Virus record (IMG/VR): IMGVR_UViG_3300042549_001343
Coordinates: 1 to 53,280 of that record
Direction: 5' to 3' (one strand)
Length of the DNA: 53,280 bases
Source: a virus
Lineage: Duplodnaviria; Caudoviricetes
Shown here: one piece after another, positions 1-53,280 of the stretch
How positions within the stretch are numbered: the first letter of the stretch is position 1
How the letters are laid out: each line of letters opens with the position of its first letter
Notes under the pieces: generated by a model
Database searches by the model: none
Told to the model about the DNA's origin: nothing
Seen by the model: only the letters and a program-made list of their open reading frames with translations
Position numbers and translations under genes: made by a program

Positions 1-238
1 TATTTGAGTACAAGTTCCAGCATACCCAGTTGTTTCTATTCCACCAGCGTCACCAAGTTGTAAGCGTATAGTGCTTGACCCATTTGTACTGACGCCATTA
101 AACATGACAGTAATGCGCTTCACCCACGACGGGATAGAAGTAAAGTCAATGCTTGTGCCGGATGTAGATGCCTGCACAGTGCCAGAGGTGAGAACACCTA
201 CACCTGTCGGCGTACCCGCTGTGACTGGGCTGGTCAAT
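1..238. repeat. Terminal direct overlap with 53043-53280 (circular contig); 229/238 identical
   Basis: Direct comparison of the two ends; mismatches only at 127,130,136-139,151,157,160. Confidence 0.95.
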
Positions 239-792
239 GTCGGACTGGTCAACGCTACACCGGACACGATATTGGATGAAGACACGCTCCCAGCGGTATT
301 TGGAATTGCATTCAGTACACTGGAGACATAGAAGCTCACTGTGGTGACTGTGTCACCTACCGTACATGCGTTAGCCAAGACAATTGTTGTTCCTGTGGTG
401 GCTGTAAAGTCTGCGGCTGCAAGCCGTGCGCCGTTCCTAAAGACATCTACGTACCCAACGGTGTAGCTTGGTATGGTAAAGCTGGTCTGGCTTGCGGTAG
501 CTGTGGTGTCTGTCACTGTCCTGTACGCAGTTGTGGTCACGCCAGATGCTGGGATGCCAAGGTAACGAACAGAGATGTTGCTTGTCCCGCTAGGCGGAGC
601 GCCCGAGAATGTCAGCGTTGTCCCAGCTACAGAATATGTTGACGGGTCTTGCACCACACCAGTCACAGCCACAAGAATAGATGACGTGTTTGCCGGAGCC
701 ACCGTCATTGTGAAAGCTGTGGCCGAGCCATTCCCGCTGAACGTGTCAGTCAGGAAGGCTACTGAGATTGGTGTGTTGCCGATATAACTCAT
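1..792 (-). CDS. 5' part of a ~353-aa tail fibre/virion protein (MSYIGNTPISVAFLTDTFSGNGS...) that continues across the junction to 52773
   Basis: ATG at 792 overlaps the upstream stop; frame open to base 1 and in frame with 52773..53042; Thr/Ser/Gly-rich; C-terminal STSGTSIDF...DAGSINILYE domain. Confidence 0.85.
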   Translation of the reverse strand, partial: MSYIGNTPISVAFLTDTFSGNGSATAFTMTVAPANTSSILVAVTGVVQDPSTYSVAGTTLTFSGAPPSGTSNISVRYLGIPASGVTTTAYRTVTDTTATASQTSFTIPSYTVGYVDVFRNGARLAAADFTATTGTTIVLANACTVGDTVTTVSFYVSSVLNAIPNTAGSVSSSNIVSGVALTSPTLTSPVTAGTPTGVGVLTSGTVQASTSGTSIDFTSIPSWVKRITVMFNGVSTNGSSTIRLQLGDAGGIETTGYAGTCTQI

Positions 793-1016
793 GGCATGGC
801 TGCTTTGATTTCGTCTACGGTTGAGGCTGCATCAATGGCGGTTTGCATGGCGGCGTACTTGGTTCTGATCGTTGCTCTTGCCGCTTCTGCGCCTTCCGCC
901 TGCCCGGGAATCTGTTTGGCAATGGCCTCGTCGTAGGGTTGGAACTCTACTGATCGCGCTGCGCGGCGCAGATTGTGGGCTACTGCTTTGGCTTTGGTGA
1001 TGTTGATGGTAATCAT
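789..1016 (-). CDS. Small tail-fibre-associated protein
   Basis: MITINITKAK...; ATGA-coupled to both neighbours in the tail module. Confidence 0.7.
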   Translation of the reverse strand: MITINITKAKAVAHNLRRAARSVEFQPYDEAIAKQIPGQAEGAEAARATIRTKYAAMQTAIDAASTVDEIKAAMP

Positions 1017-1255
1017 GTGTACTCCCATGCTGATCTAAATGTGCGGTCGTGCTTAACAACGCCAAACTCATCAAGCACTGGATTTCCCTGTGTATCAAGC
1101 TCAAGCGGAAAATCAGTAATGTCCACAATCTTGAATGGCTTGCCAGCAGGCACGTCCTTGGCTGCGATCTCTTCAATGGTAAAGCCGCAGTCAGGAGCGG
1201 GAATGAGGACTTTTACGCCGCCATCGTCTGTTGGGTAAATGATTCTTGAGTTCAT
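1013..1255 (-). CDS. Small tail-fibre-associated protein (AKDVP...DRTFRSAW type)
   Basis: RBS AGGAG; motif seen in phage fibre accessory genes. Confidence 0.75.
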   Translation of the reverse strand: MNSRIIYPTDDGGVKVLIPAPDCGFTIEEIAAKDVPAGKPFKIVDITDFPLELDTQGNPVLDEFGVVKHDRTFRSAWEYT

Positions 1256-1267
1256 GGTTGCTCCTGA

Positions 1268-1696
1268 TTAGCGGAAGATGGAAGCGAATACATATACCGG
1301 GTCATACTGGTTAGTCGTACTAGTATCTTGCGTTGACATTCTAAAAGATGAAGTAGTTGGCGTATTTCCTGTTGGGATGGAAACTGTTACCCGAGAAGTT
1401 CCGGTAGACCCCATTACCGACATGGACACAGAATAGTTCGCATCAGACATTGCAGTCGTAAAATTAACTGTATACTCACCAACACCTACATCAGTAATAC
1501 TCGACACATTACCACTTCCACGAATAGCCACAGTACCTGTGCCGTTGAAGTTCACCCATGCTCTACACATATAAAGTGGCGCAGTACCAGACACAGTAGC
1601 AATTTGCGCTGAGTTGATGTTTGGTGTTGTCAGTGTTGGGCTGGTTAAGGATATGGGGGCGTCCAAACCTGCTTGACTGATTGTGCTTACTGGCAT
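1268..1696 (-). CDS. Tail fibre-like protein (RAWVNFNG...NVSSITD...YTVNF domain)
   Basis: ATG at 1696 in TAATG overlap; common phage fibre tip motif. Confidence 0.8.
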   Translation of the reverse strand: MPVSTISQAGLDAPISLTSPTLTTPNINSAQIATVSGTAPLYMCRAWVNFNGTGTVAIRGSGNVSSITDVGVGEYTVNFTTAMSDANYSVSMSVMGSTGTSRVTVSIPTGNTPTTSSFRMSTQDTSTTNQYDPVYVFASIFR

Positions 1697-1986
1697 TATT
1701 GTTCCTTGGGATACTTTGCTTTGACTGCTTGACAATCAGCAATGTACTTATCAATCTGTGTTTGATCGCCTTTGACTACGCCATCAAGATAGTCTGTAAT
1801 TGGTGGGTATTCGGATGCTCTCTTTTGTGCGTAGGTCAAACTTGCCTCAAGTGCGGCTTGCTCTGCGGCACGAATTAAATTTGCTTCTTCCTCTGTGATT
1901 GCAGTGCATTGAGGCAACCAGACCGCAGGGTCATCATCATTGTCAAGCCAATACAGTTTGTTTTCTGAGTCTTTAAAGTGTGGCAT
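1696..1986 (-). CDS. Tail fibre assembly-like protein
   Basis: YAQKRASEYPPITDYLD...VKAKYPK motif; follows a fibre gene. Confidence 0.75.
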   Translation of the reverse strand: MPHFKDSENKLYWLDNDDDPAVWLPQCTAITEEEANLIRAAEQAALEASLTYAQKRASEYPPITDYLDGVVKGDQTQIDKYIADCQAVKAKYPKEQ

Positions 1987-1995
1987 TATGTATCC

Positions 1996-3147
1996 TTACC
2001 TAAGTTCTGCCCAATATTGAATCGTAGTACCACTATTGCTGTTTGTGATTGAATAAGTACCGCTTGGAGGAACAATTCCCATATTAGTAACATTATGAGG
2101 AGTAACGAGTGATGCAGTGTAGTAATCATTATCCTTAAATGAAGAAACAATAATGCCATTAATAGTAAGTATTGCTAGATTATTACCAACACCGGAATTT
2201 GAAGTTACTTGCACTTGAATAGGTCTACCAGTAGTATTTGTATAAGTTGTACCAACAGCCCTACTACCAGCTACATTTTGCCAAGTCTGCCCATACCCCA
2301 ATGAACTCATTGCATTTAAAGCCTGACCGCCGCATCCTTGGATCGTTGACGGCGCAGTTGCCCATGTGCCTGCGGTTGCTTGAGTAGATTGAATAAATCC
2401 AATAACACGGTATGCAAGAGATGTTCTAGCTGTGGTGGAATAAACTACGGTTGCGCTGTCCGCACCGCCAGAACCACCTTCAGCAGTGGTAGAAATCAAG
2501 TTAGTTTCATCAAGCTGTGTGCCGCCAGAAATGTTTACCGCCGCCAGTTCAATCGTTCCAGCGTTGTTGAGGGCAATGACCACAATCCGAGAAGCAACTG
2601 CATTTACCGTTCCAAGAGTTGACCCGCTTGAAATAACTAAATTGGCAGGTGTGCCAGAAACTGTAGTAACAGTACCGCTATCAAGAGTGGTGGAGCGGAA
2701 ATTCAACGTCAACGCAGAAGCAGAAATAGTCAACGCATTAGCCGCAACAGAAGCAGAAATTGGCTGTATTTGTGCTGGGATTGGAGGGGCAGACCACGCA
2801 TTGTCGCCACGCAAAAATGTAGAAGAGCTTGGTGTTCCTGTTGCTGACAATTGAGTTAACCCAACCGTACCCTGACCCGGTGCAATCACCTGCGTGATCG
2901 GGCTTGTGTAGTACACATAGATGTTGTTTGTACCACTGGACGGGGCCGAGGTAAACGTGATGGTGTTGCTACTAACCGTGAAGGCATCCGATGGGTTCTG
3001 GGCTACGTTGTTGACAACCGCCTGTACCTGAGCCACAGAAGCCACCGGGCGAGACAATGTAAACGCCGTGGTCGAGGCATTTCCACTGAAATAATCAATG
3101 GCTGGTGTAAACCCTTGCGTGGTGTTAGTGTTGCCTATGTAACTCAT
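1996..3147 (-). CDS. Tail fibre protein
   Basis: 383 aa Thr/Ser/Gly-rich; N-terminus MSYIGN paralogous to the 792 gene; C-terminal GQTWQ...TYTNTTGRPI domain. Confidence 0.85.
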   Translation of the reverse strand: MSYIGNTNTTQGFTPAIDYFSGNASTTAFTLSRPVASVAQVQAVVNNVAQNPSDAFTVSSNTITFTSAPSSGTNNIYVYYTSPITQVIAPGQGTVGLTQLSATGTPSSSTFLRGDNAWSAPPIPAQIQPISASVAANALTISASALTLNFRSTTLDSGTVTTVSGTPANLVISSGSTLGTVNAVASRIVVIALNNAGTIELAAVNISGGTQLDETNLISTTAEGGSGGADSATVVYSTTARTSLAYRVIGFIQSTQATAGTWATAPSTIQGCGGQALNAMSSLGYGQTWQNVAGSRAVGTTYTNTTGRPIQVQVTSNSGVGNNLAILTINGIIVSSFKDNDYYTASLVTPHNVTNMGIVPPSGTYSITNSNSGTTIQYWAELR

Positions 3148-3470
3148 GTGATGTTCAGTACAGAAGTGACAACGTCAATTGATGATGCGGTAGAGGAGAC
3201 AACCTTCAACGCATCTCCAGTAATCAGCACAACCTTTTGGTCTCCGCCGACAACAACCAATGCGCCGCCGACAGGAACCGTGGCTCCTTCAACCAAGTAG
3301 TAATCTACCGCAGACCTTGTGAAGTACACGTCGACAGTTACTGGGCTTGTGAGCGTGTTTGCACAGGACATGCCAATGATGGTTGTCTGTGTTGACGCTC
3401 CGATAGTCACGACAGTTGCCGCCGATGTCCCGACAGATTTGTTTGCGTAAGATGTGAATACATTTGCCAT
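3144..3470 (-). CDS. Virion structural protein (beta-rich)
   Basis: 108-aa ORF coupled within the tail module. Confidence 0.75.
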   Translation of the reverse strand: MANVFTSYANKSVGTSAATVVTIGASTQTTIIGMSCANTLTSPVTVDVYFTRSAVDYYLVEGATVPVGGALVVVGGDQKVVLITGDALKVVSSTASSIDVVTSVLNIT

Positions 3471-3473
3471 GAT

Positions 3474-4226
3474 TTATCCTAGTGCGATTGCAAGAGCAAC
3501 GGCTGTACCTACTGGGTCGACTTGCAGATTTGCTTGTGCGGCGGCAATCACTGTTGAGCTTGAAGCAGACACCTTTTGCCACAAACTTGAACTCGTGTTG
3601 TATACAAGTATCTCTCCATTTGTTGGAGTTTGAGCAGACACATTGTGCAACTCGTCCATCTCATAGCCGTTTTGCACCTTAACAAGCAACTTACCTTGTG
3701 TTGGGTGAGCGTGGGCAACAACAGCTACATAAACCAAATGGTTAGGCGCATAAGGCTTAGTTGCAGTCAAAGTCCCTGCTGTGGTTGGGCTTAGATAAAG
3801 TTGCGCTCCATCTGTATATGCTGATGTATTGAGATTCTGAATCAAACCAATGATTGTCACATATCCATTGGAGTTATTAGATATGTCAGCAGTAATCAAA
3901 CCTAATGTTTGAGCTGAATTTGTGTCGTTATTTGCTTGTGCTTTGGTTACAGTTGGAAGTTGTCCTGTAGCACCAGAAATATAGACTGCTGTGCCTTTAG
4001 TAAGGGTTGCACCAGTAGAATTTCGCACTTGCTCAACAAGAACTGATGCTGGTGATGTTTGAGATACAGCAAGATCAACAGCCGCTCCAACTTGAGTAAC
4101 GACAATACTCCCATCTGCTGATGCAACAGATTCAATCTTGTCTGTATTTAGATTGCTGAAGTTGGTATCGACCTCCGTGTTGGTTAACGGCGATCCTTTA
4201 ACCGAGCGAAGGACGATTGTTGACAT
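3474..4226 (-). CDS. Tail/fibre-like virion protein
   Basis: KGSPLTNTEVDTNFSNLN N-terminal motif; ends AVALAIALG. Confidence 0.8.
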   Translation of the reverse strand: MSTIVLRSVKGSPLTNTEVDTNFSNLNTDKIESVASADGSIVVTQVGAAVDLAVSQTSPASVLVEQVRNSTGATLTKGTAVYISGATGQLPTVTKAQANNDTNSAQTLGLITADISNNSNGYVTIIGLIQNLNTSAYTDGAQLYLSPTTAGTLTATKPYAPNHLVYVAVVAHAHPTQGKLLVKVQNGYEMDELHNVSAQTPTNGEILVYNTSSSLWQKVSASSSTVIAAAQANLQVDPVGTAVALAIALG

Positions 4227-4238
4227 TTACGACCCCAA

Positions 4239-4685
4239 TCAAGATACGGTGATAGTCCAAGTGATGCTCATTGCATCATCAACACCCTTGTTGACCACAG
4301 AGAACACAGTACGACAGAGCATTGTTCCAGCAGAGGACGCATTGAATATGCCAGCCTCTGTCACTGCGCCTGTACCTGTGCCAGCAGGGAACGATGCTAC
4401 GTAAGTCGCCACGTTGGTAGAGCTTGTTCCGCTGGTCAACGCTGTGCGTGAGGCAGCAATGACAGTTTCAAGGGTTGTGTTACCGACCGCAGCAGCAGTA
4501 GTCCCTGTGCCAAGCTCCATGTGGCTCATCACGTTGCTGGCTGTTCCAACCATACGTGAGGCAATGAATGTCTTGCCAGAGGTGACAACCAAGTTCTTTA
4601 CTTCACGGCTGTCCTTGAGAGAGCCATCAGAACCGAAGACATCGATCTTCAAAGATCCGGTGATTTTTAATGATTCATCAAACAT
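4239..4685 (-). CDS. Virion structural protein (NLVV...TEAGIF motif)
   Basis: 148-aa ORF with RBS; motif shared with tail-collar/fibre N-terminal domains. Confidence 0.75.
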   Translation of the reverse strand: MFDESLKITGSLKIDVFGSDGSLKDSREVKNLVVTSGKTFIASRMVGTASNVMSHMELGTGTTAAAVGNTTLETVIAASRTALTSGTSSTNVATYVASFPAGTGTGAVTEAGIFNASSAGTMLCRTVFSVVNKGVDDAMSITWTITVS

Positions 4686-4697
4686 GTTTTTTCCTTG

Positions 4698-5456
4698 TTA
4701 AAAAGTTCTGTAGTCACCAACGTAATCTTCTGCAAAGTACGTCAGATCACAATATCCTTGAGAGAACAGATAGCCACTGTCAGATGACGTTGCGGAATCT
4801 TGGATTGCCTTGCCGCTCAACAACAACACCAAGTCAGAAGAAGACACGACGTTGTTTGTAAAGTCAGCGAATGAAATTGTTGTTCCATTCACATCAGACA
4901 GGTCGTTCAGTGCAAACGAATCAAACAAATACTTTTCAAAAGTAAATGCCGTGCTGTCGTTAATAGGCGCACTATCTGAGAATGACCTATTAAATGTTGT
5001 TACTATCGCTAGAGCATCAGATAAAGATACCGTCTCTTGAAACAGACGCACATATATTAGAAGCACACTGAGTACATCCGACAAAGATACAGACTCTGAC
5101 TTGCCAAGAGAAGTATCTCTAAACTGAAAGTCCGAAAAAGAAATCGATTCCGATGGTGACTTTGCAAAAGAGATAACGCTTCCATCTGTCAGCACAACAG
5201 ATTCTGTCGTGTACCGGAACAGGCCAGAGTTGTCTATCACTACATCCAAAAACAAATTGATGTATGCAATGTCAGCCGCAGGGATTGTGTAGGACACTGC
5301 CGCTGTCGGAATGACCTGCGACCGTGTGACTACCGGAGTGATCTTTGATATGTCTGCTTTTGCTAAGACGCGATCAGACTCAACGACCGCATCAACCAGA
5401 GTGACGCTTAATCTAGGCTTGGCATTCTGAGTAGATGCCGATACCTTCCCGACCAT
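4698..5456 (-). CDS. Ser/Asp-rich repetitive virion protein
   Basis: ESVSLSD-type repeats; operon position. Confidence 0.7.
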   Translation of the reverse strand: MVGKVSASTQNAKPRLSVTLVDAVVESDRVLAKADISKITPVVTRSQVIPTAAVSYTIPAADIAYINLFLDVVIDNSGLFRYTTESVVLTDGSVISFAKSPSESISFSDFQFRDTSLGKSESVSLSDVLSVLLIYVRLFQETVSLSDALAIVTTFNRSFSDSAPINDSTAFTFEKYLFDSFALNDLSDVNGTTISFADFTNNVVSSSDLVLLLSGKAIQDSATSSDSGYLFSQGYCDLTYFAEDYVGDYRTF

Positions 5457-5789
5457 TTAGAAGTCCTCGCGGATCTTGAACTTCAACAAGTCATAGACAG
5501 TTTGAATCTGACCATCAGAGAATGTGATCTCGATCTCGCCTTCGTAATCTCCTGCGTCCCCGGTCAGCATGGCTGGGGTAGAAGCTGGATAGAAAGCAAC
5601 CTGCCCAGCAGCGCCAGATGTCACTGTTCCTGAAACTGTTGCTTGAAGAGTTGTGCTACCAGTGGGGCGGAACTTTAAGACAACGGCTGCGCCAGTGATG
5701 TTGACTGGATCACCTGTTGTCTCGTCAGTGATTGTGCAGACAATTGCTGGTCGAGTGTCGCCTTGGACGAGTTTGATTTTGTCTGTCAT
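5457..5789 (-). CDS. BppU-like Ig-fold tail protein
   Basis: IKLVQGDTRP...GDYEGEIEITFSDG motif. Confidence 0.75.
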   Translation of the reverse strand: MTDKIKLVQGDTRPAIVCTITDETTGDPVNITGAAVVLKFRPTGSTTLQATVSGTVTSGAAGQVAFYPASTPAMLTGDAGDYEGEIEITFSDGQIQTVYDLLKFKIREDF

Positions 5790-6439
5790 GGGTTCCTCAT
5801 CAACTTTACTCGCAAACTTGATCTCACATTGCCACGAGCAGCACGTTGCCTTGCGTCATTCAATCCGGTTATGTAGCGAACCTGATTGAAGTTTGCGGAC
5901 TCAGCATTTGAGTACGGCTTGCCGGGAGTGAGCATGAGTCTCGCCTTTGTTCCGAATCCAAGCGTCTCTCCCCAGATTTCAAACAAGAAGTCTGCAACTT
6001 CTGTCATTGTTCTCAAGGGGACAAGCGCCGCTCTCATTGTAAGGGCGGAAGCATACTTCTGATCCGGTATTGGAAGGATTGTGAACGTGTCGACATCCTT
6101 TTGTGTGTATCCGGCAGGTGGGCCTTTGCTGGCCGTGTAGCCAGCGATACTGGTTCTATAGGCATCTGGTACGCCAATGTCGTCCGGAGCCAGCGGCTCA
6201 AGCTCCTGACCCAAGTACCAGACCTTCATAATCTTCTGGATGCGGTAGTTCTTTGGAGGCTCTAGATCGTAGTCTGTCACGTTCTCGTATACCGTAATCG
6301 GGTCGAGCGTTTCTTGATAGATCAGGCTCTTCTCGCAGAACTCGACAATTGTGTTTCTCAGGGCGCGGATCGCCATGTCTGATGGGCAGCCGGGTACATC
6401 TGGGAGGATCTCTGGCAGGAATGATTCAAGTGTCTTCAT
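5786..6439 (-). CDS. Podovirus head-tail adaptor / tail tubular protein A-like
   Basis: LPDVPGCP...FCEKS N-terminus; position after capsid genes. Confidence 0.7.
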   Translation of the reverse strand: MKTLESFLPEILPDVPGCPSDMAIRALRNTIVEFCEKSLIYQETLDPITVYENVTDYDLEPPKNYRIQKIMKVWYLGQELEPLAPDDIGVPDAYRTSIAGYTASKGPPAGYTQKDVDTFTILPIPDQKYASALTMRAALVPLRTMTEVADFLFEIWGETLGFGTKARLMLTPGKPYSNAESANFNQVRYITGLNDARQRAARGNVRSSLRVKLMRNP

Positions 6440-6783
6440 GTGATCCCCAGCAAGCCAGCTTTAAATTTCTGATACAGGGAGGCAGACCGGCCATCCACTG
6501 CGAACTCATCATCTCTCAACTCTGCCCGATGAACAACGTAGTCCACCATTGAAAGCAGGTAGTCGTCAGAGATGGGGATCGTTGATGCCGCCGTGTATGA
6601 GGCGAAGGAGGTGGTCAGGTTAGAGAGGAACAGATCTGGCCTTACTCGTCGAGCCTCAATCAGCGCCGAGCGAGCGTAGCTCATCAACTGGGCCTCCGTA
6701 TATCGAGGAGTTGGATTCAGCGCAGTGATTTCATCATTGAGCAGTATCCGAGAATCGTCCATCACAGTTTGGAATGTTGCCAT
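6436..6783 (-). CDS. Head-tail adaptor-like protein
   Basis: R.LLND...RYTEAQL...RPD motif of helical adaptors. Confidence 0.7.
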   Translation of the reverse strand: MATFQTVMDDSRILLNDEITALNPTPRYTEAQLMSYARSALIEARRVRPDLFLSNLTTSFASYTAASTIPISDDYLLSMVDYVVHRAELRDDEFAVDGRSASLYQKFKAGLLGIT

Positions 6784-6788
6784 TTATA

Positions 6789-7100
6789 CTACCAAAGTAC
6801 CTTTCTAGCCCAGTGATTCGCACTGAACACATCATCCTTGGTGGACTGACCGCTTTTGTTTTTGATACCTGCTGACCGAGCAAGGTAGTTTTTTCTTCGA
6901 TCTGCGTCCTTGTGTTGGGTAAAGTCTTCCATTCCCCGCAATCCAAAGCGCACGATCTTGACTTCGTCGCCCTTCTTTGCAAGGACAACCTTCTTTTGCT
7001 TTGCCCCTGCTGGCGCATTCTTTGGCTTGTTGAAGCCGTCAAACTCTTGTCCTCTATAGACGAGCTTGCCGCCCTCTCGTTTAACGTCCTTGGCTTTCAT
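6789..7100 (-). CDS. Small basic conserved phage protein (VRFG...RRKNYLAR...SANHWARKVLW)
   Basis: 103-aa Lys/Arg-rich ORF of a widespread viral family. Confidence 0.8.
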   Translation of the reverse strand: MKAKDVKREGGKLVYRGQEFDGFNKPKNAPAGAKQKKVVLAKKGDEVKIVRFGLRGMEDFTQHKDADRRKNYLARSAGIKNKSGQSTKDDVFSANHWARKVLW

Positions 7101-7264
7101 GCGGCCTCTTTGTGGAGTAGGACTGTGATGTCGTCTTGAATAGACACTTCATCATCCGTTGGTTTCTTGGGCTTTGTTTCTTCCAGAACGACCTCGTATC
7201 CCATTTCCAACAGGCTTTCGTCGTACACCACTATCCTGCCCGTGCGTTTGTTTCTCATAAACAT
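7097..7264 (-). CDS. Small protein (55 aa, MFMRNKRTGRIVVYDESLLEMGY...)
   Basis: RBS GGGAG before the ATG at 7264; ATGA-coupled to the next gene; overlaps the 3' end of the GT9 gene. Confidence 0.75.
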   Translation of the reverse strand: MFMRNKRTGRIVVYDESLLEMGYEVVLEETKPKKPTDDEVSIQDDITVLLHKEAA

Positions 7265-8183
7265 GCGATTCTCCCAACTGGAATACGGTCGTTGGCTGAA
7301 TTGACTGCAACGACTCGCAGATTTTGACACATCGCTCGTCCCAGCCTTTATCTCTTTGCCAGTAGCACCCGCTACACGGCATGTCTGATCCTATCCCAAC
7401 AACAGACTCAGAGCAATCAAAGACAAAGTCTTTGGTGGTTGGGCCAAGGACAGCAACTGTCGGCGTGCCAAGCAATCCGCCAATGTGCGCCATGCCACTG
7501 TCGTTGCCGTACATGACGGTGGCGCTGCCGATCAGTTCAAGGATCTCTGAGGCTGGCCGGTTCCAGTAAAGCCGAGATGATGGGATCTTTTCAAGAGACT
7601 CTCGATCTCTACCGGAGCCTATGGCTACGACTACGTACCCTGCATCTGTTAACAGATTAGACAGATCTGTCCATCTGTCGGCGTTCCAAGAACGTACCGA
7701 CCAAACACTTGTAGGTACAAGAACCGCCAGCTTCTCAGCTTTGGTGTACTTGGTTACCTTCTCTGGCCTCTTGGCTACACAATCTGGGATCTCGTAGTAA
7801 CGGCGCAGGTTCTGGACGTACCAGTTTGGCCTTGATCCACCAGACCCTCCGGATCGGAGTTGGCCCTGATAGTCAAGGTTTGCATCTGCAGAGAAATCTG
7901 TCTCTGGGCAAATGCTGACATTGGGGTGCGAAACAACGGAGAGCCAATCAACATGCCTCGTATGAAGCGTGACGTTGAACCCTTGATCTGCTATTCCGCA
8001 AGCCGCATACATTCCACAGACAGCGTCCCCAATCCCCACCGCAGAGACATAGAACGTAACGTCCTTCGTCTGCTTCGGCGGATCTCGTGGATCATCCTCA
8101 TACTCTGCGTAGTATCCAAGCTCAAGCAAAGATCTATCGTAAGCATGAAGTTTGCTGGTTTGTGTGTTGCGTATATAGAGCAT
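7152..8183 (-). CDS. Glycosyltransferase family 9 (heptosyltransferase-like) with extra N-terminal module
   Basis: GIGDAV, RSWNADRW, GNDSGMAHIGG..GTPTVAVLGPT and CSGCYW...C...C motifs of GT9; start could be TTG 8213. Confidence 0.85.
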   Translation of the reverse strand: MLYIRNTQTSKLHAYDRSLLELGYYAEYEDDPRDPPKQTKDVTFYVSAVGIGDAVCGMYAACGIADQGFNVTLHTRHVDWLSVVSHPNVSICPETDFSADANLDYQGQLRSGGSGGSRPNWYVQNLRRYYEIPDCVAKRPEKVTKYTKAEKLAVLVPTSVWSVRSWNADRWTDLSNLLTDAGYVVVAIGSGRDRESLEKIPSSRLYWNRPASEILELIGSATVMYGNDSGMAHIGGLLGTPTVAVLGPTTKDFVFDCSESVVGIGSDMPCSGCYWQRDKGWDERCVKICESLQSIQPTTVFQLGESHVYEKQTHGQDSGVRRKPVGNGIRGRSGRNKAQETNG

Positions 8184-8211
8184 AAAAAGGGAGGAGGCCG
8201 AAGCCTCCCCC
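8184..8211 (-). terminator. Rho-independent terminator after the major capsid gene
   Basis: GGGGGAGGC-TTCG-GCCTCCTCCC-TTTTT on the minus strand, 17 nt after the capsid stop. Confidence 0.85.
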
Positions 8212-8228
8212 AATTCCTCGGCAACTGC

Positions 8229-9227
8229 TTAGGCTTTGGAAACCAGTGCATTGACCAGAGCTTCAGGCTTGGTCACTTTGTAGCCGTAGACATTCAAACC
8301 ACGAACGATGTTACCGAATGTGGATTGAGCGCGGATGGTCTCGACGTTAGCCATCTGTGAAGCGAAAGAGATCGCATCACGAGTGCCAGCCAAGATGTTC
8401 CAGCCACGAACGTCAGCAGCAGTACCTGTACCGCCAGTAGATGAGTCGGAACCCAAATCTGTTGCGTTAGGCAGGCTGTTGGAGACGAACAGGGTGAAGC
8501 GGTCGATCATACCCAACTTACCGTTACGCAAAGGAGACTGACTGTCACCAGTCAAGTACGCTTGCTTCAGGTCAGAGTTCTTAATCATGGCGGCCATCCA
8601 TGAAGGAATAACCAACCAACGACCAGTCTCAGGAACGTCTTGCTCGTCCAACACTTGGCCCATGTCCAAAATCAAGTCCAACACGTTGGTCTTGCTGATG
8701 GCGCGGGTAGCGTAGGTTGTACCCAAGTTGATGTTAGCGGAGAGAACGCCAGCGGTTGCGCCTTTGTTGGCGGTTGCTGCGGCTGTCTTCACACCATTCA
8801 ACACGTCAGTGTCGATAGTGATCTTCATTTGCTCGCTGGCATCGTTGGTGAACATGTCCATCAACTTAACGTCGGCTTGAACGGCATCAACGTCATCCAA
8901 CACCACAGAGAAGTATTGACCTTGGTCAATGTTCAACTCTAAAGGAGTAGATGTCGGGACTTCGTTTGTCAGATTCATACCCTTGGTGTATGAACGGATA
9001 GTGATGGTAGGGATTGAACGGATATAGACTTTGTCGCCTTGACCCTTGATCTCGCCTTCCCAGTCGTTGTTGGTGATCTCTGCAAGAACAGTGCTCTTGT
9101 AGAACTTGGCTTGCAACTTGCCAGACCAAACTTCAGGGATGAACTTGGTTGTACTGGCAGTTGAATACTGGGGATATGCTCCGCTGATAAGGGCTGCGGA
9201 ACCTGAGCCTGCTACTCCAATTGACAT
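8229..9227 (-). CDS. Major capsid protein (P22 coat-like HK97 fold)
   Basis: FIPEVWSGKL...EGEIKGQGDKVYI...GLNVYGYKVTKPEAL; follows scaffold, precedes terminator. Confidence 0.9.
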   Translation of the reverse strand: MSIGVAGSGSAALISGAYPQYSTASTTKFIPEVWSGKLQAKFYKSTVLAEITNNDWEGEIKGQGDKVYIRSIPTITIRSYTKGMNLTNEVPTSTPLELNIDQGQYFSVVLDDVDAVQADVKLMDMFTNDASEQMKITIDTDVLNGVKTAAATANKGATAGVLSANINLGTTYATRAISKTNVLDLILDMGQVLDEQDVPETGRWLVIPSWMAAMIKNSDLKQAYLTGDSQSPLRNGKLGMIDRFTLFVSNSLPNATDLGSDSSTGGTGTAADVRGWNILAGTRDAISFASQMANVETIRAQSTFGNIVRGLNVYGYKVTKPEALVNALVSKA

Positions 9228-9261
9228 GATTTTTCCTTAAAAGAAAGATTGATTGTTTGGG

Positions 9262-10146
9262 TCATCGAATACGACCCTCGACTGATGCTGATGCAATATC
9301 AGCTTCAATGGCAACTGCGTCTGCATCTGTGATAGTTCCTCGTCTCACCCTGTCGTAGAAAATTGTGATTTCTGCGCGAGTCCAAATCTTCTTCGATTGC
9401 GGTGTTGAAGGAGCTTGGTTTGTCGGTGGGACAATTTGCTGTTCCATTGATGCGGCGCTTTGTGCCGCCCACGATTGTGATGTCTTCTTAAACGTGTTGA
9501 AGAATTTCGCAGCACGAACTGGATCACGTTGCTGTTCTGCTTTGCCGAGAAGCGACTGTCTGGTTTCTCCTGTAAGGTCATCAACACCATCGAGCCAATT
9601 TAAAAAATTGGTGTCAGCGTTAAGGGCCTCCCAGTCGGGAACCATTTCGGTCAGTGATCTGAAGAAGCTGTCTTGAACAACGTGTGACTGAACAGATTTA
9701 ACTGAGTCAATTTCGGATTTGAGTTTTGCGATCATCGCATCCTTTGAGGCCAGTTCTTCTCTGGCAACTCGACGGGCTACGTCAATCAAACCCTCACCAT
9801 ATTGCTCAATCTCCTCTGGCTTCACCAGTAGTTCAGGAGGTTTGGCGTTCTTCATCTCTTCGAGTTGATCCTCTAGAGATTGAAGGCGGCCCTTCAAATC
9901 TTTATTCTCGTGTGCAAAGCGAGGAACTTCAGCGTTGTACTTCCCTTGTAAAACCTTGAATCGGTGTTCCCAGCTTTCCTCTTGAGGAGGAGGCGGAGAG
10001 TCAATAGTAGGTTGGGGAGTTGGAGGGTCTTGCGATTCAACCGGAGGTTGAGGCATTTGCTCCATCTGGCCTTGCTTCTCTATCTCTTGCAAAATTTCAT
10101 CTGCTCGCTTTTCAGCGGCGATTACTGCACGTGGTAATGTCGACAT
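9262..10146 (-). CDS. Capsid scaffolding protein
   Basis: WEHRFKVLQGKYNAEVPR, coiled coil, VPDWEALN, ends EGRIR; RBS GGAG at ATG 10146. Confidence 0.8.
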   Translation of the reverse strand: MSTLPRAVIAAEKRADEILQEIEKQGQMEQMPQPPVESQDPPTPQPTIDSPPPPQEESWEHRFKVLQGKYNAEVPRFAHENKDLKGRLQSLEDQLEEMKNAKPPELLVKPEEIEQYGEGLIDVARRVAREELASKDAMIAKLKSEIDSVKSVQSHVVQDSFFRSLTEMVPDWEALNADTNFLNWLDGVDDLTGETRQSLLGKAEQQRDPVRAAKFFNTFKKTSQSWAAQSAASMEQQIVPPTNQAPSTPQSKKIWTRAEITIFYDRVRRGTITDADAVAIEADIASASVEGRIR

Positions 10147-10149
10147 CTT

Positions 10150-10279
10150 TTCTCCGTGAGCCGAGACAGTCACATTCGAGTCTTGCGGTATTCGAGTGAT
10201 TTGTTCGGTGTTCAACGGTTGCTGGGAAGGCCAGCACCTGTTGCAGCAAAATGCTGCTAGACAGTCTTTCGACTATCTA
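10150..10279 (-). promoter_or_regulatory. Structured leader upstream of scaffold/capsid genes
   Basis: Consecutive hairpins (TAGATAGTC-GAAA-GACTGTCTA, GCAGCA-TTT-TGCTGC, GGTGCTGG..CCAGCAACC) then a nested GAACACC..GAATACC..GACTC..GGCTC stem ending at the RBS. Confidence 0.6.
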
Positions 10280-10510
10280 CCGCAACTTTCGGATAACCTC
10301 TTCGGCATCCTTTGATTTTTCTAAAAACTCACTCACAGCCTGCGCCGCTCCTTGCTGCCAACGACAGAGGACTTCGTCCTTTGTACTGGCGCTGTCACGA
10401 TACAGGTCTTGTAGTGAGGCCTCCATCCATTGAAGGATGGTCTCAAACTGGTTGTTGCCCTTGAGTGATGCAAGGGCGTTTAGAACTTGTACTGATGGCT
10501 TCTGAAGCAT
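10277..10510 (-). CDS. Conserved small head-region protein (Bbp19-like)
   Basis: 77 aa with WQQGAAQAV motif, between portal and scaffold. Confidence 0.7.
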   Translation of the reverse strand: MLQKPSVQVLNALASLKGNNQFETILQWMEASLQDLYRDSASTKDEVLCRWQQGAAQAVSEFLEKSKDAEEVIRKLR

Positions 10511-11502
10511 TACTTCTTTGCTTCTTTGCGTTCACGCTCTCGGCGCTGCATTGGTGTCTCGAAGTTACTAAAGTAATTCGACACAGCGTCCGCACCCTTT
10601 TGGAGAGTTGTCTTCATATCAGTTTTTGGTCTATTGTCTTTTGGGACAGGTGGTGATTTCATTGTGTCAGAGAACATGGCGGTCGAACTTGACAGAGGCT
10701 GCATGTTTCCTGCCCTGCGTTTTGCTACGTCTTCAGAGAATGATTTAGCCACATTCGAAGAAGACGGAGAAGCAGCGGCTGATGCAGAGTTGGCATTTGT
10801 ATTAGCCTGCTTCTTTTTATTTTCGGCGGCTTTCTTTTCGGCGGCTTTTTTGGCGGCGGCAGCTTTTCTGGCAGCGGCGGCAGCGGCGGCAGCGGCAGCG
10901 TCATTTGACGAAGCGGCATTTGACGAAGCAGCGGCGGCAGGAGCGGCAGGCAGGTCTTGCACGGCGGCTCTTGGTTTGGTGACCGCCTCAACGACAGCAG
11001 CTTTGTATGTTGGCTCTTCTGCTTTTACTTCTGCTTTTACTTCTGCTTTTGGCTCTGCCTTCTTCTCAAAATCCATTCCGCCCGACATAGCATTTTTCTT
11101 CGCAACATCAGAGTCTTTCATACCTGAATCGCCAGTGATGTTTGACGGAGAAGACTCAGCTTGCTTGTCACGAGTGAAGAATGAGCGAACAGATTCAACA
11201 GCAGATTTGAGGCGGTTCAAGTTTTCTTCTCCTGCCTTCATGCGGCGGTCGTAGCTGCCGGGATCAACCACACCAGAGCGAAGATTGGTATCTCCAATCT
11301 CGTCAGCAGAGCGAGTGCGAACAGAGCCGCCGTCAGCAAACTTGCGAACAACAGGCTTTGGTGCTTGAGGCATGTTGTTGTTTGCTTGAGAAATCTTTGA
11401 GTGAAGGGTGGACATGCCAACCTTCAGCTTCGGATTCATAGTTGAGGGAGAAGCGGGTGAGCTAGTCTTGGCGTAGCTCTTGTTTTGCCAATCTGGTTTC
11501 AT
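10510..11502 (-). CDS. Ala/Lys-rich low-complexity protein (putative internal virion protein)
   Basis: FADGGSV motif, KAEV repeats, poly-Ala tract. Confidence 0.75.
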   Translation of the reverse strand: MKPDWQNKSYAKTSSPASPSTMNPKLKVGMSTLHSKISQANNNMPQAPKPVVRKFADGGSVRTRSADEIGDTNLRSGVVDPGSYDRRMKAGEENLNRLKSAVESVRSFFTRDKQAESSPSNITGDSGMKDSDVAKKNAMSGGMDFEKKAEPKAEVKAEVKAEEPTYKAAVVEAVTKPRAAVQDLPAAPAAAASSNAASSNDAAAAAAAAAARKAAAAKKAAEKKAAENKKKQANTNANSASAAASPSSSNVAKSFSEDVAKRRAGNMQPLSSSTAMFSDTMKSPPVPKDNRPKTDMKTTLQKGADAVSNYFSNFETPMQRRERERKEAKK

Positions 11503-11582
11503 TTCTTTTCCTTCAACTTGTTGATCTGCTCCATGACCTTAGCGATCAAGGCCTTGGCTCGCTCAACGATCTGGGCAATCAT
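11499..11582 (-). CDS. 27-aa micropeptide MIAQIVERAKALIAKVMEQINKLKEKK
   Basis: Exactly fills the gap with ATGA overlaps at both ends; not in the ORF track. Confidence 0.6.
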   Translation of the reverse strand: MIAQIVERAKALIAKVMEQINKLKEKK

Positions 11583-11800
11583 TTTCCGGCCTTCATGCAC
11601 TTGCCCATAGCAGCGCACTTCTTGGGGGCTGGGCAACCGGCGCATGGCTTGAATGCCTTGCCGCCATCCGCCATCTTCATGCTTTTGGCTGAAGCCATCA
11701 TCATTTTCTTGGGGGCTTTTTTGGCTGCGTCTTTCATAACTTTGCCGCCATCTTTGTAGCCTGCGGGGATCATTCCTTTTTTGGCAGTTTTGTTCATCAT
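11579..11800 (-). CDS. Small Lys/Met-rich basic protein with CxxC...C...C tail
   Basis: YKDGGKV and MADGGKA motifs; coupled to the portal gene. Confidence 0.75.
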   Translation of the reverse strand: MMNKTAKKGMIPAGYKDGGKVMKDAAKKAPKKMMMASAKSMKMADGGKAFKPCAGCPAPKKCAAMGKCMKAGK

Positions 11801-13821
11801 GCTGATACTCCTTGTTGAGGTTGAACGGTATTCATAGCAGGAGGCGCTTGGTCTCCGGCTGGGTTTGTTGCTTCGGGTGCTGCAATCTGTTGTTGTGGCA
11901 TTGTGGCTTGTAGTTGCTGCATTGCCATTTCGATCTGTTCTTTTTTGAACTTCATCATCTCTGTCGACGGAACCAATCTGTCGGTGTCCATCTGGAGACC
12001 CATTGCAGTTTCCCGCAACAGATAAGCAGCACCTTCAGGCCCAACGATTTGCAGGGCGATCTGGTTGCTCAAGACCAAGTTCAAGAACTCGTTGCGACGG
12101 ACTTGGATCTGCTCTTTGGCGATCAAGCCCATTGCTCCCTTAGCTACAACCTTGAAGTCACCCTTGATGAAAGGGTCTGGGTTGTAGATCATGTTGTGAA
12201 CGTAGAAGCGGGTGACCACCATCGTGACCACGTCGTCAATGGTTCCGACAGATGTCTTGATTCCCTTGGCGGCATTGTCCATCAGCATGGATAAACCAGA
12301 AGCTGTTCGGCCAGCACCACTTGCACCAGAGCCAGAGCCGTAGATGTAGTTAGGGATACCCGTTACTTCGTCCGCTTGTTTGGCAAACTGGTTGTAGATG
12401 CCCATCAGTTCAGCGGCCTTCATGTCAGGCATGAAGAAGCGAACCCCGGGCTGACCACCACCTGTCTTGTCGGATGTGGTTTGCCAGATCTTCCAAGGAT
12501 ACATCTGGGTAACGTCTTCGCCGTCGGCCAATCTGTCCACGGCCACTTCAACCTGTGGGCCAGATCCGATGCCCATGTTGTTCGCCAAAGAACGTGCGGC
12601 CGCATTGCACATGATCTGCACATCGCGCATGTTCTCGGGGAGGGCTGTGCCCCAGAATGCACCGGGGATAGATCTCCATGAGGCGATCTCGTATGGACGC
12701 TCGCCCAGTGGATCTGGGTTGATGACGGCCTTGATGGTGAAGCTGGCAACTTGCCAAGCATTGATTTCGTAGACCTTGTTGGGATCTATGTCCTTCATTC
12801 CCCACTGGATCAGGAGATCTCCCATCACTGGCCCCCAGAACTCCAATGCTTCGATCAGGTGATCGTTGTGCATTTGAGAATTGGTCTTGCCTTCTAGGTC
12901 ATCTCTCTGTTGGTCGCCGTACTCGTTGTATCGGTAGCCAGCTTTTCCGTAGCGGATAAGGACTTGGTCGATCTCGTCGTCGGAGTATCCGGGTATACCC
13001 TTCATGGATTCCAAGGTAGAGGCCGACAGGCGGTGTCTCTGGATCAGGAAGCCGTCATCCACGCCCATTGAGTTGGCGCTTGGGAAGATGTCGTAAGGGG
13101 AAACCCGAGATACCTCACGAACCATGTCTGTTACGACGATGGGCGTGAAGTCTGGCCCCCACTGGAGATTCTTCTTGCGGCGAACGCTTGGCCCCTTGAG
13201 GATAGCGGTCGGGAAGGTGACGAAGTCGTCGATGAAGTCCTGCATGGCAGGTTTGAACTTACCCTTGTCCAGTTGGTCTTGGATGACCTTGGACATTCTT
13301 TCTGCTGTGGCCTTGGCTTCTTCCTTGACTCGCAAAGAAATCATGTCTTGCACTTCGGCCAGACGCTTGCGGAATGTCTCTGGGTGGAGTTGCTGACCGG
13401 CCATCACGTAGTCTTCAGCTTCTGTGCGGACTAGGTCGATGATGGACATGCGAACTTCTGGCGGGATCTGTGGTTCTTGTGAGGGAACGAGATCGAAAGG
13501 ACGGTCTGCTTGAAGCATCACGTCCTGAATCCAAGACTTGGCAGCGGCGCACTTCACGTCTGTCAGCATCATGTAGATGTCTGAGCCACCAGTGTTGGAG
13601 ATGTCGATGGCTTTATCAGGATCGTATTCACCACGGCGCTGGCGCTCACACTTGAGCAGTCGCTCAGTGATGTCCTGCTTTGCCATCTTTGCTTGAGTCC
13701 AGCAGGAATTGATGTGCCCAGAGATGCCCATTGCGATCAGGTCGGAGTTATCCACGCCTTGTGCTTGGACGGCGCTGATGTCTGCTTCGACTGGCGCTGC
13801 TGCCTGATACACCTGTGTCAT
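11797..13821 (-). CDS. Portal (head-tail connector) protein
   Basis: 674 aa directly after terL; RVSPYDIFP, SGPQV, ADEVTGIP, RTASGLSMLM motifs. Confidence 0.9.
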   Translation of the reverse strand: MTQVYQAAAPVEADISAVQAQGVDNSDLIAMGISGHINSCWTQAKMAKQDITERLLKCERQRRGEYDPDKAIDISNTGGSDIYMMLTDVKCAAAKSWIQDVMLQADRPFDLVPSQEPQIPPEVRMSIIDLVRTEAEDYVMAGQQLHPETFRKRLAEVQDMISLRVKEEAKATAERMSKVIQDQLDKGKFKPAMQDFIDDFVTFPTAILKGPSVRRKKNLQWGPDFTPIVVTDMVREVSRVSPYDIFPSANSMGVDDGFLIQRHRLSASTLESMKGIPGYSDDEIDQVLIRYGKAGYRYNEYGDQQRDDLEGKTNSQMHNDHLIEALEFWGPVMGDLLIQWGMKDIDPNKVYEINAWQVASFTIKAVINPDPLGERPYEIASWRSIPGAFWGTALPENMRDVQIMCNAAARSLANNMGIGSGPQVEVAVDRLADGEDVTQMYPWKIWQTTSDKTGGGQPGVRFFMPDMKAAELMGIYNQFAKQADEVTGIPNYIYGSGSGASGAGRTASGLSMLMDNAAKGIKTSVGTIDDVVTMVVTRFYVHNMIYNPDPFIKGDFKVVAKGAMGLIAKEQIQVRRNEFLNLVLSNQIALQIVGPEGAAYLLRETAMGLQMDTDRLVPSTEMMKFKKEQIEMAMQQLQATMPQQQIAAPEATNPAGDQAPPAMNTVQPQQGVSA

Positions 13822-13831
13822 GGTTTATTCC

Positions 13832-15268
13832 TCATGTCCATGCTTTGCTGGACGCTTTTTTAACTGGTCGTGCCCTCACCTCTACTCTGCCGCTTCGTGC
13901 TGCTAAACAGAGGTACTGGAGTGCATCGTGGGGATGGCTGTATTTGTCTTTGACTGGTCTGTCGCGGTATCTTTCACCAGCAACCTTGAGTCGTTCGTAC
14001 CTGAACCCGCCGAGGAAACCTTTGCGTAGTTGTCGGCAGTTCGGTGAGAGAAGGAACCCCGCTTCTCCCCCAGCCAACTTGTTGAGGAAGTACGCAACAG
14101 ATTCTCTGCGTGGTATGAAATCATTTGTGCTTGCTGGCTCGCTTGCAATTCCGGCCTCTAGTAGTTCTTGGTAGCAGGTTCTCTCATCTGCTTGAGATCT
14201 GTGTGTACCGGCTGGGTCGCCAGCGGAGATGAACCTCATTCCTGAGTAGGTTGTCATCAGGGCTGGTTTCACAATCTCCTGAGCAAACTGTCTGATGCCC
14301 ATGTCTTCGGCCACGAATTCTTCAAGGATGACAAGCTGTCCTCTTGAAGTTATCTGTCCAACAATGCAAGCAGGTGTGAGTCCGAAGTCCCATCCGAGGT
14401 AGAGAGGCAGTCCTCTATTGACTTCAAGCTCTTCTTCGGCGGTGTGGATTCTGTCGTTGTATTCTGGGTAGACCGGCTTGCCATCGGCGGTTGTTCCGTA
14501 CTGGCCGAGGACGAAGACTTTGATCCAGTCGTCCGTCTTGCCTTTGACCATCTTCAGGTAATACTCATACCCTTGAGGAAGATTGAACACATTCTCCGCT
14601 TCTGAATTCGGCTCATACCGGACATCATCGCCCTCTTGGATACGAAGGAGACCACCCGGTTGGTTAAAGAATTCCCATCCTTCGGGGGTGTCTTCTTCTG
14701 CAATTTTGTAATACCAGTGATCGTCGTCAGGCGGGTTGGTATCAAGGATAACGCATGGATGTACGGGGCCGCCGCCGTGAGTCTTCGCGGGGTAACGACC
14801 GATACGCTGAGTGACCATGTTGAAGACTTCATGCGGAACCTCTGAGGCTTCATTGATCCAAGCTCCAGTAAGTTCGAGGGATCTCAGCTTTCCGGTTTCG
14901 GATGCCTTGTCCAGCGCGATGAAGATAACTTCCAAGTCCAGCCCGTTGCCGTCTCCACAATCTTTGATCTTCATGTGGGCGGTGATTGGGGCATCCCACT
15001 TGATCGGGGCAAGTTCATCATTGAACCATGTTTGCCAAGTCTTGATCGTGGTGGACTTGAGTTCGGGATAGGTATTCCGAATGACCGCCCATCTTGCTTT
15101 TCTCCAGCCATTGTGGGGAGTTTGCTTGAGGGAGTGCTTGACGATCTCCATACAACAGGTTGAGGATTTTCCAGAACCTACTGGCCCTTTGATTCCTCGG
15201 ACATCAGCCATTGAGTTGTGGAACTCAGCGGCCACTTGTCCCGGCGGGTTGTATTGGATGACGGTCAT
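13832..15268 (-). CDS. terL: Terminase large subunit
   Basis: Walker A GPVGSGKS, RNTYPEL, AWINEA Walker B, DTNPP, GWDFGLTPA nuclease, HPHDALQY. Confidence 0.95.
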   Translation of the reverse strand: MTVIQYNPPGQVAAEFHNSMADVRGIKGPVGSGKSSTCCMEIVKHSLKQTPHNGWRKARWAVIRNTYPELKSTTIKTWQTWFNDELAPIKWDAPITAHMKIKDCGDGNGLDLEVIFIALDKASETGKLRSLELTGAWINEASEVPHEVFNMVTQRIGRYPAKTHGGGPVHPCVILDTNPPDDDHWYYKIAEEDTPEGWEFFNQPGGLLRIQEGDDVRYEPNSEAENVFNLPQGYEYYLKMVKGKTDDWIKVFVLGQYGTTADGKPVYPEYNDRIHTAEEELEVNRGLPLYLGWDFGLTPACIVGQITSRGQLVILEEFVAEDMGIRQFAQEIVKPALMTTYSGMRFISAGDPAGTHRSQADERTCYQELLEAGIASEPASTNDFIPRRESVAYFLNKLAGGEAGFLLSPNCRQLRKGFLGGFRYERLKVAGERYRDRPVKDKYSHPHDALQYLCLAARSGRVEVRARPVKKASSKAWT

Positions 15269-15546
15269 TCAGGCTTTACAAAATTTGAACCAATCAAGAA
15301 TGTAACATTCTTTGCATCCGTCTCATGCTTGACAGAAGCCAAGTTCGGCAGGGTTTTGTCCAGCAACATTTCAATTGCTTTGATCCGAGCCGCAGTCAAC
15401 TTGGCAGTCCCCTTGCCCAAAGCAAAGTTTTCCAATGTGGTAACCAAGCTCGACACTTGAATTTTTTCTCGGACAGCAACGGCGTGTTCTTCCCGAAGCT
15501 GCTCCCGACGGGCGCTTACTGCCTCAGTAGATTTCTTTGTTGCCAT
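15265..15546 (-). CDS. terS: Terminase small subunit
   Basis: Directly upstream of terL; RIKAIEMLLDKTLPNL motif; RBS GAGG. Confidence 0.8.
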   Translation of the reverse strand: MATKKSTEAVSARREQLREEHAVAVREKIQVSSLVTTLENFALGKGTAKLTAARIKAIEMLLDKTLPNLASVKHETDAKNVTFLIGSNFVKPE

Positions 15547-15563
15547 TGTTTCCTCTTGTAGTT

Positions 15564-15715
15564 GTTGGCTAATCGCTACGTCTATGGGTCATCCCCGCAG
15601 GTACGCCGACAGCATCCGCTTTCACCAACACGGCTGGAGACTGGTCGCTTCGATCTCAAGGCTTGTACTTCGCCCAGATACCAATCTCCATACGTCTTGA
15701 GATGGTTTGACCATC
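15564..15715 (-). ncRNA. c4/CI-like structured RNA with two stem-loop units in the late leader
   Basis: 11-bp stem TGGAGATTGGT/ACCAGTCTCCA; second unit GTTGGTGAAAGCGGATGCTGTC...GACGTAGCGATTAGCCAAC resembles c4-type phage antisense RNA motifs (recalled, not searched). Confidence 0.55.
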
Positions 15716-15772
15716 ATTGGCAGGGAATATACCCAGTTGATCCGCAATATGCAACACCTTTTCTGGCAATTC

Positions 15773-15881
15773 CTGAATCCAGACCTGATCTCAGACACTC
15801 ATTCCAGTAGAGTGGGTTATTGGGTTTATGGGTTATTGGGTTGCATCCTGTTTTCAGCTCTGATTTCAGAACTGATCTCAG
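15773..15881. repeat. Iteron-like array, copy B: 4x TGGGTT (8-bp period) plus 5x CTGnnnnCAG (12-bp period)
   Basis: TGGGTT at 15813,15821,15829,15837; CTG..CAG boxes at 15773,15785,15848,15860,15872. Confidence 0.85.
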
Positions 15882-16449
15882 AGAAAATGAGTATTTTGTA
15901 GAAAAATTTAGTAGCGGTGTTTGTATAGACCCCGTGGTTTTGGAGACTGGTGTAAGAAAAATGAACTTGTTCTTGTGAGTTACCTATAGCTAGAGGCTCG
16001 GGACGCACGTCACGCACGCACGGGCCACGCCACCCCGTCACCCCTGTAGCACCCGCATCGCACGCCGTGCCCACACAGTCCCTCTGGGACAGAGATCGAC
16101 AGATTTATAGGCTCAGAGACCAATTAAACGGTGATTTAGCCCTCTTTAGAGGGATAGGGGTGCATTGTGTGGTGGATTGATCGGGGTAAATGTACGTATT
16201 TCCTACGGAAACGTGCGTGATTTACTGAAACTTACTTTTTCCCTACCCAAAATCTCAATCATTTCAATGCCTTGCATAATGCACGTGTTGACTATCCCTG
16301 CCTATTTATCCCCTATATGAACTCCTATTGGAGTCGTGTATGGGACGCTGTGCCAAAGGCTTTTCCGGCTCAACCTTCGATTCAACCCCAAAACAACACC
16401 TATTTTCAACTTTTTTACGTAGTAATAGGGGTCGAAATGAAAAAAAGAC

Positions 16450-16479
16450 TTGACACAGCATCAACTTTCTGGTCAACTT
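16450..16479 (+). promoter_or_regulatory. Probable early sigma70 promoter
   Basis: Perfect TTGACA at 16450 preceded by an A-tract; -10 box is weak. Confidence 0.5.
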
Positions 16480-16484
16480 CAAAT

Positions 16485-16900
16485 CGTCAATTCGGCAACA
16501 AACCGAAAGCAGACTCAGTAAGTGCTAAAGCACCGTAGGACAGATAGGCTGTGACCCTTCGTAGAAGGGAGTAAGCAAAATCCTTCGGTGACGCTCCGAA
16601 CAAGTCTCTTGACCCCAACGGCGGGATGTAGCGTCGGACTCCGGAGGAGTTGTAACACGGTGGGAACCGTCAACAACACAGCACCGAAGGGTTGGACTAA
16701 GGCTTTGCCTTACTTCTAGAGGCCTCGACTTCATGCAGGTAGCTTCCCTTAAGGAAGAGGTTGCATCGAGCATCGAGATAAACACAGACTTTAGTCTGTC
16801 AACACTCACAGAGTTTCAACGGTATGGCAGTCTCTGACTGCTATGCACTGGACGCTCTGTCCTGTCTTTAGAGGCTCTGCCTCTATTTCGCAACTCACCG
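16485..16900 (+). ncRNA. Large multi-branch structured RNA / early leader
   Basis: Nested long-range helices 16570-79/16704-14 and 16580-90/16682-92 plus many local hairpins; no convincing ORF. Confidence 0.65.
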
Positions 16901-16917
16901 CATTCGAAAGGAATCCC

Positions 16918-18069
16918 ATGCGTGACTCACTCGTTCCCCTCTCCAAGCCCGAAATCCTCTGGATTTTCCGCCACCTCAACGGTGGAACCGTAGGTTTCAA
17001 CTTCGAGACCGTCCAAAAATTGGACTTGATCGACAGATTACTACTGGCCTTCTCTGAAGGACAGATTACCGATGCCATGTCAAATGGTATCCCAACCGTT
17101 AACCCCAAAGGGGTTGCCATCGATGGAGAAAGTCGTCCAATGCCACCTGCCACCAAGCCTTCGGCTCCCAAGTCATCAGACACTGATGCACTGCAAGCCC
17201 TCCGCAACTTACTGTCTCCGACAGTCGACGAAGCAACTGTTCGACAGATTGTTCTCGCCGAAGTCAAGAAAGCAATGGACGATAGTCCAGTTGTCAAAAT
17301 CGAGGTCGTAAGACCTGACGGTTCAGCCCACAAAGTGGAAGGCCACACCAGACCAGAATTTAAGAAAATTCTGACCAGAGCAACTGTCGGTATCAACATT
17401 CTGTTGGTCGGCCCTGCCGGTTGTGGCAAGACGCACCTTGGTCACCAAGTGGCTGAAGCCCTTGGTAGACCCTTTGCCTCGGTCTCTTGCACTGCCGGAA
17501 TGTCAGAGTCAGCCCTTCAGGGCTGGTTGATTCCTTCAGACGGTGGTTCTTTCCAGTACCTTACCTCTGACTTCGTCAGAATGTATGAGGAAGGCGGTGT
17601 CTTTCTGTTCGACGAAGTCGACGGTGCAGACAGCAATACTTTGCTGTTCCTGAATCAGGCTCTCGCCAATGGATCGTTCTTTTTGCCGATCCGGAAAGGT
17701 GCTTCACTGGTCAAACGTCATCCAGACTTTGTCTGTATTGCCGCCGCCAATACCTTCGGTACTGGAGCAAATCAGACTTATGCCGGTCGTGAACGACTCG
17801 ATGAGTCGACACTGGACAGATTCCGTGCCGGCGTCATCTCACTGGACTATGACCAGACTTTCGAAAGAAAGACTGTGGCTCCTGACCTGTTGGCTTGGGG
17901 TTGGGCGATTCGTAAACGAATCAATGAAGCCCGACTCCGTCGAATCATGTCAACTCGATTCCTGCTCGATGCAACGAAGTTGCTCAAGGCCGGTGAGACT
18001 GTCGAGGAAATCAAGGCGACCTTCTTTGAAGGTTGGTCAGCAGACGAAATCAAGAAAGTAGAGGTCTGA
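16918..18069 (+). CDS. MoxR/CobS-like AAA+ ATPase
   Basis: Walker A GPAGCGKT, Walker B LFDEVD, AAANTFG, STLDRF arginine finger; RBS GAAAGGA. Confidence 0.92.
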   Translation: MRDSLVPLSKPEILWIFRHLNGGTVGFNFETVQKLDLIDRLLLAFSEGQITDAMSNGIPTVNPKGVAIDGESRPMPPATKPSAPKSSDTDALQALRNLLSPTVDEATVRQIVLAEVKKAMDDSPVVKIEVVRPDGSAHKVEGHTRPEFKKILTRATVGINILLVGPAGCGKTHLGHQVAEALGRPFASVSCTAGMSESALQGWLIPSDGGSFQYLTSDFVRMYEEGGVFLFDEVDGADSNTLLFLNQALANGSFFLPIRKGASLVKRHPDFVCIAAANTFGTGANQTYAGRERLDESTLDRFRAGVISLDYDQTFERKTVAPDLLAWGWAIRKRINEARLRRIMSTRFLLDATKLLKAGETVEEIKATFFEGWSADEIKKVEV

Positions 18070-18070
18070 A

Positions 18071-18946
18071 ATGCTCCGCATTTATTCTGAATCACAGAAT
18101 CTTACGACTGTCCTTTGGGACAGTGTCACCGAACCCGAGGCTCTGCTTAAAGCAGACGGATGGAAACTCGATGCGAATAAGTCCTCCGGACTGAATCACT
18201 TCAGCCGAAAGGCTGATACAGCATGGCTCGGTGTCCCGTCTGTCGATGCTCTCCGCAAGGTCTTAACCAAAGGTTGGAAGGCCGGAGTCGAGCGAATCGA
18301 ACAGATTCCCCTTGGGGAATTGCCCGAACCGACAAGCATTCGTCGTCGTCGAGTCCGTGCCGACCAAGGCGACGAGTTGGACATGCAGGCCGTGTACCGT
18401 GGCGACGTAAGCAGGGCTTGGTCTAGAACCAAGCGACAGAGCAGAACATCTGTCCGATCTGTCTCGATTGTGATTGACCTTGCCGGAAATGCAAACGTCA
18501 CTTCAGAACAACTGTTCTGGAGAGGTGCATCAGGTCTGCGACTGGCTGACGAGTTGACCAAGGCGGGCTACTCTGTAGCCATCTACGGTGCGGCCGGTGC
18601 AGCGAACGTATCCTCCGAAGGCCAAGAGGACTTGGTGCAGTTTGTCGAAATCAAGGCAGAGGATTCTCCTCTGGACATGGACAGATTGGCCGCTCTGACT
18701 GGACTGGCTGGGTTCTTTAGAACCTCCCTGTTTGCCGGTATCTACTGGTCTTGTGACCAACTGGGCAAGCACACCTCTAGTGGTCTCGGTCAATCGGACA
18801 ACAAGCTGATTGCCAAGGCAATCAAGCACATGCCGATTCCACAGAATGCAATCATCCAACCTCCGGTTAAGACTCAGGACAAGGCCGAGGAATGGTTGAA
18901 ATCTGTTCTCGAACAGATCGCCAAACCTGAACAGCAGGTAGCGTGA
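18071..18946 (+). CDS. vWA-like (CobT-type) partner of the MoxR ATPase
   Basis: GDELDMQAVYRG pre-vWA motif; SIVIDLAGN degenerate MIDAS strand; adjacent to the AAA gene. Confidence 0.7.
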   Translation: MLRIYSESQNLTTVLWDSVTEPEALLKADGWKLDANKSSGLNHFSRKADTAWLGVPSVDALRKVLTKGWKAGVERIEQIPLGELPEPTSIRRRRVRADQGDELDMQAVYRGDVSRAWSRTKRQSRTSVRSVSIVIDLAGNANVTSEQLFWRGASGLRLADELTKAGYSVAIYGAAGAANVSSEGQEDLVQFVEIKAEDSPLDMDRLAALTGLAGFFRTSLFAGIYWSCDQLGKHTSSGLGQSDNKLIAKAIKHMPIPQNAIIQPPVKTQDKAEEWLKSVLEQIAKPEQQVA

Positions 18947-18953
18947 CGGAGTG

Positions 18954-19008
18954 GCAGGGGAAACCCTGCTCTTCTAAGTGTGCATTCAACCGAGTGCATA
19001 CCTAGAAG
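18954..19008 (+). promoter_or_regulatory. Two intergenic hairpins (RNase III-site-like or antitermination element)
   Basis: GCAGGG-GAAA-CCCTGC and CTTCTAAGTGTGCATTC-AACC-GAGTGCATACCTAGAAG with G-U pairs, no U-tract. Confidence 0.55.
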
Positions 19009-19036
19009 CATCCCGCTTCACATGAAAGGAACACAC

Positions 19037-19297
19037 ATGATTAGCGATCACGTATACATTGAAAAGGTTGTCACCCTGTCTCTGACAGCGGATGACTGGG
19101 CGCTTTATCACATCGATGGCAGACATGATGCTGCTCTCGGCTTGAATCAAGCCGTCTCTACTGCACTGAATAACTTCACCAAAGGTACGGCAATCGGAAA
19201 AATCGAGGAGGCTCTCGAAAAGTACAGCGACTGGGGTGCGAATGACACCGAAGGTCATGCCACAGTGCGACAGATTTTGGGTTTGTTCTACAAATAA
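19037..19297 (+). CDS. Early hypothetical protein
   Basis: RBS GAAAGGA; 86 aa; WGANDTEG motif. Confidence 0.75.
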   Translation: MISDHVYIEKVVTLSLTADDWALYHIDGRHDAALGLNQAVSTALNNFTKGTAIGKIEEALEKYSDWGANDTEGHATVRQILGLFYK

Positions 19298-19306
19298 GGA
19301 GCGAAT

Positions 19307-19600
19307 ATGAAAACCTACAAAGGGACGGTGGTCTTTCGGTACTACCAAGAGGTGACCGTCGATGCTGAAAGCATAGAACAGGCAGAGCGAATGATGTTCG
19401 ATGCCTTTGACATGCACAGATCAAATGCCGAGTCAGAGGTAACCGATCTCACTTTAGTGAGTGACAACGCAAAGGCCGAGTGCCCATGCTGTGACCCATG
19501 CAATCCGGAATTGGATGAGCAAGGCCGCCCGTATACATGCTTTGCTTGTGGCGACACTGGCTGGGTTAACGTCGAACCAACAGAAAAGGAACAGATATGA
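19307..19600 (+). CDS. Early acidic protein with C-terminal Cys cluster (CPCC..C...CFAC)
   Basis: RBS TAAGGAG. Confidence 0.75.
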   Translation: MKTYKGTVVFRYYQEVTVDAESIEQAERMMFDAFDMHRSNAESEVTDLTLVSDNAKAECPCCDPCNPELDEQGRPYTCFACGDTGWVNVEPTEKEQI

Positions 19601-19794
19601 GAGTGAACATCATGTTTGGCTTAGGCCATGTCGCTGAGAACGAAACAGACTGGGAGACTATTCGTCTCTTGCAGTCTCTCATTGAGCAACTGACCAACAA
19701 GCCCGAGCCTATGAAGGCCGGTGACGTAGTCATCATCCGTGACATCAACGGCAACCGTATCGGTGTGGCTGACTTTCTGGAGGACAGATTATGA
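19597..19794 (+). CDS. Early hypothetical protein (IRDINGNRIG motif)
   Basis: ATGA coupling, RBS. Confidence 0.7.
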   Translation: MRVNIMFGLGHVAENETDWETIRLLQSLIEQLTNKPEPMKAGDVVIIRDINGNRIGVADFLEDRL

Positions 19795-20027
19795 AAACAT
19801 CAGAGCGATTCGCTTTGTCACAGTGGCTGACAGACTATCCGGAGGATGCCTCATTCGATGAGGTACTGGACATTATGCGAGACCCCGAGAACACATGGTG
19901 CGTGGAGTGCATCACTGTATGGGAGGCAGTCGAGACTTTCCCACTGGCTGATGTGGCAGGGTTCATCGAGGACACAAAGCATAGCTTTGAACGGTTCACT
20001 TATGACTTTGAAAGGATTGAGGAATGA
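19791..20027 (+). CDS. Early highly acidic protein
   Basis: 20 D/E vs 6 K/R in 78 aa; RBS GGAGG. Confidence 0.75.
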   Translation: MKTSERFALSQWLTDYPEDASFDEVLDIMRDPENTWCVECITVWEAVETFPLADVAGFIEDTKHSFERFTYDFERIEE

Positions 20028-20284
20028 AGTATTTCACTCAAGCGCAACTCATTGTTGCGTCCCTTCTTGCGGAGAAGAGGGGTTACAACCGACAGATCGA
20101 AACAGATTTGATCTGGAAGAACACGAAGGCCTCGGATAAATTCCCTGTGCTTTTCTCGATGCCACATGAGCATGCCGGTGGTGTGCCTTGTGATCTCCAT
20201 ATGCGATGCGTCGTCGAGATCGATGGTCAATCTGTTCAGATCGACACCGACATGGAAATTTTCGAAACACTGGAGGATCTATGA
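20024..20284 (+). CDS. Early hypothetical protein
   Basis: ATGA-coupled chain; HEH..C..H..C possible metal site. Confidence 0.7.
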   Translation: MKYFTQAQLIVASLLAEKRGYNRQIETDLIWKNTKASDKFPVLFSMPHEHAGGVPCDLHMRCVVEIDGQSVQIDTDMEIFETLEDL

Positions 20285-20718
20285 TTAAGCTGAGCGAAGT
20301 CCCGACAGATAAACCCATCAACCTTTTGTTCCACGAAGGGACGGAGGTTATCGAGAACGACAGAGAGGACACTGTCAACATCGACCCGATGAAAACACTG
20401 GAGATAGCTGACGCTGTCAGCGATGAACACTGGCGAGAACTCAAGCACAACACTGCATTCATGCACAAATTCCGCATGGTGTTCGGTGACTTGGGCTTAG
20501 CTGACACTCCACTGCAAATGCACGGCAGGGGTGTTCAGCATGTGGTCGGCCTGATTCTGTTGACAGATACCGCCATCGGCCTTGGCCTCAATCCATTCTG
20601 GAGACTTCCAGAATCCTACCTGCACCCGAAGCATCAGCTTGGGTTGGGTGATCTGCTCATCCACTACATGAACATCATCGACCGAATGGGTGAAAAGAAT
20701 GTGGCTGAACCCACATGA
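20281..20718 (+). CDS. Early hypothetical protein
   Basis: RBS GGAGG, ATGA overlap at 20281. Confidence 0.7.
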   Translation: MIKLSEVPTDKPINLLFHEGTEVIENDREDTVNIDPMKTLEIADAVSDEHWRELKHNTAFMHKFRMVFGDLGLADTPLQMHGRGVQHVVGLILLTDTAIGLGLNPFWRLPESYLHPKHQLGLGDLLIHYMNIIDRMGEKNVAEPT

Positions 20719-20891
20719 GGTAGCGAGTAGGTTGGTGCTGACACTGGCAATGATCGGTGTCGGTGCGAGCCTACTCCTCCCTGATACACAACTCACGGGA
20801 CAGCAACTACAACAGATTTCAAAGCAGCGTTCGAAAGACAAAGCGAACGAGAGACTCGAAAGAAAAAAACAACTCACTCAAAGGAAAAGAA

Positions 20892-21134
20892 ATGACAATG
20901 CAAAGCATTCAGTTGGCGACTGTAAGCGGTGTGGTATCTATGATTGAAAAGGTCGCTGATCTCGCCATCAAAGATGGCAAGCAAGCACCCGAAGGAATGA
21001 TGTCTGCGATGGATGCAGTGTGCAATCTACTCGAGGCCAAAGGCAAGGGGGACAAACAGATACTCGCAGTGGTTGCCAAGGTAAGACAAGCATGCAATCT
21101 CAAGAAAGGAAAACCCAATGACTCACTCGTCTGA
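20892..21134 (+). CDS. Early hypothetical helical protein
   Basis: RBS AAAGGA before ATG 20892/20898. Confidence 0.65.
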   Translation: MTMQSIQLATVSGVVSMIEKVADLAIKDGKQAPEGMMSAMDAVCNLLEAKGKGDKQILAVVAKVRQACNLKKGKPNDSLV

Positions 21135-21339
21135 AAGAAACATCACCATCGATGCTGACTATCAGCCTCCGTCTGTCAACAGATGGACTCCCGAAGATGA
21201 TCTCGTGCAGAAACTTTATGCTCCTCATCCTATCGATGAACAGCATGAAGCGAATGCGCTTTGGTCTGATGATCTGTTCCTTGGTGTGCTACTGATCGTA
21301 GTCATGCCGGTTGCAGTATTTGTTCTCCTCGCTTACTGA
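21118..21339 (+). CDS. Early protein with C-terminal membrane anchor
   Basis: RBS AAAGGA; LFLGVLLIVVMPVAVFVLLAY. Confidence 0.7.
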   Translation: MTHSSERNITIDADYQPPSVNRWTPEDDLVQKLYAPHPIDEQHEANALWSDDLFLGVLLIVVMPVAVFVLLAY

Positions 21340-21350
21340 AAGGAAATCAC

Positions 21351-21704
21351 ATGCGAGCTTTTTTAATTGACCCATTCAAGCAAGAAGTCACCGAAGTTAA
21401 TTACTCCGGAGACTACAAACAGATTTGCAAACTGATCGACGCAGATCTGTTCGATGTGGCTCGACTCAACGCAAAGGGCGACGGCATATTTGTGGATGAC
21501 GAAGGTCTATACGCTGAAGATCAGCGGTTCTTTCAGCATAAGTTCTACCCCAACCCACTGGCCGGTAAGGGGCTTGTGCTTGGCTGTGACATGGACACTG
21601 GTGAATCTGCCAGTGCATCCATGACACTGGAACAGTTGGTAGATGACATTGAATGGGTGATGCCCATTCGAGTAAACGGGGAGGTCGTATGGATAAATGC
21701 TTGA
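21351..21704 (+). CDS. DUF3846-like early protein
   Basis: AFLIDP...IFVDDEGL...PLAGKGLVLG motif. Confidence 0.8.
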   Translation: MRAFLIDPFKQEVTEVNYSGDYKQICKLIDADLFDVARLNAKGDGIFVDDEGLYAEDQRFFQHKFYPNPLAGKGLVLGCDMDTGESASASMTLEQLVDDIEWVMPIRVNGEVVWINA

Positions 21705-21727
21705 ACAAATTCACAGGAGAAAACACA

Positions 21728-22420
21728 ATGCAATTCATTACACACAACGAGAGGGAGTCCCTCATCGATGAGACCAATGGCTCATCACATGTTGGTGACA
21801 TCGAGGCAACCTACAAGGAGATCTGTTCTCTGTTCGGCAAGCCATTGTCTTATGACAAGGGGAAGGTCGACGCACACTGGGTCGTCAAGTTCAACGACGG
21901 AACAGTTGCGTCTATCTATAACTGGAAGAATGGCAAGGCATACATGGGAGACGAAGGTCTTGCGATTCAGTCGATCAGGACATGGAGTGTCGGTGGACTT
22001 GGTCAAGTCTCTAACACACTGGTGCAGATCACACTCGACCTACACAGGGAGTCGAAGGAGCCGACGAAGAGAGACCCATTCGAGGGGGCATTCTCCATGA
22101 TGGAGAACATAACCAAGACGAAGGGCGAATCCTATGCCGCACTGGTAGAGGTGACTATGCTCACCATGAAGCGCAAGCAATTGCTAGAGATGGTGATTGA
22201 TTTTCTGGAAAAGAAAACAGATATGCCGAAGAGGGTGAGGAGAATCCTCGAAGAGATGGACACAGAGATTTGTGTCCGCACAATCTCAAGAGCATGCCAT
22301 GCGTCAGGCCTTGACTTTGACAACGAAGATAAGGCCAATGAGTTAATGGAGTGGGCGGCAAAGATTGTGTCTCAAGAGGTCGAAGCTATGTCCGACATGC
22401 TCAAGAAAGAAGGCAAGTGA
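21728..22420 (+). CDS. Early hypothetical two-domain protein
   Basis: RBS AGGAG; LFGKP...KVDAHW...SIYNWK...WSVGG N-terminal domain common in phages. Confidence 0.75.
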   Translation: MQFITHNERESLIDETNGSSHVGDIEATYKEICSLFGKPLSYDKGKVDAHWVVKFNDGTVASIYNWKNGKAYMGDEGLAIQSIRTWSVGGLGQVSNTLVQITLDLHRESKEPTKRDPFEGAFSMMENITKTKGESYAALVEVTMLTMKRKQLLEMVIDFLEKKTDMPKRVRRILEEMDTEICVRTISRACHASGLDFDNEDKANELMEWAAKIVSQEVEAMSDMLKKEGK

Positions 22421-22421
22421 C

Positions 22422-22634
22422 ATGATAGATCTCCGCCTAGAGCGGGGTCATGTCTCTATGACTGTCGCATCACAACTCATGGGTGTGTCTCGCCAACGTG
22501 TGCATCAGCTACTCAAGTCTGGTCGCATCGTTGGTGCATTCCTCATGGACTGTGGCGACGGTCGAGAGATATGGTGCATCCCTCGCAACTCACTCAAGCA
22601 CAAGGAGAAGCCATGCTCGATCTCATTGGCGTGA
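22422..22634 (+). CDS. Xis/MerR-like helix-turn-helix DNA-binding protein
   Basis: ASQLMGVSRQRVHQLLKSGRI...WCIP. Confidence 0.75.
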   Translation: MIDLRLERGHVSMTVASQLMGVSRQRVHQLLKSGRIVGAFLMDCGDGREIWCIPRNSLKHKEKPCSISLA

Positions 22635-22744
22635 TATTCATGCTGTTCATGGGCGCATCCATAGTCATTGTCGTTGGGGCATTGGCTATTTGGATAGGCG
22701 AAACAACATACAAGCGCAAGAAAAGAAAGGGGAAGGTCTGGTGA
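22613..22744 (+). CDS. 43-aa single-pass membrane protein
   Basis: RBS AAGGAG; MLDLIGVIFMLFMGASIVIVVGALAIWIG followed by a basic tail. Confidence 0.65.
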   Translation: MLDLIGVIFMLFMGASIVIVVGALAIWIGETTYKRKKRKGKVW

Positions 22745-22917
22745 TTGAAAAGATTCAAACATTCTTCGGGAGGATTTGTGGTCAACACGGAAACAAACGG
22801 ACAGTGATAGTCGAATCTGTCGCTTGGTACTGTGCCAAGTGCAAGCAAGTCTGGCTCGAAAGAGACGAGGCTTATTTTCATACATGCAAAGGAATTAAAA
22901 ATGGAACCAGAAATTAG
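22741..22917 (+). CDS. Small Zn-finger-like protein
   Basis: GTGA coupling; CAKC...HTC. Confidence 0.55.
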   Translation: MIEKIQTFFGRICGQHGNKRTVIVESVAWYCAKCKQVWLERDEAYFHTCKGIKNGTRN

Positions 22918-23323
22918 GGTTGGTGGTACTGCTCACCGTGTGCTGTCCATACTGGCGAGCAAAGGAAACATGAGTCCGGCTATGATTAAGAAGACAGGCA
23001 TCATTGCCGGTAAGTCTATTGTTGATATAGACAATGCCATTGTCTATGAGTTAGTGCCGAAGGGCATGGTGATAATGGTGAGCGGATTGTTCTACAGCCT
23101 CACGCAAAAAGGTCTCGACACAAAGATCGAGCTTGGCAGTTTAGATAAACTGTTCAAAGCACCACGCAAGACAGTGATGTCGCAACAAGATGATCTGTTC
23201 GCAAGAGGTACTTACGATGGGGCGGAACTGCGTAGTACCTGCATGAGGAGAGGAGCGTATGACGCATACAACCTGCCATCTCTTAGCTTTGCTGGCCTCA
23301 CATACAGAAAGGTTCCACTATGA
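22901..23323 (+). CDS. Winged-helix-like protein
   Basis: RBS AAAGGA; YSLTQKG wing motif; YDGAEL...RRGAYDA..LPS C-terminus. Confidence 0.7.
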   Translation: MEPEIRVGGTAHRVLSILASKGNMSPAMIKKTGIIAGKSIVDIDNAIVYELVPKGMVIMVSGLFYSLTQKGLDTKIELGSLDKLFKAPRKTVMSQQDDLFARGTYDGAELRSTCMRRGAYDAYNLPSLSFAGLTYRKVPL

Positions 23324-23511
23324 CTACAGACAGAGAAGTCTACATAGAAAAGGTGTTGGAAGAGTTTAGGCCGAAGACCGGAACACTCATGCTCATGCTC
23401 TCTCTGAAAGAGTACGAGGATTTGGTCAGGCTCATCGGTGAGCGAGCATACGAGTACGGTTGGATTGAGGGAATGGCTGACGCAAGTTACGCCAAGAAGT
23501 TAAAGGCTTAA
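23320..23511 (+). CDS. Hypothetical protein (last early gene)
   Basis: ATGA coupling; converges on the Q-like gene. Confidence 0.65.
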   Translation: MTTDREVYIEKVLEEFRPKTGTLMLMLSLKEYEDLVRLIGERAYEYGWIEGMADASYAKKLKA

Positions 23512-23994
23512 CTCGAACCCACCTTCAACAAACATCTGTCCATGTAATCTTTCAATGGCTCTGATCTGCACTGGCATCCAAGCACGAAGGACAGCGTTGC
23601 GCCAGTTGCAGACTTGCCTATAACTCACACCCCTCTCCTCCGCAATCTTCCTGATACTGGGTCGCTTAGTCGCCCAGTGCATGAGAATGATCTGCAACTC
23701 ACGGACACTAGGCACAGTACCACTCACATGATGGTGCAAGTAATCAGCGAAACCTCTTATCGCATCTGACCTAGACCGACCCCTCCCGTACATTGAAAGT
23801 ATCGAGTCCCTCTCTACCTGATGCAATCTGTTCAGCATCGAATGGATCATCGCAGCCTGAGCATGCAAGTCCATAGGCGACAGATCATCTTGACTTGTGC
23901 CGCGAGTACCAAGCAAGTCCGTGCGGCTGAACTCTTCCCGCTCGCTCACGTTGAACGAGAACTTGATTGCCTGTTCGACGCTATGAAACTTCAT
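23500..23994 (-). CDS. Putative late transcription regulator (Q/sigma-region-4-like HTH)
   Basis: SIRKIAEERGVSYRQVCNWR HTH; follows rusA as in lambdoid nin-Q order. Confidence 0.6.
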   Translation of the reverse strand: MKFHSVEQAIKFSFNVSEREEFSRTDLLGTRGTSQDDLSPMDLHAQAAMIHSMLNRLHQVERDSILSMYGRGRSRSDAIRGFADYLHHHVSGTVPSVRELQIILMHWATKRPSIRKIAEERGVSYRQVCNWRNAVLRAWMPVQIRAIERLHGQMFVEGGFELSL

Positions 23995-24386
23995 GCCCAG
24001 TCCTTGTCCTCTGCAATAGTTACGTGAAGCCCGCCCCATGAAGTGGGTTGCCCAAGTTTAATGGACAGATAAGTTATCTGCCTGTCATTCTCATAGGCTA
24101 TGCCTTGTAGCGCATCTAGTGCTACCTTCTGTGCGTTATCAATATCAATCCGCCGCACACCCAATCCCCACAATCTGTCCTTCTTCTCTCGCTTCTTTGC
24201 ATCTGCTGGCCTCACTGGATGGAGAACAAGCATCACCATCACCGGAACAGTGAACAACTCCAGCTTGTTGGATCGGGCGATCCATTCCACCTCATCCTTG
24301 TACGCAGTGGCGGCACTGCTCCTGACCATGCGCCCACGAAAGTTGCGCCAGTACACATTGGTGCTGATGGGATATGGAAGCATCAT
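23991..24386 (-). CDS. rusA: RusA Holliday junction resolvase
   Basis: LPYPISTN..WR, DIDN..K...DALQG..YENDRQI. Confidence 0.9.
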   Translation of the reverse strand: MMLPYPISTNVYWRNFRGRMVRSSAATAYKDEVEWIARSNKLELFTVPVMVMLVLHPVRPADAKKREKKDRLWGLGVRRIDIDNAQKVALDALQGIAYENDRQITYLSIKLGQPTSWGGLHVTIAEDKDWA

Positions 24387-24910
24387 TCGGAGTGTTCTTT
24401 CTTTGGCCGACCTGACTTGCGCTTGGATGCCTCGTACTTAGTCATCACATCCTCCATTGCCTGTGTGCTTGGCAACGAAACTACTGTGCCGAGCATGCCC
24501 ATCATGGCCTGTTCCCATCTCCTTGGGTCTTTCTTATTGTTGTTTGGTACACCAACCACGCCACCATTACTGGTGTCTGGTTTGATAAACACCGTCTCTG
24601 GATGCTCGCATCTACCGAGCACATACTGTTCATCCCTGTACGCAGGGGTGCAATCACGACAGTGTTCGACACGAACCCCAGATCTCCTGTCTCCCGCACT
24701 GCTCCACACAAACGCAACCACGTACTCTTTCCACTTGCGATCACTCTCGTAGCACGGTGGCCGGGAGGGATTTGCCACCCCGGAAACTACCAATCTGTCG
24801 AATTCTGTCCGAACAAACTCCGGTTCATGTCCGAGGCAGTAGCCATAGAACCCAGACGGATGTTCGCAATGAAGAAAACTACATCGACGTACTGGCTTAT
24901 TGTTTTCCAA
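24383..24910 (-). CDS. Cys-rich hypothetical protein
   Basis: C...C......YC..H and CRDC...C motifs; GRPKK tail. Confidence 0.7.
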   Translation of the reverse strand: MENNKPVRRCSFLHCEHPSGFYGYCLGHEPEFVRTEFDRLVVSGVANPSRPPCYESDRKWKEYVVAFVWSSAGDRRSGVRVEHCRDCTPAYRDEQYVLGRCEHPETVFIKPDTSNGGVVGVPNNNKKDPRRWEQAMMGMLGTVVSLPSTQAMEDVMTKYEASKRKSGRPKKEHSE

Positions 24911-25241
24911 GATGAAGCACTCCCTCTCTTATTGCCTGTAACAGTGTCAGGGCTGTGTGTTCAAGCTGTGATCCATGCTCCTCCTCCCACGCATGCACGT
25001 CGTGGTGAAGTACGTCATGGCAAGTGCGACAGATGGGTATCACCCACCAGTCCGGAACCTTCGTACCCATACCCTTGAAGCCTGATCCATGTGGATGGTG
25101 CGGGTCATCTGCCGGTACGTTGCAACTCACGCACCTCAAGGTCTTCACCCATCGGGTGTACATGGGCGACTCCATGCGCTCCACGTAGCCATTAGTCAGC
25201 GCCTGTTTAAATGTTAGGTATGGCGGAATGACCTTCGTCAT
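24897..25241 (-). CDS. DUF968-like HNH/Zn-finger protein
   Basis: WVKTLRCVSC...DDPHH...GMGTK...IPICRTCHDVLH. Confidence 0.85.
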   Translation of the reverse strand: MTKVIPPYLTFKQALTNGYVERMESPMYTRWVKTLRCVSCNVPADDPHHPHGSGFKGMGTKVPDWWVIPICRTCHDVLHHDVHAWEEEHGSQLEHTALTLLQAIREGVLHLGKQ

Positions 25242-25576
25242 GCCCCGTAACCTTTTCTTTCAGTGCGCTCGTTTGCTTGTGTGGTTTGCCAGACAGCTAC
25301 GCCCAGCTTGAGTATCTCCAGTTCCCAGCGAAGTTTTTCTGAGATCTCTGTCGCTGTCCGCAGGCTCTCCAGAACCAAGATGTATTTGGGATCGGCGCGA
25401 GCTTCTCTCTCCTGCGCTGCCGCCGTCTTGTGTCCAAGGGCTTCATACTCTTTCATCAAGATCGCAAGCTGAGACTCACGAAACTTTTCGAGATAGTTCT
25501 TTTCTGCGACCGCCTCTGAATAGATAGCGGACTTCTCTCGCATCTCAGCGAGTCTTGCCTCTGCCTTTTCGTACAT
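25238..25576 (-). CDS. Coiled-coil conserved phage protein
   Basis: AAQEREARADPKY...VWQT..ANER motif. Confidence 0.75.
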   Translation of the reverse strand: MYEKAEARLAEMREKSAIYSEAVAEKNYLEKFRESQLAILMKEYEALGHKTAAAQEREARADPKYILVLESLRTATEISEKLRWELEILKLGVAVWQTTQANERTERKGYGA

Positions 25577-25805
25577 TGATTGCCTCCGTTTGACGATAGT
25601 TATCTGGAATTACAAACACATTCTTTTCTACTGGCCTCTTACCGATCTCCTTGCCGGTCAACAGATCATGCGCCCAGATTAACTTAGAGTCGGGATACTT
25701 TTCGTTGACCTCGTCCATAAGTTTTGCAACCCACGGCATCTCTTCTCTGTTCTTTTTGCGCTGCTCTTCACGCAACTGATCTTTGATGTCTGCTATATCT
25801 TTCAT
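25545..25805 (-). CDS. Hypothetical protein
   Basis: Coupled ORF in the replication operon. Confidence 0.65.
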   Translation of the reverse strand: MKDIADIKDQLREEQRKKNREEMPWVAKLMDEVNEKYPDSKLIWAHDLLTGKEIGKRPVEKNVFVIPDNYRQTEAINVRKGRGKTR

Positions 25806-26146
25806 AGTTTTTTTACTCCGCTGGTGTGTTCGGTCGCAAAAAATTCGTATGCAACCTCAGACCCTCTGGCAATAGCGTCGGCTTTCTTTTCATTTAGCTT
25901 CTTAATTTGGTCGCACATATTGACAAGCTCCTCACCAGACTTTGGAATACCCCAGTCCATCACAAACTCTGAGGCCTGATTCAGGGCATGCTCTCTGATG
26001 AGCATGATTTCTTTGTGGGTGATTGATCTATTCGACCTGTCTTTGACCATCTCCAGCTCAAACGACAGAGAATGGACAGCCGCCTTGTATGCTTCAAGCT
26101 CAGCGGCAAGTTGTTTTGCACGCAATTCAAACTTCGTTGGAGTCAT
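25802..26146 (-). CDS. Hypothetical protein
   Basis: RBS AAGGAG; ATGA coupling. Confidence 0.7.
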   Translation of the reverse strand: MTPTKFELRAKQLAAELEAYKAAVHSLSFELEMVKDRSNRSITHKEIMLIREHALNQASEFVMDWGIPKSGEELVNMCDQIKKLNEKKADAIARGSEVAYEFFATEHTSGVKKL

Positions 26147-27090
26147 ATCTCAACTCCTTCACTAGACATGTATCTGTCGTAGTTGTAGTAGGTCTTGTTT
26201 GTCGGAGACTGTGAGTACGAGCATGCTCCAGACTGATAGAACAAGCCTACCCGACCCTCCCAATCTCCGTGCCTGTTCTTGTCGCAAACCAAAAGCGCAT
26301 CAGGTAAACCCTCATCAACCTCTTTGCCAGCCTGAATCTGTTGCTCTTTGCGTTTGTTTCTCCAAACAGTAAAGCACTGATCCACCTGATCGACAATGGC
26401 TCCGCTGCCTTTGGCATCCATCTTTCCGGGGACTTGCATTTCGTCTCCAAGTTTTCTACTGTGATGGATTACATGTACATGTATGTTGAAGTCCAAGGCA
26501 AACGAACAGACATTGTCAATGAAGTTCTTTTGTCCGTTGTAGTCGTCCTCACCCTTAACAACCTTCATCAGTGAGTCAATGACGAAATGCTGCACACCAA
26601 GTTTCTTTGCGGCGTAACGCATGATTGCCAACAGATGGTTCGGATCTGTCTGTCCCATCTTGTCGTACAACCACAGCCGGTTAGTCGCATGGGACAGAAC
26701 GCCATCGACAAACCTTGATGTTGGGAGCGCACTACCAGCAGCTTGCTTACACATGCGAGCAAGCGTTGCTCGTGGCTTCATCTCAAAGCTGGCGACGCAG
26801 ACCTTCTGGTTCTGATGTAAGAAGTCAAGCATGACGTGGCTGGTCAACAGACTCTTTCCATGTCCGTTGATACCCATCCACAGGCTCACCTCGCCCGGAC
26901 GAAATCTAATGTGGTCATGGGTCTTGGGCCAAGGAAGTCTTGCGCCATCGACCATCTCTCCGCCATTCAACAGAGCAATGGTCTCGTCTCTGTATGCCTT
27001 GGGCGCAACGATCTTGTCCTTGTCGTGCGGCTCACTCGCATACTCGGCAAAGTCTATGCTGTCTGCTGTGAAGATCATTTCATTTGACAC
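26143..27090 (-). CDS. SF4 (DnaB/T7 gp4-like) replicative helicase, no primase domain
   Basis: FRPGEVSLWMGINGHGKS Walker A, SFEM, VIDSL, HHSRK, KGSGAI, KNRHG. Confidence 0.9.
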   Translation of the reverse strand: MSNEMIFTADSIDFAEYASEPHDKDKIVAPKAYRDETIALLNGGEMVDGARLPWPKTHDHIRFRPGEVSLWMGINGHGKSLLTSHVMLDFLHQNQKVCVASFEMKPRATLARMCKQAAGSALPTSRFVDGVLSHATNRLWLYDKMGQTDPNHLLAIMRYAAKKLGVQHFVIDSLMKVVKGEDDYNGQKNFIDNVCSFALDFNIHVHVIHHSRKLGDEMQVPGKMDAKGSGAIVDQVDQCFTVWRNKRKEQQIQAGKEVDEGLPDALLVCDKNRHGDWEGRVGLFYQSGACSYSQSPTNKTYYNYDRYMSSEGVEI

Positions 27091-27550
27091 TGTCTACTCC
27101 TAATAAAAATTCCAACTCGTAGTCATAGACTCTTCTATAAACAGCCTCTGCTGGATGTGTAATTAATCCGAGTTCAATATCTCCATTGATCTCAGGCCTG
27201 TAGGTTAAGTGCGCTCCGGCTTGCTTGTCGATATTCCATAGGTACAGGTAGCCATGAAAGTTATCGGTAGCAATGTAACCACCGTTAGGCTTTGCCTTCG
27301 CAATTGTTTCTGCGTAGTGCTTAACCAAATCACGGTGAACAGATGCGTCATAGACCAAACAGATTTGCAAGTCTCTCGCCCAGATCCATTCATAGCTCTC
27401 TGGGCTTTTGTTTGTGTCAACATAAACAACCCAGTTGCCGTCGGTCAAGTCTCCAACCATAGACACAAAAACAATCTCGTTCGGAACCATCTTCTTGTTC
27501 ATACGCAAGTCAAAGATTTCTCCGGCTCCATCTGGTAGTGGCTTCTTCAT
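27080..27550 (-). CDS. Hypothetical protein upstream of the helicase
   Basis: 156-aa ORF with RBS AAGGAG. Confidence 0.7.
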   Translation of the reverse strand: MKKPLPDGAGEIFDLRMNKKMVPNEIVFVSMVGDLTDGNWVVYVDTNKSPESYEWIWARDLQICLVYDASVHRDLVKHYAETIAKAKPNGGYIATDNFHGYLYLWNIDKQAGAHLTYRPEINGDIELGLITHPAEAVYRRVYDYELEFLLGVDSVK

Positions 27551-27696
27551 GTGTTCTTCTCCTTAGCAGTCCACTTGATTGAAGAAAGATTAAGCAAAAT
27601 TAAAAAGCACCAAGGGCTTATGAAGTATGCCGATACACAAGCGCAAATTAATGTCACTATGTTCTCTGCGTAAACCCATCTAACAAGGTTATCCAT
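27547..27696 (-). CDS. 49-aa AT-rich membrane peptide (MDNLVRWVYAENIVTLICACVSAYF...KEKNT)
   Basis: RBS AAGGAG; fills the gap exactly; not in the ORF track. Confidence 0.6.
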   Translation of the reverse strand: MDNLVRWVYAENIVTLICACVSAYFISPWCFLILLNLSSIKWTAKEKNT

Positions 27697-27946
27697 TGTT
27701 CTTCTCCTTGAGTTTGGCTTCAATAGCGTTGTAAAAACTAAGTTGTGTTGTTGTGGACTCCATGCAACAAGCCGCTATTTCTTCAACCGTCAGCCCTACC
27801 CATGTGCGCTGTAATGGGTGCGTGTAAAAAGCCGTACCAACACCTTTTTCACATTCCCACCAAATTTTGCGTGGTCTTCCGTCAATGTATTGACCTTCGC
27901 AAACATCTTCTGCAACCCACGCTACAGGCTCTTGCTCTTGTGTCAT
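27689..27946 (-). CDS. QEPVAW...WVGLT.EEI...IEAKLKEKN mosaic family protein
   Basis: Characteristic conserved motifs at both ends. Confidence 0.75.
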   Translation of the reverse strand: MTQEQEPVAWVAEDVCEGQYIDGRPRKIWWECEKGVGTAFYTHPLQRTWVGLTVEEIAACCMESTTTQLSFYNAIEAKLKEKNNG

Positions 27947-28161
27947 TTCTTCATCTCCCTGATGTAGGTTGCAATACTGGACAAGGTGTCCTTACCAAAT
28001 GCTTTGGCAAATCCATGCTCGATATTGAAGGCCGCCATCTCCAGTGCGGCATTCCATCCAGCCTCGTAATGTCTTTCAAGTCTTTCCTGTACAGTGCTGA
28101 GCTTTTGCTCAAGGCCGCTGAGCTTCTCGTCAATATCTGTCTGTCTGTTGAAGTCGGTCAT
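27943..28161 (-). CDS. Hypothetical coiled-coil protein
   Basis: MTDFNRQ start overlapping the initiator stop; GWNAALE motif. Confidence 0.65.
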   Translation of the reverse strand: MTDFNRQTDIDEKLSGLEQKLSTVQERLERHYEAGWNAALEMAAFNIEHGFAKAFGKDTLSSIATYIREMKK

Positions 28162-28832
28162 AGCATTCCTTCGAATTGAATTGATTGGTCGGAGGTTTCG
28201 TCTTCCCACCTACGTTGATTCAGCCACGTACTTGGGAATGGAATGAATTGGCCGTTGTCTTTCAGCCAGTCTGTGGATTGGCGTGACTTCGCAAGGGACG
28301 CAAGCATCTGAGCAAGCACCTCGGCATCCGGATTTATTTTGTTGAAGGACTTCTGTGCCTCTGCCTTGGCTACCTTGCGGGGGTATGCTGACCAGAAGGA
28401 ATCAAACCCCTCGACAATAGGTGCGGGTTTGTGGGTTCTTGGGTTCTTGGGTTTCTGGGTTACGTCCTGAAACGGTTCTGGTTTCAGTTCTGATTTCAGA
28501 GTTTTCTTTTCTATCTTGGCCTTGTTCGCACGTCTGGCCGACTCTGCTTTGCCGTGGTACTTCTCGATCTCGTAGTCACAACGGTCATTCTTCCACCCAT
28601 CATCTGACTGGATGAAGAACTCATGTAGCACACGAGCAACATCATCCGAATGCTCACGCATCGAGATCAGTCGAGCGCAGTCATCTGGCTGGAACGGCAG
28701 TGGCTTTTCTTCTGTGTAGTACACGTCCATCAAACGACGGTACGCCAAATCTTCGGTCAGGCTGAGATGCCTTGTCTTCGTCAGGTAGTCCCTGATATGA
28801 AATTGATAGCTAAACATTGAGTCCTTTCCCAC
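28158..28832 (-). CDS. DUF1376/YdaU-like replication initiator
   Basis: YQFHIRDY..KTRHLS..E..AYRRL.D.YY N-domain; FW.AYPRK..K...P.TWLNQRRWEDE C-domain; iterons in the linker. Confidence 0.85.
   Translation of the reverse strand: MGKDSMFSYQFHIRDYLTKTRHLSLTEDLAYRRLMDVYYTEEKPLPFQPDDCARLISMREHSDDVARVLHEFFIQSDDGWKNDRCDYEIEKYHGKAESARRANKAKIEKKTLKSELKPEPFQDVTQKPKNPRTHKPAPIVEGFDSFWSAYPRKVAKAEAQKSFNKINPDAEVLAQMLASLAKSRQSTDWLKDNGQFIPFPSTWLNQRRWEDETSDQSIQFEGML
28424..28499. repeat. Iteron array (probable replication origin) inside the initiator gene, copy A
   Basis: (C/T)GGGTT at 28424,28432,28440,28448,28456; CTGGTTTCAG 28478 and CTGATTTCAG 28490; same placement as lambda ori in gene O. Confidence 0.75.
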
Positions 28833-29105
28833 CTTTCTTTTGATACCCCGAAGGGACAGGGAACACTGGTCGAAAGGAACAAACTACCAGTGCTTTCAGT
28901 TCTTAGAGCGACCAAGAACCTACCCTGCGGAAGAGAGTGTCGTTGATTGCAAAACAAATTGCAAGCGGGTAAACCATTACCCATTTGGTTTAGTTGGTCT
29001 TTGCTTACAAATTCGTCAACTCACTGTACAATTGTCGGAGAATCATGTATAGTTTGCCTACCTTAAAAGGTAAATGCTTTACACATTGTCAACGAAAGGA
29101 ACCAG
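28833..29105. promoter_or_regulatory. Divergent control region between replication and recombination operons
   Basis: AT-rich gap between divergent genes with TTGACA/TTGACG (-) and TACAAT/TATAGT (+) boxes. Confidence 0.5.
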
Positions 29106-29882
29106 ATGTCAGATTCAAACAATAACTTCTTGAACGTGTGGAACGCCACATGTACGACCGACCCACGGCACGTCAAATCCTTCAGCCGAGGCGGTGGATT
29201 CTCGGGCACGGCCATCAATCACACGTACCAAATCCGCAAGGCGACCGAACTCTGGGGGCCGATGGGTCACCTCTGGTCTGTCAAGATTGTTGAGCAAGGG
29301 CTGATGCAAGGTACGCCCATCATTGCCGAGGAGATCACCGAGGAGTGGACGCTCGACAGCAAAGGTGAGCGTGTGCTAACAAGACAGGAGATCCGCAAGG
29401 TTGCGGTTGCCAACGAGACCATTCACTTTGTCCGCATCCATCTGACCTACCCAATCTTTATAGAGAACGGGGAGGGAGTGCCGATCCATTCCGGAAACGG
29501 GACGGTCGAACACTTCGGCCAGACCACCTTTGTCGGCAAGAACAAGAACGGCTACTTCACGGACGAGGAGGCCCCGAAGAAATCCTTAACAGATGCTATC
29601 GGCAAGGCTCTGTCAATGCTGGGATTCTCTGCGGACATCTACCTCGGACTGTTCGACGACAACAAGTACGTCAATGATCGCAAGGCTGAAGCAGCCAAAG
29701 CTGGCGCAGCCAAGCCAGAGATCAAGGCCAAGATGACTGCCGAACAGGTGGATGATTTGAAGCGGAGGCTGTCTGAGTGCAAGAGCAAAGAGTCCTTGCG
29801 TGCCCATTTTGCTTTGTTGACCAACGACGAGAGGGCTGTGACAGAGGAGTTCTGCAAGGCGCTGGCAGCGGGGTTGGAATGA
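29106..29882 (+). CDS. Rad52/Sak-like single-strand annealing protein
   Basis: TAIN..YQ...ATE.WGP.G..W and APKKSLTDAIGKALS.LGFSADIYLG; next to exonuclease and SSB. Confidence 0.8.
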   Translation: MSDSNNNFLNVWNATCTTDPRHVKSFSRGGGFSGTAINHTYQIRKATELWGPMGHLWSVKIVEQGLMQGTPIIAEEITEEWTLDSKGERVLTRQEIRKVAVANETIHFVRIHLTYPIFIENGEGVPIHSGNGTVEHFGQTTFVGKNKNGYFTDEEAPKKSLTDAIGKALSMLGFSADIYLGLFDDNKYVNDRKAEAAKAGAAKPEIKAKMTAEQVDDLKRRLSECKSKESLRAHFALLTNDERAVTEEFCKALAAGLE

Positions 29883-30115
29883 CAGATTCTGCCTTAGATT
29901 CACTAAAAATGCAGCTAGACGCTGCAAAAATACAACTGGCCAACGCAACAGTGGACGCTGTAATCGTGGAGGTTGTCTTGCCTATGGCCTACAACATCAT
30001 TGACCAACTCATCGATCTGGACGGCAAGCCAATACCAAAGAAACTTTTGGCCGATGCAAAGAAACTTCTGCCAAGCAACTACAAGAATTCATTTCAGTTC
30101 AAGGGCGAGGCATGA
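29879..30115 (+). CDS. Hypothetical protein
   Basis: ATGA overlaps on both sides. Confidence 0.65.
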   Translation: MTDSALDSLKMQLDAAKIQLANATVDAVIVEVVLPMAYNIIDQLIDLDGKPIPKKLLADAKKLLPSNYKNSFQFKGEA

Positions 30116-30732
30116 ACCCACATCAGAGAACAGATCAATGGTTCAAAGACAGAGAGGGGAAGCTGACGGCATCCTCTTTCGGACAGGCCGCTGGCCTCGG
30201 CCCGGGTTCTCGTCAGCAACTCTGGCGAAGAATGATGGGATTAGAAGAACCGTTTGAAGGAAACCCTGCATCACAATGGGGAGAGGAGCATGAGACTGAA
30301 GCAGTTGCTGAGTACAGCAAAAAATGTGTTGATGACCCTGCGTCTGTCAGTTTGGTGGGGTTCGTACCGCATCCGGAGATGGCTTGGATTGGCGGTTCAC
30401 CCGATTTTTTTGTTGGGGATAAGGGGATGGGTGAGGTCAAGTGCCCGTATTCGCAAGTTGTCTACCCAGAAGTCCCGCCCTATTACATGGCGCAAATGCA
30501 GGGGCTTATGGAAATCACGCAAAGGGACTACTGCGAGTTCGTAGTCTGGACACCCGACGTTATGGCTGTCACAAGGATTGACAGATCGAAGGAGTATTGG
30601 GACTGGCTGCATCTGCGGCTGGCTGACTTTTGGTGTTGGGTGGTAGCCCAAGTAGAGCCACCAAGAGAAAAGAAATCCCAACCACCAAAGCTCGAATTAA
30701 CCGCAACAACTCTTTTCAAATTGAAGGATTAA
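30112..30732 (+). CDS. YqaJ/lambda-exonuclease family recombination nuclease
   Basis: QRTDQW...R...LTAS, GSPD, EVKCP, YMAQMQG. Confidence 0.92.
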   Translation: MNPHQRTDQWFKDREGKLTASSFGQAAGLGPGSRQQLWRRMMGLEEPFEGNPASQWGEEHETEAVAEYSKKCVDDPASVSLVGFVPHPEMAWIGGSPDFFVGDKGMGEVKCPYSQVVYPEVPPYYMAQMQGLMEITQRDYCEFVVWTPDVMAVTRIDRSKEYWDWLHLRLADFWCWVVAQVEPPREKKSQPPKLELTATTLFKLKD

Positions 30733-30734
30733 CA

Positions 30735-31127
30735 ATGGCAAATTTATCAGGTGTGTTTCGTATTGGTCGTGACGCAGAAGTCCGTACCGCCGGAACTGGC
30801 GACGCTGTGTGTAACCTGTCCTTGGCTTACAACCACGGGCGCAAAGGTGAAGACGGTAACCGTCCGTCGCAATGGGTCGATGCCAGCTTGTGGGGTAAGC
30901 GAGCAACATCACTAGCTGAATACTTGGTCAAAGGACAGATGGTCTACGCCGTTATCAATGACCCACACATTGAAGAGTTCAAGAAGGCGGATGGATCTAA
31001 AGGTATAAAGATGTCTGGATCTGTCGGAGAGATTGAGCTTATTGGTGGAGGTCAGCGCAAGCCGGTCGAAAAGAAAGAGCCGCCCAAGCCAGACTTAGGC
31101 GACCTTGGCGACGACATCCCCTTCTGA
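30735..31127 (+). CDS. ssb: Single-stranded DNA-binding protein
   Basis: RIGRDAEVR, WVDASLWGKRA, YLVKG, acidic DDIPF C-terminus. Confidence 0.95.
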   Translation: MANLSGVFRIGRDAEVRTAGTGDAVCNLSLAYNHGRKGEDGNRPSQWVDASLWGKRATSLAEYLVKGQMVYAVINDPHIEEFKKADGSKGIKMSGSVGEIELIGGGQRKPVEKKEPPKPDLGDLGDDIPF

Positions 31128-31129
31128 CC

Positions 31130-31450
31130 ATGCATCCAATTGTTGAGGTTATGACAAGGAACGAGGAGTTGTTCTGTGATGAGTTCACAGGATGGCTCCC
31201 CAACAACCTCCACGTATGGGACGCATTCGTTGGGGAGGCGATGAAGGTTCGGCACAAAGGGTTCAAGCACTACTCTGCACGGACAATCATCCACGTATTG
31301 AGACACCACTCAGCCATTCAAGAGAATGGTGGCGAGTGGAAGATCAATGACCATCACAGTCCGTATCTTGCGAGACTGTTCGACCTTATGTTCCCAGCAT
31401 TCGCGGGGATGTTTGAATACAGAGAAACAAAGAAAGCAAACCGAAAATGA
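31130..31450 (+). CDS. Conserved phage protein (HYSARTI..VLR...KIND....YLARL)
   Basis: Motif pattern; operon position. Confidence 0.75.
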   Translation: MHPIVEVMTRNEELFCDEFTGWLPNNLHVWDAFVGEAMKVRHKGFKHYSARTIIHVLRHHSAIQENGGEWKINDHHSPYLARLFDLMFPAFAGMFEYRETKKANRK

Positions 31451-31653
31451 AACAACAACGCATCTACATCGTAGGACACGGCCAGACTATTCGTTTGATT
31501 CGTGCATCACACAGATCACAGGCATTGGGGCACGTCGCCCGATCAATCATCAACGTCAAGGTCGCAAGCCAAGATGAATTGGTTGAAGCACTGGGCCGAC
31601 AGATTGCTGTGGAGAACGCAACAGAAGGCGAGCAAGGAGAGTTAGACGTATGA
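31447..31653 (+). CDS. Conserved small phage protein (RLIRA....QAL.HVA)
   Basis: ATGA coupling. Confidence 0.75.
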   Translation: MKQQRIYIVGHGQTIRLIRASHRSQALGHVARSIINVKVASQDELVEALGRQIAVENATEGEQGELDV

Positions 31654-31868
31654 AAGAAATCATTGGCGCTGGTGAGATTGCCAAGATGCTTGGAGTCACG
31701 GCAGAGACAGCCAGACAATGGTGTGTATCAGGGAAGATACCCGCATTCCGGTTTGATGAGAACGGAAGATGGAAGTCTTACCGCGAGGACATAACGGAGT
31801 GGATTGACCGCCACCGGAATGTTCCTGTCAGCGGCGAAAATCCTTCGTCTTCTGAGCAATCTTCTTAG
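31650..31868 (+). CDS. Excisionase-like helix-turn-helix protein
   Basis: EIAKMLGVTAETARQWCVSGKIPAFR...W. Confidence 0.8.
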   Translation: MKEIIGAGEIAKMLGVTAETARQWCVSGKIPAFRFDENGRWKSYREDITEWIDRHRNVPVSGENPSSSEQSS

Positions 31869-32214
31869 GCTGAGGTACGAACTGCTTCCCCTGCTTGTCG
31901 CCCTGTGACTTGGCCTTGTTTGTTGCGGTTTTCTCACTGGGTGACAGGCTATCCCACGCCTTTGACGGAAGGTATCTCTTCTTGCCTTCTGATGGTTTGC
32001 CGTCGGATGTCTTCCAGTCTTCCTTCGTCCACTTAGACAGAGACTTCTGTTCTCCTGTCTTCCCGCCAGAGTATCCTCCGCCGGCAGCCTTGTACTTCTG
32101 TGCCACCAACTGAGCCTTGCGAGCAGACCACTCGCCCGGGTCGCCTCCGCTGCTACCGGCCATCACCTGTTTCTTAATGCGCTCACGCAGGGTAGGTTTT
32201 GTGTATGTGGTCAT
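31828..32214 (-). CDS. Basic conserved protein (DUF5872-like; WSARKAQL...YK..GGGY)
   Basis: Recognisable motif; last gene of the late operon. Confidence 0.8.
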   Translation of the reverse strand: MTTYTKPTLRERIKKQVMAGSSGGDPGEWSARKAQLVAQKYKAAGGGYSGGKTGEQKSLSKWTKEDWKTSDGKPSEGKKRYLPSKAWDSLSPSEKTATNKAKSQGDKQGKQFVPQPKKIAQKTKDFRR

Positions 32215-32837
32215 ATCGATCTTCTCCATCTTCCTCTGTCGGCAAGTTCCTGAACTGTTCTCTTCCGCAAAATGAACTCAATTGCACATTCTGTTCCGGG
32301 GAACAGCGTCTGATCTATCCTATTCGCACCGTACTGGTAGTTCTCGGTAATCAGTTCTATCTTAATCATCTCCGACAACTCACCCAGTCCGATAACTAAA
32401 TCTGTCACGTTGATGCACTGGTCTGACCAAGAGTATCTCTTGTACGTAGTGAATGTCCATTTGTGATCTGAGTTGTATGTGCTTGGGAATACACCCTGCT
32501 CATATAAGTCCTCGTCAGGCACGGTCACAATCAGATAGCCGTTGGGCTTTAACAGATTGAACCAAGCCTTCAGACCCTGACGTGGGTTGACCAGATGTTC
32601 AAGGCAGTGGCTGCTGTGGACAAAGTCCAATGACTCCGCCGCAAGTCCGGACATGTGTTGGGCATCGCCATCCTCTAAGTCCCACACCCTCACATTACCC
32701 ATGCCGCTGAACATATCTCTGTGTGCTGTAATGGGGTCAGGCTTTCCCCCAATGTCTATGCCGTCGCCAACAAAGTAGCGTCTTGCAAAGTTCGGATCAC
32801 GAACCCTACGTAGCATAGACTTACTGCACTCTTTCAT
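32211..32837 (-). CDS. Class I SAM-dependent methyltransferase (small-molecule/glycan type)
   Basis: DIGG motif I, DFVHSSHCLEH, LKPNGYL..TVPD; no DPPY/NPPY or PC DNA-MTase motif. Confidence 0.85.
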   Translation of the reverse strand: MKECSKSMLRRVRDPNFARRYFVGDGIDIGGKPDPITAHRDMFSGMGNVRVWDLEDGDAQHMSGLAAESLDFVHSSHCLEHLVNPRQGLKAWFNLLKPNGYLIVTVPDEDLYEQGVFPSTYNSDHKWTFTTYKRYSWSDQCINVTDLVIGLGELSEMIKIELITENYQYGANRIDQTLFPGTECAIEFILRKRTVQELADRGRWRRSI

Positions 32838-35800
32838 TTTTTAGGAACAGAGTAGTAGCGATCACCCATCTTGACAATCTCTGACCCGCGCTCTCGCTCT
32901 GCTTCCTCGGCCTTGTCCCACGTTTCGTGTTTCCTGCCTTTTAAAACAACATAGCTTCCATCAGGCAGCCCATACTTTTTCTTGTCTTCGGCACTCGCTT
33001 TAGTCACAGACCCCCAGTGACCAGCATTCTCATCTTTACCGTCAGGGCCAAGGCCAGCGGAAACAGCAGTATCGTAGTCATAGTCTTCCGACTCTGGGTC
33101 AAACTTTACTACCCCGCCATCAGCAAACTTCTTCTTGCTACCAACACGCATGTCCTCTACGCTCTTGGCGATTTGGATCCGGACTTGCTGGAGCCTTTCG
33201 ATCTCAAGGCGCTTCTCTGCACCACTCATAGTCTTGTCATCCTCAACCATCTTGATCTGATTGCTGATAGACGACATCATGTTCGTGCCTTTGGTGTACA
33301 GCTTTGCAAGCGCCAGCTTGTCTGATTTCTCTATGTAGATTTCATTGGCCTTGTCGAACTGTCCGGCATTCAGGAAGTGGCTGACATCTGCTGATGCTGT
33401 TGCTACGTCCTTAGAGTTCTCGTAGAACGATGTGACGTAACGAGACTGAGCTTGTGGAACGGTCTTCACAAAGTTTCCTACAACCAAGAAGTCATCGATG
33501 CGCTCGTATCTGGATGACGCTCCATCTTTGAATGGGGCAGCCATCATGTTCGATGAAGTCTGAATCACAGAACCCACCCAGCCAAGGTATCCTTTAATCA
33601 TGTAGTCGTACTGGATCGCAGATAGCTGAGAAGACTGTGTGCTGATTGCCCCACCTGTAGCCTTCGATGCGAACTCAGCAAACATGCCGTTGACCGTGCT
33701 GATTGCCACGGCAGCAGCAGATGTTCCGGGGCTAACCCTGTTCTCAACAGAGATCCGCTCCATACCCATAGATTCGATTGGCCGATCAGTGAAGCCATCC
33801 TTGTTGCGAGCAATGTCGTAGAGAGGACGAATGGCCTGCGGGATTGGGTTGACGGCGAAGGTGTCGTGCAATACAGCCAGCAGGCGTTTACCAAAAACCT
33901 TACCCTCAACCTGAGAATCGACCATCTGTTCTGTCACACGCTCAACCAGAGTTGCTATCGCACCCATCTCGAATGGCTTCGGAATGCGTACAGCCTTATC
34001 TGTTCCGGGGAGCTTGAACCAGAAGAAGGCATCACGATCCCAGTCTTCGCGCTTCTTCCAATCCTCATCGTCCTTCTGCGACAGATACAAAATCATGGCC
34101 GCAGCCACGACTGCTCCAGTGACGGTGGCAAACTTTGCCGCCTTCTGTCTCTCAGTGTCTGAAGCCTTGCCAGTCAGAACCTGCATGGTTGGGTCGAGAC
34201 CATCTCTTCCCAACTTGTACATACCCTGTAAGCGAGCATTAAAGTAAGGGAGAACCTGAGCCGCATACCGAATAGCCGAATAGCTTCCTTGCAAGCTGAA
34301 GTCCTGCAAATCTCTGGCGGCATAGGATGCCTCAAGGTGGGAAGCACCCTTTGCCCTGAGTTGTTGGTACAGCGCAAGACGGTTGGCGTTTTCAGAGGCA
34401 TCGCTTATCTCGTCGTACTTGTCTTGTATCTTTCCAAAGAAAGATGCCACCTTCTCTGGAGTATCCAGAATGTCTGCTTTGTTCACCCCTGTTTTGAGGA
34501 GACGCTTAACCGATGCGGACTGATCTCCATCGAAAGCGTTACCCATAGCGAACAAGCCACCACCAGCAAGAGCTTCTGCACGTTCATTCTTGTAGGCTCT
34601 CCAACCCTGCAACACGTTACCTATTGGGCTTCTGCTGAGTTCAGATAGGCCGATAGACTGGATGGAGTCTCGGATCAAGTTGTTGATCTTGAAGGTTGGA
34701 GACAAGGAGATGAAGCGAGTCAGTGTGGTTTTGAATCCACGCATGATGTCCATGCCCCAGCCGTAGCTAGGCATCTGTGCGACAGCAGACAGAGAGGTCA
34801 GCAGGAATTCATCGTCGATACGGTAGAAGGTTTCTACGCCCTTCTCCATAACTTTGACAGCGCCCTTCTCTTGTCTCTCCAGCTTGGTGACTACATCACC
34901 CATCTGAGTTGCAGAAGTCAATGTCTCGACTGCCGCCTGATTCTTCATCGAGGCTGACAGGATGTGCGTCCAGTTCATCAAGACGTTTTCCATCAGGTCA
35001 TTCAATGGGCGCTCGCTGCCCTTCAGTTTCTTGGACAGGTACTGACCAACAGCGCCAGAGCTAGTCTGTGCTGCTGACAAGCTGCCATCATCTTCCATCT
35101 GTCGGTAGAACGGGATGTACCAGATGTCTGCTGCAAAGCGTTTGTATCCTTCGGCATCGATCAGCCCGGTGTCTCTGGCGACATCGAGGACAGATCTGTT
35201 CAACTCGTTCATGTTCTTCAGGGTCTCGGCGTAGATGGCAAGACGAGACTTACCATTCTTCATCGTACCCATGTTGAGGCCACGCAAGGACTTAATGTCT
35301 TCAGGGCTGAAGAAACGCTCACGCTCATCCTTGGACAAGGCTGCTGCGCGATTGGCTGCAATCCAAAGAAGGAAGCGATCAACCTCACCGCCAACAGGAT
35401 CAAGAATCTCCAGTAACCCTTGGGTTCCCTTCTTCACATTCAGTGCGCCATCATCATTGAAGACTTGGCCGTAGTGGAGCAGGGTGGAGACAGCGCCATC
35501 CTGAGAGCCAGTTGACATACGCAACATCATGTATGCCTTCTGGCTGATGTCTCTGACAGAGCGGAACTTATCGAACGTACCTTGAACAATACGTAAAGCA
35601 AAGTTTGGACGAAGATGATCCAGCCTCTCCTTGATTGTCGGGGGAGAGTAGAAGCCTTTCTTCAGCGCACGATCACGGGTATCAGGGCTGACATCAGAGA
35701 ACTGTTCCTCGTATCTCTTGCGGCTGAACATAGGAAAGCCATCATTGGCGACCTGTTCTTGCAGGGATTCAGGAATCACAAAGCCAAGCTGTTGCCCAGT

Positions 35801-38800
35801 TCCATCAATCTCCATGACTTTGACTGAGTCTTTTCCAGCAATAGTCTTGGCAACAGACGGAACGATGGTGTTGTAGAACTCACGCATACCAGCGCCGCCA
35901 ATATCAAGTTGCTCGCCGCGAATAACTCTTGCTCCGCCGCCAATTTCTCCAACATCATCGGCAATCATCTTGGCTATATCCTTTCCGTATGTTCTACGGA
36001 TGGTGTCCAAGTCCATCTTGCCGCTTCCCTGCATTATCTCCATGTCATCTTTTACAGCCGTGATCTCGTATGTTTTTCCATCCTCGTATGCGTCATAGTA
36101 AATCTCATCTACAGCTTTAGATAGCCTGTACCTTTGGTTCTGTTGATCTCCAGTAGTCCACGCAACCCGGTCAATGCCCTTGGTTTGAGCGTAAGCAATA
36201 GCCCTTTTGAGGAGTAAAGATGCCCATGACTTTGTGTCTTTAATGAATGGGGCTTCAGGAACGCCGACACCCAAGGCTGACTTTATTGCCTCTTCTTTGG
36301 TGTTGCCATAAAGCCCAACCTGCCGCCTTGCGGATTCATCGAATACATACCAACCGTTTTTTTCATCTTTATAAACCTCAAACCCTGCTGGTAACTCTGT
36401 TCTTTTAGAGTCGGCAAAACCTTGTTCTCGCCCCTCTTGCGCTCTTTGGCTTTGGATTTCCTCCAAGAACAAAACATCATTACCCTCAGCATCCTTACGA
36501 ACATTGGTTCTCAACCATCCAATATGCTTGCCATATGCAAGATCACCAAAATGAATGGTGTCTTCTTCTTTGTACGGCTGGATACTTGGGTCTGTCAATA
36601 TTATTTCTGCATAGTCTCTTCCTCCGGGAAGAACGGTTGGCATGCTGCCGGTCGGCCTGTTGTACTTTGCTGTCAGCCTATCTTTTGCCCTAGCAAGAGA
36701 TCGCTCATAACCTCTAATATGCTCACGGTTAAACCTCACCAAAGAGGCATTGTCCTTTATCCATTGCTTGGCCTCTTCGCCAGTTAAGCTATCTGGATCT
36801 ATAAACCACTGTGGGTTTTCATCTTCGTATTGAGCGTCAACTATGCCAATGTAGTCATAGTGTTTTTCCATTTCGTCCCTGACGAACTCACGGTAGTCCT
36901 CCTCCGTGGGATCTTTGTATTCAGGAAGCGCAACAGATGGGTTGTCTGTCAATATGATGTCGTTGAGCTTGACCTTATTGCCAGCAATCCAATTCAGGAT
37001 AGTCTGCTTTTCGACCTTGCTTTCTTGTAGATCAAGCCACTCCTCAATACCAGTCCACTCGATCTCAGCATTCTTGATGCCGAGCTTAGACTTGTTTGAA
37101 TTGAGCCATGCCTTCCACTGCTGGGCAGGCATAGATGTCTGTTTGACAGATTCAAAGCCACGCTCCATTGCAGAGTAGAAGGTCTCAGTACCCTCTTTCT
37201 TTGTGCTGAACTGGATGCCTGCCTCTGGCTGGGCCGCCGCTTCTTGCGCTGCTGGCTGGATGTTTCCAAGAACATCAGCAACTGCACGACGCACAGCATT
37301 CAAATCTGTCACCAGATTCTTTGAGCCAAGGCTCTGGTCTCCACGAAGTTTTGCAATGACGTTGTCAATGAAGTCCATGACAATACGAGCAACCTGCTCG
37401 AACATGGTTGGGTTGTCATCAGCAAGCATCTGCCAGAAAGCGGACTCACCAAATCTGTCGCCAACAATATCTCCAATGGCTTCTTCCAAAATCAACGCAG
37501 GGTCTTTCACGCCCTCTTTGCCCATGACCATTGCATAGTCCAGCATTCCCGCCTGATCTAACAATGGAGTCAGCGAGTTAACCAACCTTCTGTAGGTGGC
37601 GTTATTGGATGCACGGAGCGAATGCACAAGCTCATGGCCGAATATGCGAATGTGTGGACGGCTACTGTTTATGTTGATGAAGATGGTGTCCGACCCCGAG
37701 AGGACTGCCCCGTCGAAGTCATTGACACTTCCCTCCTCCACTGCAAAATAGATAGGCTTTTTTCCGAACAGAGCGGCAACTCGTTGGACGGCAGAGATGC
37801 CGGGAACCTTTCCAACAATATCGCCCAGAGGAACTCTTTTCGCTGAGAAGGTTGCTGTGCTTCCTTGTCTTTTGAGGTAGGCTCTGACTTCGCTGTTGAG
37901 ATCGTCAACCGTTTTGAGCTTGGCATAACTAAAGTCCCTTCCAGTGGTGGTCGTTTGTTGCTCTCTACCCATGCTGAACTTAGCGCCAGCACCAGCGCCG
38001 AGATTGTCTTCAGCAGTCTTCTTCATCTGGGAGACTGCTCCAGCCAAGTCGCCGTCATCAACCATTTTGCTCAGCTTGACCACATCTTCTAAGTCAAGGC
38101 CGCTCTCTTCATACGCTTTGTTAATGCGCTCCTTAACACGAGCTTGTAGTGCAGGGTCAACTGCTGGCTTTGCTGGTGTTACTTCTTGCGGCTTCGCCCC
38201 GCCTTCGACAGGCTGATCGCCACGGCCTGTTTCACCGCCGCCTGTTTGTTCTTTGGCTGTGACGACCCGATCTTCCCTGACTTCTGGAAGTCCCCCACCA
38301 ACGTCTTCACGTTTTGGCTGACCACCTTTTGTGACTTGCCTTTTTTGAGTGGCATCTGTTTCTCCTTGTTTTGATTTGTAGTCACTGACCAATCTATCGA
38401 ACGCATCCCCGGCCTGCTGAAGAACAGCCTGATCTGTCTCTCCGTTGTCAGTGAGGGTGTCAATCGTGTTTTGTCGATATGCGCCCAGAGCCTCATCTAA
38501 TGAAGCGTACTCCCCAACTTGGTCAATTGCCGTATCAAAATTTGTTTTGACGACACCAGTAAATTCGGCTCTTTGTGGTTGAGCCTGTGCACCCGCCGTG
38601 ACGGCTGGCGCTGCAACAACAGGAGCGGCGGCCTTGCCCTTCTTTGGTTTTGTTGGCTTGGCTGTAGTGGCGGCTGGCGTTTCGACTGGTGCGGCTGGCG
38701 CAGCAGCAGTGACTTCTGGAGCAACGGTAGGAACAACCTCTGCTGGTTTCTTGCGTGACTCTACAAAGAAGAACGTGCCACCGCCTTCAGCTTTAGAGCG

Positions 38801-40786
38801 TTTGCCCTGACGGATGCGAGCCTCAAGACCCTGTCCGGCAAGGGTAGTCTGTGCGTAACCACCACTGCGCTTGCTTGTCTCTTTGTCCACAGGGCCAAGC
38901 AGAAAAGTCTCGGCGGCCTGCAATGATGGGAATCTGTTCCCGACCGGGCCTTTGTCTGTCGTGATACCAACCAAAGGCTCGAAGCCCTCTTGTCTGGCGA
39001 CCAAGTCTTCAGGAGACAGGGCGACCGTACCAGCCTGACCGCCGGTTGTTTCTGGAAGGATGACCGGCTGAGCTTCACCTTCAAGGGTGCGTGTCTCCAA
39101 GTTGGGTGTGACGCTGGCTCGCTGGATGACAGGCTCAATTGCGCCAGTGCTTCCACCCACTGCGGTAGAGGCCGTCTCGTCAAATGCAGCGAGGATGTCT
39201 GCCTCACGTTGCTTTCTGGTTTCAGCTCTGACTTCAGGAGTTGGGGCTTCCAATTCAACCAGCATGCGCTGTGTTGCCAAAGCCTTAACGATGACATCTT
39301 GGAACCTTGGGTCATCACCAGACTCAATGTTGTTGGCCTGAAGGATCGGGCCAATTCTTTCGTCGTCGAACATTGCATCGAACAATTCCTGACGGCCATC
39401 GTCAGAAGTCATGTCAGCTTTGGCTTGATCCAGAATCTGTCGGACTCTGTCGGGGGATGTCTTGCCATCTCGGAATGCACCGACCACAGCACCGACCGTA
39501 CCACCGCCCAAGCCACCCAATGCAAACGCATTGATGTACTCGTTCATAGCATCCTCGCCGGTCAGGGTTTTGCCTGCACCGAAACGCTCGATGGCTGTCT
39601 GGAATAATTCTTGGCCGCCTTCGATGCCAACACCAGCCGCGCCACCAATCAGCGCACGACCGGGACGGCCAGCGCCGGGGATATTGATCTTGCCAGCCGC
39701 AACGCCCAAGCCAAGGCGATCAACCGCCGCCTCAGACAGACCGGCAATAACGCCAGAGCCAAAGATGCGAGCCAAGTCGCCGCCATCTAACTCACGGCCT
39801 TCTTTGCCAGCTTGCTCTTCTGCTTCGCCGTAGATACCGCCAGTTGACTTGATGATCCCAGAGCCAGCCAAAGCAGTAGTAGAACCAATGTTCTTTGCCA
39901 CATTCTTTGTGGCTTCCTTCAGCATCACATCTGTCGCCGTATCAACTCCAGCCTTCTCTGCCAGACGAGCAGCTTCCTTGGCAACCATGCCCTCGATGAG
40001 ATTCTTGGCTACGGTTTTGGTTGCTTCTTTTCCAACAGCACCAGCAACAGCACCGCCTACAGCGCCAACAGGCGCGGCAGGGCCAGAGACAGCAGCACCA
40101 GCAAAAGCACCGAGAGCAGACGTAGCTACAGTCTCAACGATGTTTCCACCAAGGTAGCCAACGCCATACTGCGCCCAGTCAACCAGCGCACCAAGGTCTC
40201 CCTGCTTTGCTTTGGCCCAAGCCTTGGTTACATCATCTGTCTCTTTGGCTGTTGCGCCGATCTCTTTCATTCTGGTCTGGTACTCGCTGAGACCAAACTT
40301 CTTGAGGGAGGACATTGAGCCGCCCTCTCCAAAGAGCTTCTCTCCAGCGGCTCCGGCAAATCCAAGTGCGCCGTATGCCAGTGCTGGTGTTTGCTCTAGC
40401 GCTACAGCACCACCTCGCAAAAAGTCGCCGGTATCTTCGGCAGGCTTTGCGGCAACAGGCTCTGTAGATGGAACAGTCATCCCAAACTTAGAGTCAAGGA
40501 TGTTGGAAAGGCTCTGTCTTTTTTCCTGCGGTTGTCCAACATCAGCAGTAGTCTGAGGTGCAGGCGCACTTAACTTTGCGTCAAGGATACTAGCTAATGA
40601 CATCTTCCCATCTGCCGCAGGGACTGGGGCGGCGGATGTAGATGGAGCAGTCAGGGCTGTTCTTGGTGCAGGCTCGAACCCCTTCGACCTTGGAAGAACC
40701 TCGGTGGACAGCGCCTCCTCTTTAGATAAATAAAGAGGGTTTTCTTCTGTTTCATCTAGCCCAAGTAAAGACAGACCTGTTCCCAT
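32834..40786 (-). CDS. 2650-aa polyvalent ejection protein (zincin HExxH peptidase, EIQS/GNAT-like domain, LPD38-like C-terminus)
   Basis: Gly/Ala hydrophobic N-region; GHELVH at 37622-37639 with downstream EEAIGD; LFLEEIQS...APF...LLKRAIAYA; W.RD.FFW.....RIPKPFE.G. Confidence 0.85.
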   Translation of the reverse strand: MGTGLSLLGLDETEENPLYLSKEEALSTEVLPRSKGFEPAPRTALTAPSTSAAPVPAADGKMSLASILDAKLSAPAPQTTADVGQPQEKRQSLSNILDSKFGMTVPSTEPVAAKPAEDTGDFLRGGAVALEQTPALAYGALGFAGAAGEKLFGEGGSMSSLKKFGLSEYQTRMKEIGATAKETDDVTKAWAKAKQGDLGALVDWAQYGVGYLGGNIVETVATSALGAFAGAAVSGPAAPVGAVGGAVAGAVGKEATKTVAKNLIEGMVAKEAARLAEKAGVDTATDVMLKEATKNVAKNIGSTTALAGSGIIKSTGGIYGEAEEQAGKEGRELDGGDLARIFGSGVIAGLSEAAVDRLGLGVAAGKINIPGAGRPGRALIGGAAGVGIEGGQELFQTAIERFGAGKTLTGEDAMNEYINAFALGGLGGGTVGAVVGAFRDGKTSPDRVRQILDQAKADMTSDDGRQELFDAMFDDERIGPILQANNIESGDDPRFQDVIVKALATQRMLVELEAPTPEVRAETRKQREADILAAFDETASTAVGGSTGAIEPVIQRASVTPNLETRTLEGEAQPVILPETTGGQAGTVALSPEDLVARQEGFEPLVGITTDKGPVGNRFPSLQAAETFLLGPVDKETSKRSGGYAQTTLAGQGLEARIRQGKRSKAEGGGTFFFVESRKKPAEVVPTVAPEVTAAAPAAPVETPAATTAKPTKPKKGKAAAPVVAAPAVTAGAQAQPQRAEFTGVVKTNFDTAIDQVGEYASLDEALGAYRQNTIDTLTDNGETDQAVLQQAGDAFDRLVSDYKSKQGETDATQKRQVTKGGQPKREDVGGGLPEVREDRVVTAKEQTGGGETGRGDQPVEGGAKPQEVTPAKPAVDPALQARVKERINKAYEESGLDLEDVVKLSKMVDDGDLAGAVSQMKKTAEDNLGAGAGAKFSMGREQQTTTTGRDFSYAKLKTVDDLNSEVRAYLKRQGSTATFSAKRVPLGDIVGKVPGISAVQRVAALFGKKPIYFAVEEGSVNDFDGAVLSGSDTIFININSSRPHIRIFGHELVHSLRASNNATYRRLVNSLTPLLDQAGMLDYAMVMGKEGVKDPALILEEAIGDIVGDRFGESAFWQMLADDNPTMFEQVARIVMDFIDNVIAKLRGDQSLGSKNLVTDLNAVRRAVADVLGNIQPAAQEAAAQPEAGIQFSTKKEGTETFYSAMERGFESVKQTSMPAQQWKAWLNSNKSKLGIKNAEIEWTGIEEWLDLQESKVEKQTILNWIAGNKVKLNDIILTDNPSVALPEYKDPTEEDYREFVRDEMEKHYDYIGIVDAQYEDENPQWFIDPDSLTGEEAKQWIKDNASLVRFNREHIRGYERSLARAKDRLTAKYNRPTGSMPTVLPGGRDYAEIILTDPSIQPYKEEDTIHFGDLAYGKHIGWLRTNVRKDAEGNDVLFLEEIQSQRAQEGREQGFADSKRTELPAGFEVYKDEKNGWYVFDESARRQVGLYGNTKEEAIKSALGVGVPEAPFIKDTKSWASLLLKRAIAYAQTKGIDRVAWTTGDQQNQRYRLSKAVDEIYYDAYEDGKTYEITAVKDDMEIMQGSGKMDLDTIRRTYGKDIAKMIADDVGEIGGGARVIRGEQLDIGGAGMREFYNTIVPSVAKTIAGKDSVKVMEIDGTGQQLGFVIPESLQEQVANDGFPMFSRKRYEEQFSDVSPDTRDRALKKGFYSPPTIKERLDHLRPNFALRIVQGTFDKFRSVRDISQKAYMMLRMSTGSQDGAVSTLLHYGQVFNDDGALNVKKGTQGLLEILDPVGGEVDRFLLWIAANRAAALSKDERERFFSPEDIKSLRGLNMGTMKNGKSRLAIYAETLKNMNELNRSVLDVARDTGLIDAEGYKRFAADIWYIPFYRQMEDDGSLSAAQTSSGAVGQYLSKKLKGSERPLNDLMENVLMNWTHILSASMKNQAAVETLTSATQMGDVVTKLERQEKGAVKVMEKGVETFYRIDDEFLLTSLSAVAQMPSYGWGMDIMRGFKTTLTRFISLSPTFKINNLIRDSIQSIGLSELSRSPIGNVLQGWRAYKNERAEALAGGGLFAMGNAFDGDQSASVKRLLKTGVNKADILDTPEKVASFFGKIQDKYDEISDASENANRLALYQQLRAKGASHLEASYAARDLQDFSLQGSYSAIRYAAQVLPYFNARLQGMYKLGRDGLDPTMQVLTGKASDTERQKAAKFATVTGAVVAAAMILYLSQKDDEDWKKREDWDRDAFFWFKLPGTDKAVRIPKPFEMGAIATLVERVTEQMVDSQVEGKVFGKRLLAVLHDTFAVNPIPQAIRPLYDIARNKDGFTDRPIESMGMERISVENRVSPGTSAAAVAISTVNGMFAEFASKATGGAISTQSSQLSAIQYDYMIKGYLGWVGSVIQTSSNMMAAPFKDGASSRYERIDDFLVVGNFVKTVPQAQSRYVTSFYENSKDVATASADVSHFLNAGQFDKANEIYIEKSDKLALAKLYTKGTNMMSSISNQIKMVEDDKTMSGAEKRLEIERLQQVRIQIAKSVEDMRVGSKKKFADGGVVKFDPESEDYDYDTAVSAGLGPDGKDENAGHWGSVTKASAEDKKKYGLPDGSYVVLKGRKHETWDKAEEAERERGSEIVKMGDRYYSVPKK
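38179..38355 (-). CDS. Overprinted 58-aa basic protein (MPLKKGKSQKVVSQNV...QAVAISLSKAGRSRKK)
   Basis: Strong RBS AAGGAG 6 nt before the ATG; resembles a widespread small phage protein family; alternative frame inside the giant gene. Confidence 0.8.
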   Translation of the reverse strand: MPLKKGKSQKVVSQNVKTLVGDFQKSGKIGSSQPKNKQAAVKQAVAISLSKAGRSRKK

Positions 40787-40795
40787 TGTTGCCTC

Positions 40796-42103
40796 TTAAT
40801 CTATGTAGATTTGACTTCCGCCGTAGCTGAAGTAGCTGCGACCGGACTTATCTTTCAAAACACTCGGGTATGTCGTTGACGCAGATTTCGCCGCCCCAAT
40901 GATAATCCTTGGATCAATCTTTGGATTTAAAGAGGCCAAACCAACAGCGTAGTTTCTTGATCTTGTGTCTGCTGCAACCAACGCTTCCAAGGACTTTTTC
41001 TCAGCATCTGTCTTGCCAAGCAAATCCTCCGGCTTAAACATTTTGTCAGCGTACGGGAAGCTCTTATCAATCGTCTCGGCTTTAGCTTTTGCATCTGCCC
41101 CTTTGACCTGATCGCCAAGAGCAATCCTCTGGGCGTTTCTAAATGCCAGCGTAGCCCCGGCCTCTTTATCTTTAATGTCAAGCTCACGTTTTTTAAGTTT
41201 GACATCTTCCTTACGATTGGCTTCGGCAATCGATAAGTCTTCAGCACGTTTTTGTGAATTAATGTTCAACTCAAGAACTTGCGCTGGGGTTAGTTGATTC
41301 AACGCAGATAGCATTGACTGCTGATTCATGGGGCGCATCGAAACTTCGCCTGTCTTGTCGTCAACAACAGCTAGGTTGTATGTGTTGGTCTTTGCATCAA
41401 ATGTGGTTTTCTTTGGATCAATGGATTTTCCATCATCAACAAATCCATAGACCTTTTTGAGTGCAGGCACTACCTGATCGGGAGAAGCGCCAGCCATAAC
41501 AAGAGCCGCAGTTTTCTTGCGCTGAAGCTCGTATCCTTCTTCTTCCATCTTCTTAATGTCTCGATCAACCAGCATAGCTGCGCCAAAATCTCCCTTGTTA
41601 ATGAGCGACTTCTTCATTGCCTCACCAATTAATTGGTACTTCAAGTTGTCAGCAGCACGTTGATCTGCGTACAAACCTTCACCGCCCTGCTTGAAGATGT
41701 TCTCTTCTTGCGGGGTGACCGAGGCCGTCTGGGTCTCATCAACTGTTCGCCCAAGTCTTCGAGCCTCCGCTCGGTCGTAACTCATGTCTGATTTCTGTTC
41801 GACAGATTGAGTGGCCTGCTGCACTTCCTGAACCTTTGTTGGGTCTGCAAGTTTTGCAAACGCACCACGTCCAAACCTTGCATCCTCCATTACGGTGAGA
41901 GCTTCTTTCTTGGCTTCGTCAGCAACCCGCTGTTGCTCCATCTCACGCTCAGCCCTTGTCTTCTCCATAGCGTAACGCTCTTGCTCCATAGCAAAGCGTT
42001 CGTCATCTCGTTTTTGAAGAGCCTCTCTGCGCTCCATCTCTTTGACTGTCGAGTAGCCCTTGACAGCGCCTTCAACAAAACTTCCTAATCCTGTTGCCAT
42101 CAT
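40796..42103 (-). CDS. Internal virion/ejection protein
   Basis: GLGSFVEG N-terminus and coiled coil; between other ejection genes. Confidence 0.75.
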   Translation of the reverse strand: MMATGLGSFVEGAVKGYSTVKEMERREALQKRDDERFAMEQERYAMEKTRAEREMEQQRVADEAKKEALTVMEDARFGRGAFAKLADPTKVQEVQQATQSVEQKSDMSYDRAEARRLGRTVDETQTASVTPQEENIFKQGGEGLYADQRAADNLKYQLIGEAMKKSLINKGDFGAAMLVDRDIKKMEEEGYELQRKKTAALVMAGASPDQVVPALKKVYGFVDDGKSIDPKKTTFDAKTNTYNLAVVDDKTGEVSMRPMNQQSMLSALNQLTPAQVLELNINSQKRAEDLSIAEANRKEDVKLKKRELDIKDKEAGATLAFRNAQRIALGDQVKGADAKAKAETIDKSFPYADKMFKPEDLLGKTDAEKKSLEALVAADTRSRNYAVGLASLNPKIDPRIIIGAAKSASTTYPSVLKDKSGRSYFSYGGSQIYID

Positions 42104-43275
42104 GCGCTCCTTTTGTTAAGTGCCCGGCGGCGCTGAGTTGCGGCAGGCGTGTGTGTTTTCTTAACCAGCTTGTCGAGCTTCTTCACCCCGATAGCTTTAA
42201 CTGTGTCGGCTGGTAAGACGTACTCACCATCAGACAGCATGGCTGGTATCTTGTCATCAACAGGCCCGCCGGGGCCAGACACCTTCCCACGTCGGCCAAG
42301 GCGTTTTGTGCTGCCGCCATCTGCCAGTTTGACAGAACTTCCGAGTTTTCCGCCAAATGCTCCACCCATAGGGCCAGCAAAGTACATACCAGCGGCTTGA
42401 CCAACAGCACCCAACATCGCGCCTTTGCTTGCTTGCTGTGACTCGTATGCACCCATCCGAGCATTGAACTCTTGGCCGTAGATGTTTCCTGCTGTTCCAA
42501 AAGACGAGGAGGCTCCGCCCAACATCTGTCCTGCCTGTCCATAAGATTTACCCATGTACTCAGCCGGTGCTTGGAAAGATCCGCCTGCCGATGTGCCTGC
42601 GGCTGCTGCTGTGCCTGCGGCAGCAGTTGCGTTTGAAGCCAAGCCACGACCAAGGGCGGCGGCATCATACAAACGGGCACGACCCATCTCCTCTGCGGCA
42701 ATCCTTGACTTTGTGGCTACGCCTGCACGGGCGGCTGCCTCGCCTTGACCAAGCTGAGCATTGATGGCTGCAAACCTTGCTGAGTTCGGATTGATGCCGT
42801 ACTTCGCCATTGTGTCCAAGGCCTGTTGGCGTTGCATCTGGTAAGCCTGAGCCACGTCAGCCATACCCTGAGATGCCAACTCTTCTTGTTTAGCGGGAGT
42901 TGCATATGCCTCGGCTTCAGAAACAAGGCGCTTCTCCAATGGGCGGAATGTCTCCCGCTCGTAGGCAGCATACTCTTCGCCACGAGCAGCAGTGTCCGAC
43001 ATGATTTTCTTCTGGGCCTGAGCAATCTCTTTCAGGTCGTCTTTAAAATCTGCATACTGCTCTTTGGAGAAGTTCAAATACTCCATCGCAGTATCTCTTT
43101 GCATACGCCCAACTTCAGCCGAGGCTTCTGCGGCAGCAATCTGTCCGGGATTGGGATCTGGAGCATCGTCGCCGCCAAGATCAAAATGGCAAGCTAGTGC
43201 CGCACATGCCCCGCCTTGCTCTATAAGGAAGTCAAGTTTTGCTTGAGCAAGTTGTTTCTTGGTTTTGACTTTCAT
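42100..43275 (-). CDS. Internal virion/ejection (pilot-like) protein
   Basis: Ala/Gly/Gln-rich; C-terminal LADGG...GPGGPVDDKIPAMLSDGEYV domain. Confidence 0.8.
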   Translation of the reverse strand: MKVKTKKQLAQAKLDFLIEQGGACAALACHFDLGGDDAPDPNPGQIAAAEASAEVGRMQRDTAMEYLNFSKEQYADFKDDLKEIAQAQKKIMSDTAARGEEYAAYERETFRPLEKRLVSEAEAYATPAKQEELASQGMADVAQAYQMQRQQALDTMAKYGINPNSARFAAINAQLGQGEAAARAGVATKSRIAAEEMGRARLYDAAALGRGLASNATAAAGTAAAAGTSAGGSFQAPAEYMGKSYGQAGQMLGGASSSFGTAGNIYGQEFNARMGAYESQQASKGAMLGAVGQAAGMYFAGPMGGAFGGKLGSSVKLADGGSTKRLGRRGKVSGPGGPVDDKIPAMLSDGEYVLPADTVKAIGVKKLDKLVKKTHTPAATQRRRALNKRSA

Positions 43276-43712
43276 TTCATTTCCTTCATAAAGTTTTCTA
43301 ACTTATCTTTCTGTGAGCGTAGTCGAAGCTCTGGGCCGACCTCTGCCGCCCACTCAGCGCCACCAATTGCTGATGCCAAATACAAAGCGATGTCTGATAT
43401 TGAATAGCGAATGACGTGGGCAATTTGTTTTGCGTGATCGTCGCCAGTCTGTAGTTTGTTGGCAACGTGCCAGTTGATTATTCCGGTACTCATTACAGCA
43501 GTGATGTCCAACTGATACCTGCGGTATGCTGGGTTTCTTGGCATCTCAACAAGCATCATCCAAAAGACTTGGTTGATTTCCTCGTCTGTTACCGGCTTGT
43601 CTTTGTCAATCAGGTTGTCCCATACGTCAGTGATCTTTACAACAGAAAGCACAAGACCTACAGCATCCATGTCTCCACGCATTGCAAATTTCAAAAACTC
43701 TATGTCATTCAT
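43272..43712 (-). CDS. Conserved hypothetical protein (WDNLIDKD motif)
   Basis: Coupled between nozzle and ejection genes. Confidence 0.75.
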   Translation of the reverse strand: MNDIEFLKFAMRGDMDAVGLVLSVVKITDVWDNLIDKDKPVTDEEINQVFWMMLVEMPRNPAYRRYQLDITAVMSTGIINWHVANKLQTGDDHAKQIAHVIRYSISDIALYLASAIGGAEWAAEVGPELRLRSQKDKLENFMKEMK

Positions 43713-43905
43713 GGAAGTTCAACCTGAGGATAATTTCGTTTATCTTTGCAACTGCCTGAGTAAGAGTTGCATCTGTCGGTAATGTAGTCAACAACCCTTG
43801 ACGAGTGCCATTGATGATCTCGATGTTCTCTTTCATCGGAGCCAGTACCGCCGCAAGAGACGCATCCTTGATCGGCAGTAAGCTGGGGATAGCTGGCTTT
43901 CTCAT
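43705..43905 (-). CDS. Small virion-associated protein
   Basis: MRKPAIP...AKINEII.RL; coupled to the nozzle gene. Confidence 0.7.
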   Translation of the reverse strand: MRKPAIPSLLPIKDASLAAVLAPMKENIEIINGTRQGLLTTLPTDATLTQAVAKINEIILRLNFHE

Positions 43906-45713
43906 AACTCAGCAAGCTCTTTTGCAGTCTCTGCAAACTTAATTGCTTTGATTGGGACATTGCCAGTTACTTTGAATTGCCAACGATCACCCTTAAATCC
44001 AGAGGGAAGCCTGTACGTTAGCCTGTTTGTTATTTGTCTTGTTGTTACCAGCACTCCGTTGCAGTAAACAGATATTTGAATAAACCGACTGGACACCTCA
44101 TCAGGTTGCTCAGTCATCAAAGATCCATTGACGTACATACCATTAACTACATGAGCATTTAGCGCCGCCATTAAATTAACACCAGATGCAAACAGCGCCT
44201 GATTTGCCGCAGCTAATGCTGCGTTTTCTGCAATCAAGGCGGCGGCAAGATCAACGTCTTCAAAGTTTGCTTCAACCTGAAGCGCGGAAAAATTTACCGG
44301 CCTCGGGAGAATAAATAACTTTGACAGCCACTCGTATAACAAGAAGCTGTTTGCATTTCCTTCCCACTCGTGAATCTTGTCATCTAGAGAAAAATACAAC
44401 TGAGCAGAAGTGGGATCAACAAACGTCGCTTTTGTATAAACAGATGTTTCTGTCAGTGCAGAGGCCACTTCATTTCTGTCTAAGATAAGACAGCGCTCAA
44501 TATCATTTGTAACATCTTCCCAGAACAAATAGTACGCACCGTCAAGAATTGCCCCAAGCATGGTCGCTGGTTTTTTGCGTTGCCATTCGTCACGAGTAAA
44601 TAATCCGCTCGTAGCTAAGCCAGCAAAGCCTTGAGCAATCTTTACGATACCGTTTGGCGATGCATACATAACGCCAGTGTCATCAGAGACAATTGATCTC
44701 TTGGAGACACAAGGCTCAAACAAAGGAATCTTTGCTTGAGACATTGACTGCGGAGTTGAGCCGCTGATTACGAATGGATTTCCTCGTGTTGCAACAACAA
44801 CAGATTCTCCAAAGCAGCCAATGCCAACGATAGGGTATTCAACGGTAAGAGAGTATTCGGCAGGCCAAGCGTGCGGCACGTATGGCTCCGAGAAATAGAT
44901 TTCGTTTTCTCTGAACCCAACCAAGATGCCGTTTGCCATCGAGGAAATGCCCTGCATGTCAGATGGTGGTGGGTTATAGTTAGATGACTCTAGCGCCCCG
45001 CCAAGCTGAACAGCAGTCTTGGTATCTGAATAAGATGCTGTTCCAATGGCAACATCGGCTACTTTTAAATAGATGGTGCTGGTTGTTCCAGACACGGCAC
45101 GGTAGATTCTTTTTGTTGTTATGTTGTAGTCACCGGCAGGTGCTGCTGTTCCTAGCCCAGACACAGTGACAGTGCCGCCCGGAAGAACAGATAGGACAGA
45201 TGAGGCAGGAGATGGGGCTGACTCCTCTTCAATTGTTCCGAAGAGAGAGATGTAGGTAAATAGATAAACACGACTCTCTGCCGTGCCAGATCCACCGGCA
45301 GCAGATACAGTTGGCGCTGCCGTTGGTGCAGGCACACCCATCTCATAGTAGTCGCCGGGGAATGGAGCAGACCCAGTTTGTGAGAGAGTTGAGTTTGTTT
45401 TCTTTGGTGTACCTGATCCTGTGTAGTAGATTGGATCTTCGCCAGTATCAAAGATTGGACTCGGGACAACATTTACATCTGTTATCCACGAAAGCCACAA
45501 ATCATTTCCTGATGAATCTCTGTGCTTGTAAATGGACAAAGCGCTTGCAACGATGTTGTTTGCCCCAGTAACATCGTTCTGCTTATTCCATGCCCGAAGC
45601 TCTCCGCTATATAACTTGGTGTTGATTGCTGTCTCAGCCTCATTGTCTTTCAACAAAGCTACGCCAACCCTCGGGGCAATACCAGCAAAAGCAGATAACT
45701 TCAGTCCAGCCAT
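43902..45713 (-). CDS. Tail nozzle / tail tubular protein B-like (beta-propeller)
   Basis: 603 aa; F.GIAPR N-terminus, FSEPYVPHAWP, YRLPSG; precedes ejection genes. Confidence 0.75.
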   Translation of the reverse strand: MAGLKLSAFAGIAPRVGVALLKDNEAETAINTKLYSGELRAWNKQNDVTGANNIVASALSIYKHRDSSGNDLWLSWITDVNVVPSPIFDTGEDPIYYTGSGTPKKTNSTLSQTGSAPFPGDYYEMGVPAPTAAPTVSAAGGSGTAESRVYLFTYISLFGTIEEESAPSPASSVLSVLPGGTVTVSGLGTAAPAGDYNITTKRIYRAVSGTTSTIYLKVADVAIGTASYSDTKTAVQLGGALESSNYNPPPSDMQGISSMANGILVGFRENEIYFSEPYVPHAWPAEYSLTVEYPIVGIGCFGESVVVATRGNPFVISGSTPQSMSQAKIPLFEPCVSKRSIVSDDTGVMYASPNGIVKIAQGFAGLATSGLFTRDEWQRKKPATMLGAILDGAYYLFWEDVTNDIERCLILDRNEVASALTETSVYTKATFVDPTSAQLYFSLDDKIHEWEGNANSFLLYEWLSKLFILPRPVNFSALQVEANFEDVDLAAALIAENAALAAANQALFASGVNLMAALNAHVVNGMYVNGSLMTEQPDEVSSRFIQISVYCNGVLVTTRQITNRLTYRLPSGFKGDRWQFKVTGNVPIKAIKFAETAKELAEL

Positions 45714-46178
45714 TTAAGCAACCAATCCATTCAAGTAGGTCGTCTTCCCAGCAACTTTGGTGGCAGTCAATTCCTGCTTCTTCAAGTTGTTCGGATCGTA
45801 ACTGACATGTACCCAGCCGCTGTCTGGAATTCCCGGTGTGTAGAACTCAAGAATCAACTGTGTATATTCCAGATTATCCATGATCCACTGCGCTAAGTCA
45901 GCATTTGCTACACCCGGAATCTCAATATCGGCTGCCATCCCCTTGCAATGGTCTGAGGTCTTCGATCCTCCGACTGCTGCATTTGACTCGGGAGAGCGGA
46001 ACGCAGAATTCACCTTGACACCTTTACTGTAGTGGTCACGGACAGGTTGTAATACTTTCTCGCACAAAAGACGAAGGTTCTCTGTCGTTTCGTCGTCGGG
46101 CGTGTTGTCGAAGCCCATGCGTAGGGCTGTCTCTGACTTGGTCAGTTCGTGCAGGCTGAAGTTTGCTGAGAGGTTCAT
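45714..46178 (-). CDS. Endolysin, peptidase M15A family
   Basis: LSANFSL.EL, SAFRS...N..VGG...SDH..G.AADI, WVHVS. Confidence 0.9.
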   Translation of the reverse strand: MNLSANFSLHELTKSETALRMGFDNTPDDETTENLRLLCEKVLQPVRDHYSKGVKVNSAFRSPESNAAVGGSKTSDHCKGMAADIEIPGVANADLAQWIMDNLEYTQLILEFYTPGIPDSGWVHVSYDPNNLKKQELTATKVAGKTTYLNGLVA

Positions 46179-46657
46179 TGTTTACTCCTTAGGGTTTGAT
46201 AGATGGTGTTGTATGCGTCGATGCAGGCGTTGAGTTGTCGGGTGTTGGCATCTCCTTGGTCGGTGATGGCGACAAGAGATTGAGCAGTCGTTGCGTCAAG
46301 TTCGGCTCCTGCTTGAACGCTATCTCCGGAGGGAGGGGTGGAATCTCCGGAGGTTTGTATGGGGCAGATGGGGGTTTTGACAGGAAGGCGCAGCTTGAGA
46401 GCGCCAGAGGCAAGAGCAGCGTCACGCTCCTTTGAAGCAAGTTTTGCGTCATAGTTGGCTTTCTGAAGTTTGGTGGATTGGGTTTGAATTGCTGAGACTA
46501 GGATTTTCTCCTTCTCTCTGGCCTCAGCATTGAGTGCGGCAATCTCAAGTTGCTGACGAGTTACCTCATCCTTTGAGCCTTTCCAATACCCACTGCCAAA
46601 CGAACTCAGCACCGCCAAGACGATGCCAAGAATCACGTATGGGTTAAATATGCTCAT
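46175..46657 (-). CDS. Rz: Inner-membrane spanin
   Basis: N-terminal TM, coiled coil, GD....QLNAC C-terminus. Confidence 0.85.
   Translation of the reverse strand: MSIFNPYVILGIVLAVLSSFGSGYWKGSKDEVTRQQLEIAALNAEAREKEKILVSAIQTQSTKLQKANYDAKLASKERDAALASGALKLRLPVKTPICPIQTSGDSTPPSGDSVQAGAELDATTAQSLVAITDQGDANTRQLNACIDAYNTIYQTLRSKQ
46189..46452 (-). CDS. Rz1: Outer-membrane spanin lipoprotein embedded in Rz
   Basis: Lipobox LSSC and Pro-rich mature part, in an alternative frame inside Rz. Confidence 0.8.
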   Translation of the reverse strand: MTQNLLQRSVTLLLPLALSSCAFLSKPPSAPYKPPEIPPLPPEIAFKQEPNLTQRLLNLLSPSPTKEMPTPDNSTPASTHTTPSIKP

Positions 46658-46980
46658 GGCTTTGGTGGCTCATCAGAGTCAGAGTCAGCGTCTGCTTTGG
46701 CATAAGCCTTGGCGCTGGCCGACACAGCAGAGCGCCCCGCTACACCACCCAGCACACCAGTGATGAATACCATAATGGTGTTGATCTGTTGGGTGTAGAC
46801 CTTGTCGATTGCTGCCATGCCTGACATTGGTTGAGTCACGAATGACACGCTGTAAAGGAACATGGCGACAGATCCAAGAAGAATCATGGTCAGGGAAAAG
46901 ATTACGACCGCCCAAATGCGGACTTCAATTTCTTCAGCAGTCATGCGGTTGTTAGGTTTGTATCCAATGGTAGGCATCAC
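46654..46980 (-). CDS. Two-TM membrane protein (holin candidate)
   Basis: Two hydrophobic helices; directly upstream of spanins and endolysin. Confidence 0.65.
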   Translation of the reverse strand: MMPTIGYKPNNRMTAEEIEVRIWAVVIFSLTMILLGSVAMFLYSVSFVTQPMSGMAAIDKVYTQQINTIMVFITGVLGGVAGRSAVSASAKAYAKADADSDSDEPPKP

Positions 46981-47150
46981 TTTTTCTCCTGTGGTGGTTT
47001 AGTTAATTGCTCTGGGCAAGTCTCTGTGGCTGAACATATTGGCGGCTTACATTCAGTGTTCTGCCAATTCTGCGGGTCTTGGCACGGGTATCTGAATCTG
47101 TCCTCACAGGCAGACAGTAGAACCAGCGCCATTAAACAAACTATTTTCAT
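46977..47150 (-). CDS. 57-aa Cys-rich lipoprotein (MKIVCLMALVLLSACEDRFRYPCQDP...)
   Basis: Lipobox LSAC; coupled on both sides; not in the ORF track. Confidence 0.75.
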   Translation of the reverse strand: MKIVCLMALVLLSACEDRFRYPCQDPQNWQNTECKPPICSATETCPEQLTKPPQEKK

Positions 47151-47311
47151 TTATCCTTCTCCCTTTCTTTCTGTTCAATCTGTCTTCTGAGTTTCTCTAC
47201 CTTCTCAACCTGATCCTTGGTCTCATTCTTTGCTTCGAGTATGTCAAGATAAAGAAACCCCATCAATGGCAGCAGCAAAGCGACCAGCACACAAGCAGCA
47301 ATCCATCCCAT
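47147..47311 (-). CDS. Small TM plus coiled-coil protein
   Basis: MGWIAACVLVALLLPLMGFLYL; TAATG overlap. Confidence 0.7.
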   Translation of the reverse strand: MGWIAACVLVALLLPLMGFLYLDILEAKNETKDQVEKVEKLRRQIEQKEREKDK

Positions 47312-48006
47312 TATTTCTTCCCCAATTGACCTACGAACAGGAGCCACATCCAAACGTACAGGAGGAATATAGAAGTCACTACTAGGAACCCTAGTTTTAG
47401 CTGGAAGTTTCTTTCCTCTTCCTTGCGTTGCCATGCTTCTTGCCTTTTAATTGCTTCTTGTTTTAGCCTTGCTTGTGTCTGCTCTTCTTGAATAGTCTCC
47501 CTCATGTTGAACACTTCAGAGTACAAAGCCCCCATTTCAGGAGGAGACTGGTACACCATGCATTCACGAATTTGAACTACCAACTCAGCCATCTGTTGCT
47601 GAGCCATCACACGTTTTAGCGCCGCCTCCATGTGATTCTGTTCTGGGTCATAGACGTTCTTTGACTTTTCTTCTTCTTCTCTTATGTGAGCCTCAAGCTG
47701 TTCTTGGATTTTAAAGAAGTCAGTAAGCTGTTTGACAATGTTGACTTTTACTTGGGTCTCGTCGACGGCAACGAACTTCTCCTTCTTTTTTGCCACAGGC
47801 TTGCTTTGGGTCGGCTTTGGCGCACCGCCAAACATATTTGCCAGCTTCCCCCAAAAGCCATATACCTCCTGTGCAATTCCAACAGCCTCGTCAACCGTTG
47901 CCTTAACCTCCATGAAAGATGTCTTAACTTGCTTGTATAACTCGCAACCCTCTTTGATGGCGGCAACGCAAGCATTTGCAGCAAAGAGGAGGGAGATCGG
48001 ATCAAT
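47311..48006 (-). CDS. Coiled-coil protein with C-terminal TM; probable ATT start (IDPISLL...)
   Basis: Frame is open upstream of ATG 47913 to the TAG at 48016; DPISLL-type N-terminus; AGGA 8 nt before the ATT. Confidence 0.7.
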   Translation of the reverse strand: MDPISLLFAANACVAAIKEGCELYKQVKTSFMEVKATVDEAVGIAQEVYGFWGKLANMFGGAPKPTQSKPVAKKKEKFVAVDETQVKVNIVKQLTDFFKIQEQLEAHIREEEEKSKNVYDPEQNHMEAALKRVMAQQQMAELVVQIRECMVYQSPPEMGALYSEVFNMRETIQEEQTQARLKQEAIKRQEAWQRKEEERNFQLKLGFLVVTSIFLLYVWMWLLFVGQLGKK

Positions 48007-48015
48007 TTTATTTTC

Positions 48016-48567
48016 CTATACAAACCATGTCACCATAGAATACCGCGTACCTGACAGAACCGGCAAAATTTCATGCGGGAACATAAAATTAGAAGGAAAC
48101 AAAATAGCCGCCCCTTTTGGTAATCTTATGGTCGTGTTGCGGTCAAAAAAAGCAAACTCCCCGCCTTCGTATCCGTCGTTAAGAGCGAATGAACAAGAAA
48201 TACAACGAGCGTGTTTTTCGTAAGAATCTGTGTGCTGGGCGTAAAACTGCCCTGTTTCGTAACGAAGTAGTTGATACCCGGTATCTCCTCTAATTTGAGC
48301 TTTGGGGTAAATCTCTAAATATTTTTGTAGCGCAGACCCCGCCGCTCTAAATAGCATTGCATCAAGCTGCGCTCTGATTTCTGTATTTTTGTTTATTATT
48401 TCTTTGGACAAAAAAATAGCCGAAGCAGATCGAATATTTTTGTTGACCACATCGTTATCGACAACTGTGTCTACCCATTCACCTGAGCCACTGAACTCAT
48501 TGAGCAAAGCATCGCACAAATCCAATGGGACAGTGTTTTCAAAAACTTTAATGTAGTCTTGAATCAT
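48016..48567 (-). CDS. 2OG-Fe(II) oxygenase (prolyl-4-hydroxylase-like)
   Basis: HTD...YEGGEF...FPS...HEILPV..G.RYS. Confidence 0.92.
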   Translation of the reverse strand: MIQDYIKVFENTVPLDLCDALLNEFSGSGEWVDTVVDNDVVNKNIRSASAIFLSKEIINKNTEIRAQLDAMLFRAAGSALQKYLEIYPKAQIRGDTGYQLLRYETGQFYAQHTDSYEKHARCISCSFALNDGYEGGEFAFFDRNTTIRLPKGAAILFPSNFMFPHEILPVLSGTRYSMVTWFV

Positions 48568-48576
48568 CTGCTACCC

Positions 48577-49179
48577 CTACGGACGTTCTTTGTAGTTGAG
48601 AAACTGTGTCAAGGTCTTGCGATATTTGCCCTCTTGTGATTGGACAGGCTCCACCTCATGCAGGACGCATCCGGGGAAAATAACTGTTTTATTTCTGACT
48701 GGCAATATGCGCACGCCAAATTCCGGAAATACAAGGTCGCCCCCAGTAAACTCATCTTCGCCAATAAACGTAACAATCGTAAAAGGCGTGCCATCATAGT
48801 GGCCCAAATAGCCTTCATTGTTTGCATACACATTCAGCAATGTTGTACGCCTATTTGTGTTTTTAAGGTGCATGTAGTTTGCTGAAGTCTTTTTGAGTTC
48901 ATCGACAATTTCTGGGATGGACGTCTTTGTGACCAGACGAAGTATCCCGGCGTTTTGCCACTCTGGGCTGTAATAATTATTTAAAAGCAGCCCCCGCCCT
49001 GTCTTCAAGATTCTTTCATCCTGTGTTTTTGCACTGAATGTTTCCTCAGGGTATTGCAACACACCCAAGTTGATTATGTGATTTACCTCATTTTCAATTT
49101 CTTCCAGTTCCTCAGGAAGAAATAAATCGTCAACGATGGCGTAATCAAGCGCCTCAACTCTGTGGGCAGTTACTTGCAT
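48577..49179 (-). CDS. 2OG-Fe(II) oxygenase (second, divergent)
   Basis: HYD...FTGGDL.F...FPG..LHEV.PV...R. Confidence 0.88.
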   Translation of the reverse strand: MQVTAHRVEALDYAIVDDLFLPEELEEIENEVNHIINLGVLQYPEETFSAKTQDERILKTGRGLLLNNYYSPEWQNAGILRLVTKTSIPEIVDELKKTSANYMHLKNTNRRTTLLNVYANNEGYLGHYDGTPFTIVTFIGEDEFTGGDLVFPEFGVRILPVRNKTVIFPGCVLHEVEPVQSQEGKYRKTLTQFLNYKERP

Positions 49180-49180
49180 G

Positions 49181-50098
49181 TTAAGCAGTCCTTTTCCACA
49201 TATACACAGTGATATATGGCTGGTAGTTAGCATTTGTGCCACTTGAACCAGCAGAGTCAATTATTGTTGTAATATTTGCTGTTGATGTGCCTACATTTAC
49301 ATTTGTTTGAGACGGTATTCCAATACCGGGTTGGCCTCCTCCCGCGCTATATTGAAAAAATCCGCCAATATTTCCGTCTTGTACGTGGGTATGCCCTGAA
49401 TCCGTAGAAGTTGCTGTGTGAGTGTGGCTAACAGTAATTGCATCTGCACTACCGCCTTCTTCTCCAACAGTGTCAAACAGTGCATTGCTTGAGTCAAAGC
49501 CAACCATGACCTTACCAGCCGCAAATGCAGTCCATGTGCCAAAACCAAGCAATGTTGCAGGGTTAGTACTAACAGAAGCATTTGTGTAGATAGATCCAAC
49601 TGGATACGAGGCTGCTAATGCCGCTTGTACAAATGCAGTAGATGCGGCAGATGTATCACTGTCACCAAATGTTTGAGTTGGAACAGCTAGAGTCCCAGAG
49701 ACTGTTGCCGCTCCAGAAATTGTGACAGTACTGCTAAATGTATTTGCCCCAGAGAACGTATTTGCTCCGGAGAACGTATTGTCCTTGTCTTGACCAGCAA
49801 AGTTATTCAACCCAGCCGCAGTAACTCGCAAAGAAATATTATCCCCGCCGGTAAAAGATCTACCTGTCGTACCCTCTTGTGCGCGAACAACTGTTAAAGA
49901 ATCTGTCGATCTAGCAGTTACTTTAATAATCTCAATGTTGTTGCTGGAGTCAATGATGGTGGCGTAAAAGTAGTCACCTGATGACAGAGTGGGGAACAGA
50001 GCGCCCTGACCAGAAGCAACAGTTACGGTTGTGGCCGTACTGTTGATTGAGGCAGATAGCGCGGCTACGGCGTTGTTGGTAAATTTCTGTTGAGCCAT
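49181..50098 (-). CDS. Tail fibre / collar-like virion protein
   Basis: RAQEGT N-domain, NTFSGA repeats, YPVGSIY...QPYITVYMWKRTA C-domain. Confidence 0.85.
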   Translation of the reverse strand: MAQQKFTNNAVAALSASINSTATTVTVASGQGALFPTLSSGDYFYATIIDSSNNIEIIKVTARSTDSLTVVRAQEGTTGRSFTGGDNISLRVTAAGLNNFAGQDKDNTFSGANTFSGANTFSSTVTISGAATVSGTLAVPTQTFGDSDTSAASTAFVQAALAASYPVGSIYTNASVSTNPATLLGFGTWTAFAAGKVMVGFDSSNALFDTVGEEGGSADAITVSHTHTATSTDSGHTHVQDGNIGGFFQYSAGGGQPGIGIPSQTNVNVGTSTANITTIIDSAGSSGTNANYQPYITVYMWKRTA

Positions 50099-50100
50099 TA

Positions 50101-50277
50101 TTACTCTCCTTGTGGGGGATTATCTGCGGGTTCAGGGGTTTGTGCCGCTTCTGCCAAGGCCTGAGCCTCGGCCGCCTGAGCCGCTACTGCCGCATCATGG
50201 GCCGCCTGTTCTTCAGGTGTGTATTCAACAATTGAGGTCACGCCTGTCTCTACATTAACTACGATTCTGTGTGTCAT
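50101..50277 (-). CDS. 58-aa fibre accessory peptide (MTHRIVVNVETG...)
   Basis: Fills the gap; N.ETG...TPEE motif; not in the ORF track. Confidence 0.7.
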   Translation of the reverse strand: MTHRIVVNVETGVTSIVEYTPEEQAAHDAAVAAQAAEAQALAEAAQTPEPADNPPQGE

Positions 50278-50280
50278 GGT

Positions 50281-50811
50281 TTAGCCTTCATAAAGAATGT
50301 TGATTGAGCCAGCGTCAAAGGTGTCTGTGCCGTTGACTGTAGTGATGCGTACCATATTTAAAACACCAGCTAAAGTAACAGAGCTACCTACAACACCTAT
50401 GTAGTTGTTGCCAGAATAGCCTAGTGAACCAGAAAGAGCCCACACATTTGACCCAAGATGAACGCAAGTAACCACTCCGTTCATGGTTGCGCCTGGTTGA
50501 GTTAAAAGTGCTGCTCCGGTTGTATATTGAGTGACACTTGTGCTACTTACTGAATCAGCAACGCCACCACTACCAAGATAGCCTGATGTTGTAGGGCTAC
50601 CACCAGTACCAAGTCTAAATTGTATTGCCGATCCTGTCGTGCTAACACGGTTTAGTGCAATCGTTATACGCTTAACCCAAGACGGTATCCCAGTAAAGTC
50701 AATGCTTGTACCTGATGTAGAGGCAACAGCAGTGCCAGAGGTAATCCCCAGTACCGCACCTGAGTTGATCGTGACGCTTGCTGATCCATCAATAATTACG
50801 CTCATGCCCAT
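50281..50811 (-). CDS. Tail protein paralogue 1 (STSGTSIDF...DAGSINILYE domain)
   Basis: Shared domain with three other genes in this array. Confidence 0.85.
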   Translation of the reverse strand: MGMSVIIDGSASVTINSGAVLGITSGTAVASTSGTSIDFTGIPSWVKRITIALNRVSTTGSAIQFRLGTGGSPTTSGYLGSGGVADSVSSTSVTQYTTGAALLTQPGATMNGVVTCVHLGSNVWALSGSLGYSGNNYIGVVGSSVTLAGVLNMVRITTVNGTDTFDAGSINILYEG

Positions 50812-51428
50812 GCCCCTACTGAAGTGTTAGAACCAGATGCGCTAACTGGTGCAATGCGGATGTAGCTACCAATGGCAGTGGAGTAAGCCCCTCCGGGGGC
50901 GGCTGACAGCGCGTACTGCGGAATGAATGTACCGCCAGCGTTGATTGATACTGTTCCTTTAATAACAAATGAAATAAATAAGTTTGCAGAAGTTTGTGCA
51001 CCAGTTATCACAGTGTTACTTGCAGTTTGAATAAACATCTGGTAGTCTGCTGTTGCTACAACAGTAAAGCTAGTGCCGCTGGGATTTTGAACATTCAACC
51101 TGTACCCAATATTATCTACTGATGCCGTGCCCCCAAACCCCACCCCAAAAGTGTGCGATGTTGTTCCAGTAGATTTGCTTACAGCAACAATCATTTCAAA
51201 CTCATACACAGTGCTTGCTGACAGTGTGACACCAACACCAAATATGCTTTGTGCTGTGTTTACATTTGATCCAACAAGCGCAGAATTCAGTCTGTAATAC
51301 TGTTGAGTCGGCACAATGCCTCGCTGTGTGCCGATAGGTGTGCCGGTAAAGATCGGGCTGGAATACTCAATGTTACCAGCGGCTGCTGTGCCAATCAACG
51401 TTTCAGAGGTTAAAACAATTGCTGACAT
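50802..51428 (-). CDS. Tail fibre-like beta protein
   Basis: Thr/Ser/Gly-rich, within the array; different domain. Confidence 0.75.
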   Translation of the reverse strand: MSAIVLTSETLIGTAAAGNIEYSSPIFTGTPIGTQRGIVPTQQYYRLNSALVGSNVNTAQSIFGVGVTLSASTVYEFEMIVAVSKSTGTTSHTFGVGFGGTASVDNIGYRLNVQNPSGTSFTVVATADYQMFIQTASNTVITGAQTSANLFISFVIKGTVSINAGGTFIPQYALSAAPGGAYSTAIGSYIRIAPVSASGSNTSVGAWA

Positions 51429-51430
51429 GA

Positions 51431-52018
51431 TTATCCTTCGAGTAAGAGGTTTATAGTGCCAGCAGATGGAGTAGTGTCAAAGGTGTCAGTGCCGTTGACT
51501 GTAGTGATGCGGACTCGGTCAAGAACACCACCAAGCGTTATATCTCCAGCACCAATGCAAGATATATTTGTCGTATTTCTAAAAGAACTACTAGAAACCC
51601 ATGTATTTCCAGAAATTAATGTCAAAACCATATGCCCACTAGTTGCAGATGCCGCTTGATTTGAATTTAAGAAAAATCCAGATGTTGCGCTGGATGTCGA
51701 TAAAGTTGAAGCACCCAATGAGGTGGAATTGGAGGCGTACCCAGAATTAGATACAGAACCAGAGCCTATTTGCACTTGAGGCAAAGAAGTCCCGCTTGTA
51801 CTCACCCCACTAAACATGACCGTCACACGTTTCACCCATGAGGGGATGGAATTGAAATCAATAGAAGTTTGCCCCGCACAAGTTACCGCTGTTGCCAATG
51901 TATTGACAGAATTTGTTGCAGTAGCAGCAAGCAAAGTCAGCGTGTTTGTACCCGCAACAGCAGGGGCATTGACCACAAGCTGCCCTGATGTATCTCCTGC
52001 TAAAGCAAATCCAGCCAT
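51431..52018 (-). CDS. Tail protein paralogue 2
   Basis: GDTSG...APAVAG N-terminus plus the shared domain. Confidence 0.85.
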   Translation of the reverse strand: MAGFALAGDTSGQLVVNAPAVAGTNTLTLLAATATNSVNTLATAVTCAGQTSIDFNSIPSWVKRVTVMFSGVSTSGTSLPQVQIGSGSVSNSGYASNSTSLGASTLSTSSATSGFFLNSNQAASATSGHMVLTLISGNTWVSSSSFRNTTNISCIGAGDITLGGVLDRVRITTVNGTDTFDTTPSAGTINLLLEG

Positions 52019-52027
52019 CTTGATTCC

Positions 52028-52237
52028 TTAAAGAACAACCCAGCGTGATCCCGCTGGAATGGTTACTGTGACACCGGCATTCAATGTGATCGGCCCGACA
52101 GACATGGCACATGCCCCTGATGTGATGGTATAGCTGACAGTCACCACCTTGGTGTTTTCGTAGATCGGCACTGACGGGTTGAACGCTTGTCCACTGCCGT
52201 CACCCACCATTGAAGAAGCTACTTTAGTTAATGCCAT
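52028..52237 (-). CDS. Small virion protein (SVGPITL..GVTVTIP.GSRWVVL)
   Basis: Recognisable motif of aquatic phage tail modules. Confidence 0.8.
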   Translation of the reverse strand: MALTKVASSMVGDGSGQAFNPSVPIYENTKVVTVSYTITSGACAMSVGPITLNAGVTVTIPAGSRWVVL

Positions 52238-52242
52238 AATGT

Positions 52243-52767
52243 TTACTCATAGAGAATGTTGATTGAACCAGCGTCAAAGGTGTCAGTTCCATTTACGGTG
52301 GTGATGCGGAGTTGAGTAAGGGTGTCGGAGAGGGTTTTTGTGCCAGAGCCAAAACCACCTCTTGCAGTTGTATCGTTAATATTACCCGCACCAACCCAAA
52401 TATTACTACCTAGTGTTGTGAATACATACATACCGCTAGAACTCTGAGTGGCTATAGCTACAGTGGAAACTAAAAATCCCGCAGTTCCATTTGATGTTAC
52501 TGGGGTAGCATTTGTTATATAAGACATTAAAGAGTTATAGCCAGTTGTTTCTATACCCCCAGAATCCCCTAATTGAACTTGTAAAAAAGATGTGCCGCTT
52601 GTACTTACCCCATTAAACATGACAGTAATGCGCTTCACCCAAGATGGGATGCCTGTAAAGTCAATACTTGTTCCAGATGTAGACGCTTGTACAGTACCAC
52701 TAGTAATTAACGATCCACCTGAGTTTGCATTTGAGCCTATTGCGGCTAGATTAACTGCTTTTGTCAT
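52243..52767 (-). CDS. Tail protein paralogue 3
   Basis: MTKAVNLA N-terminus plus the shared domain. Confidence 0.85.
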   Translation of the reverse strand: MTKAVNLAAIGSNANSGGSLITSGTVQASTSGTSIDFTGIPSWVKRITVMFNGVSTSGTSFLQVQLGDSGGIETTGYNSLMSYITNATPVTSNGTAGFLVSTVAIATQSSSGMYVFTTLGSNIWVGAGNINDTTARGGFGSGTKTLSDTLTQLRITTVNGTDTFDAGSINILYE

Positions 52768-52772
52768 GTTGT

Positions 52773-53280
52773 TTACTCATATAAAATGTTAATTGAACCA
52801 GCATCGAATGTGTCAGTGCCGTTTACTGTGGTAATGCGGACTTGGGTAAGCGTGTCGGATAGAGTTTTTGTACCGCAAAACAAATACTGAAAAGCAGAGC
52901 CAATGTTATACGCACCTAACAAAGCCCATGTATTTGACCCCAATAAAGAAAATACAACCTGACCATTTCTTGTTTGGGTTGAAGAAGTGTCGCCTGTACT
53001 GTCAAAACCAGAAGTTGAATAAAGGGTAGAAACTGTCGAGCCTATTTGAGTACAAGTTCCAGCATACCCAGTTGTTTCTATTCCACCAGCGTCACCAAGT
53101 TGTAAGCGTATAGTGCTTGACCCATTTGTACTGACGCCATTAAACATGACAGTAATGCGCTTCACCCAAGATGGGATGCCTGTAAAGTCAATACTTGTTC
53201 CAGATGTAGATGCCTGCACAGTGCCAGAGGTGAGAACACCTACACCTGTCGGCGTACCCGCTGTGACTGGGCTGGTCAAT
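52773..53280 (-). CDS. Tail protein paralogue 4 (3' part of the gene starting at 792)
   Basis: Continuous with 1..792 through the terminal overlap. Confidence 0.85.
   Translation of the reverse strand, partial: LTSPVTAGTPTGVGVLTSGTVQASTSGTSIDFTGIPSWVKRITVMFNGVSTNGSSTIRLQLGDAGGIETTGYAGTCTQIGSTVSTLYSTSGFDSTGDTSSTQTRNGQVVFSLLGSNTWALLGAYNIGSAFQYLFCGTKTLSDTLTQVRITTVNGTDTFDAGSINILYE

Follow-up and report, generated by a model that had tools for sequence, protein, structure and literature searches.

Gene content of the window

The window, the whole 53,280-nucleotide stretch analysed here (IMG/VR record IMGVR_UViG_3300042549_001343), derives from an uncultivated lake phage whose lineage is a widespread group of uncultivated lake phages. 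An early operon on the forward strand (16843-22634) runs from an AAA_5 (MoxR/CobS-like) ATPase, which is paired with a DUF7192 protein (16843-18946, +), to an 89-aa helix-turn-helix (HTH) protein (22365-22634, +) whose match to HTH_17 (E 0.0023) lay below the cut-off. The phage has recombination genes of its own: a YqaJ-type exonuclease (30112-30732) and SSB (30630-31127) on the forward strand, and RusA (23991-24386) on the reverse strand. The exonuclease was present in all six full genomes bearing the motif described below. A Q-like antiterminator of the AlpA type (23500-24039, -) was matched over its full length in a profile comparison with PDB 7xya_G 'AlpA' (E 3e-7), and provides a context of lambdoid-style regulation through the host RNA polymerase. 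A 2650-aa polyvalent virion protein (LPD38) is encoded at 32834-40786 on the reverse strand, with residues ~1196-2548 conserved; the account of phage phi24B describes a comparable LPD38 protein of 2811 aa as packaged in the virion. The tail-fibre module lies in two parts at the ends of the window, both on the reverse strand, at 1-3147 and 50281-53279.

Over-representation of RACAGAT

The initial annotation had counted more than 50 copies of the heptamer GACAGAT/ATCTGTC by eye. The computed number is 60 (28 forward and 32 reverse), and all 34 of the individual positions that had been given (27 GACAGAT and 7 ATCTGTC) were recovered. Dinucleotide shuffling predicts 8.95 ± 2.69 copies, and none of 100 shuffles reached 60, the highest yielding 16. 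GACAGAT read backwards without complementing occurs 6 times. The hexamer core ACAGAT is found 121 times in the window; 51 of these copies are preceded by A, whereas CACAGAT (9) and TACAGAT (1) are rare beside the two purine forms. The true unit is therefore RACAGAT, and the heptamer first proposed, while enriched, is too narrow a description of it. RACAGAT occurs 111 times between positions 910 and 49907 (58 forward, 53 reverse), approximately 2.1 sites per kb, and is overlapped by each of the three commonest 7-mers of the window.

Enrichment persisted in a synonymous-codon shuffle (n = 300) in which every protein and the codon usage of each gene were held fixed, the null model by which it had been proposed that the signal be judged: 111 RACAGAT sites compare with 36.5 ± 4.6 expected and 60 GACAGAT sites with 21.2 ± 3.1. 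Bias in shorter words had also been raised as an explanation. Under a maximal-order Markov model GACAGAT is indeed predicted from its own hexamers (60 against 52.7, z 1.8), but the core ACAGAT is not (121 against 82, z 6.5), which places the signal in the core together with a 5' purine and not in low-order composition. When three close genomes were pooled, 190 sites were observed against 26 expected from a first-order Markov model. Each position of R-A-C-A-G-A-T stands approximately 7-fold above this expectation and single-base variants at approximately 1-fold or lower; among these variants, those at positions 4-5 all fall mildly below expectation and the remainder lie close to it. No conservation was detected in the sequences flanking the 7 bp.

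Placement of the sites

Spacing between RACAGAT sites is near-Poisson (CV 1.09). Sites are enriched to a similar degree whether they lie in the sense orientation of a gene (59 against 16.1, 3.7-fold) or antisense (42 against 10.0, 4.2-fold), and across all six reading frames the enrichment ranges between 3.1- and 4.9-fold. Approximately 90% of sites lie within genes, and the 10 of 111 that are intergenic match the non-coding share of the window. In seven genomes pooled, 344 sites are sense, 284 are antisense and 72 are intergenic, the intergenic number again being close to the non-coding share. These findings bear out the initial observation that sites occupy differing frames, both strands and non-coding DNA. 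Enrichment that is equal across frames and strands, together with a proportional intergenic share, indicates a signal that acts on duplex DNA and not on RNA or protein.

The early operon has the highest density, with 26 sites (4.5 per kb), and is approximately twice as dense as the genome average in five of seven motif-bearing genomes. In the pooled genomes its sites divide 80 sense to 55 antisense, without a consistent bias towards sense. The stretch at 16.1-20.6 kb, singled out by eye as the densest for GACAGAT/ATCTGTC, holds the 14 copies reported. No terminal clustering of RACAGAT sites was seen. Orientation showed no polarity along the genome in 12 bins of seven genomes, both orientations being mixed in each bin. 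This speaks against the polar, KOPS-like cue that had been among the functions first suggested, since KOPS and AIMS words are polarised along the replicon.

Placement also bears on a role in replication or transcription, either as a lagging-strand priming site (primer ACAGAU, template ATCTGTY) or as a polymerase pause resembling the T7 class II signal ATCTGTT. Priming would require sites densely on both strands, as is found here, but known primase sites are 3-5 nt in length. ATCTGTT, the reverse complement of AACAGAT, is described as the class II core in the non-template strand (10.1101/2021.01.11.426313) and is matched exactly by 51 of the 111 sites. The T7 signal acts in one orientation, at few copies per genome and on a single-subunit phage RNA polymerase, whereas RACAGAT is equally frequent in both orientations. 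AACAGAT itself divides into 25 sense and 25 antisense copies in the window and shows no preference for the non-template strand. Pause sites placed in every gene and on both of its strands would do harm. The window ORFs searched with PHROG, Pfam and NCBIfam yielded no T7-like RNA polymerase, primase or DNA polymerase, a six-frame search of the window for PF00940 gave no match (control genomes likewise gave none), and the Q-like antiterminator present points to host RNA polymerase. We consider a role in priming or pausing very improbable.

Doublets and clusters

The densest cluster, five copies in 36 bp on both strands (7644-7679), lies within a GT9 glycosyltransferase-like ORF (7152-8213, -) and consists of two palindromic composites, ATCTGTT·AACAGAT and GACAGATCTGTC. 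It is unchanged in one relative (G007) and present as a six-core variant in another (G006), so that a cluster of five to six copies is kept across the close clade. A head-to-tail doublet, GACAGATcgGACAGAT, is found at 18448-18463 on the reverse strand with 9 bp from centre to centre; further doublets in the window lie at 7651-7666, 20091-20107 and 45186-45201 on the forward strand and at 7665-7679 on the reverse.

Head-to-tail pairing of this kind, at a distance of one helical turn, is approximately 10-fold over-represented. Counted over related genomes, in which the events are not independent, pairs of copies on one strand at a spacing of 8-10 bp numbered 21, where random placement gives 2.0 ± 1.4 (at most 8 in 2000 trials), and such pairs of the core ACAGA numbered 53, where it gives 11.8 ± 3.4. 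Enrichment extends to the palindromic composites ACAGATCTGT and TCTGTnnACAGA.

Conservation and lineage specificity

Between the window and relative G006, 52 of 97 sites were identical, compared with 26.2 ± 4.3 for random 7-mers, and a second relative gave 49 of 95 against 27.4 ± 4.4. None of 5000 simulations reached the observed values, and sites are approximately twice as conserved as random 7-mers. Only 61 of 97 and 59 of 95 sites were shared in the two comparisons, and totals are nonetheless equal, which amounts to a turnover of approximately 40% between relatives at 80% identity. Judged by these comparisons, the sites are under purifying selection with turnover.

The word itself follows the phylogeny. 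Loci whose TerL is at least 92% identical carry RACAGAT, those at 76-87% carry AACAGAY and those at 69% or below carry neither, a correspondence that holds over a G+C content of 0.49 to 0.61. The word found in sister lineages is another one, the palindromic GCTCGAGC, with 48 copies against 15.8 expected in G011 and 48 against 20.7 in G012. The proposal that the repeats represent a selected DNA signal is well supported, since they are independent of frame and strand, the sites are conserved, and the word is lineage-specific and shifts within the lineage.

The repeats could instead have been driven up without any beneficial reader, by context-specific mutation, a mismatch-repair bias, biased gene conversion or packaging during co-infection. 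USS/DUS and HIP1 are proposed to have arisen through drives of this type. The high turnover of sites is in keeping with such a process, as is the palindrome of the sister lineages, which suggests that the family as a whole tends to make such words. However, no single precursor variant is selectively depleted, the two-fold conservation points to selection on the sites themselves, and mutation bias would leave the phasing of the doublets unexplained. We consider a purely non-adaptive origin very improbable.

Genes associated with the motif

The early region, present in six of six motif-bearing genomes, co-varies with the motif: an operon of the AAA_5, DUF7192 and 65-aa genes occurs in none of four motif-free genomes and the HTH protein in one of the four. 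The AAA_5 and DUF7192 genes are the pair that co-occurs best with the motif, being found in six of six and five of six motif-bearing genomes, respectively, and are probably a chaperone-type (MoxR-type) pair without a link to DNA. The 89-aa HTH protein, a candidate reader of the word, is encoded by all six motif-bearing full genomes; its homologue in motif-free G011 is 35% identical. Where the word switches from RACAGAT to AACAGAY, the recognition helix of this protein shows no matching change, and the tests run gave no link between the motif and the HTH proteins that the initial annotation had named. Two predicted structures, both of low confidence, resembled no DNA-binding fold. The association of genes with the motif reflects one phylogenetic split, and approximately 10 genes therefore fit equally well.

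A different type of reader would be a phage enzyme, perhaps a domain of the injected 2650-aa polyvalent protein, that places a methyl group or a bulkier adduct on each RACAGAT as a dense self mark. In its asymmetry, its length of 7 bp, its R/Y degeneracy and its sharp specificity, the word is like those recognised by Type IIG, Type III or BREX-type methyltransferases. The C-terminal ~1350 residues of the polyvalent protein (~1196-2548) occur in all six motif-bearing genomes and in none of the four motif-free ones, and polyvalent virion proteins such as DarB of P1 have been proposed to modify incoming DNA (PMC5512222). Against this, no DNA methyltransferase domain was detected in the window ORFs searched or in five segments of the polyvalent protein, and none common to all motif-bearing genomes was found; large stretches of the polyvalent protein lack a fold assignment. 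The sole methyltransferase-like (class-I) match, an ORF at 32211-32837, is a weak one that only the closest relatives share, and the predicted fold of residues 1196-1720 matched acetyltransferase-like structures weakly. Known modification targets are, as a rule, not enriched in the genomes that bear them. We consider DNA modification an improbable explanation of the word.

The fibre module and foreign genomes

As first noted from the sequence, GACAGAT is nearly absent from the fibre region (48-53.3 kb and 1-3.4 kb), where copies occur only at the edges (49901 and 3432). The fibre module proper has about one RACAGAT site in 5.6 kb: the part at 1-3147, which is of lower G+C content and without a homologue in the closest full relatives, has a single site (910) and the part at 50281-53279 has none. 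The module has been swapped, and homologues of its fibre proteins are found in unrelated phages. Among 80 loci with such homologues, only the four that share the phage backbone hold 1.2-2.0 sites per kb and all but one of the others hold 0-0.7; unrelated phages with fibre proteins of 50-80% identity are without the word. In the mid clade, the motif is as frequent in genes for which the other six motif-bearing genomes have no homologue as it is in the backbone, so the argument that foreign DNA lacks the word applies to the window and G006 only. A survey of 707 bacterial genomes (5 MAGs, 401 Burkholderiales and 301 Gammaproteobacteria) gave a maximum of approximately 0.6 sites per kb, compared with 2.1 in the phage.

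These observations weigh on the main rival to a phage-encoded reader, namely that RACAGAT acts as a Chi-like sequence which attenuates a host helicase-nuclease of the RecBCD/AddAB type and has accumulated for survival and for the use of host recombination. The initial annotation had listed such a cue among its options. There is a precedent in the Chi-rich lambdoid phages LLS and MD8 and in P1 (PMC12315714), in which, as that source describes them, a short non-palindromic word is likewise the commonest k-mer, lies inside genes whatever their codon usage and turns over with the shuffling of modules. The window is lambdoid in style, with its Q/AlpA-type antiterminator, RusA and phi24B-like giant virion protein, and the shift of word between clades of differing G+C content resembles the difference between the Chi sequences of E. 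coli and Pseudomonas. In LLS and MD8 the sites described fall on one strand (20 of 23 and 32 of 32, respectively) and cluster at one end, unlike the sites here, which divide 58 to 53 between the strands and do not cluster at the ends. That trait is not universal: when Chi sites of P1 were counted here the strands were intermixed (31 forward, 19 reverse), and strand symmetry is thus compatible with a Chi reading.

There are further differences. The density of RACAGAT is approximately four times the ~0.5 per kb of LLS or P1, and the Chi-rich class is described as being without a Rec module and a RecBCD inhibitor of its own (PMC12315714), whereas this phage has an exonuclease, SSB and RusA. RACAGAT is unlike the proteobacterial Chi sequences GCTGGTGG and GCTGGCGC recorded there. 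No enrichment of the word was seen in the 707 sampled bacterial genomes, unrelated phages whose fibres are similar lack it, and Chi would not be expected to form doublets spaced by exactly one helical turn. We regard a Chi-like function as weakened and unlikely.

A proposed binding site for a phage-encoded protein

Several cellular words share features with RACAGAT. HIP1 of cyanobacteria and the USS/DUS of Pasteurellaceae and Neisseriaceae are short words occurring once per ~0.5-1 kb, mostly within genes, in all frames and specific to a lineage. HIP1 is palindromic, USS/DUS are 9-12 bp long, and all are properties of cellular genomes and only secondarily of phages; RACAGAT, by contrast, belongs to one phage lineage and showed no enrichment in the bacterial genomes sampled. 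The stoperators of Cluster A mycobacteriophages (PMC9283540) are also asymmetric and genome-wide, with a specificity that evolves by lineage, and are read by a phage-encoded monomeric DNA-binding protein. They differ from RACAGAT in being 13-mers with just over 20 (~20-35) copies that lie in promoters or short stretches between genes and follow the direction of transcription, whereas RACAGAT is a 7-mer with 111 copies, largely intragenic and equal in both orientations.

Of the functions proposed at the outset, a protein-binding site is the best fit, because specificity is sharp at each position, as is typical of direct base read-out, and doublets lie one helical turn apart. Our preferred explanation, held tentatively and at well below even confidence, is that RACAGAT represents dispersed binding sites for a DNA-binding protein encoded by the lineage, forming a genome-wide self mark. 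We infer that the reader is a protein, that it is of phage origin, and what its binding does. The word would be a duplex recognition sequence private to the lineage, with selection holding approximately two copies per kb wherever backbone DNA tolerates them. Its reader would be a sequence-specific protein, probably small, binding as a monomer and made from the early/replication region. A single site would bind one protein, and the helical-turn doublets and palindromic composites two side by side. Jointly the sites may label or cover the phage chromosome as 'self', which could serve, for instance, its loading, protection or compaction, whatever the direction of transcription. We know of no phage protein with more than 100 intragenic binding sites.

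More doubtfully, and going further, RACAGAT may be a private 7-bp 'identity word' written at ~120 places and read by the phage's own protein to tell its DNA from that of the host or of competitors. Word and reader would then co-evolve, yielding RACAGAT, then AACAGAY, and in sister lineages GCTCGAGC, newly acquired modules would be gradually rewritten to carry the word, and self-marking would proceed by sequence and not by chemical modification.

Densely selected short words such as Chi, uptake sequences, KOPS and stoperators have each exposed a DNA-handling machine. RACAGAT is unusually dense, strand-symmetric, private to one group of lake phages and changing along its phylogeny. If a host nuclease reads the word, it would disclose the Chi sequence of a freshwater bacterium that is as yet uncultivated, and the 'Chi-rich phage' strategy would extend to phages with recombination genes of their own. 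If a phage protein reads it, the virus would be labelling its chromosome in a new way, and the word would offer a handle for assigning metagenomic fragments to the lineage and for dating the exchange of modules.

Genome organisation and provenance

The window, an entire IMG/VR virus record of 53,280 bp with an estimated completeness of 96%, encodes four structural genes on the minus strand: the large terminase (TerL, 13832-15268), portal (11797-13821), major capsid protein (MCP, 8229-9227) and an internal virion protein (43902-45713). The same strand carries a polyvalent virion protein of 2650 aa with an LPD38 domain (32834-40786); a comparable LPD38 protein of 2811 aa is described as packaged in the phi24B virion. 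Replication genes encode a DnaB-like helicase along with a DUF1376 replication protein. For recombination the phage has a YqaJ-type exonuclease, SSB, RusA and a DUF968/HNH protein, and a regulator identified by profile comparison with PDB 7xya_G (E 3e-7) is a Q-like antiterminator, AlpA type. The first genes of the early operon encode an AAA_5 ATPase and a DUF7192 protein. A non-coding stretch of approximately 1.3 kb (15547-16842), presumably the main regulatory region, separates the divergent late and early operons; it contains short direct repeats resembling GGGTTATTGGGTT around 15812-15840 and only two copies of the motif described below. A family-9 glycosyltransferase gene (heptosyltransferase-like; 7152-8213, minus strand) within the structural module is found only in the closest relatives and holds the densest motif cluster. 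No tRNAs or Rfam families were identified in the window. Direct terminal repeats of 123-127 nt in relatives look like assembly overlaps and not true genome ends.

The window sequence was present in public lake and freshwater metagenomes, which account for all 24 Logan contig rows retrieved, with no RNA dataset among them. Megablast with 8 kb of the window gave no match to cultured phages, and the best TerL match among these was 45% identical (a Pelagibacter phage), indicating that there is no cultured relative. Prophage or MAG relatives were found among genome contigs at 24 loci, mostly MAG contigs, and since their taxonomy is inconsistent the host cannot be called.

Motif unit and enrichment

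The initial annotation had counted more than 50 copies of GACAGAT/ATCTGTC by eye, and the positions that it listed were all correct. The full count is 60 (28 plus, 32 minus), against 8.95 ± 2.69 in dinucleotide shuffles, none of 100 of which reached 60; the reversed, non-complemented word occurs six times. The three most frequent 7-mers of the genome are GACAGAT (60), AACAGAT (51) and ACAGATT (50), and the most frequent 6-mer is ACAGAT (121). As ACAGAT is preceded by C in only nine copies and by T in one, the unit is RACAGAT, with 111 copies (58 plus, 53 minus) or approximately 2.1 per kb. Among the three closest genomes, each of the letters R, A, C, A, G, A and T is about 7-fold over first-order Markov expectation, while single-base variants lie near or under it. 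The flanks hold no further conserved letters, only a mild preference for T after the motif and against T before it. Over all TGACAGAT positions in the window, T is avoided as the base directly before GACAGAT (7 copies where 16.2 are expected, z -3.9); this T would create TTGACA/TGACA, resembling a -35 promoter element.

Synonymous codons were shuffled within each gene 300 times, keeping protein sequences and per-gene codon usage; gene calls were greedy ORF picks, imperfect in the 16-32 kb region. RACAGAT was observed 111 times against 36.5 ± 4.6 (maximum 52) and GACAGAT 60 times against 21.2 ± 3.1, so the enrichment did not vanish under this null. Using a conservative standard deviation (at least Poisson), z was 8.3 and 7.5 for the two words, and only 4.7 and 5.7 for the best word in two motif-free relatives. 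Relative to the shuffle, enrichment was 3.7-fold in sense and 4.2-fold in antisense orientation and 3.1- to 4.9-fold in each of the six frames. Pooled sites from seven genomes fell into 344 sense, 284 antisense and 72 intergenic, the last approximately in proportion to non-coding DNA, in agreement with the initial description of sites in varied frames and non-coding DNA. A maximal-order Markov model predicts 52.7 GACAGAT copies against the 60 observed, but it "explains" the word only because its hexamers themselves carry the signal. The enrichment exceeds composition and coding effects. The over-representation is thus genuine, and both stronger and more structured than at first described.

Distribution of sites

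The two orientations of RACAGAT are intermixed over the whole genome and spacing in the window is near random (CV 1.09). The early operon has approximately twice the average motif density in five of seven genomes, with no consistent sense bias. Same-strand RACAGAT pairs 8-10 bp apart numbered 21, where 2000 random placements gave 2.0 ± 1.4 and never more than 8; same-strand pairs of the core ACAGA at this distance numbered 53 against 11.8 ± 3.4, and the palindromic composites ACAGATCTGT and TCTGTnnACAGA were over-represented; these counts include related genomes, so that the events are not all independent. A cluster of five copies in 36 bp (7644-7679) is identical in G007 and has a six-core version in G006, these being the two closest full relatives.

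The word in related phages

Retrieval with TerL yielded 80 IMG/VR loci and ten full records. Loci with TerL at least 92% identical share RACAGAT, and those at 76-87% carry AACAGAY, where position 1 is A rather than R and position 7 is Y (partly H). No enrichment of ACAGA was found at loci with TerL identity of 69% or less. AACAGAT occurs 59, 64, 64, 45, 42 and 49 times in the six motif-bearing full records and 8, 10, 6 and 19 times in the four motif-free ones. The G+C content of motif-bearing genomes spans 0.49-0.61.

Sister lineages without the ACAGA word (G011 and G012, loci L120-L125) have another over-represented word, the palindrome GCTCGAGC; under the synonymous shuffle GCTCGAG numbered 48 against 15.8 in G011 and 48 against 20.7 in G012. 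Both words are present in G008 (L111-L113), with CTCGAG at 82 against 28. CGAGCTC occurs 22 times in the loci L027 and L028. CCCCCCC was counted 53, 32 and 28 times in L027, L028 and L047, whose long C runs could reflect either a homopolymer tract or an error of assembly.

Host-imposed or lineage-private word

Even the two closest relatives lack a homologue of the tail-fibre module (approximately 1-3.1 kb and 50.3-53.3 kb). As initially described, this module is nearly motif-free: approximately one site falls in its 5.6 kb, which is the random level, whereas the backbone outside it carries 2.2 per kb. The fibre protein (1996-3147, minus strand) has homologues in 80 IMG/VR loci, 42-97% identical over the best aligned segment and mostly in the receptor-binding part. 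Motif density reached 1.2-2.0 per kb in only four of these, the ones that share the backbone (L135, L194, L206, L207); the remainder had 0-0.7 sites per kb, with one exception (L165, 1.17), and against the tested backbone markers gave no match or only distant ones (MCP identity of 54% or less). The receptor-binding part is 50-80% identical with dozens of otherwise unrelated phages (L136-L214; G+C 0.36-0.62), which shows extensive exchange of fibre modules.

Five MAG genomes with related contigs had 0.12-0.19 sites per kb. Maxima as read from tables, in sets including a few genomes flagged unpublished, were approximately 0.47 per kb among 401 Burkholderiales genomes (G141) and 0.60 among 301 Gammaproteobacteria genomes (G643). 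Taken together, these results favour a lineage-private word, though not decisively, and fibre similarity is no proof of a common host.

Absence of the word from foreign genes is true of the window and G006 but fails as a general rule in four genomes of the AACAGAY-bearing clade, where genes lacking homologues in the other six motif-bearing genomes carry the word as densely as the remainder. The suggestion that other phages have private words too was likewise rejected: the top 7-mers of 80 unrelated loci do score comparable z with a simple Markov null, but most of these are strongly one-stranded, a coding effect, or form tandem arrays. The 9-bp tandem array with CGTGCAG in L149 (12969-14402; also in L148), approximately 40 copies within a gene of an unrelated phage, is a coding repeat and no dispersed word.

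Search for a possible reader gene

Genes were sought that five or six of the six motif-bearing full genomes share and all four motif-free ones lack. This returned the AAA_5 ATPase, DUF7192, a 65-aa ORF, a 163-aa ORF and residues ~1196-2548 of the polyvalent protein. All six motif-bearing genomes also encode an HTH protein of 89 aa, which has a 35% homologue in motif-free G011. Across the 80 TerL loci, the AAA_5/DUF7192 operon was found at every word-bearing locus capturing that side of TerL and at no motif-free locus. The association represents a single phylogenetic split, so no one gene can be singled out.

PHROG, Pfam and NCBIfam searches with approximately 55 ORFs or segments yielded no sequence-specific binder candidate beyond weak HTH matches, and PDB profile searches with DUF7192, the HTH protein and a 255-aa early protein gave nothing significant. 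AlphaFold models of the 255-aa protein (pLDDT 62) and of polyvalent residues 1196-1720 (pLDDT 64) had no Foldseek match at E≤0.001, the latter giving only weak GNAT-like rows. The recognition helix of the HTH protein showed no covariation with the motif variant. A 126-aa ORF (22505-22885, minus strand) seemed the best-conserved motif-linked gene but is an antisense shadow of the HTH gene (22365-22634, plus strand); its high tblastn identities in relatives arise from conserved DNA.

Comparison with known systems

The open-access literature searched contained no account of this word, nor of any phage heptamer comparable in being strand-symmetric and private to a lineage. Among known cases the closest is the accumulation of Chi in phages, for which PMC12315714 gives 23 sites in LLS (20 on one strand), 32 in MD8 (all on one strand) and 50 in P1. 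Strand symmetry alone is no obstacle to a Chi-like signal for a host nuclease, the P1 sites being intermixed, 31 forward and 19 reverse, as counted here. Such a signal is nevertheless unlikely: a YqaJ exonuclease, SSB and RusA are encoded by the phage itself, its sites are four times as dense as in Chi-rich phages and do not cluster at the termini, and the word has no relation to known Chi sequences and is enriched in no sampled genome.

The reverse complement of AACAGAT, ATCTGTT, is identical to the class II signal of T7 RNA polymerase (10.1101/2021.01.11.426313). The match is treated as coincidence because both orientations are equally common and the ORFs searched include no polymerase of this kind. 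Among the window ORFs searched no RNA polymerase, DNA polymerase, primase domain or DNA methyltransferase was found; a polymerase or primase signal is highly improbable, and a target of DNA modification improbable.

For a monomeric protein, encoded by the phage, that reads dispersed asymmetric sites, the nearest analogy is with stoperators (PMC9283540). They differ from RACAGAT in being 13-mers of about 20-plus copies, intergenic and oriented with transcription.

Selection on sites and turnover

At approximately 80% nucleotide identity, 52 of 97 aligned window sites were letter-identical in G006 and 49 of 95 in G007, against 26.2 ± 4.3 and 27.4 ± 4.4 for random 7-mers, with none of 5000 simulations reaching the observed values. 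Only 61 and 59 sites are shared with G006 and G007, while totals are equal (97 vs 102 and 95 vs 96). The excess identity, with equal totals despite loss, indicates that individual RACAGAT sites are under purifying selection and that density is maintained through turnover. A non-adaptive drive behind the word is quite improbable, and the probability left over by all these readings falls to something not considered here. Tentatively, but ahead of these alternatives, RACAGAT is read as a set of dispersed binding sites that a lineage-encoded DNA-binding protein may recognise.

Follow-up and report, generated by a model that had tools for sequence, protein, structure and literature searches.

Two RNA hairpin units in a phage terminase leader belong to a widespread, unnamed family with conserved stems and swappable insides

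Structured RNAs cut out of longer transcripts are known from phages. The C4 RNAs of P1 and P7 and the CI RNA of P4 are released by RNase P thanks to a tRNA-like helix, and the processed P1 C4 and P4 CI RNAs act through two short pairing segments. Modular exchange has been described for a different kind of element, the PeSLs, which are promoter-plus-terminator motifs flanking protein genes. In T4-like phages, PeSL mobile cassettes are proposed to spread and be swapped through short homologies (PMC2839356, PMC4122927). At a larger scale, a catalogue built from IMG/VR holds 8,495 candidate structured RNAs, including tRNA-like and upstream-of-terminase candidates (PMC10690425).

Here we analyse positions 15564-15715 of a 53,280-bp IMG/VR virus record (completeness estimate 96%), the whole of which is referred to below as the window. 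The stretch is an untranslated leader between a promoter-like block and a gene in the position of terS, and consists of a hairpin followed by two cassettes. Both cassettes come from a widespread, unnamed family of hairpin RNAs in phages, in which stems are conserved and insides can be swapped, and the arrays that such units form belong to none of the described families tested.

Structure and setting of the leader

A podovirus-like, lytic phage is suggested by the remaining genes of the window, which include a portal and an adaptor of SU10 type and an LPD38 protein of 2650 aa. The 93-aa gene that follows the leader has no match in Pfam or PHROG and is named terS by position only; it is kept upstream of the large terminase gene (TerL) in relatives. 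Across the 76 ORFs scanned against Pfam, 12 of which were also compared with PHROGs, no antirepressor-type family was found, nor did the window show a reverse transcriptase, an integrase or a gene resembling Cas or ToxN; the stretch precedes packaging genes. On the upstream side, a block containing TTGCAT-N17-TATATT and the first hairpin is shared by the window and 17 relatives with at most 7 mismatches in 36 positions, and it is solely from the conservation of this block that we infer a promoter. A promoter scan of 15200-16900 returned no sigma-70-type site at threshold; the block went unlisted because its hexamers fit the consensus at just 8 of 12 positions. Just upstream of the block, CTGA-N2-TCAG dyads at 15773-15794 and 15872-15881 (minus strand), with similar stretches at 28431-28500 and 39208-39237, may be regulator binding sites.

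Folded as RNA, the minus strand forms the small hairpin and then two stem-closed units (MFE -59.2 kcal/mol, z -2.06, equalled by 5 of 200 shuffles), and the fold of the plus strand is weaker (z -1.21). The two paired minus-strand units described in an initial annotation of this DNA were thus confirmed by folding, and their helices are backed by comparison with relatives. Unit 1 is closed by helix A and unit 2 by helix B (Table 1). The last four bases of the 3' strand of helix A also belong to helix B, and the resulting junction motif, in which the 3' strand of helix A abuts the 5' strand of helix B, has one match in the window (15643-15623, minus). In the window, helix B pairs GTTGGTG with (T)AGCCAAC, followed by A, so that the unit is closed by an acceptor-type helix of 7 bp with an unpaired purine on its 3' side. 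The cassette RNA would probably be made from the late transcript, on the terS strand.

Table 1. Features of the leader and of its neighbouring genes, in window coordinates
Feature	Position	Strand	Basis or remark
Portal gene	11797-13821	minus	
Large terminase gene (TerL)	13832-15268	minus	Pfam Terminase_6N and PHROG 2
93-aa gene in terS position	15265-15546	minus	ORF; 4-nt overlap with the TerL start
Shine-Dalgarno-like AAGAGGAA of the terS-position gene	15550-15557	minus	sequence; kept in relatives
Helix B 3' strand TAGCCAAC, then unpaired AAC	15564-15571	minus	fold
Unit-2 conserved 3' part GACGTAGCGATTAG	15569-15582	minus	alignment
Unit-2 variable top, 27 nt, containing both proposed antisense blocks	15583-15609	minus	varies in length and sequence across the family
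Unit-2 conserved 5' part AAAGCGGATGCTG	15610-15622	minus	little or no variation across 15 aligned members of the family
Helix B 5' strand GTTGGTG, tRNA acceptor-like	15623-15629	minus	fold
Helix A 3' strand CAGTCTCCAGCCGTGTTG	15626-15643	minus	covariation; junction motif used for collection scans
Unit-1 inside (cargo), 38 nt, containing the 14-mer shared with the giant gene	15644-15681	minus	wholly different between relatives
Helix A 5' strand CAAGACGTATGGAGATTG	15682-15699	minus	fold; covaries with the 3' strand
Small conserved hairpin GATGGTCAAACCATC, start of the leader	15701-15715	minus	fold; in relatives, including the cassette-less L013 and L004
-10-like hexamer TATATT	15726-15731	minus	sequence; 17 nt past the -35-like hexamer
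-35-like hexamer TTGCAT of a putative late promoter	15749-15754	minus	sequence, conserved block

A coding reading of the stretch was rejected. Two ORFs overlap it, one of 58 aa on the minus strand (15622-15798, no Pfam or PHROG match) and one of 82 aa on the plus strand (15562-15810), and coding frames are not maintained beyond the promoter block in relatives; a peptide-like frame (…LPEKVLHIADQLGIF…) within the stretch is interrupted by stops.

Small shares of the region occur in three sequencing runs, as part of the terS-position gene in one and as 15625-15691 and 15625-15695 in the other two; the rest of the stretch is not covered by any of the three, and no raw-read RNA run contains the stretch. 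The sole match in an RNA library is one 151-nt contig, which shows no ends, strand or level and is no proof of transcription.

Conservation, exchange and spread of the cassettes

Helix A, in which CAAGACGTATGGAGATTG pairs with CAGTCTCCAGCCGTGTTG, has about 16 pairs, a near-fixed 2x2 internal loop and one U-G pair, and the window halves (15699-15682 and 15643-15626) fit the family consensus. With a CAAGA/GTTG extension it reaches about 18 pairs with an internal loop. Across 18 leader units from TerL relatives, the 16 pairs were 96.2% paired, a percentage inflated because the units had been preselected at 14 or more of 18 complementary positions (two stray matches were removed). This preselection does not explain the compensatory changes: 8 of the 16 pairs changed on both sides, which none of 500 shuffles reached, and slid registers paired just 36-43% of cells. 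Among 163 distinct A units found by motif, G-U cells outnumbered A-C cells by 178 to 17, which argues for pairing in RNA of the terS strand and not in DNA. The sequence of helix A is conserved more than pairing requires, and this excess could mean that the helix also has to fit some further partner (RNase III or a protein of the phage, for example).

Helix B in the family pairs GTTGGTG with (C)ACCAAC over 7 bp, followed by unpaired A-ACC/ACU. An exact CCAAC lies 15-215 nt past the junction in 113 of 149 distinct junctions, versus 23% of control windows, and continues as AACCT in 38 and as AACTT in 13. A search for fully complementary 7-mer partners was discarded as non-specific, the reversed decoy having found a partner in 131 of 165 cases.

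A TerL-based scan yielded 80 loci, in 22 of which the upstream region aligns with the window, and the leader stretches compared (from the start of the block to the terS start plus ~14 nt) span 160-531 nt. Close relatives carry 0-4 units per leader, with identical insides in differing combinations; the ends of a unit are conserved, and its inside may differ completely between phages. In L013 and L004, whose TerL proteins are 97% and 99% identical to that of the window, the first hairpin is joined directly to the ribosome-binding site with no cassettes between them. The cassettes are thus accessory and shuffled between phages. Of the paired scaffold with a variable loop described in the initial annotation, the scaffold part stood, with stems kept and covarying around insides that are wholly different at 92-99% TerL identity; the view of the loops as guides did not (see below).

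Three further features of these leaders were observed. Many relatives have a contig end within the terS leader or immediately upstream of it (L004, L006, L010, L028, L032, L035, L036, L038, L040, L043, L045, L047, L055 and others), perhaps because assembly breaks at a spot that varies between strains and bears repeats, or because the genome physically ends there. More distant TerL relatives (leaders of L028-L064) have a different conserved element of ~85-95 nt in the same leader position (AGCGG..GGTGAG..AAC..CCGCAG..GTGTCTCC..CTGA..CCCACGnCACGGG; e.g., L039:936-1015 and L042:3420-3502). A pattern search returned 17 matches to it, representing 14 distinct sequences. The window does not contain the element, and no Rfam family matches it. 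Finally, in L079 and L083, the most distant terS relatives, the place of the cassettes is taken, as judged by eye, by an extra ORF and a sequence that looks like a tRNA with CAU in its anticodon loop, ~300-350 nt upstream of terS.

From 180 A units and 168 B units we obtained 156 and 152 distinct insides, and the 306 distinct insides of at least 15 nt fell into 218 clusters, 163 of them singletons, with the caveat that B boundaries follow a loose pattern and that 17 A units were read from both strands. The unit-1 inside of the window is a singleton in this set; contigs from two public runs contain unit 1 and its inside again, with 1-3 differences, and have other sequence beyond 15625. Unit 2, in contrast to a genome-specific element, recurs in L189 with 71 of 72 positions identical; there it immediately follows the gene of a different TerL, and a tRNA-Met gene starts 7 nt further on. 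Its conserved part AAAGCGGATGCTG was found, at no more than one mismatch, in the window and nine loci among 81 sources (the window and L004-L083), one of which, L032, has its copy outside the leader.

Two inside families were resolved further. The unit-2 family (GAAAGCGGAUGCUG ... GUAGCGAGUA; 15 members aligned) has invariant internal loops GAAA/GAGUA and GGAUG/CGUA, outer and inner stems (P1, P3) that covary, and a variable top, and it also occurs under other closing stems, e.g., GGGGG/CCCCC. The second, of 30 sequences, has a loop GGGUUAGCGCC identical in 30 of 30, a loop CUGCUUUAUG at least 90% conserved, stems with 7-15 double-sided changes and no Rfam match; its members sit within helix A, helix B or other stems (e.g., L088:4216-4306(-) and L005:961-1048). 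Invariant loops combined with covarying stems indicate that these insides are selected structured RNAs, neither filler nor target-derived spacers. An inversion of cargo was also considered, since 13 reverse-complement pairs were found across loci. The six examined were reads of a near-symmetric helix from both strands, and none was a true inversion.

Mobility of this kind would require no benefit to the phage if the helix halves were mainly short DNA homologies through which cassettes spread and are swapped in co-infection. Such a selfish or recombination-based origin fits the presence, absence and reshuffling of cassettes among close relatives, the occurrence of the same cassette in unrelated contexts, the helix sequence kept beyond the needs of pairing and the contigs of many relatives that end at or near the leader. 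It is, however, at odds with the excess of G-U over A-C cells and the compensatory changes, which mark selection on RNA pairing, with insides that are conserved structured RNAs, and with the lack of true inversion in the 6 of 13 reverse-complement pairs examined. We consider it quite unlikely, and note that it can coexist with a reading in which the host processes the cassettes into small RNAs.

Beyond the TerL relatives, the A/B junction (a pattern of 19 positions, 17 of them specified) occurs in at least 119 IMG/VR stretches, and the full module architecture was visible in the 34 junction contexts inspected. A relative of the TerL of the window is present in only 6 of the 119 listed stretches, 5 of these with its terS-type gene. 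In the genomes of 185,579 species, the pattern was found in 42 stretches, 4 of which have the helix A partner: three uncultured Burkholderiales bin contigs of 1.8-3.4 kb and one Flavobacterium bin contig of 2.3 kb. We attribute the other bacterial matches to chance, because by our own arithmetic ~100 chance matches are expected. No cultured phage with arrays was found among GenBank phages, where window positions 13800-17000 match just 93 nt of a TerL gene; a two-unit array from L095 matches 40 nt of one uncultured GenBank record, in an unannotated gap. Rfam comparisons of the modules of the window, 10 TerL relatives and 11 array loci returned no family match other than one tRNA (see below), the other matches being weakly int-alpA-like or a short tmRNA 3' fragment.

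A same-strand ORF starts within 600 nt past the last junction in 86 listed loci, and in 28 of them it is a terS-position gene. These terS-position genes represent three unrelated families, namely PHROG 1482, an unnamed 131-aa family that adjoins another TerL type, and the type found in the window. In 33 of the 119 listed loci a TerL gene of one of two other types is found downstream, so that arrays accompany three TerL types (the family of the window and clusters 0 and 2). Arrays are also found after a TerL gene, before promoter-like sequence (by eye) and within tRNA clusters. The 28 of 86 arrays directly upstream of a terS-position gene could point to a role tied to packaging or to the operon, and two alternatives follow this line.

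As DNA, the inverted repeats upstream of terS could belong to a pac or cos site to which terminase binds. Their place directly before terS-position genes in 28 of 86 listed loci and upstream of TerL in 33 of 119 would suit such a packaging signal. The same helices are nevertheless found with three unrelated terS-position families and three TerL types, are missing from L013 and L004, and in L189 stand after TerL; the strand asymmetry of G-U pairs, moreover, points to RNA. A packaging signal is on this evidence very improbable.

Alternatively, the hairpins could act in cis, affecting their own transcript only, for example as processing sites of the RNase III type, as stabilisers of the 5' end or by tuning translation of the terS-TerL-portal operon, with insides that are tolerated filler. 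The array of the window does lie between a promoter-like block and a ribosome-binding site, the arrays that precede terS-position genes (28 of 86 listed) do so with three unrelated families, and helix A, with ~18 pairs and an internal loop, resembles phage RNase III sites. Against this, the near-identical phages L013 and L004 lack the array, which implies that the operon can do without it; arrays also stand after TerL, before promoter-like sequence (by eye) and in tRNA clusters; and the invariant loops and covarying stems of the insides are unlike filler. We regard a purely cis-acting leader as unlikely.

Proposed antisense pairing of the loops

The initial annotation had interpreted the stretch as a c4-like RNA with two antisense blocks in its second loop, directed against a single-strand-annealing protein (SSAP) gene, and with a 14-mer in its first loop shared with the giant gene. 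All six strings quoted in its support were found at their positions. The proposed target at 29106-29882, there called Sak-like, has no Pfam match and carries an exonuclease label in PHROG; the gene that follows it (30112-30732) is a YqaJ-type exonuclease, and by position only, a single-strand-annealing role of the former is plausible.

Neither match stood out from the background. The 152-nt region has 27 two-block (8+9) matches elsewhere in the window versus a random mean of 24.3, in a control of 1500 random segments, every one of which had at least one such match. Shorter random segments also had 8+9 matches, at a rate of 4.3% for a length of 24 nt (4000 segments) and 18.3% for 34 nt, and ATGGGTCA is present six times in the window. 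The best complementary run of the unit-2 top was reached by 44 of 200 shuffles with Watson-Crick pairs and by 179 of 200 with G-U pairs allowed. The 14-mer shared with the giant gene is likewise at chance level, given that an exact word of 14 or more is repeated elsewhere in the window for 11.4% of 3000 random 152-nt segments, and, as the initial annotation had remarked, it has the same sense as the giant gene's mRNA. For the 38-nt inside of unit 1, a 14-nt Watson-Crick run was found in only 4 of 200 shuffles; with G-U allowed, the observed run of 15 was reached by 84 of 200.

Nor did comparison with homologues reveal loops that follow a target. The unit-2 type of the window is also present in L021 and L020, whose SSAP-like genes are 81% and 79% identical to 29106-29882. 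Their variable tops differ from that of the window, as do the two proposed target blocks in their SSAP-like genes, and the longest antisense match of the loop to the phage's own SSAP-like gene is 7 nt in L021 and 6 nt in L020. A genome-specific guide is also contradicted by L189, in which unit 2 is nearly unchanged, and its variable top fully identical, next to a different TerL. Membership of a C4 family received no support from Rfam, which gave no match at gathering score across the whole window; at E values up to 10, the region 15300-16300 produced four weak rows, none of them C4.

A processed antisense RNA of the C4 or CI kind, pairing in two blocks with the SSAP-like mRNA or serving as a guide against other phages, has in its favour that the quoted strings exist, that the acceptor-like helix B is compatible with RNase P processing as in P1 C4, and that the 14-nt Watson-Crick run of the unit-1 inside is uncommon among shuffles. 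It has against it the missing Rfam C4 match, two-block matches at the random rate, a 14-mer that is ordinary for the region and in the sense orientation, loops of relatives that do not track their SSAP-like genes, and the near-identical unit 2 of L189. Because the matches are at chance level, because L021 and L020 show no tracking and because of the L189 copy, the guide reading fails, and we find the model as a whole barely credible. The practical outcome is negative for the proposed regulation of a recombination gene by this stretch.

Proposed processing and comparison with known systems

Helix B resembles a tRNA acceptor stem, and in only one of 11 loci scanned, a B unit (L109:4108-4220(-)) scores as an Rfam tRNA (RF00005, 34.3 bits against a gathering score of 29), with helix B aligned as the acceptor stem and a 49-nt insert in the D loop. 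In L159, ARAGORN called a unit itself (6068-6140(-)) a tRNA with a 4-nt anticodon. The units of the window are not tRNAs, with no ARAGORN tRNA gene and no Rfam tRNA row, and the 3' flank of a unit is ACC or ACU, not CCA. T-arm-like hairpins were rare: 7 of 152 B insides had one, as did 7 of 156 A insides, with 0 and 3 in the respective reverse-complement controls. ARAGORN detected tRNA genes in 13 of the 119 listed loci, all on the array strand and at most 221 nt away; tRNA-Met(CAT) is present in ten listed loci and starts 5-9 nt past the last unit in the four where the unit end was mapped (L118, L173, L187 and L189). Arrays thus occupy tRNA-gene neighbourhoods as well as late-operon leaders.

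Taken together, we propose, with a probability of roughly 45%, that the cassettes are scaffolded small structured RNAs excised by host tRNA-processing enzymes. In this scheme, the array would be transcribed together with its neighbours from the conserved block, and the acceptor-like helices would be cut by host RNase P on the 5' side and by RNase Z or RNase E on the 3' side, which would release stable small RNAs. The released RNAs would then work in trans: the conserved loops of the insides would bind a protein or an RNA, or decoy one, with no antisense pairing to the phage's own genes. Against this scheme speak the units of the window, which neither ARAGORN nor Rfam recognises as tRNA-like, the single B unit scored as a tRNA, the scarcity of T-arms and a 3' flank other than CCA. 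The excess conservation of helix A noted above is not accounted for by such tRNA-type processing.

A bolder reading, which we hold to be doubtful, is that phages infecting freshwater bacteria (probably Burkholderiales) carry a library of small aptamer-like RNAs, shuffled by horizontal transfer and matured by host tRNA-processing enzymes; two standard helices would close these RNAs, one with its origin in a tRNA acceptor stem. The tRNA-gene slots and late-operon leaders would be the sites of this library, the two units of the window would be two of its RNAs, and the whole would be an RNA counterpart of protein accessory or anti-defence islands, in which each inside binds or decoys a different host or defence factor.

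If excision by host enzymes is correct, phages make many small structured RNAs with two standard helices and the tRNA-processing machinery of the host, need no enzyme of their own for this, and can trade the RNAs as gene cassettes. The arrays would then represent a large unannotated class of phage non-coding RNA, with at least 119 stretches, hundreds of insides and no Rfam family. Candidate RNA decoys or aptamers of natural origin would be found in the recurrent insides, and candidate expression scaffolds in the helices.

A literature search, limited in scope and terms, found no description of such arrays. The IMG/VR catalogue of candidate structured RNAs draws on the same data source, and single modules may already be numbered in it; the words 'array' and 'tandem' occur 0 times in its main text (PMC10690425).

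Among described systems, the C4 RNAs of P1 and P7 and the CI RNA of P4 share with the cassettes the situation of a structured phage RNA within an operon transcript, and helix B is here acceptor-like. Unlike C4 and CI, the cassettes have no covariance-model match, no supported two-block target and no immunity or antirepressor context, and they are modular and exchangeable. The analogy to C4 would thus be partly vindicated, for processing only, provided that C4 maturation proceeds as outlined at the outset. With phage tRNA clusters (RF00005), the arrays share a 7-bp closing helix and an unpaired 3' A, and they adjoin same-strand tRNA genes in 13 of 13 listed loci with tRNAs. Unlike tRNAs, the units of the window are devoid of D, anticodon and T arms, nothing in a tRNA corresponds to helix A, and the insides comprise hundreds of unrelated structures. 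As in CRISPR arrays and ToxI repeats, conserved and variable segments alternate in one transcript in a setting of phage-host conflict, a likeness by analogy only: the conserved parts are here inverted halves and not direct repeats, and the variable parts are structured and not target-derived. The arrays also recall PeSLs, which have a short conserved border motif and show insertions, deletions and swaps among close relatives (PMC2839356, PMC4122927). Unlike in PeSLs, the two halves of the border pair here as RNA, around insides that are non-coding.

Follow-up and report, generated by a model that had tools for sequence, protein, structure and literature searches.

To our knowledge, only a small number of large structured phage RNAs have been described, and the majority of them are without an assigned function. 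Two of these, GOLLD and ROOL, are large, phage-associated and derived from lakes, as is the source of the leader RNA described here. The HK022 put RNA and the Bacillus EAR element are cis-acting elements of processive antitermination; a put-type RNA is a compact structure of two stem-loops that makes RNA polymerase resistant to terminators in cis. Hairpins processed by RNase III occur in T7-type early transcripts. The CI RNA of P4 and the c4 RNA of P1 and P7 are encoded in leaders and work through short, repeated complementary boxes.

The DNA analyzed here, which we call the window, is the whole of a 53-kb virus record (53,280 nucleotides), with a completeness of 96% according to CheckV. A gap of 1.3 kb that is free of genes separates a leftward block, in which the terminase genes come first (large subunit at 13832-15268), from a rightward block whose first genes encode an AAA_5 ATPase and then a DUF7192 protein; plus-strand open reading frames (ORFs) run from 16918 to about 23300. 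An initial annotation had placed a structured RNA of roughly 400 nt in this gap, at 16485-16900, and its position just 3' of a conserved promoter and 5' of a MoxR-class AAA gene was confirmed. The promoter is of the sigma-70 type and lies on the plus strand, with a -35 element at 16450-55, a 17-nt spacer, the TG of an extended -10 at 16470-71 and a -10-like element at 16473-78. A strict promoter consensus scan did not call the promoter at 16450-78. The -35 hexamer was found in 22 of 22 full-length leaders, and the -10 region of distant relatives is nearer to the consensus than that of the window. We infer that transcription starts near 16485.

At the other end of the leader, the longest ORF of the ATPase gene starts at 16843, but the ATG at 16918 is the one common to all relatives, and upstream of it the conservation pattern among the relatives compared is not protein-like. 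Both the ribosome-binding site (RBS) at 16906-13 and the start codon 3' of it (16918-20) are conserved on the plus strand. Judged by sequence comparison, the true start of the AAA gene is 16918 rather than 16843, which extends the leader to 16917. The initial annotation had correctly taken the region as structured and non-coding, with its end at 16900. The leader is a non-coding stretch of about 430 nt, from about 16485 to 16917. A conserved 9-nt motif at 16890-98 (plus strand) precedes the RBS in near and distant leaders; in one relative, L094, a similar motif and an RBS recur after the DUF7192 gene.

The leader resembles each of several known systems in part. As in riboswitch and attenuator leaders, it is proximal to the promoter and ends at the RBS of the gene that follows, a helix (P1) closes a multi-helix domain with conserved junctions and with covariation in P1, P2 and H3, which is a likeness of architecture only, and mutually exclusive helices lie near the 3' end, with a terminator before the RBS in some members. 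Unlike those leaders, it has no Rfam match, no covarying antiterminator and no suggested ligand, and a natural variant, L009, misses most of the 5' domain; moreover, its length of about 430 nt and its three domains put it far above the size of most riboswitches. With GOLLD and ROOL (bioRxiv 10.1101/2024.12.08.627333) it shares being phage-borne, a length of hundreds of nucleotides and many covarying helices, but it is smaller and lies between a promoter and a protein gene instead of forming a free-standing gene. Compared by description, the HK022 put RNAs are likewise structured nascent RNAs just 3' of an early phage promoter, whereas the leader is far larger, differs in architecture and has few terminators downstream. 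Its 3' hairpin, in which a conserved internal loop parts two helices of about 7 and 11 bp and which lies just upstream of the first early gene, recalls the RNase III hairpins of T7-type phages; in contrast to these, the host of the leader is no enterobacterium and the hairpin sits within a much larger conserved structure. By analogy, the shape of this hairpin (16811-57) would be compatible with an RNase III-type processing site. Like the P4 CI and P1/P7 c4 RNAs, the leader would be a regulatory RNA within the leader of an early or immunity operon, but relatives do not keep the repeated complementary boxes that can be found in the window (e.g., 16555-61, 16581-88 and 16684-91).

Searches for known families were negative. 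At gathering thresholds, none of the 4227 models of Rfam 15 matched anywhere in the window, and only two matches, both at chance level, appeared in 16000-17100 when E was raised to 10. Eleven homologous loci gave six weak matches, none of which recurred or reached the gathering score. Models of riboswitches, T-boxes and leaders had no match in the window or the 11 homologues even at E up to 10, nor did the GOLLD and ROOL models match these sequences, and ARAGORN found no tRNA or tmRNA gene in the window. Thus the window and the 11 homologues are without a single Rfam match at gathering score, in line with the initial annotation, which could not assign the RNA to a known family. At the level of titles and abstracts, supplementary motif lists aside, the literature holds no description of the leader RNA, and the accessible part of bioRxiv 10.64898/2026.09.15.751765 mentions neither phage nor AAA, MoxR or a leader.

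Relatives were collected by several routes. Among 25 IMG/VR loci fetched by way of the ATPase, 20 had leader-like DNA upstream of the AAA gene; the ATPases of the five viral loci without a leader are 42-49% identical. A motif scan added three more leader-bearing loci (L027, L037 and L067) as well as L048, which is the far end of the contig of L005; L037 and L067 are identical to L096 and L015. A leader profile matched 17 of 80 metagenome loci. With duplicates removed, there were 27 distinct leaders, 22 of them full length, and the homologous leaders in viral and metagenome loci represent the near clade only. The leader occurs once per genome. Public phage records contained no DNA match to 15500-17000, and the best protein relatives of the AAA gene were found in Acinetobacter phages (51% identity over 72% of the length).

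The 5' and central parts of 18 sequences were aligned without fitting to a structure (alignment A3), and RNAalifold returned from this alignment a nested architecture unlike the one first proposed. After curation, the A3 structure had 91.0% of its cells paired and changes on both sides in 30 of its 52 pairs. None of 500 shuffles scored as high, a control that ignores relatedness and that related sequences alone can exceed, and the slid controls, which correct for relatedness, were clear (36-46% paired). An alignment fitted to a model gave 93.4% paired cells and both-side changes in 34 of 51 pairs. This covariation rests on perhaps six lineages, with an effective sequence number of 1.96 to 4.89.

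All elements of the structure are on the plus strand. Six bases from the inferred transcription start stands H1, a 5'-terminal hairpin (16491-95/16503-07) that is 72-94% paired in the 18 near-clade leaders of A3 and 82-95% paired in the fitted alignment; a hairpin at the same place was seen by eye in the distant leaders, which we call type B. The 5' domain (16511-16607) is closed by P1 (16511-15/16603-07), in which 5 of 5 pairs show both-side changes. It contains H2 (16521-25/16530-34), P2 (16535-40/16581-86), P3 (16548-49/16575-76) and the covarying H3 (16555-60/16564-69). All six pairs of P2 have both-side changes, and the main sequence groups differ in its arms yet remain complementary. Unpaired junctions of this domain are conserved at 16543-48, 16572-80, 16588-94 and 16597-601. 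A pairing of 16511 with 16603 had been proposed as a possible pseudoknot; the pairing is supported by covariation, but as the nested helix P1. The natural variant L009 has lost the interior of the 5' domain but retains the two P1 strands, which pair as a plain hairpin; this is strong natural evidence for P1. Because L009 does without most of it, the 5' domain is dispensable.

Within the central domain (16608-16724), P4 (16619-22/16633-36) is 100% paired in A3, with both-side changes in 3 of 4 pairs. It is followed by a block of 14 nt (16637-50) that is unchanged in 18 of 18 sequences and holds P5 (16640-42/16646-48), which is itself invariant and hence not open to judgment by covariation. P6 (16649-53/16678-82; in A3 94.7% paired and both-side changes in 4 of 5 pairs, in the fitted alignment 100% and 5 of 5) encloses the GNRA-capped P6a (16657-61/16666-70), whose loop is GGGA or GTGA. 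A conserved purine-rich strand (16684-91), the hairpin H6 (16698-703/16707-12; both-side changes in 3 of 6 pairs in A3 and in 6 of 6 in the fitted alignment) and a conserved purine motif (16718-22) complete the domain. The unpaired junction sequences are conserved better than the stems. An all-against-all scan of alignment columns, which covered contacts between the central and 3' domains, returned only the known helices and 3-bp noise. Pairings of 16684-91 with H3, P2 or 16612-16 were considered by eye, and none is kept across groups. Of candidate CsrA-type sites with GGA in a loop, the sole conserved one (loop 16644-46) is AGA in some relatives.

The main departure from the initial annotation concerns its multi-branch core, which was built from three nested long-range helices (16570-79/16705-14, 16580-89/16683-92 and 16590-95/16630-35). 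These were 61.9% paired across A3 as against 61.0% in shuffles, with 31 of 500 shuffles as high and both-side changes in 4 of 26 pairs. Such helices can be drawn in the window alone and are not kept across the family. Their arms are reused in H6, P2 and P4, all of which covary, and it is P1, P2, P4 and P6 that replace them. The local hairpins fared better. Those at 16491-95/16503-07, 16522-25/16530-33 and 16555-60/16564-69, the GGA-loop hairpin at about 16638-51, the one at 16657-61/16666-70 with its GNRA cap, the interrupted stem at 16724-77, the hairpin at 16784-99 and the 11-bp stem at 16822-32/16836-46 all exist in the sequence and are backed by the comparative analysis, apart from the invariant P5, which is not judgeable. 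Covariation among homologues, a check that the annotation itself had named, was found for P1, P2, P4, P6 and the 3' hairpin, and not for the long-range helices. What remains of the original observation is a non-coding, plus-strand structured RNA with local hairpins, without the long-range core.

Between the central domain and the 3' module lies a variable domain (16724-16799) that consists in the window of the interrupted hairpin 16724-77 and a hairpin at 16784-89/16794-99. In the nine sequences that carry this domain, 6 of its 26 predicted pairs have both-side changes. Elsewhere it is swapped for one short hairpin (L002, L088 and L009) or for two other hairpins (the group of L025, L013 and L011). 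In L015 and L092, extra hairpins, two of them in L015, are inserted at one point of the central domain. Such insertion, swapping and, in L009, deletion of hairpins with the flanking helices kept is a modularity typical of structured RNAs.

For the 3' part, 25 sequences were aligned, again without fitting to a structure (alignment A2). Covariation on A2 supports a long hairpin at 16811-16857, made up of an outer helix (16811-14,16-17/16851-52,54-57), a conserved internal loop (16818-21/16847-50) and an inner helix (16822-30/16838-46 in the family, extended in the window to 11 bp, 16822-32/16836-46). Its cells are 96.4% paired, 9 of 15 pairs show both-side changes, none of 500 shuffles is as high, and slid partners are 27-53% paired. 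A second hairpin, gamma (16850-54/16858-62), is 90% paired, with both-side changes in only 1 of 5 pairs; its 5-bp stem was flagged as terminator-like. Gamma and the 3' strand of the outer helix use common bases, indicating that the two are mutually exclusive. The difference in energy between the outer helix and gamma was 0.2-4.8 kcal/mol in 14 of 15 rows of the nearer group and -1.3 in L090; in L088, where the hairpin is not aligned, it was 14.0 kcal/mol.

The last hairpin, delta (16869-75/16879-85), has a short T-rich tail that reaches 16889. Relatives carry three versions of its stem, with pairing retained. The position of delta, directly before the RBS, is taken in L092/L093 and L100 by a canonical terminator made up of a G+C hairpin and a run of 7-8 T; L016, L098 and L099 have no hairpin there. 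A terminator scan of the window called gamma only and not delta, which has three T after the stem. No covarying antiterminator that pairs with delta was found, which weakens the case for an attenuation switch. One candidate antiterminator would have joined a 7-nt copy at 16718-24 to the 3' side of delta (16879-85); it was rejected given that the upstream copy stays constant while the stem changes. A boxA/boxB-like reading of 16853-85 was likewise discarded, since its boxA-like bases show no conservation of sequence and change together with the 5' strand of the outer helix.

The minimum free energy of 16485-16900 on the plus strand was -148.7 kcal/mol compared to a mean of -124.6 ± 6.5 for dinucleotide shuffles (z -3.71; 0 of 100 shuffles as good), so the fold passed the shuffling control that the initial annotation had called for. 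The minus strand of the leader also beats its shuffles (z -3.10), and energy by itself cannot therefore assign the strand. The preference of G-U pairs for the plus strand, also claimed at the outset, does so: the supported helices hold 119 G-U cells versus 31 A-C cells, and the 3' hairpin alone 66 versus 5, an excess that indicates an RNA read from the plus strand. As first stated, no ORF in the leader is backed by an RBS; none is conserved either, and ORFs of at least 20 codons vary among the leaders in place, frame and start codon, with no shared ORF found and with two leaders that have none of that length. A few copies show long stop-free frames on the minus strand. Substitutions in the leader lack a 3-base periodicity (p 0.91 and 0.47), whereas a 300-base piece of the ATPase gene, as a control, gave p 4e-29. 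Because this test does not depend on the strand, it also answers the stop-free minus-strand frames, and coding on either strand is rejected given the absence of both a shared ORF and codon periodicity. The leader is a real, conserved, plus-strand structured RNA of a family outside Rfam, with a base-paired architecture, a non-coding nature and a place that reaches from the promoter to the first gene.

Contigs from RNA libraries covered 16505-16780 at a likeness of at least 85% in three of four runs, from three studies; these are short Logan contigs from relatives that carry no information on ends, strand or depth and may reflect DNA carry-over. In the four runs, none lay over 15500-16500. The contigs are a weak hint that is compatible with expression of the leader and no proof of transcription.

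How far the leader extends beyond the near clade was examined with two covariance models. R1, a model of the 3' module, matched the window once. Beyond its seed it matched L014 and L166, and it also matched L177-L179 and L181, which a distant-group motif had retrieved. In 77 more distant ATPase loci (L104-L165, L167-L176 and L019-L023), R1 found nothing at E up to 0.01. R2, which describes the 5' and central domains, matched the window once and 20 near-clade loci, with no match in L097, L099, L103 or L166 and nothing in 21 loci of more distant AAA/vWA pairs. L101, with only 196 nt of upstream sequence, gave no match. The type-B leaders (L097, L099, L103 and L166) keep the promoter, the 5'-terminal hairpin, some junction motifs and a GNRA-capped hairpin, and they also retain the 3' hairpin together with the motif that precedes the RBS; the remainder differs. 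Given the breadth of R1 and R2, the 3' module next to the RBS is the part common to every leader that retains that region.

The genes that follow were examined as possible partners. Sequence matches of the ATPase in the PDB include Midasin, CbbQ, NorQ and CobS, and its PHROGs family is annotated as CobS-like 'porphyrin biosynthesis'; by sequence, the ATPase is assigned to the MoxR class. For the DUF7192 protein, a PDB sequence search found nothing. A structural model of this protein (pLDDT 84) had as its best Foldseek matches the vWA domains of NorD in NorQ-NorD complexes (probability 0.96 and E 1e-4, with a TM score of only 0.27), and the next match was the MIDAS domain of Rea1. Judged from the model, a vWA-like protein is plausible. 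Of the MoxR/vWA label that the pair was first given, MoxR holds for the first gene and vWA is plausible, not proven, for the DUF7192 protein. In L014, where a small unrelated ORF is inserted between the leader and the ATPase gene, the leader still heads the operon; it always ends at the RBS of the operon's first gene, L014 with its different small ORF included. This constancy of place, together with the lack of a match at distant AAA/vWA loci, argues against a dedicated partnership with the AAA/vWA pair. The leader looks like an operon-level, promoter-proximal element rather than a partner dedicated to the ATPase.

One relative lies on an 8.3-kb contig that was binned into a Limnohabitans metagenome-assembled genome (MAG), and this single contig hints at a host of the Limnohabitans type. 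Sequencing runs that share words with the window come from lake and other freshwater samples. Among 101 genomes of the genus of that MAG, which holds L166, R1 had one match only, L183, in a run whose stricter filters lost the known site in G001 itself. L183 is a coding-looking stretch with no AAA gene nearby, and we took it as a chance match. The leader RNA does not appear to have been copied from a host RNA.

The explanation that we favor, though only tentatively and without holding it to be probable, is that the leader acts in cis as a modular 5' region of the early operon and that its 3' module governs read-through, processing or translation. Host RNA polymerase would transcribe the leader of the rightward early operon from the plus strand, H1 at the extreme 5' end would shield the transcript, and the two domains formed by P1-P3, H2 and H3 and by P4-P6 and H6, with their conserved junctions, would serve as a platform for some factor or fold. 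The 3' module by the RBS (the long hairpin with its internal loop, gamma and delta) would then determine how much RNA arrives at the first gene: polymerase would read through a weak terminator, the transcript would be processed within the hairpin, or both. An expression platform in the 3' module is plausible given its mutually exclusive helices of similar energy, the pairing that delta keeps through its stem versions and the terminators in L092/L093 and L100. The weak tail of delta, its absence in some relatives and the lack of a covarying antiterminator argue against a simple attenuator.

The main rival, which we consider possible but doubtful, is that the region mainly yields a separate, stable non-coding RNA of about 370-400 nt with a function in trans, be it as decoy, sponge or scaffold. 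Termination at delta or cleavage within the 3' hairpin would release this RNA, with read-through as the only route to expression of the AAA gene. Such a release would suit the canonical terminators of L092/L093 and L100, which stand 3' of the structured part and ahead of the RBS, and the size, number of helices and conserved junctions go beyond the needs of a simple leader. The RNA also resembles no cis-regulatory family in Rfam. Coverage of the leader by RNA-library contigs in three of four runs is also in its favor, but contigs cannot reveal RNA ends. Against a discrete RNA, the window and several relatives have a weak terminator or none, and the leader, with one copy per genome, is always fused to the first RBS of the operon. 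A plainer alternative is that the leader merely stabilizes or spaces the transcript as a string of hairpins that withstands host RNases, with no sensing or switching. The 5'-terminal hairpin of the 18 near-clade leaders and, by eye, of type B fits this, as do the free swapping, insertion and loss of hairpins and the survival of L009 without most of its 5' domain. However, the long-range helices P1, P2 and P6 covary, the junctions, with the 14-nt block invariant in 18 of 18 sequences, are more conserved than the stems, and the 3' hairpin has a conserved internal loop; hairpins that serve stability alone would require none of these features, and we regard a stabilizing leader as unlikely. The same block, junctions and internal loop would be the functional sites if the leader were no passive untranslated region but a new, large phage RNA class with an activity of its own, either a riboswitch-like sensor of some signal in the infected cell or a scaffold or substrate of the AAA+/vWA-like pair, a reading that we judge to be quite unlikely.

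Processive antitermination, in which the nascent fold would make polymerase resist downstream terminators, has the location on its side, in that the leader is directly 3' of an early promoter, heads the plus-strand ORF run from 16918 to about 23300 and stays proximal to the promoter even when the first gene differs, as in L014. Yet the leader is about six times the length of a put RNA, its most conserved module adjoins the RBS and not the promoter, and inside the operon there is one weak plus-strand terminator-like site (21512-26) to be overcome. Terminator-like sites on both strands of 16400-32000 numbered 21, where 13.5 were expected. Antitermination thus seems very unlikely. Least credible is that the region acts as DNA (an origin, a packaging site or an operator array) or encodes a small protein. 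A gene-free stretch of 1.3 kb beside terminase genes, a minus-strand fold that also beats shuffles (z -3.1) and the long stop-free frames of some copies might suggest this, but the G-U excess is strand-specific (119 versus 31 A-C cells), compensatory changes maintain the helices, no ORF is shared, two leaders have no ORF of at least 20 codons, and codon periodicity is absent. Both the DNA-element and the small-protein reading are largely refuted.

For annotation, the work corrects the start of the AAA ATPase from 16843 to 16918, and R1 and R2 can be used as covariance models to annotate this leader family. The leader has a clear address, from promoter to RNA to first early gene, along with natural deletion and insertion variants that delimit its modules and enough relatives for covariation to make it a tractable case for the control of the earliest genes in an uncultured freshwater phage. 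If it serves only to stabilize the transcript, its role would be an ordinary one; if it senses a signal, or has a partnership with the AAA+/vWA-like pair, it would represent a new regulatory principle.

The 5' end of the AAA gene, which encodes a MoxR-class ATPase and opens the rightward early operon, can be placed by conservation. Although the longest open reading frame begins at 16843, it is the ATG at 16918 that is conserved as the start, and a ribosome-binding site (RBS) precedes it at 16906-13. Automated annotation from 16843 would take in 75 bases of the structured non-coding leader (16843-16917), among them its last hairpin (16869-75 paired with 16879-85). From the conserved start (window 16918-17250, together with the homologues), the N-terminus of the AAA protein, about 55 residues, consists of a small domain and, after it, a proline-rich linker. 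All the loci that bear the leader have the small domain in common; the more distant ATPases at L104-L106 have an N-terminal domain of another kind.

In the relative L014, an additional small open reading frame (2389-2577), of 62-85 codons depending on the choice of start, separates the AAA gene from the leader. L005 and L048 are the two ends of a single 52.6-kb IMG/VR contig whose break falls inside the leader, so that one end carries the 5' part of the leader and the opposite end the 3' part. It follows that the assembly represents a circularly permuted genome.

Conservation is higher in the 75 bases immediately 5' of the -35 hexamer (16375-16449) than in the leader itself. Within it lie a palindrome (around 16415-25) and a run of A residues (16440-46), and the segment looks like a regulator site combined with an UP-like element. 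It is the promoter-proximal end of a stretch of about 900 bases (15547-16449) that also lacks coding capacity and that carries a 23-nt repeat present in three copies (15773-15882), a 14-nt repeat whose three copies overlap (15813-42), and a G+C-rich run of the CACG type near 16000-16060. Possible roles for the stretch are those of an origin, a packaging site, or the late promoter region.

The protein encoded by the next gene, DUF7192 (18071-18946), gave a confident predicted model (pLDDT 84). Its closest solved folds are NorQ-bound NorD vWA domains and the Rea1 MIDAS domain, and since the TM-scores are low (0.2-0.3), assignment of the model to this type of fold is tentative. Elsewhere in the window, the minus strand carries an open reading frame of 2650 residues (32834-40786). 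Its sole match in Pfam is to LPD38, which is a domain belonging to large polyvalent proteins.

In the spacer 3' of the DUF7192 gene (18947-19037) there is a GNRA-capped hairpin (18954-59 paired with 18964-69) with a T-rich tail. The matching spacer of the related locus L094 (2540-2640) contains a hairpin resembling the last one of the leader, the same 9-nt motif that is conserved before the RBS of the AAA gene (16890-98), and again an RBS. Start regions of early genes may carry this motif as a general feature. When one mismatch was permitted, counts of the 8-nt core of this motif in the whole window were not above chance; exact matches numbered eight on the plus strand and zero on the minus strand.

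Follow-up and report, generated by a model that had tools for sequence, protein, structure and literature searches.

Complete genes embedded in other genes on the same strand and in another frame are familiar from phages, as with phiX174 E within D and lambda-type Rz1 within Rz. In these classic pairs, the nested gene is young, lineage-restricted and de novo in origin, and the enclosing gene is ancestral. The E-in-D arrangement is cited as an embedded overlapping gene pair in the available part of PMC8227390, which also summarises the work of Rancurel et al. and of Willis & Masel (2018) on de novo frames that encode disorder. Polyvalent proteins offer a second comparison. As described in the accessible text of Iyer et al. 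2017 (PMC5512222), these are giant, multi-module proteins with domains such as LPD38, encoded in virion or ejection gene neighbourhoods and containing variable regions in which relatives exchange modules such as InPase; their known modules are in-frame protein domains. A third relevant group comprises the small, basic phrog_2423/DUF6496-like proteins, including PB1 gp20 and WJZ48066 of Phage DSL-LC04, which share an N-terminal MPLKKG...KQAVAIALSKAG domain and occur either free-standing or as the N-terminal domain of a larger protein.

The locus described here resembles each of these systems and departs from each. It lies in a 53,280-nucleotide stretch of DNA, the window, from a tailed-phage record (Duplodnaviria; Caudoviricetes; IMGVR_UViG_3300042549_001343). 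A short ORF sits wholly within a giant ORF of 2650 aa, on the same strand and in a different frame, with giant codons beginning 2 nt after nested codons (Table 1). Its start ATG occupies 38355-38353 and its stop TAA 38181-38179; the minus-strand text at the start is AACAAGGAGAAACAG-ATG, and the AAGGAG bases are read in the giant frame as part of Gln-Gly-Glu. The preliminary description had reported a Shine-Dalgarno (SD) motif and ATG opening this ORF, complete nesting in a shifted frame, and a 58-aa translation. Reading the minus strand confirmed the signals and the nesting (enclosing ORF 40786-32834) and reproduced the translation exactly.

The signals are rare within the giant gene. Only 2 of its 159 same-strand ATGs have a 6-mer SD motif at 4-10 nt, and the second opens an ORF of only 17 codons. 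Four other ORFs nested in the giant gene (101-212 aa) have no PHROG or Pfam family match and were treated as chance ORFs. Given this scarcity of SD-preceded ATGs, and a family match that the other nested ORFs lack, the 58-codon gene goes beyond what chance would be expected to supply. The region has no blastn match among GenBank phages. No sigma-70-like site was seen in a promoter scan covering 37900-39000, a result that is uninformative for a phage late operon.

The enclosing gene is itself giant and multi-domain, and it carries the polyvalent-associated domain LPD38, matched at 111 bits against a cut-off of 27. Genes upstream of it match the internal virion protein phrog_511 and the virion structural protein phrog_8003, and the giant protein of one relative (L029) combines InPase with LPD38.

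Table 1. Features of the nested locus, in window coordinates.
Feature	Position	Strand	Basis or remark
Giant polyvalent virion-protein gene	32834..40786	minus	2650 aa; Pfam LPD38; phrog_18222 E 3.7e-181
LPD38 domain, giant residues 2240-2420	33527..34069	minus	Pfam E 8.7e-32, above gathering score
Upstream helical module of giant protein (NFDTAIDQV...DYKSKQ)	38356..38551	minus	one of several alternative modules adjoining the cassette
Probable giant-frame spacer, about residues 812-869, Gly/Glu/Gln/Thr-rich	38180..38353	minus	composition, disorder prediction, dNN/dNS 1.07, frame open 17/17
Nested gene	38179..38355	minus	58 codons + TAA; phrog_2423 match, predicted two-helix hairpin, substitution pattern of purifying selection
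Shine-Dalgarno motif AAGGAG	38362..38367 (38367-38362)	minus	6 nt before nested ATG
Other alternate-frame ORFs in giant gene	38761-39399, 37669-37992, 36994-37299, 33598-33909	minus	no PHROG/Pfam match

The nested peptide belongs to a large phage protein family. A likeness to a common stand-alone family, suggested in the preliminary description, proved real when the 58-aa peptide was searched against profiles: it matches the phrog_2423 HMM over its full length (E 1.1e-11, 45.6 bits), with residues 1-58 aligned to positions 1-43 of the 52-position profile. It carries the N-terminal MPL.KG and C-terminal KQAVAIA..KAG motifs and all 11 columns (M1 P2 L3 G6 N15 Q43 A44 A46 I47 K51 A52) that are invariant in 36 sequences including its own, and it is 68% identical to WJZ48066, the product of an 83-aa CDS annotated after the portal gene of DSL-LC04. 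A set of 5.8 billion proteins yielded 65 small homologues, a profile of 36 members matched 2,672 cluster representatives at E<=0.001, and tblastn with a short-form member matched 464 phage records. The family domain begins at residue 1-5 in 131 of 150 among the matches listed from these representatives. Some phages fuse it to larger proteins, as in BcepB1A gp26, where it precedes a Nudix box.

Family copies stand free in 75 other loci, mostly within head/packaging modules and often between portal or head-morphogenesis genes and protease genes, and are nested here and in 22 other contigs. The small protein is basic and is predicted to form a two-helix hairpin (AF2 model, pLDDT 87.8, helices 9-26 and 37-51). 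Foldseek searches with this model found nothing in the PDB at E<=0.001 and only uncharacterised relatives in BFVD, and an NCBIfam search with the peptide gave no match. The window peptide does not match Pfam PF20106 (DUF6496) even at E<=1; weak matches occur in 7 of 36 relatives (best E 3.8e-4), and the DUF6496 label is attached to 17% of one neighbouring cluster in the Atlas, so by sequence any relationship to DUF6496 would be at most distant. A literature search on DUF6496 found no paper, and the available portions of the literature, including work on PB1 virion proteomics, do not describe a function for the family. The gene neighbourhoods allow a guess at a head- or virion-associated role.

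Conservation across relatives is strict for the nested gene. It is intact in 22/22 other viral contigs that hold the segment, with the giant frame open in each and no broken copy seen. These contigs reduce to 17 distinct versions, and a search among them for the stops or SD loss that the preliminary description had named as evidence against a real gene found none: every version keeps an SD-like motif (AAGGAG, AGGGAG, GAGGGG or GGAG), a start (ATG in 16, GTG in 1) and a stop, with a length of 57-59 aa. At the nucleotide level, the versions are on average only 82% identical. Of the 58 columns for each nested codon position, 26/20/45 vary at positions 1/2/3, and the synonymous positions of the giant frame are the least variable across the overlap. 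In 13 loci, the giant-only flank has variable columns of 18/17/49 in giant phase, whereas the overlapped part of the same loci gives 16/14/35 in nested phase (p 1.7e-4).

Protein-level comparisons point the same way. Amino-acid identity averages 81.6% for the nested reading and 64.0% for the giant one. Of 136 pairs, 134 are more similar in the nested frame and the other 2 are tied; these pair counts are non-independent, as the sequences are phylogenetically related, and the column counts and flank control are less affected. OLGenie-style estimates, made for both frames as had been proposed earlier, gave a nested dNN/dSN of 0.355 (bootstrap 0.22-0.49) and a giant dNN/dNS of 1.07 (bootstrap 0.76-1.82). 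These patterns indicate that the nested gene is under purifying selection on its amino-acid sequence and suggest that the small protein is expressed. They also indicate that both frames are maintained across the overlap, the nested one by its sequence and the giant one by its openness.

Read in the giant frame, the same DNA gives a very different product. Over the nested gene, this frame reads ...KQGETDATQKRQVTKGG..., with 81% polar, Gly or Pro residues and 14% hydrophobic ones. A structure prediction of the giant segment from a 13-sequence alignment gave a pLDDT of about 30 without secondary structure at segment residues 63-129, and helical flanks with pLDDT 63-80. The disordered linker proposed earlier for the host frame is thus upheld by composition, low pLDDT and the giant-frame dNN/dNS, and this reading is probably an unconstrained, disordered spacer. 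Its openness is nevertheless distinctive: the giant frame crosses the nested gene without stops in 17/17 distinct versions, whereas the equivalent phase is stop-free in only 15 of 68 unique stand-alone homologues and contains 4-14 stops in the closest of them. Only 0.1-0.6% of synonymous resamples keep the giant phase free of stops. Together with the substitution ratio, these counts point to giant-frame selection only for the absence of stop codons, with none on amino acids.

How the two readings came to share this DNA can be judged from the distribution of the cassette, the unit running from the SD motif to the stop. The preliminary description held that the giant protein had expanded by read-through of an intact gene, which would mean that a stop was lost between neighbouring virion genes and that the giant gene formed by engulfing the small one. 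In favour of this model, the giant frame does cross an intact gene, and every host giant protein has the cassette at much the same point, 727-935 aa from its N-terminus. In locus L079, moreover, a stand-alone member abuts the stop of a 1980-aa ORF, showing that a small gene can directly follow a giant one. However, eight relatives cover the site without the cassette. Giant genes lacking it are single ORFs of 2655-2718 aa that carry other modules there, with an InPase domain in this region of the complete ones. A split arrangement of N-part gene, free small gene and C-part gene was found in none of 46 giant-gene loci, and no homologue of the giant protein lies within 6 kb of any of 75 stand-alone loci. 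The cassette sits in a hypervariable part of the giant gene: the modules beside it vary from one close relative to another, and their order is changed in locus L013, where a homologue of the NFDTAIDQV...DYKSKQ module stands downstream of it. Finally, the cassette is shared by giant genes that are otherwise dissimilar, with homology stopping at SD and stop. Nucleotide similarity to loci L052 and L053 is limited to query 602-761 and 598-783, the gene being 601-774, and their giant proteins have no other blastp similarity to the window giant protein and belong to other PHROGs; a PHROG scan of the genes neighbouring the L052 giant gene found nothing. Because cassette-free relatives are equally giant, flanks vary, and the same cassette recurs in unrelated giant genes, insertion into or exchange within an already giant gene is favoured over a fusion of neighbours by read-through, which is improbable.

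Other alternatives deny that a free small protein exists. Programmed +1 frameshifting would yield an N-terminal giant fragment ending in the small domain, with no free 58-aa protein. An A-run, CTCAAAAAAGGC, does lie just after the nested ATG in the window, some phages carry the family domain as part of a larger protein, and in a 785-aa protein called on one contig (P0069) the N-terminal part of a giant relative runs on in frame into the small protein. Most relatives, however, have an interrupted A-run (AAACAAGG) and encode MPLKQGK or MPLKSGK there, and no conserved slippery site was found at the frame junction among the 17 versions compared, all of which keep their own start and SD-like motif. 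In four versions, a stop closes the nested frame just 5-6 codons ahead of its start, so entry into the nested frame from far upstream is ruled out and almost no room is left for a shift site. The frame change in P0069 lies well upstream of the cassette and, against L010, resembles a single-base indel; this fusion may equally be a sequencing error or a frameshift product. The other reading, in which the giant protein is the sole product and the small gene is an unexpressed, recently captured relic or is conserved at the nucleic-acid level, draws on the fact that the cassette is dispensable, since two of the eight cassette-free relatives are complete genomes without a copy anywhere (a positive control returned one copy in 5/5). 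Against it stand the retention of start, stop and SD in all 17 versions despite their modest nucleotide identity, the three-base periodicity in nested phase with little variation at giant synonymous positions, and the lack of any broken nested frame in the other 22 contigs. Both readings were rejected: frameshifting is very unlikely, and an unexpressed relic or RNA-level conservation, which the nested-phase substitution pattern already largely refutes, is extremely so.

Insertion of an ancestral gene as a cassette, leaving a dual-coding stretch of 177 nt that is kept in both frames, is therefore the reading we consider highly probable. Since the stand-alone family is large, the nested gene appears to be older than the host frame over it. 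A complete cassette would have entered a recombination-prone, module-swapping region of an already giant gene, where it could survive only in the one phase free of stops. Later, it may have been exchanged between different giant genes or captured by them independently; the tree of this 58-residue protein does not separate one capture from several, and one stand-alone copy (L056) falls in the same poorly split group. The small protein would most likely be made from the late mRNA of the giant gene by ribosomes that initiate internally, although such initiation inside a translated ORF may be inefficient. Ribosomes starting at the giant gene's own ATG would read the shared bases two nucleotides out of phase, yielding a flexible spacer, rich in Gly, Glu and Gln, that links helical modules of the polyvalent protein. 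Sequence, homology, substitution pattern, sustained openness, cassette limits and distribution among relatives are observed directly; translation of the giant frame through the cassette, like the direction and mechanism of insertion, is what we infer from these comparisons.

Set beside phiX174 D/E and Rz/Rz1, the locus likewise has a complete gene with its own start inside another, on the same strand and in the other frame, with both maintained. The polarity, however, is reversed: the nested family is large and mostly free-standing, and it is the giant-frame reading that is novel, unconstrained and restricted, so the nested gene is not a de novo, restricted member. Unlike the nested members of the classic pairs, this unit is also portable, occurring in host genes unrelated to one another. 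The same phage appears to hold a classic Rz/Rz1 arrangement as well, at 46175-46657 and 46189-46452. Unlike the free-standing or N-terminal copies of its own family, the window copy has no intergenic DNA around it. Compared with polyvalent proteins as presented in the accessible text of PMC5512222, one module here is a separate out-of-frame gene, and the in-frame reading of the cassette is a spacer only; the terms 'overlap' and 'frameshift' are absent from the main text available there. As with the disorder-encoding frames summarised in the available part of PMC8227390, the younger reading is disorder-prone and evolves without amino-acid constraint, but it amounts to 58 residues inserted into a giant protein that already existed and not to a new gene. 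The available portions of the literature on polyvalent proteins, embedded or ejection genes, and nested genes in phage metagenomes do not describe this arrangement.

The locus thus presents the reverse of classical overprinting: an old, widespread gene stays intact under purifying selection, while the giant gene runs across it out of phase and is constrained only to remain open. This provides a concrete, testable route to linker sequence in modular polyvalent proteins, and it implies that the unit shuffled in giant genes is a DNA cassette and not necessarily a protein domain. The locus also exposes a class of real genes overlooked by one-gene-per-locus annotation; the earlier suggestion that annotation misses such genes holds where the giant ORF is intact and the caller allows one gene per locus, and near-identical 58-aa proteins are called on contigs of about 1 kb. 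The switch in codon phase, from 18/17/49 in the flank to a shifted 16/14/35, offers a simple signature that can be scanned across viral metagenomes. More tentatively, giant polyvalent genes might carry 'out-of-frame cargo', self-expressing cassettes in an alternate frame that move between unrelated giant genes by domain-shuffling recombination and leave disordered linkers as a by-product. On this view, the small protein may be packaged together with the giant one as its partner. If true, such cargo would be a general, unannotated route by which small phage genes are hidden and spread and by which linkers are generated.

The giant gene's codons begin two bases downstream of the codon starts in the small ORF, and its frame reads over the nested stretch as QGETDATQKRQVTKGGQPKREDVGGGLPEVREDRVVTAKEQTGGGETGRGDQPVEGGAKPQEV. 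Its product matches phrog_18222 and, at residues 2240-2420, Pfam LPD38 (E 8.7e-32). Genes upstream of it match internal-virion and virion-structural PHROGs; the same strand carries the portal, terminase and major head genes at other places in the window. The nested ORF agrees in sequence and 58-codon translation exactly with the preliminary description, and it is single-copy in the window (53,280 bp, estimated 96% complete). A 6-mer Shine-Dalgarno (SD) motif occurs at only 2 of the 159 same-strand ATGs of the giant gene, and one of at least 4 nt at 23 of 48 predicted window genes. Elsewhere, three consecutive 168-195-aa genes (51431-53279, minus strand) all show similarity to phrog_29482 in its C-terminal part (E 9e-9 to 3e-14) and form a tandem paralogue array; two adjacent genes (48016-49260, minus strand) each match the 2OG-Fe(II) oxygenase family phrog_61.

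Coordinates of the nested ORF, its Shine-Dalgarno sequence and the enclosing gene
Feature	Position	Strand	Remarks
Shine-Dalgarno AAGGAG	38367-38362	-	upstream of nested ATG; strand reads AACAAGGAGAAACAG-ATG
Nested ORF, 58 codons	ATG 38355 to TAA 38181-38179	-	from sequence and translation
Giant ORF, 2650 codons	40786-32834	-	from sequence; single ORF enclosing the nested ORF

The resemblance to a stand-alone phage family that the preliminary description proposed is borne out by database searches. The match of the nested peptide to phrog_2423 is full-length (E 1.1e-11); the peptide also shares 68% identity with an 83-aa CDS annotated after the portal gene of Phage DSL-LC04 and has many free-standing homologues. 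A 5.8-billion-protein set yields 65 small homologues of 43-95 aa, some of them 58 aa long, 72-86% identical to the nested peptide and called on ~1-kb contigs. The family profile, built from 36 members, retrieves 2,672 cluster representatives at E<=0.001, of which 244 reach E<=1e-10; among the 150 of these 2,672 that were listed, the domain starts at residue 1-5 in 131, and 20 exceed 150 aa. A short-form member matches 464 GenBank phage records, among others 303 from Pseudomonas, 79 from Acinetobacter and 19 from Caulobacter. Pfam and NCBIfam give no match to the window peptide; DUF6496 is matched weakly by 7 of 36 relatives (best E 3.8e-4), the Atlas agrees, and the family would be related to DUF6496 distantly at best. 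AlphaFold2, run on a 36-sequence alignment, confidently predicts a two-helix hairpin (helices 9-26 and 37-51, pLDDT 87.8), for which Foldseek returned nothing informative in the PDB and only uncharacterised relatives in BFVD. Longer free-standing members of 150-209 aa (database proteins P0068, P0070, P0072, P0078 and P0079) carry basic low-complexity tails with KKFAEGG/KKYAEGG-like motifs. The stretch KKKFADGGVV near the giant protein's C-terminus (window 32834-33100, minus strand) resembles the KKFAEGG tails, and KKFAEGG / KKKFADGG may be a short linear motif common to family tails and the giant protein.

Related viral loci were collected by a giant-protein search (46 loci) and a peptide search (the best 80 of at least 472 confirmed matches), and the peptide was placed by tblastn over all of them. 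Among the loci collected, 22 contigs besides the window carry the nested ORF intact, within a long ORF and in the +2 phase, 19 from the giant-protein search and three (L052, L053, L054) from the peptide search; a free-standing family gene occurs at 75 loci among the matches listed. The nested copies comprise 17 distinct versions, compared over ±120 nt. As evidence against an intact overprinted gene, the preliminary description had named a lack of stand-alone homologues together with stops or loss of the ribosome-binding site in close relatives; stand-alone homologues exist, and all 17 versions keep a start (ATG in 16, GTG in L052), a stop, a length of 57-59 aa and an SD-like motif 5-9 nt upstream. 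This motif is mostly AAGGAG, with AGGGAG in two versions, GAGGGG in L052 and GGAG in L053/L054. Four versions have an in-frame stop only 5-6 codons before the nested start.

Patterns of variable columns, identity and dN/dS among the 17 versions argue that the small-protein sequence is under purifying selection and the giant-frame amino acid sequence over it is not. Variable columns number 26/20/45 (of 58 each) at nested codon positions 1/2/3, and the least variable, position 2, corresponds to the third position of the giant frame. At a nucleotide identity of 82.0%, pairwise amino acid identity averages 81.6% for the nested frame and 64.0% for the giant frame; the nested value exceeds the giant one in 134 of 136 pairs and equals it in two, these sequences being related and the pairs not independent. 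Kinship affects the column counts less, as it does a flank control of 58 codons of adjacent giant-only sequence at the 13 loci sharing that flank. This flank shows a normal pattern in the giant phase (18/17/49), and the overlapped stretch of the same 13 loci gives 16/14/35 in the nested phase (position 3 versus position 2, p 1.7e-4). The dN/dS comparison of both frames that the preliminary description proposed, made by an OLGenie-style partition, gives a nested dNN/dSN of 0.355 (codon bootstrap 0.22-0.49) and a giant dNN/dNS of 1.07 (0.76-1.82).

Comparison with free-standing genes argues that the giant frame is maintained over the cassette despite its free amino acid sequence. It is stop-free in all 17 nested versions; the same phase is stop-free in 15 of 68 unique free-standing homologues and in 3 of the 21 that are 165 nt or longer. 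Of the free-standing homologues listed, the five closest (L055, L057, L001, L056, L059) have 4-14 stops in the giant phase, and synonymous resampling of five nested proteins left that phase open in 0.1-0.6% of trials. The preliminary description read the host frame as a disordered linker, which accords with a segment that is 81% polar/Gly/Pro. In an AlphaFold2 model of giant residues ~745-993, segment residues 63-129, which span the overlap (67-124), have pLDDT ~30 and no secondary structure, a disorder reading that is supportive only, given the shallow alignment of 13 sequences; both flanks are helical (pLDDT 63-80).

The giant-protein alignment places the cassette within a hypervariable region of modules that come and go. 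At least three different modules stand directly upstream of it among relatives (...DYKSKQGE, ...QVQPTQGE, ...EYLTKQGE), and extra modules directly downstream in L013 and L016. A helical module, NF(D/E)TAIDQV...YKSKQ, is upstream in the window (38356-38551, minus strand) and downstream in L013 (about 5340-5600). Modules thus placed appear permuted around the cassette. Eight loci covering the site are without it (L028, L029, L048, L022, L030, L036, L043, L047); in the ones examined, a single ORF spans 2192-2718 aa. In L029 (2956-10920) the cassette's place in the variable region is taken by an InPase domain (PF18823, E 2.9e-57, residues 693-826), and the aligned L048 and L022 bear a homologous insert; the accessible text of PMC5512222, which defines polyvalent proteins, lists LPD38 and InPase as phage-type modules. 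Two cassette-less relatives are complete genomes bearing terminal repeats, and a profile search at E<=1 detected the gene nowhere in either; the search found exactly one copy in five of five positive controls. The gene is therefore accessory.

The nested gene also sits, at 71-74% identity, in the giant ORFs of L052 and L053/L054 (2476 and 2082 aa), whose products show no blastp similarity to the window's giant protein beyond it and fall in other PHROGs (phrog_11358; phrog_10089 'DarB-like antirestriction'). At the nucleotide level these loci resemble the window only over query positions 602-761 (L052) and 598-783 (L053), the gene being 601-774; with L013 and L021 the similarity starts 16-21 nt upstream, at the SD. 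These bounds match the SD and stop, and the inherited unit is thus the gene with both. A tree of 38 family members groups all 17 nested copies with free-standing L056 (support 93/96), without resolved branching inside the group, a topology compatible with a single origin or with several; the gene before L056 ends in residues that we take to be endolysin-like. Within 6 kb of the 75 free-standing loci among the matches listed, no homologue of the giant protein was found. In L079, a free-standing member (6001-6123, plus strand) starts exactly at the end of a 1980-aa ORF (59-6001, plus strand) with no PHROG match and only a sub-threshold HATPase_c hit, possibly an 'adjacent to giant gene' state. 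In P0069 (785 aa, one 8,683-bp contig), ~727 N-terminal residues of a giant-protein relative run in frame into the small protein, whose stop ends the gene call; a frame change upstream of the cassette is the cause, and either a sequencing error or a natural split/frameshift variant would account for it.

Sequence comparison reveals the selection pattern and the cassette boundaries; for the translation of either frame we infer the following. The giant gene would be carried on the late transcript of the structural operon. Ribosomes from 40786 would read the cassette two bases out of phase, producing a flexible spacer, and those at the internal AAGGAG would initiate at 38355, yielding the 58-aa protein. 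Recombination in the region where modules are exchanged most likely brought the cassette in. An insertion in the cassette's own phase would cut the giant protein short, and the +1 phase has stops in all 17 versions; the versions would share one phase because only the observed one is viable.

The survey of neighbours covered 30 free-standing loci flanked on each side by 2.5 kb or more, with 58 of 119 neighbouring ORFs compared to PHROGs. The portal gene is adjacent in 7 of the 30 (L055, L001, L066, L067, L121, L077, L087), and among the ORFs compared a head-and-packaging gene lies within two ORFs in 12, the non-portal cases being terminase (L064, L070, L119), major head protein (L111) and head morphogenesis (L099). 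The remaining neighbours either differ widely (endolysin, DNA transfer protein, RusA, oxygenases) or lack an assignment. The pattern recurs in cultured phages. In PB1 the family gene is gp20, between gp18 (minor head protein) and gp19 (head morphogenesis) on one side and gp22 (head maturation protease) on the other; in Cronobacter phage A24 the terminase and portal genes come after it. The small-protein domain forms the N-terminus of BcepB1A gp26 (L130, 4001-4300), annotated as head maturation protease, and is directly followed by what we take to be a Nudix box; gp26 is a probable in-frame fusion of the family to an enzyme in a head-morphogenesis gene. Our working guess, a tentative one, is that the small protein is head- or virion-associated, or an N-terminal module bringing cargo to the procapsid.

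Embedded genes are well known in phages. The window's own Rz-like spanin gene (46175-46657, minus strand; phrog_1327) holds, in another frame, an 87-codon ORF (46189-46452, minus strand) with a signal-peptide-like N-terminus, a lipobox-like LSSC and a Pro-rich body, which looks like a classic embedded Rz1 o-spanin, an Rz1-like lipoprotein. The arrangement described here was not found in the partial texts covered by a literature search, and the accessible main text of PMC5512222 contains neither 'overlap' nor 'frameshift'. The systematic review PMC8227390, in its accessible text, treats nested genes of the phiX174 E-in-D kind as the de novo partners in their pairs and describes de novo frames as tending to encode disorder. 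In contrast to phiX174 E in D, the nested gene here would be ancestral and the enclosing reading novel and disordered, and the nested unit would be portable between unrelated giant genes.
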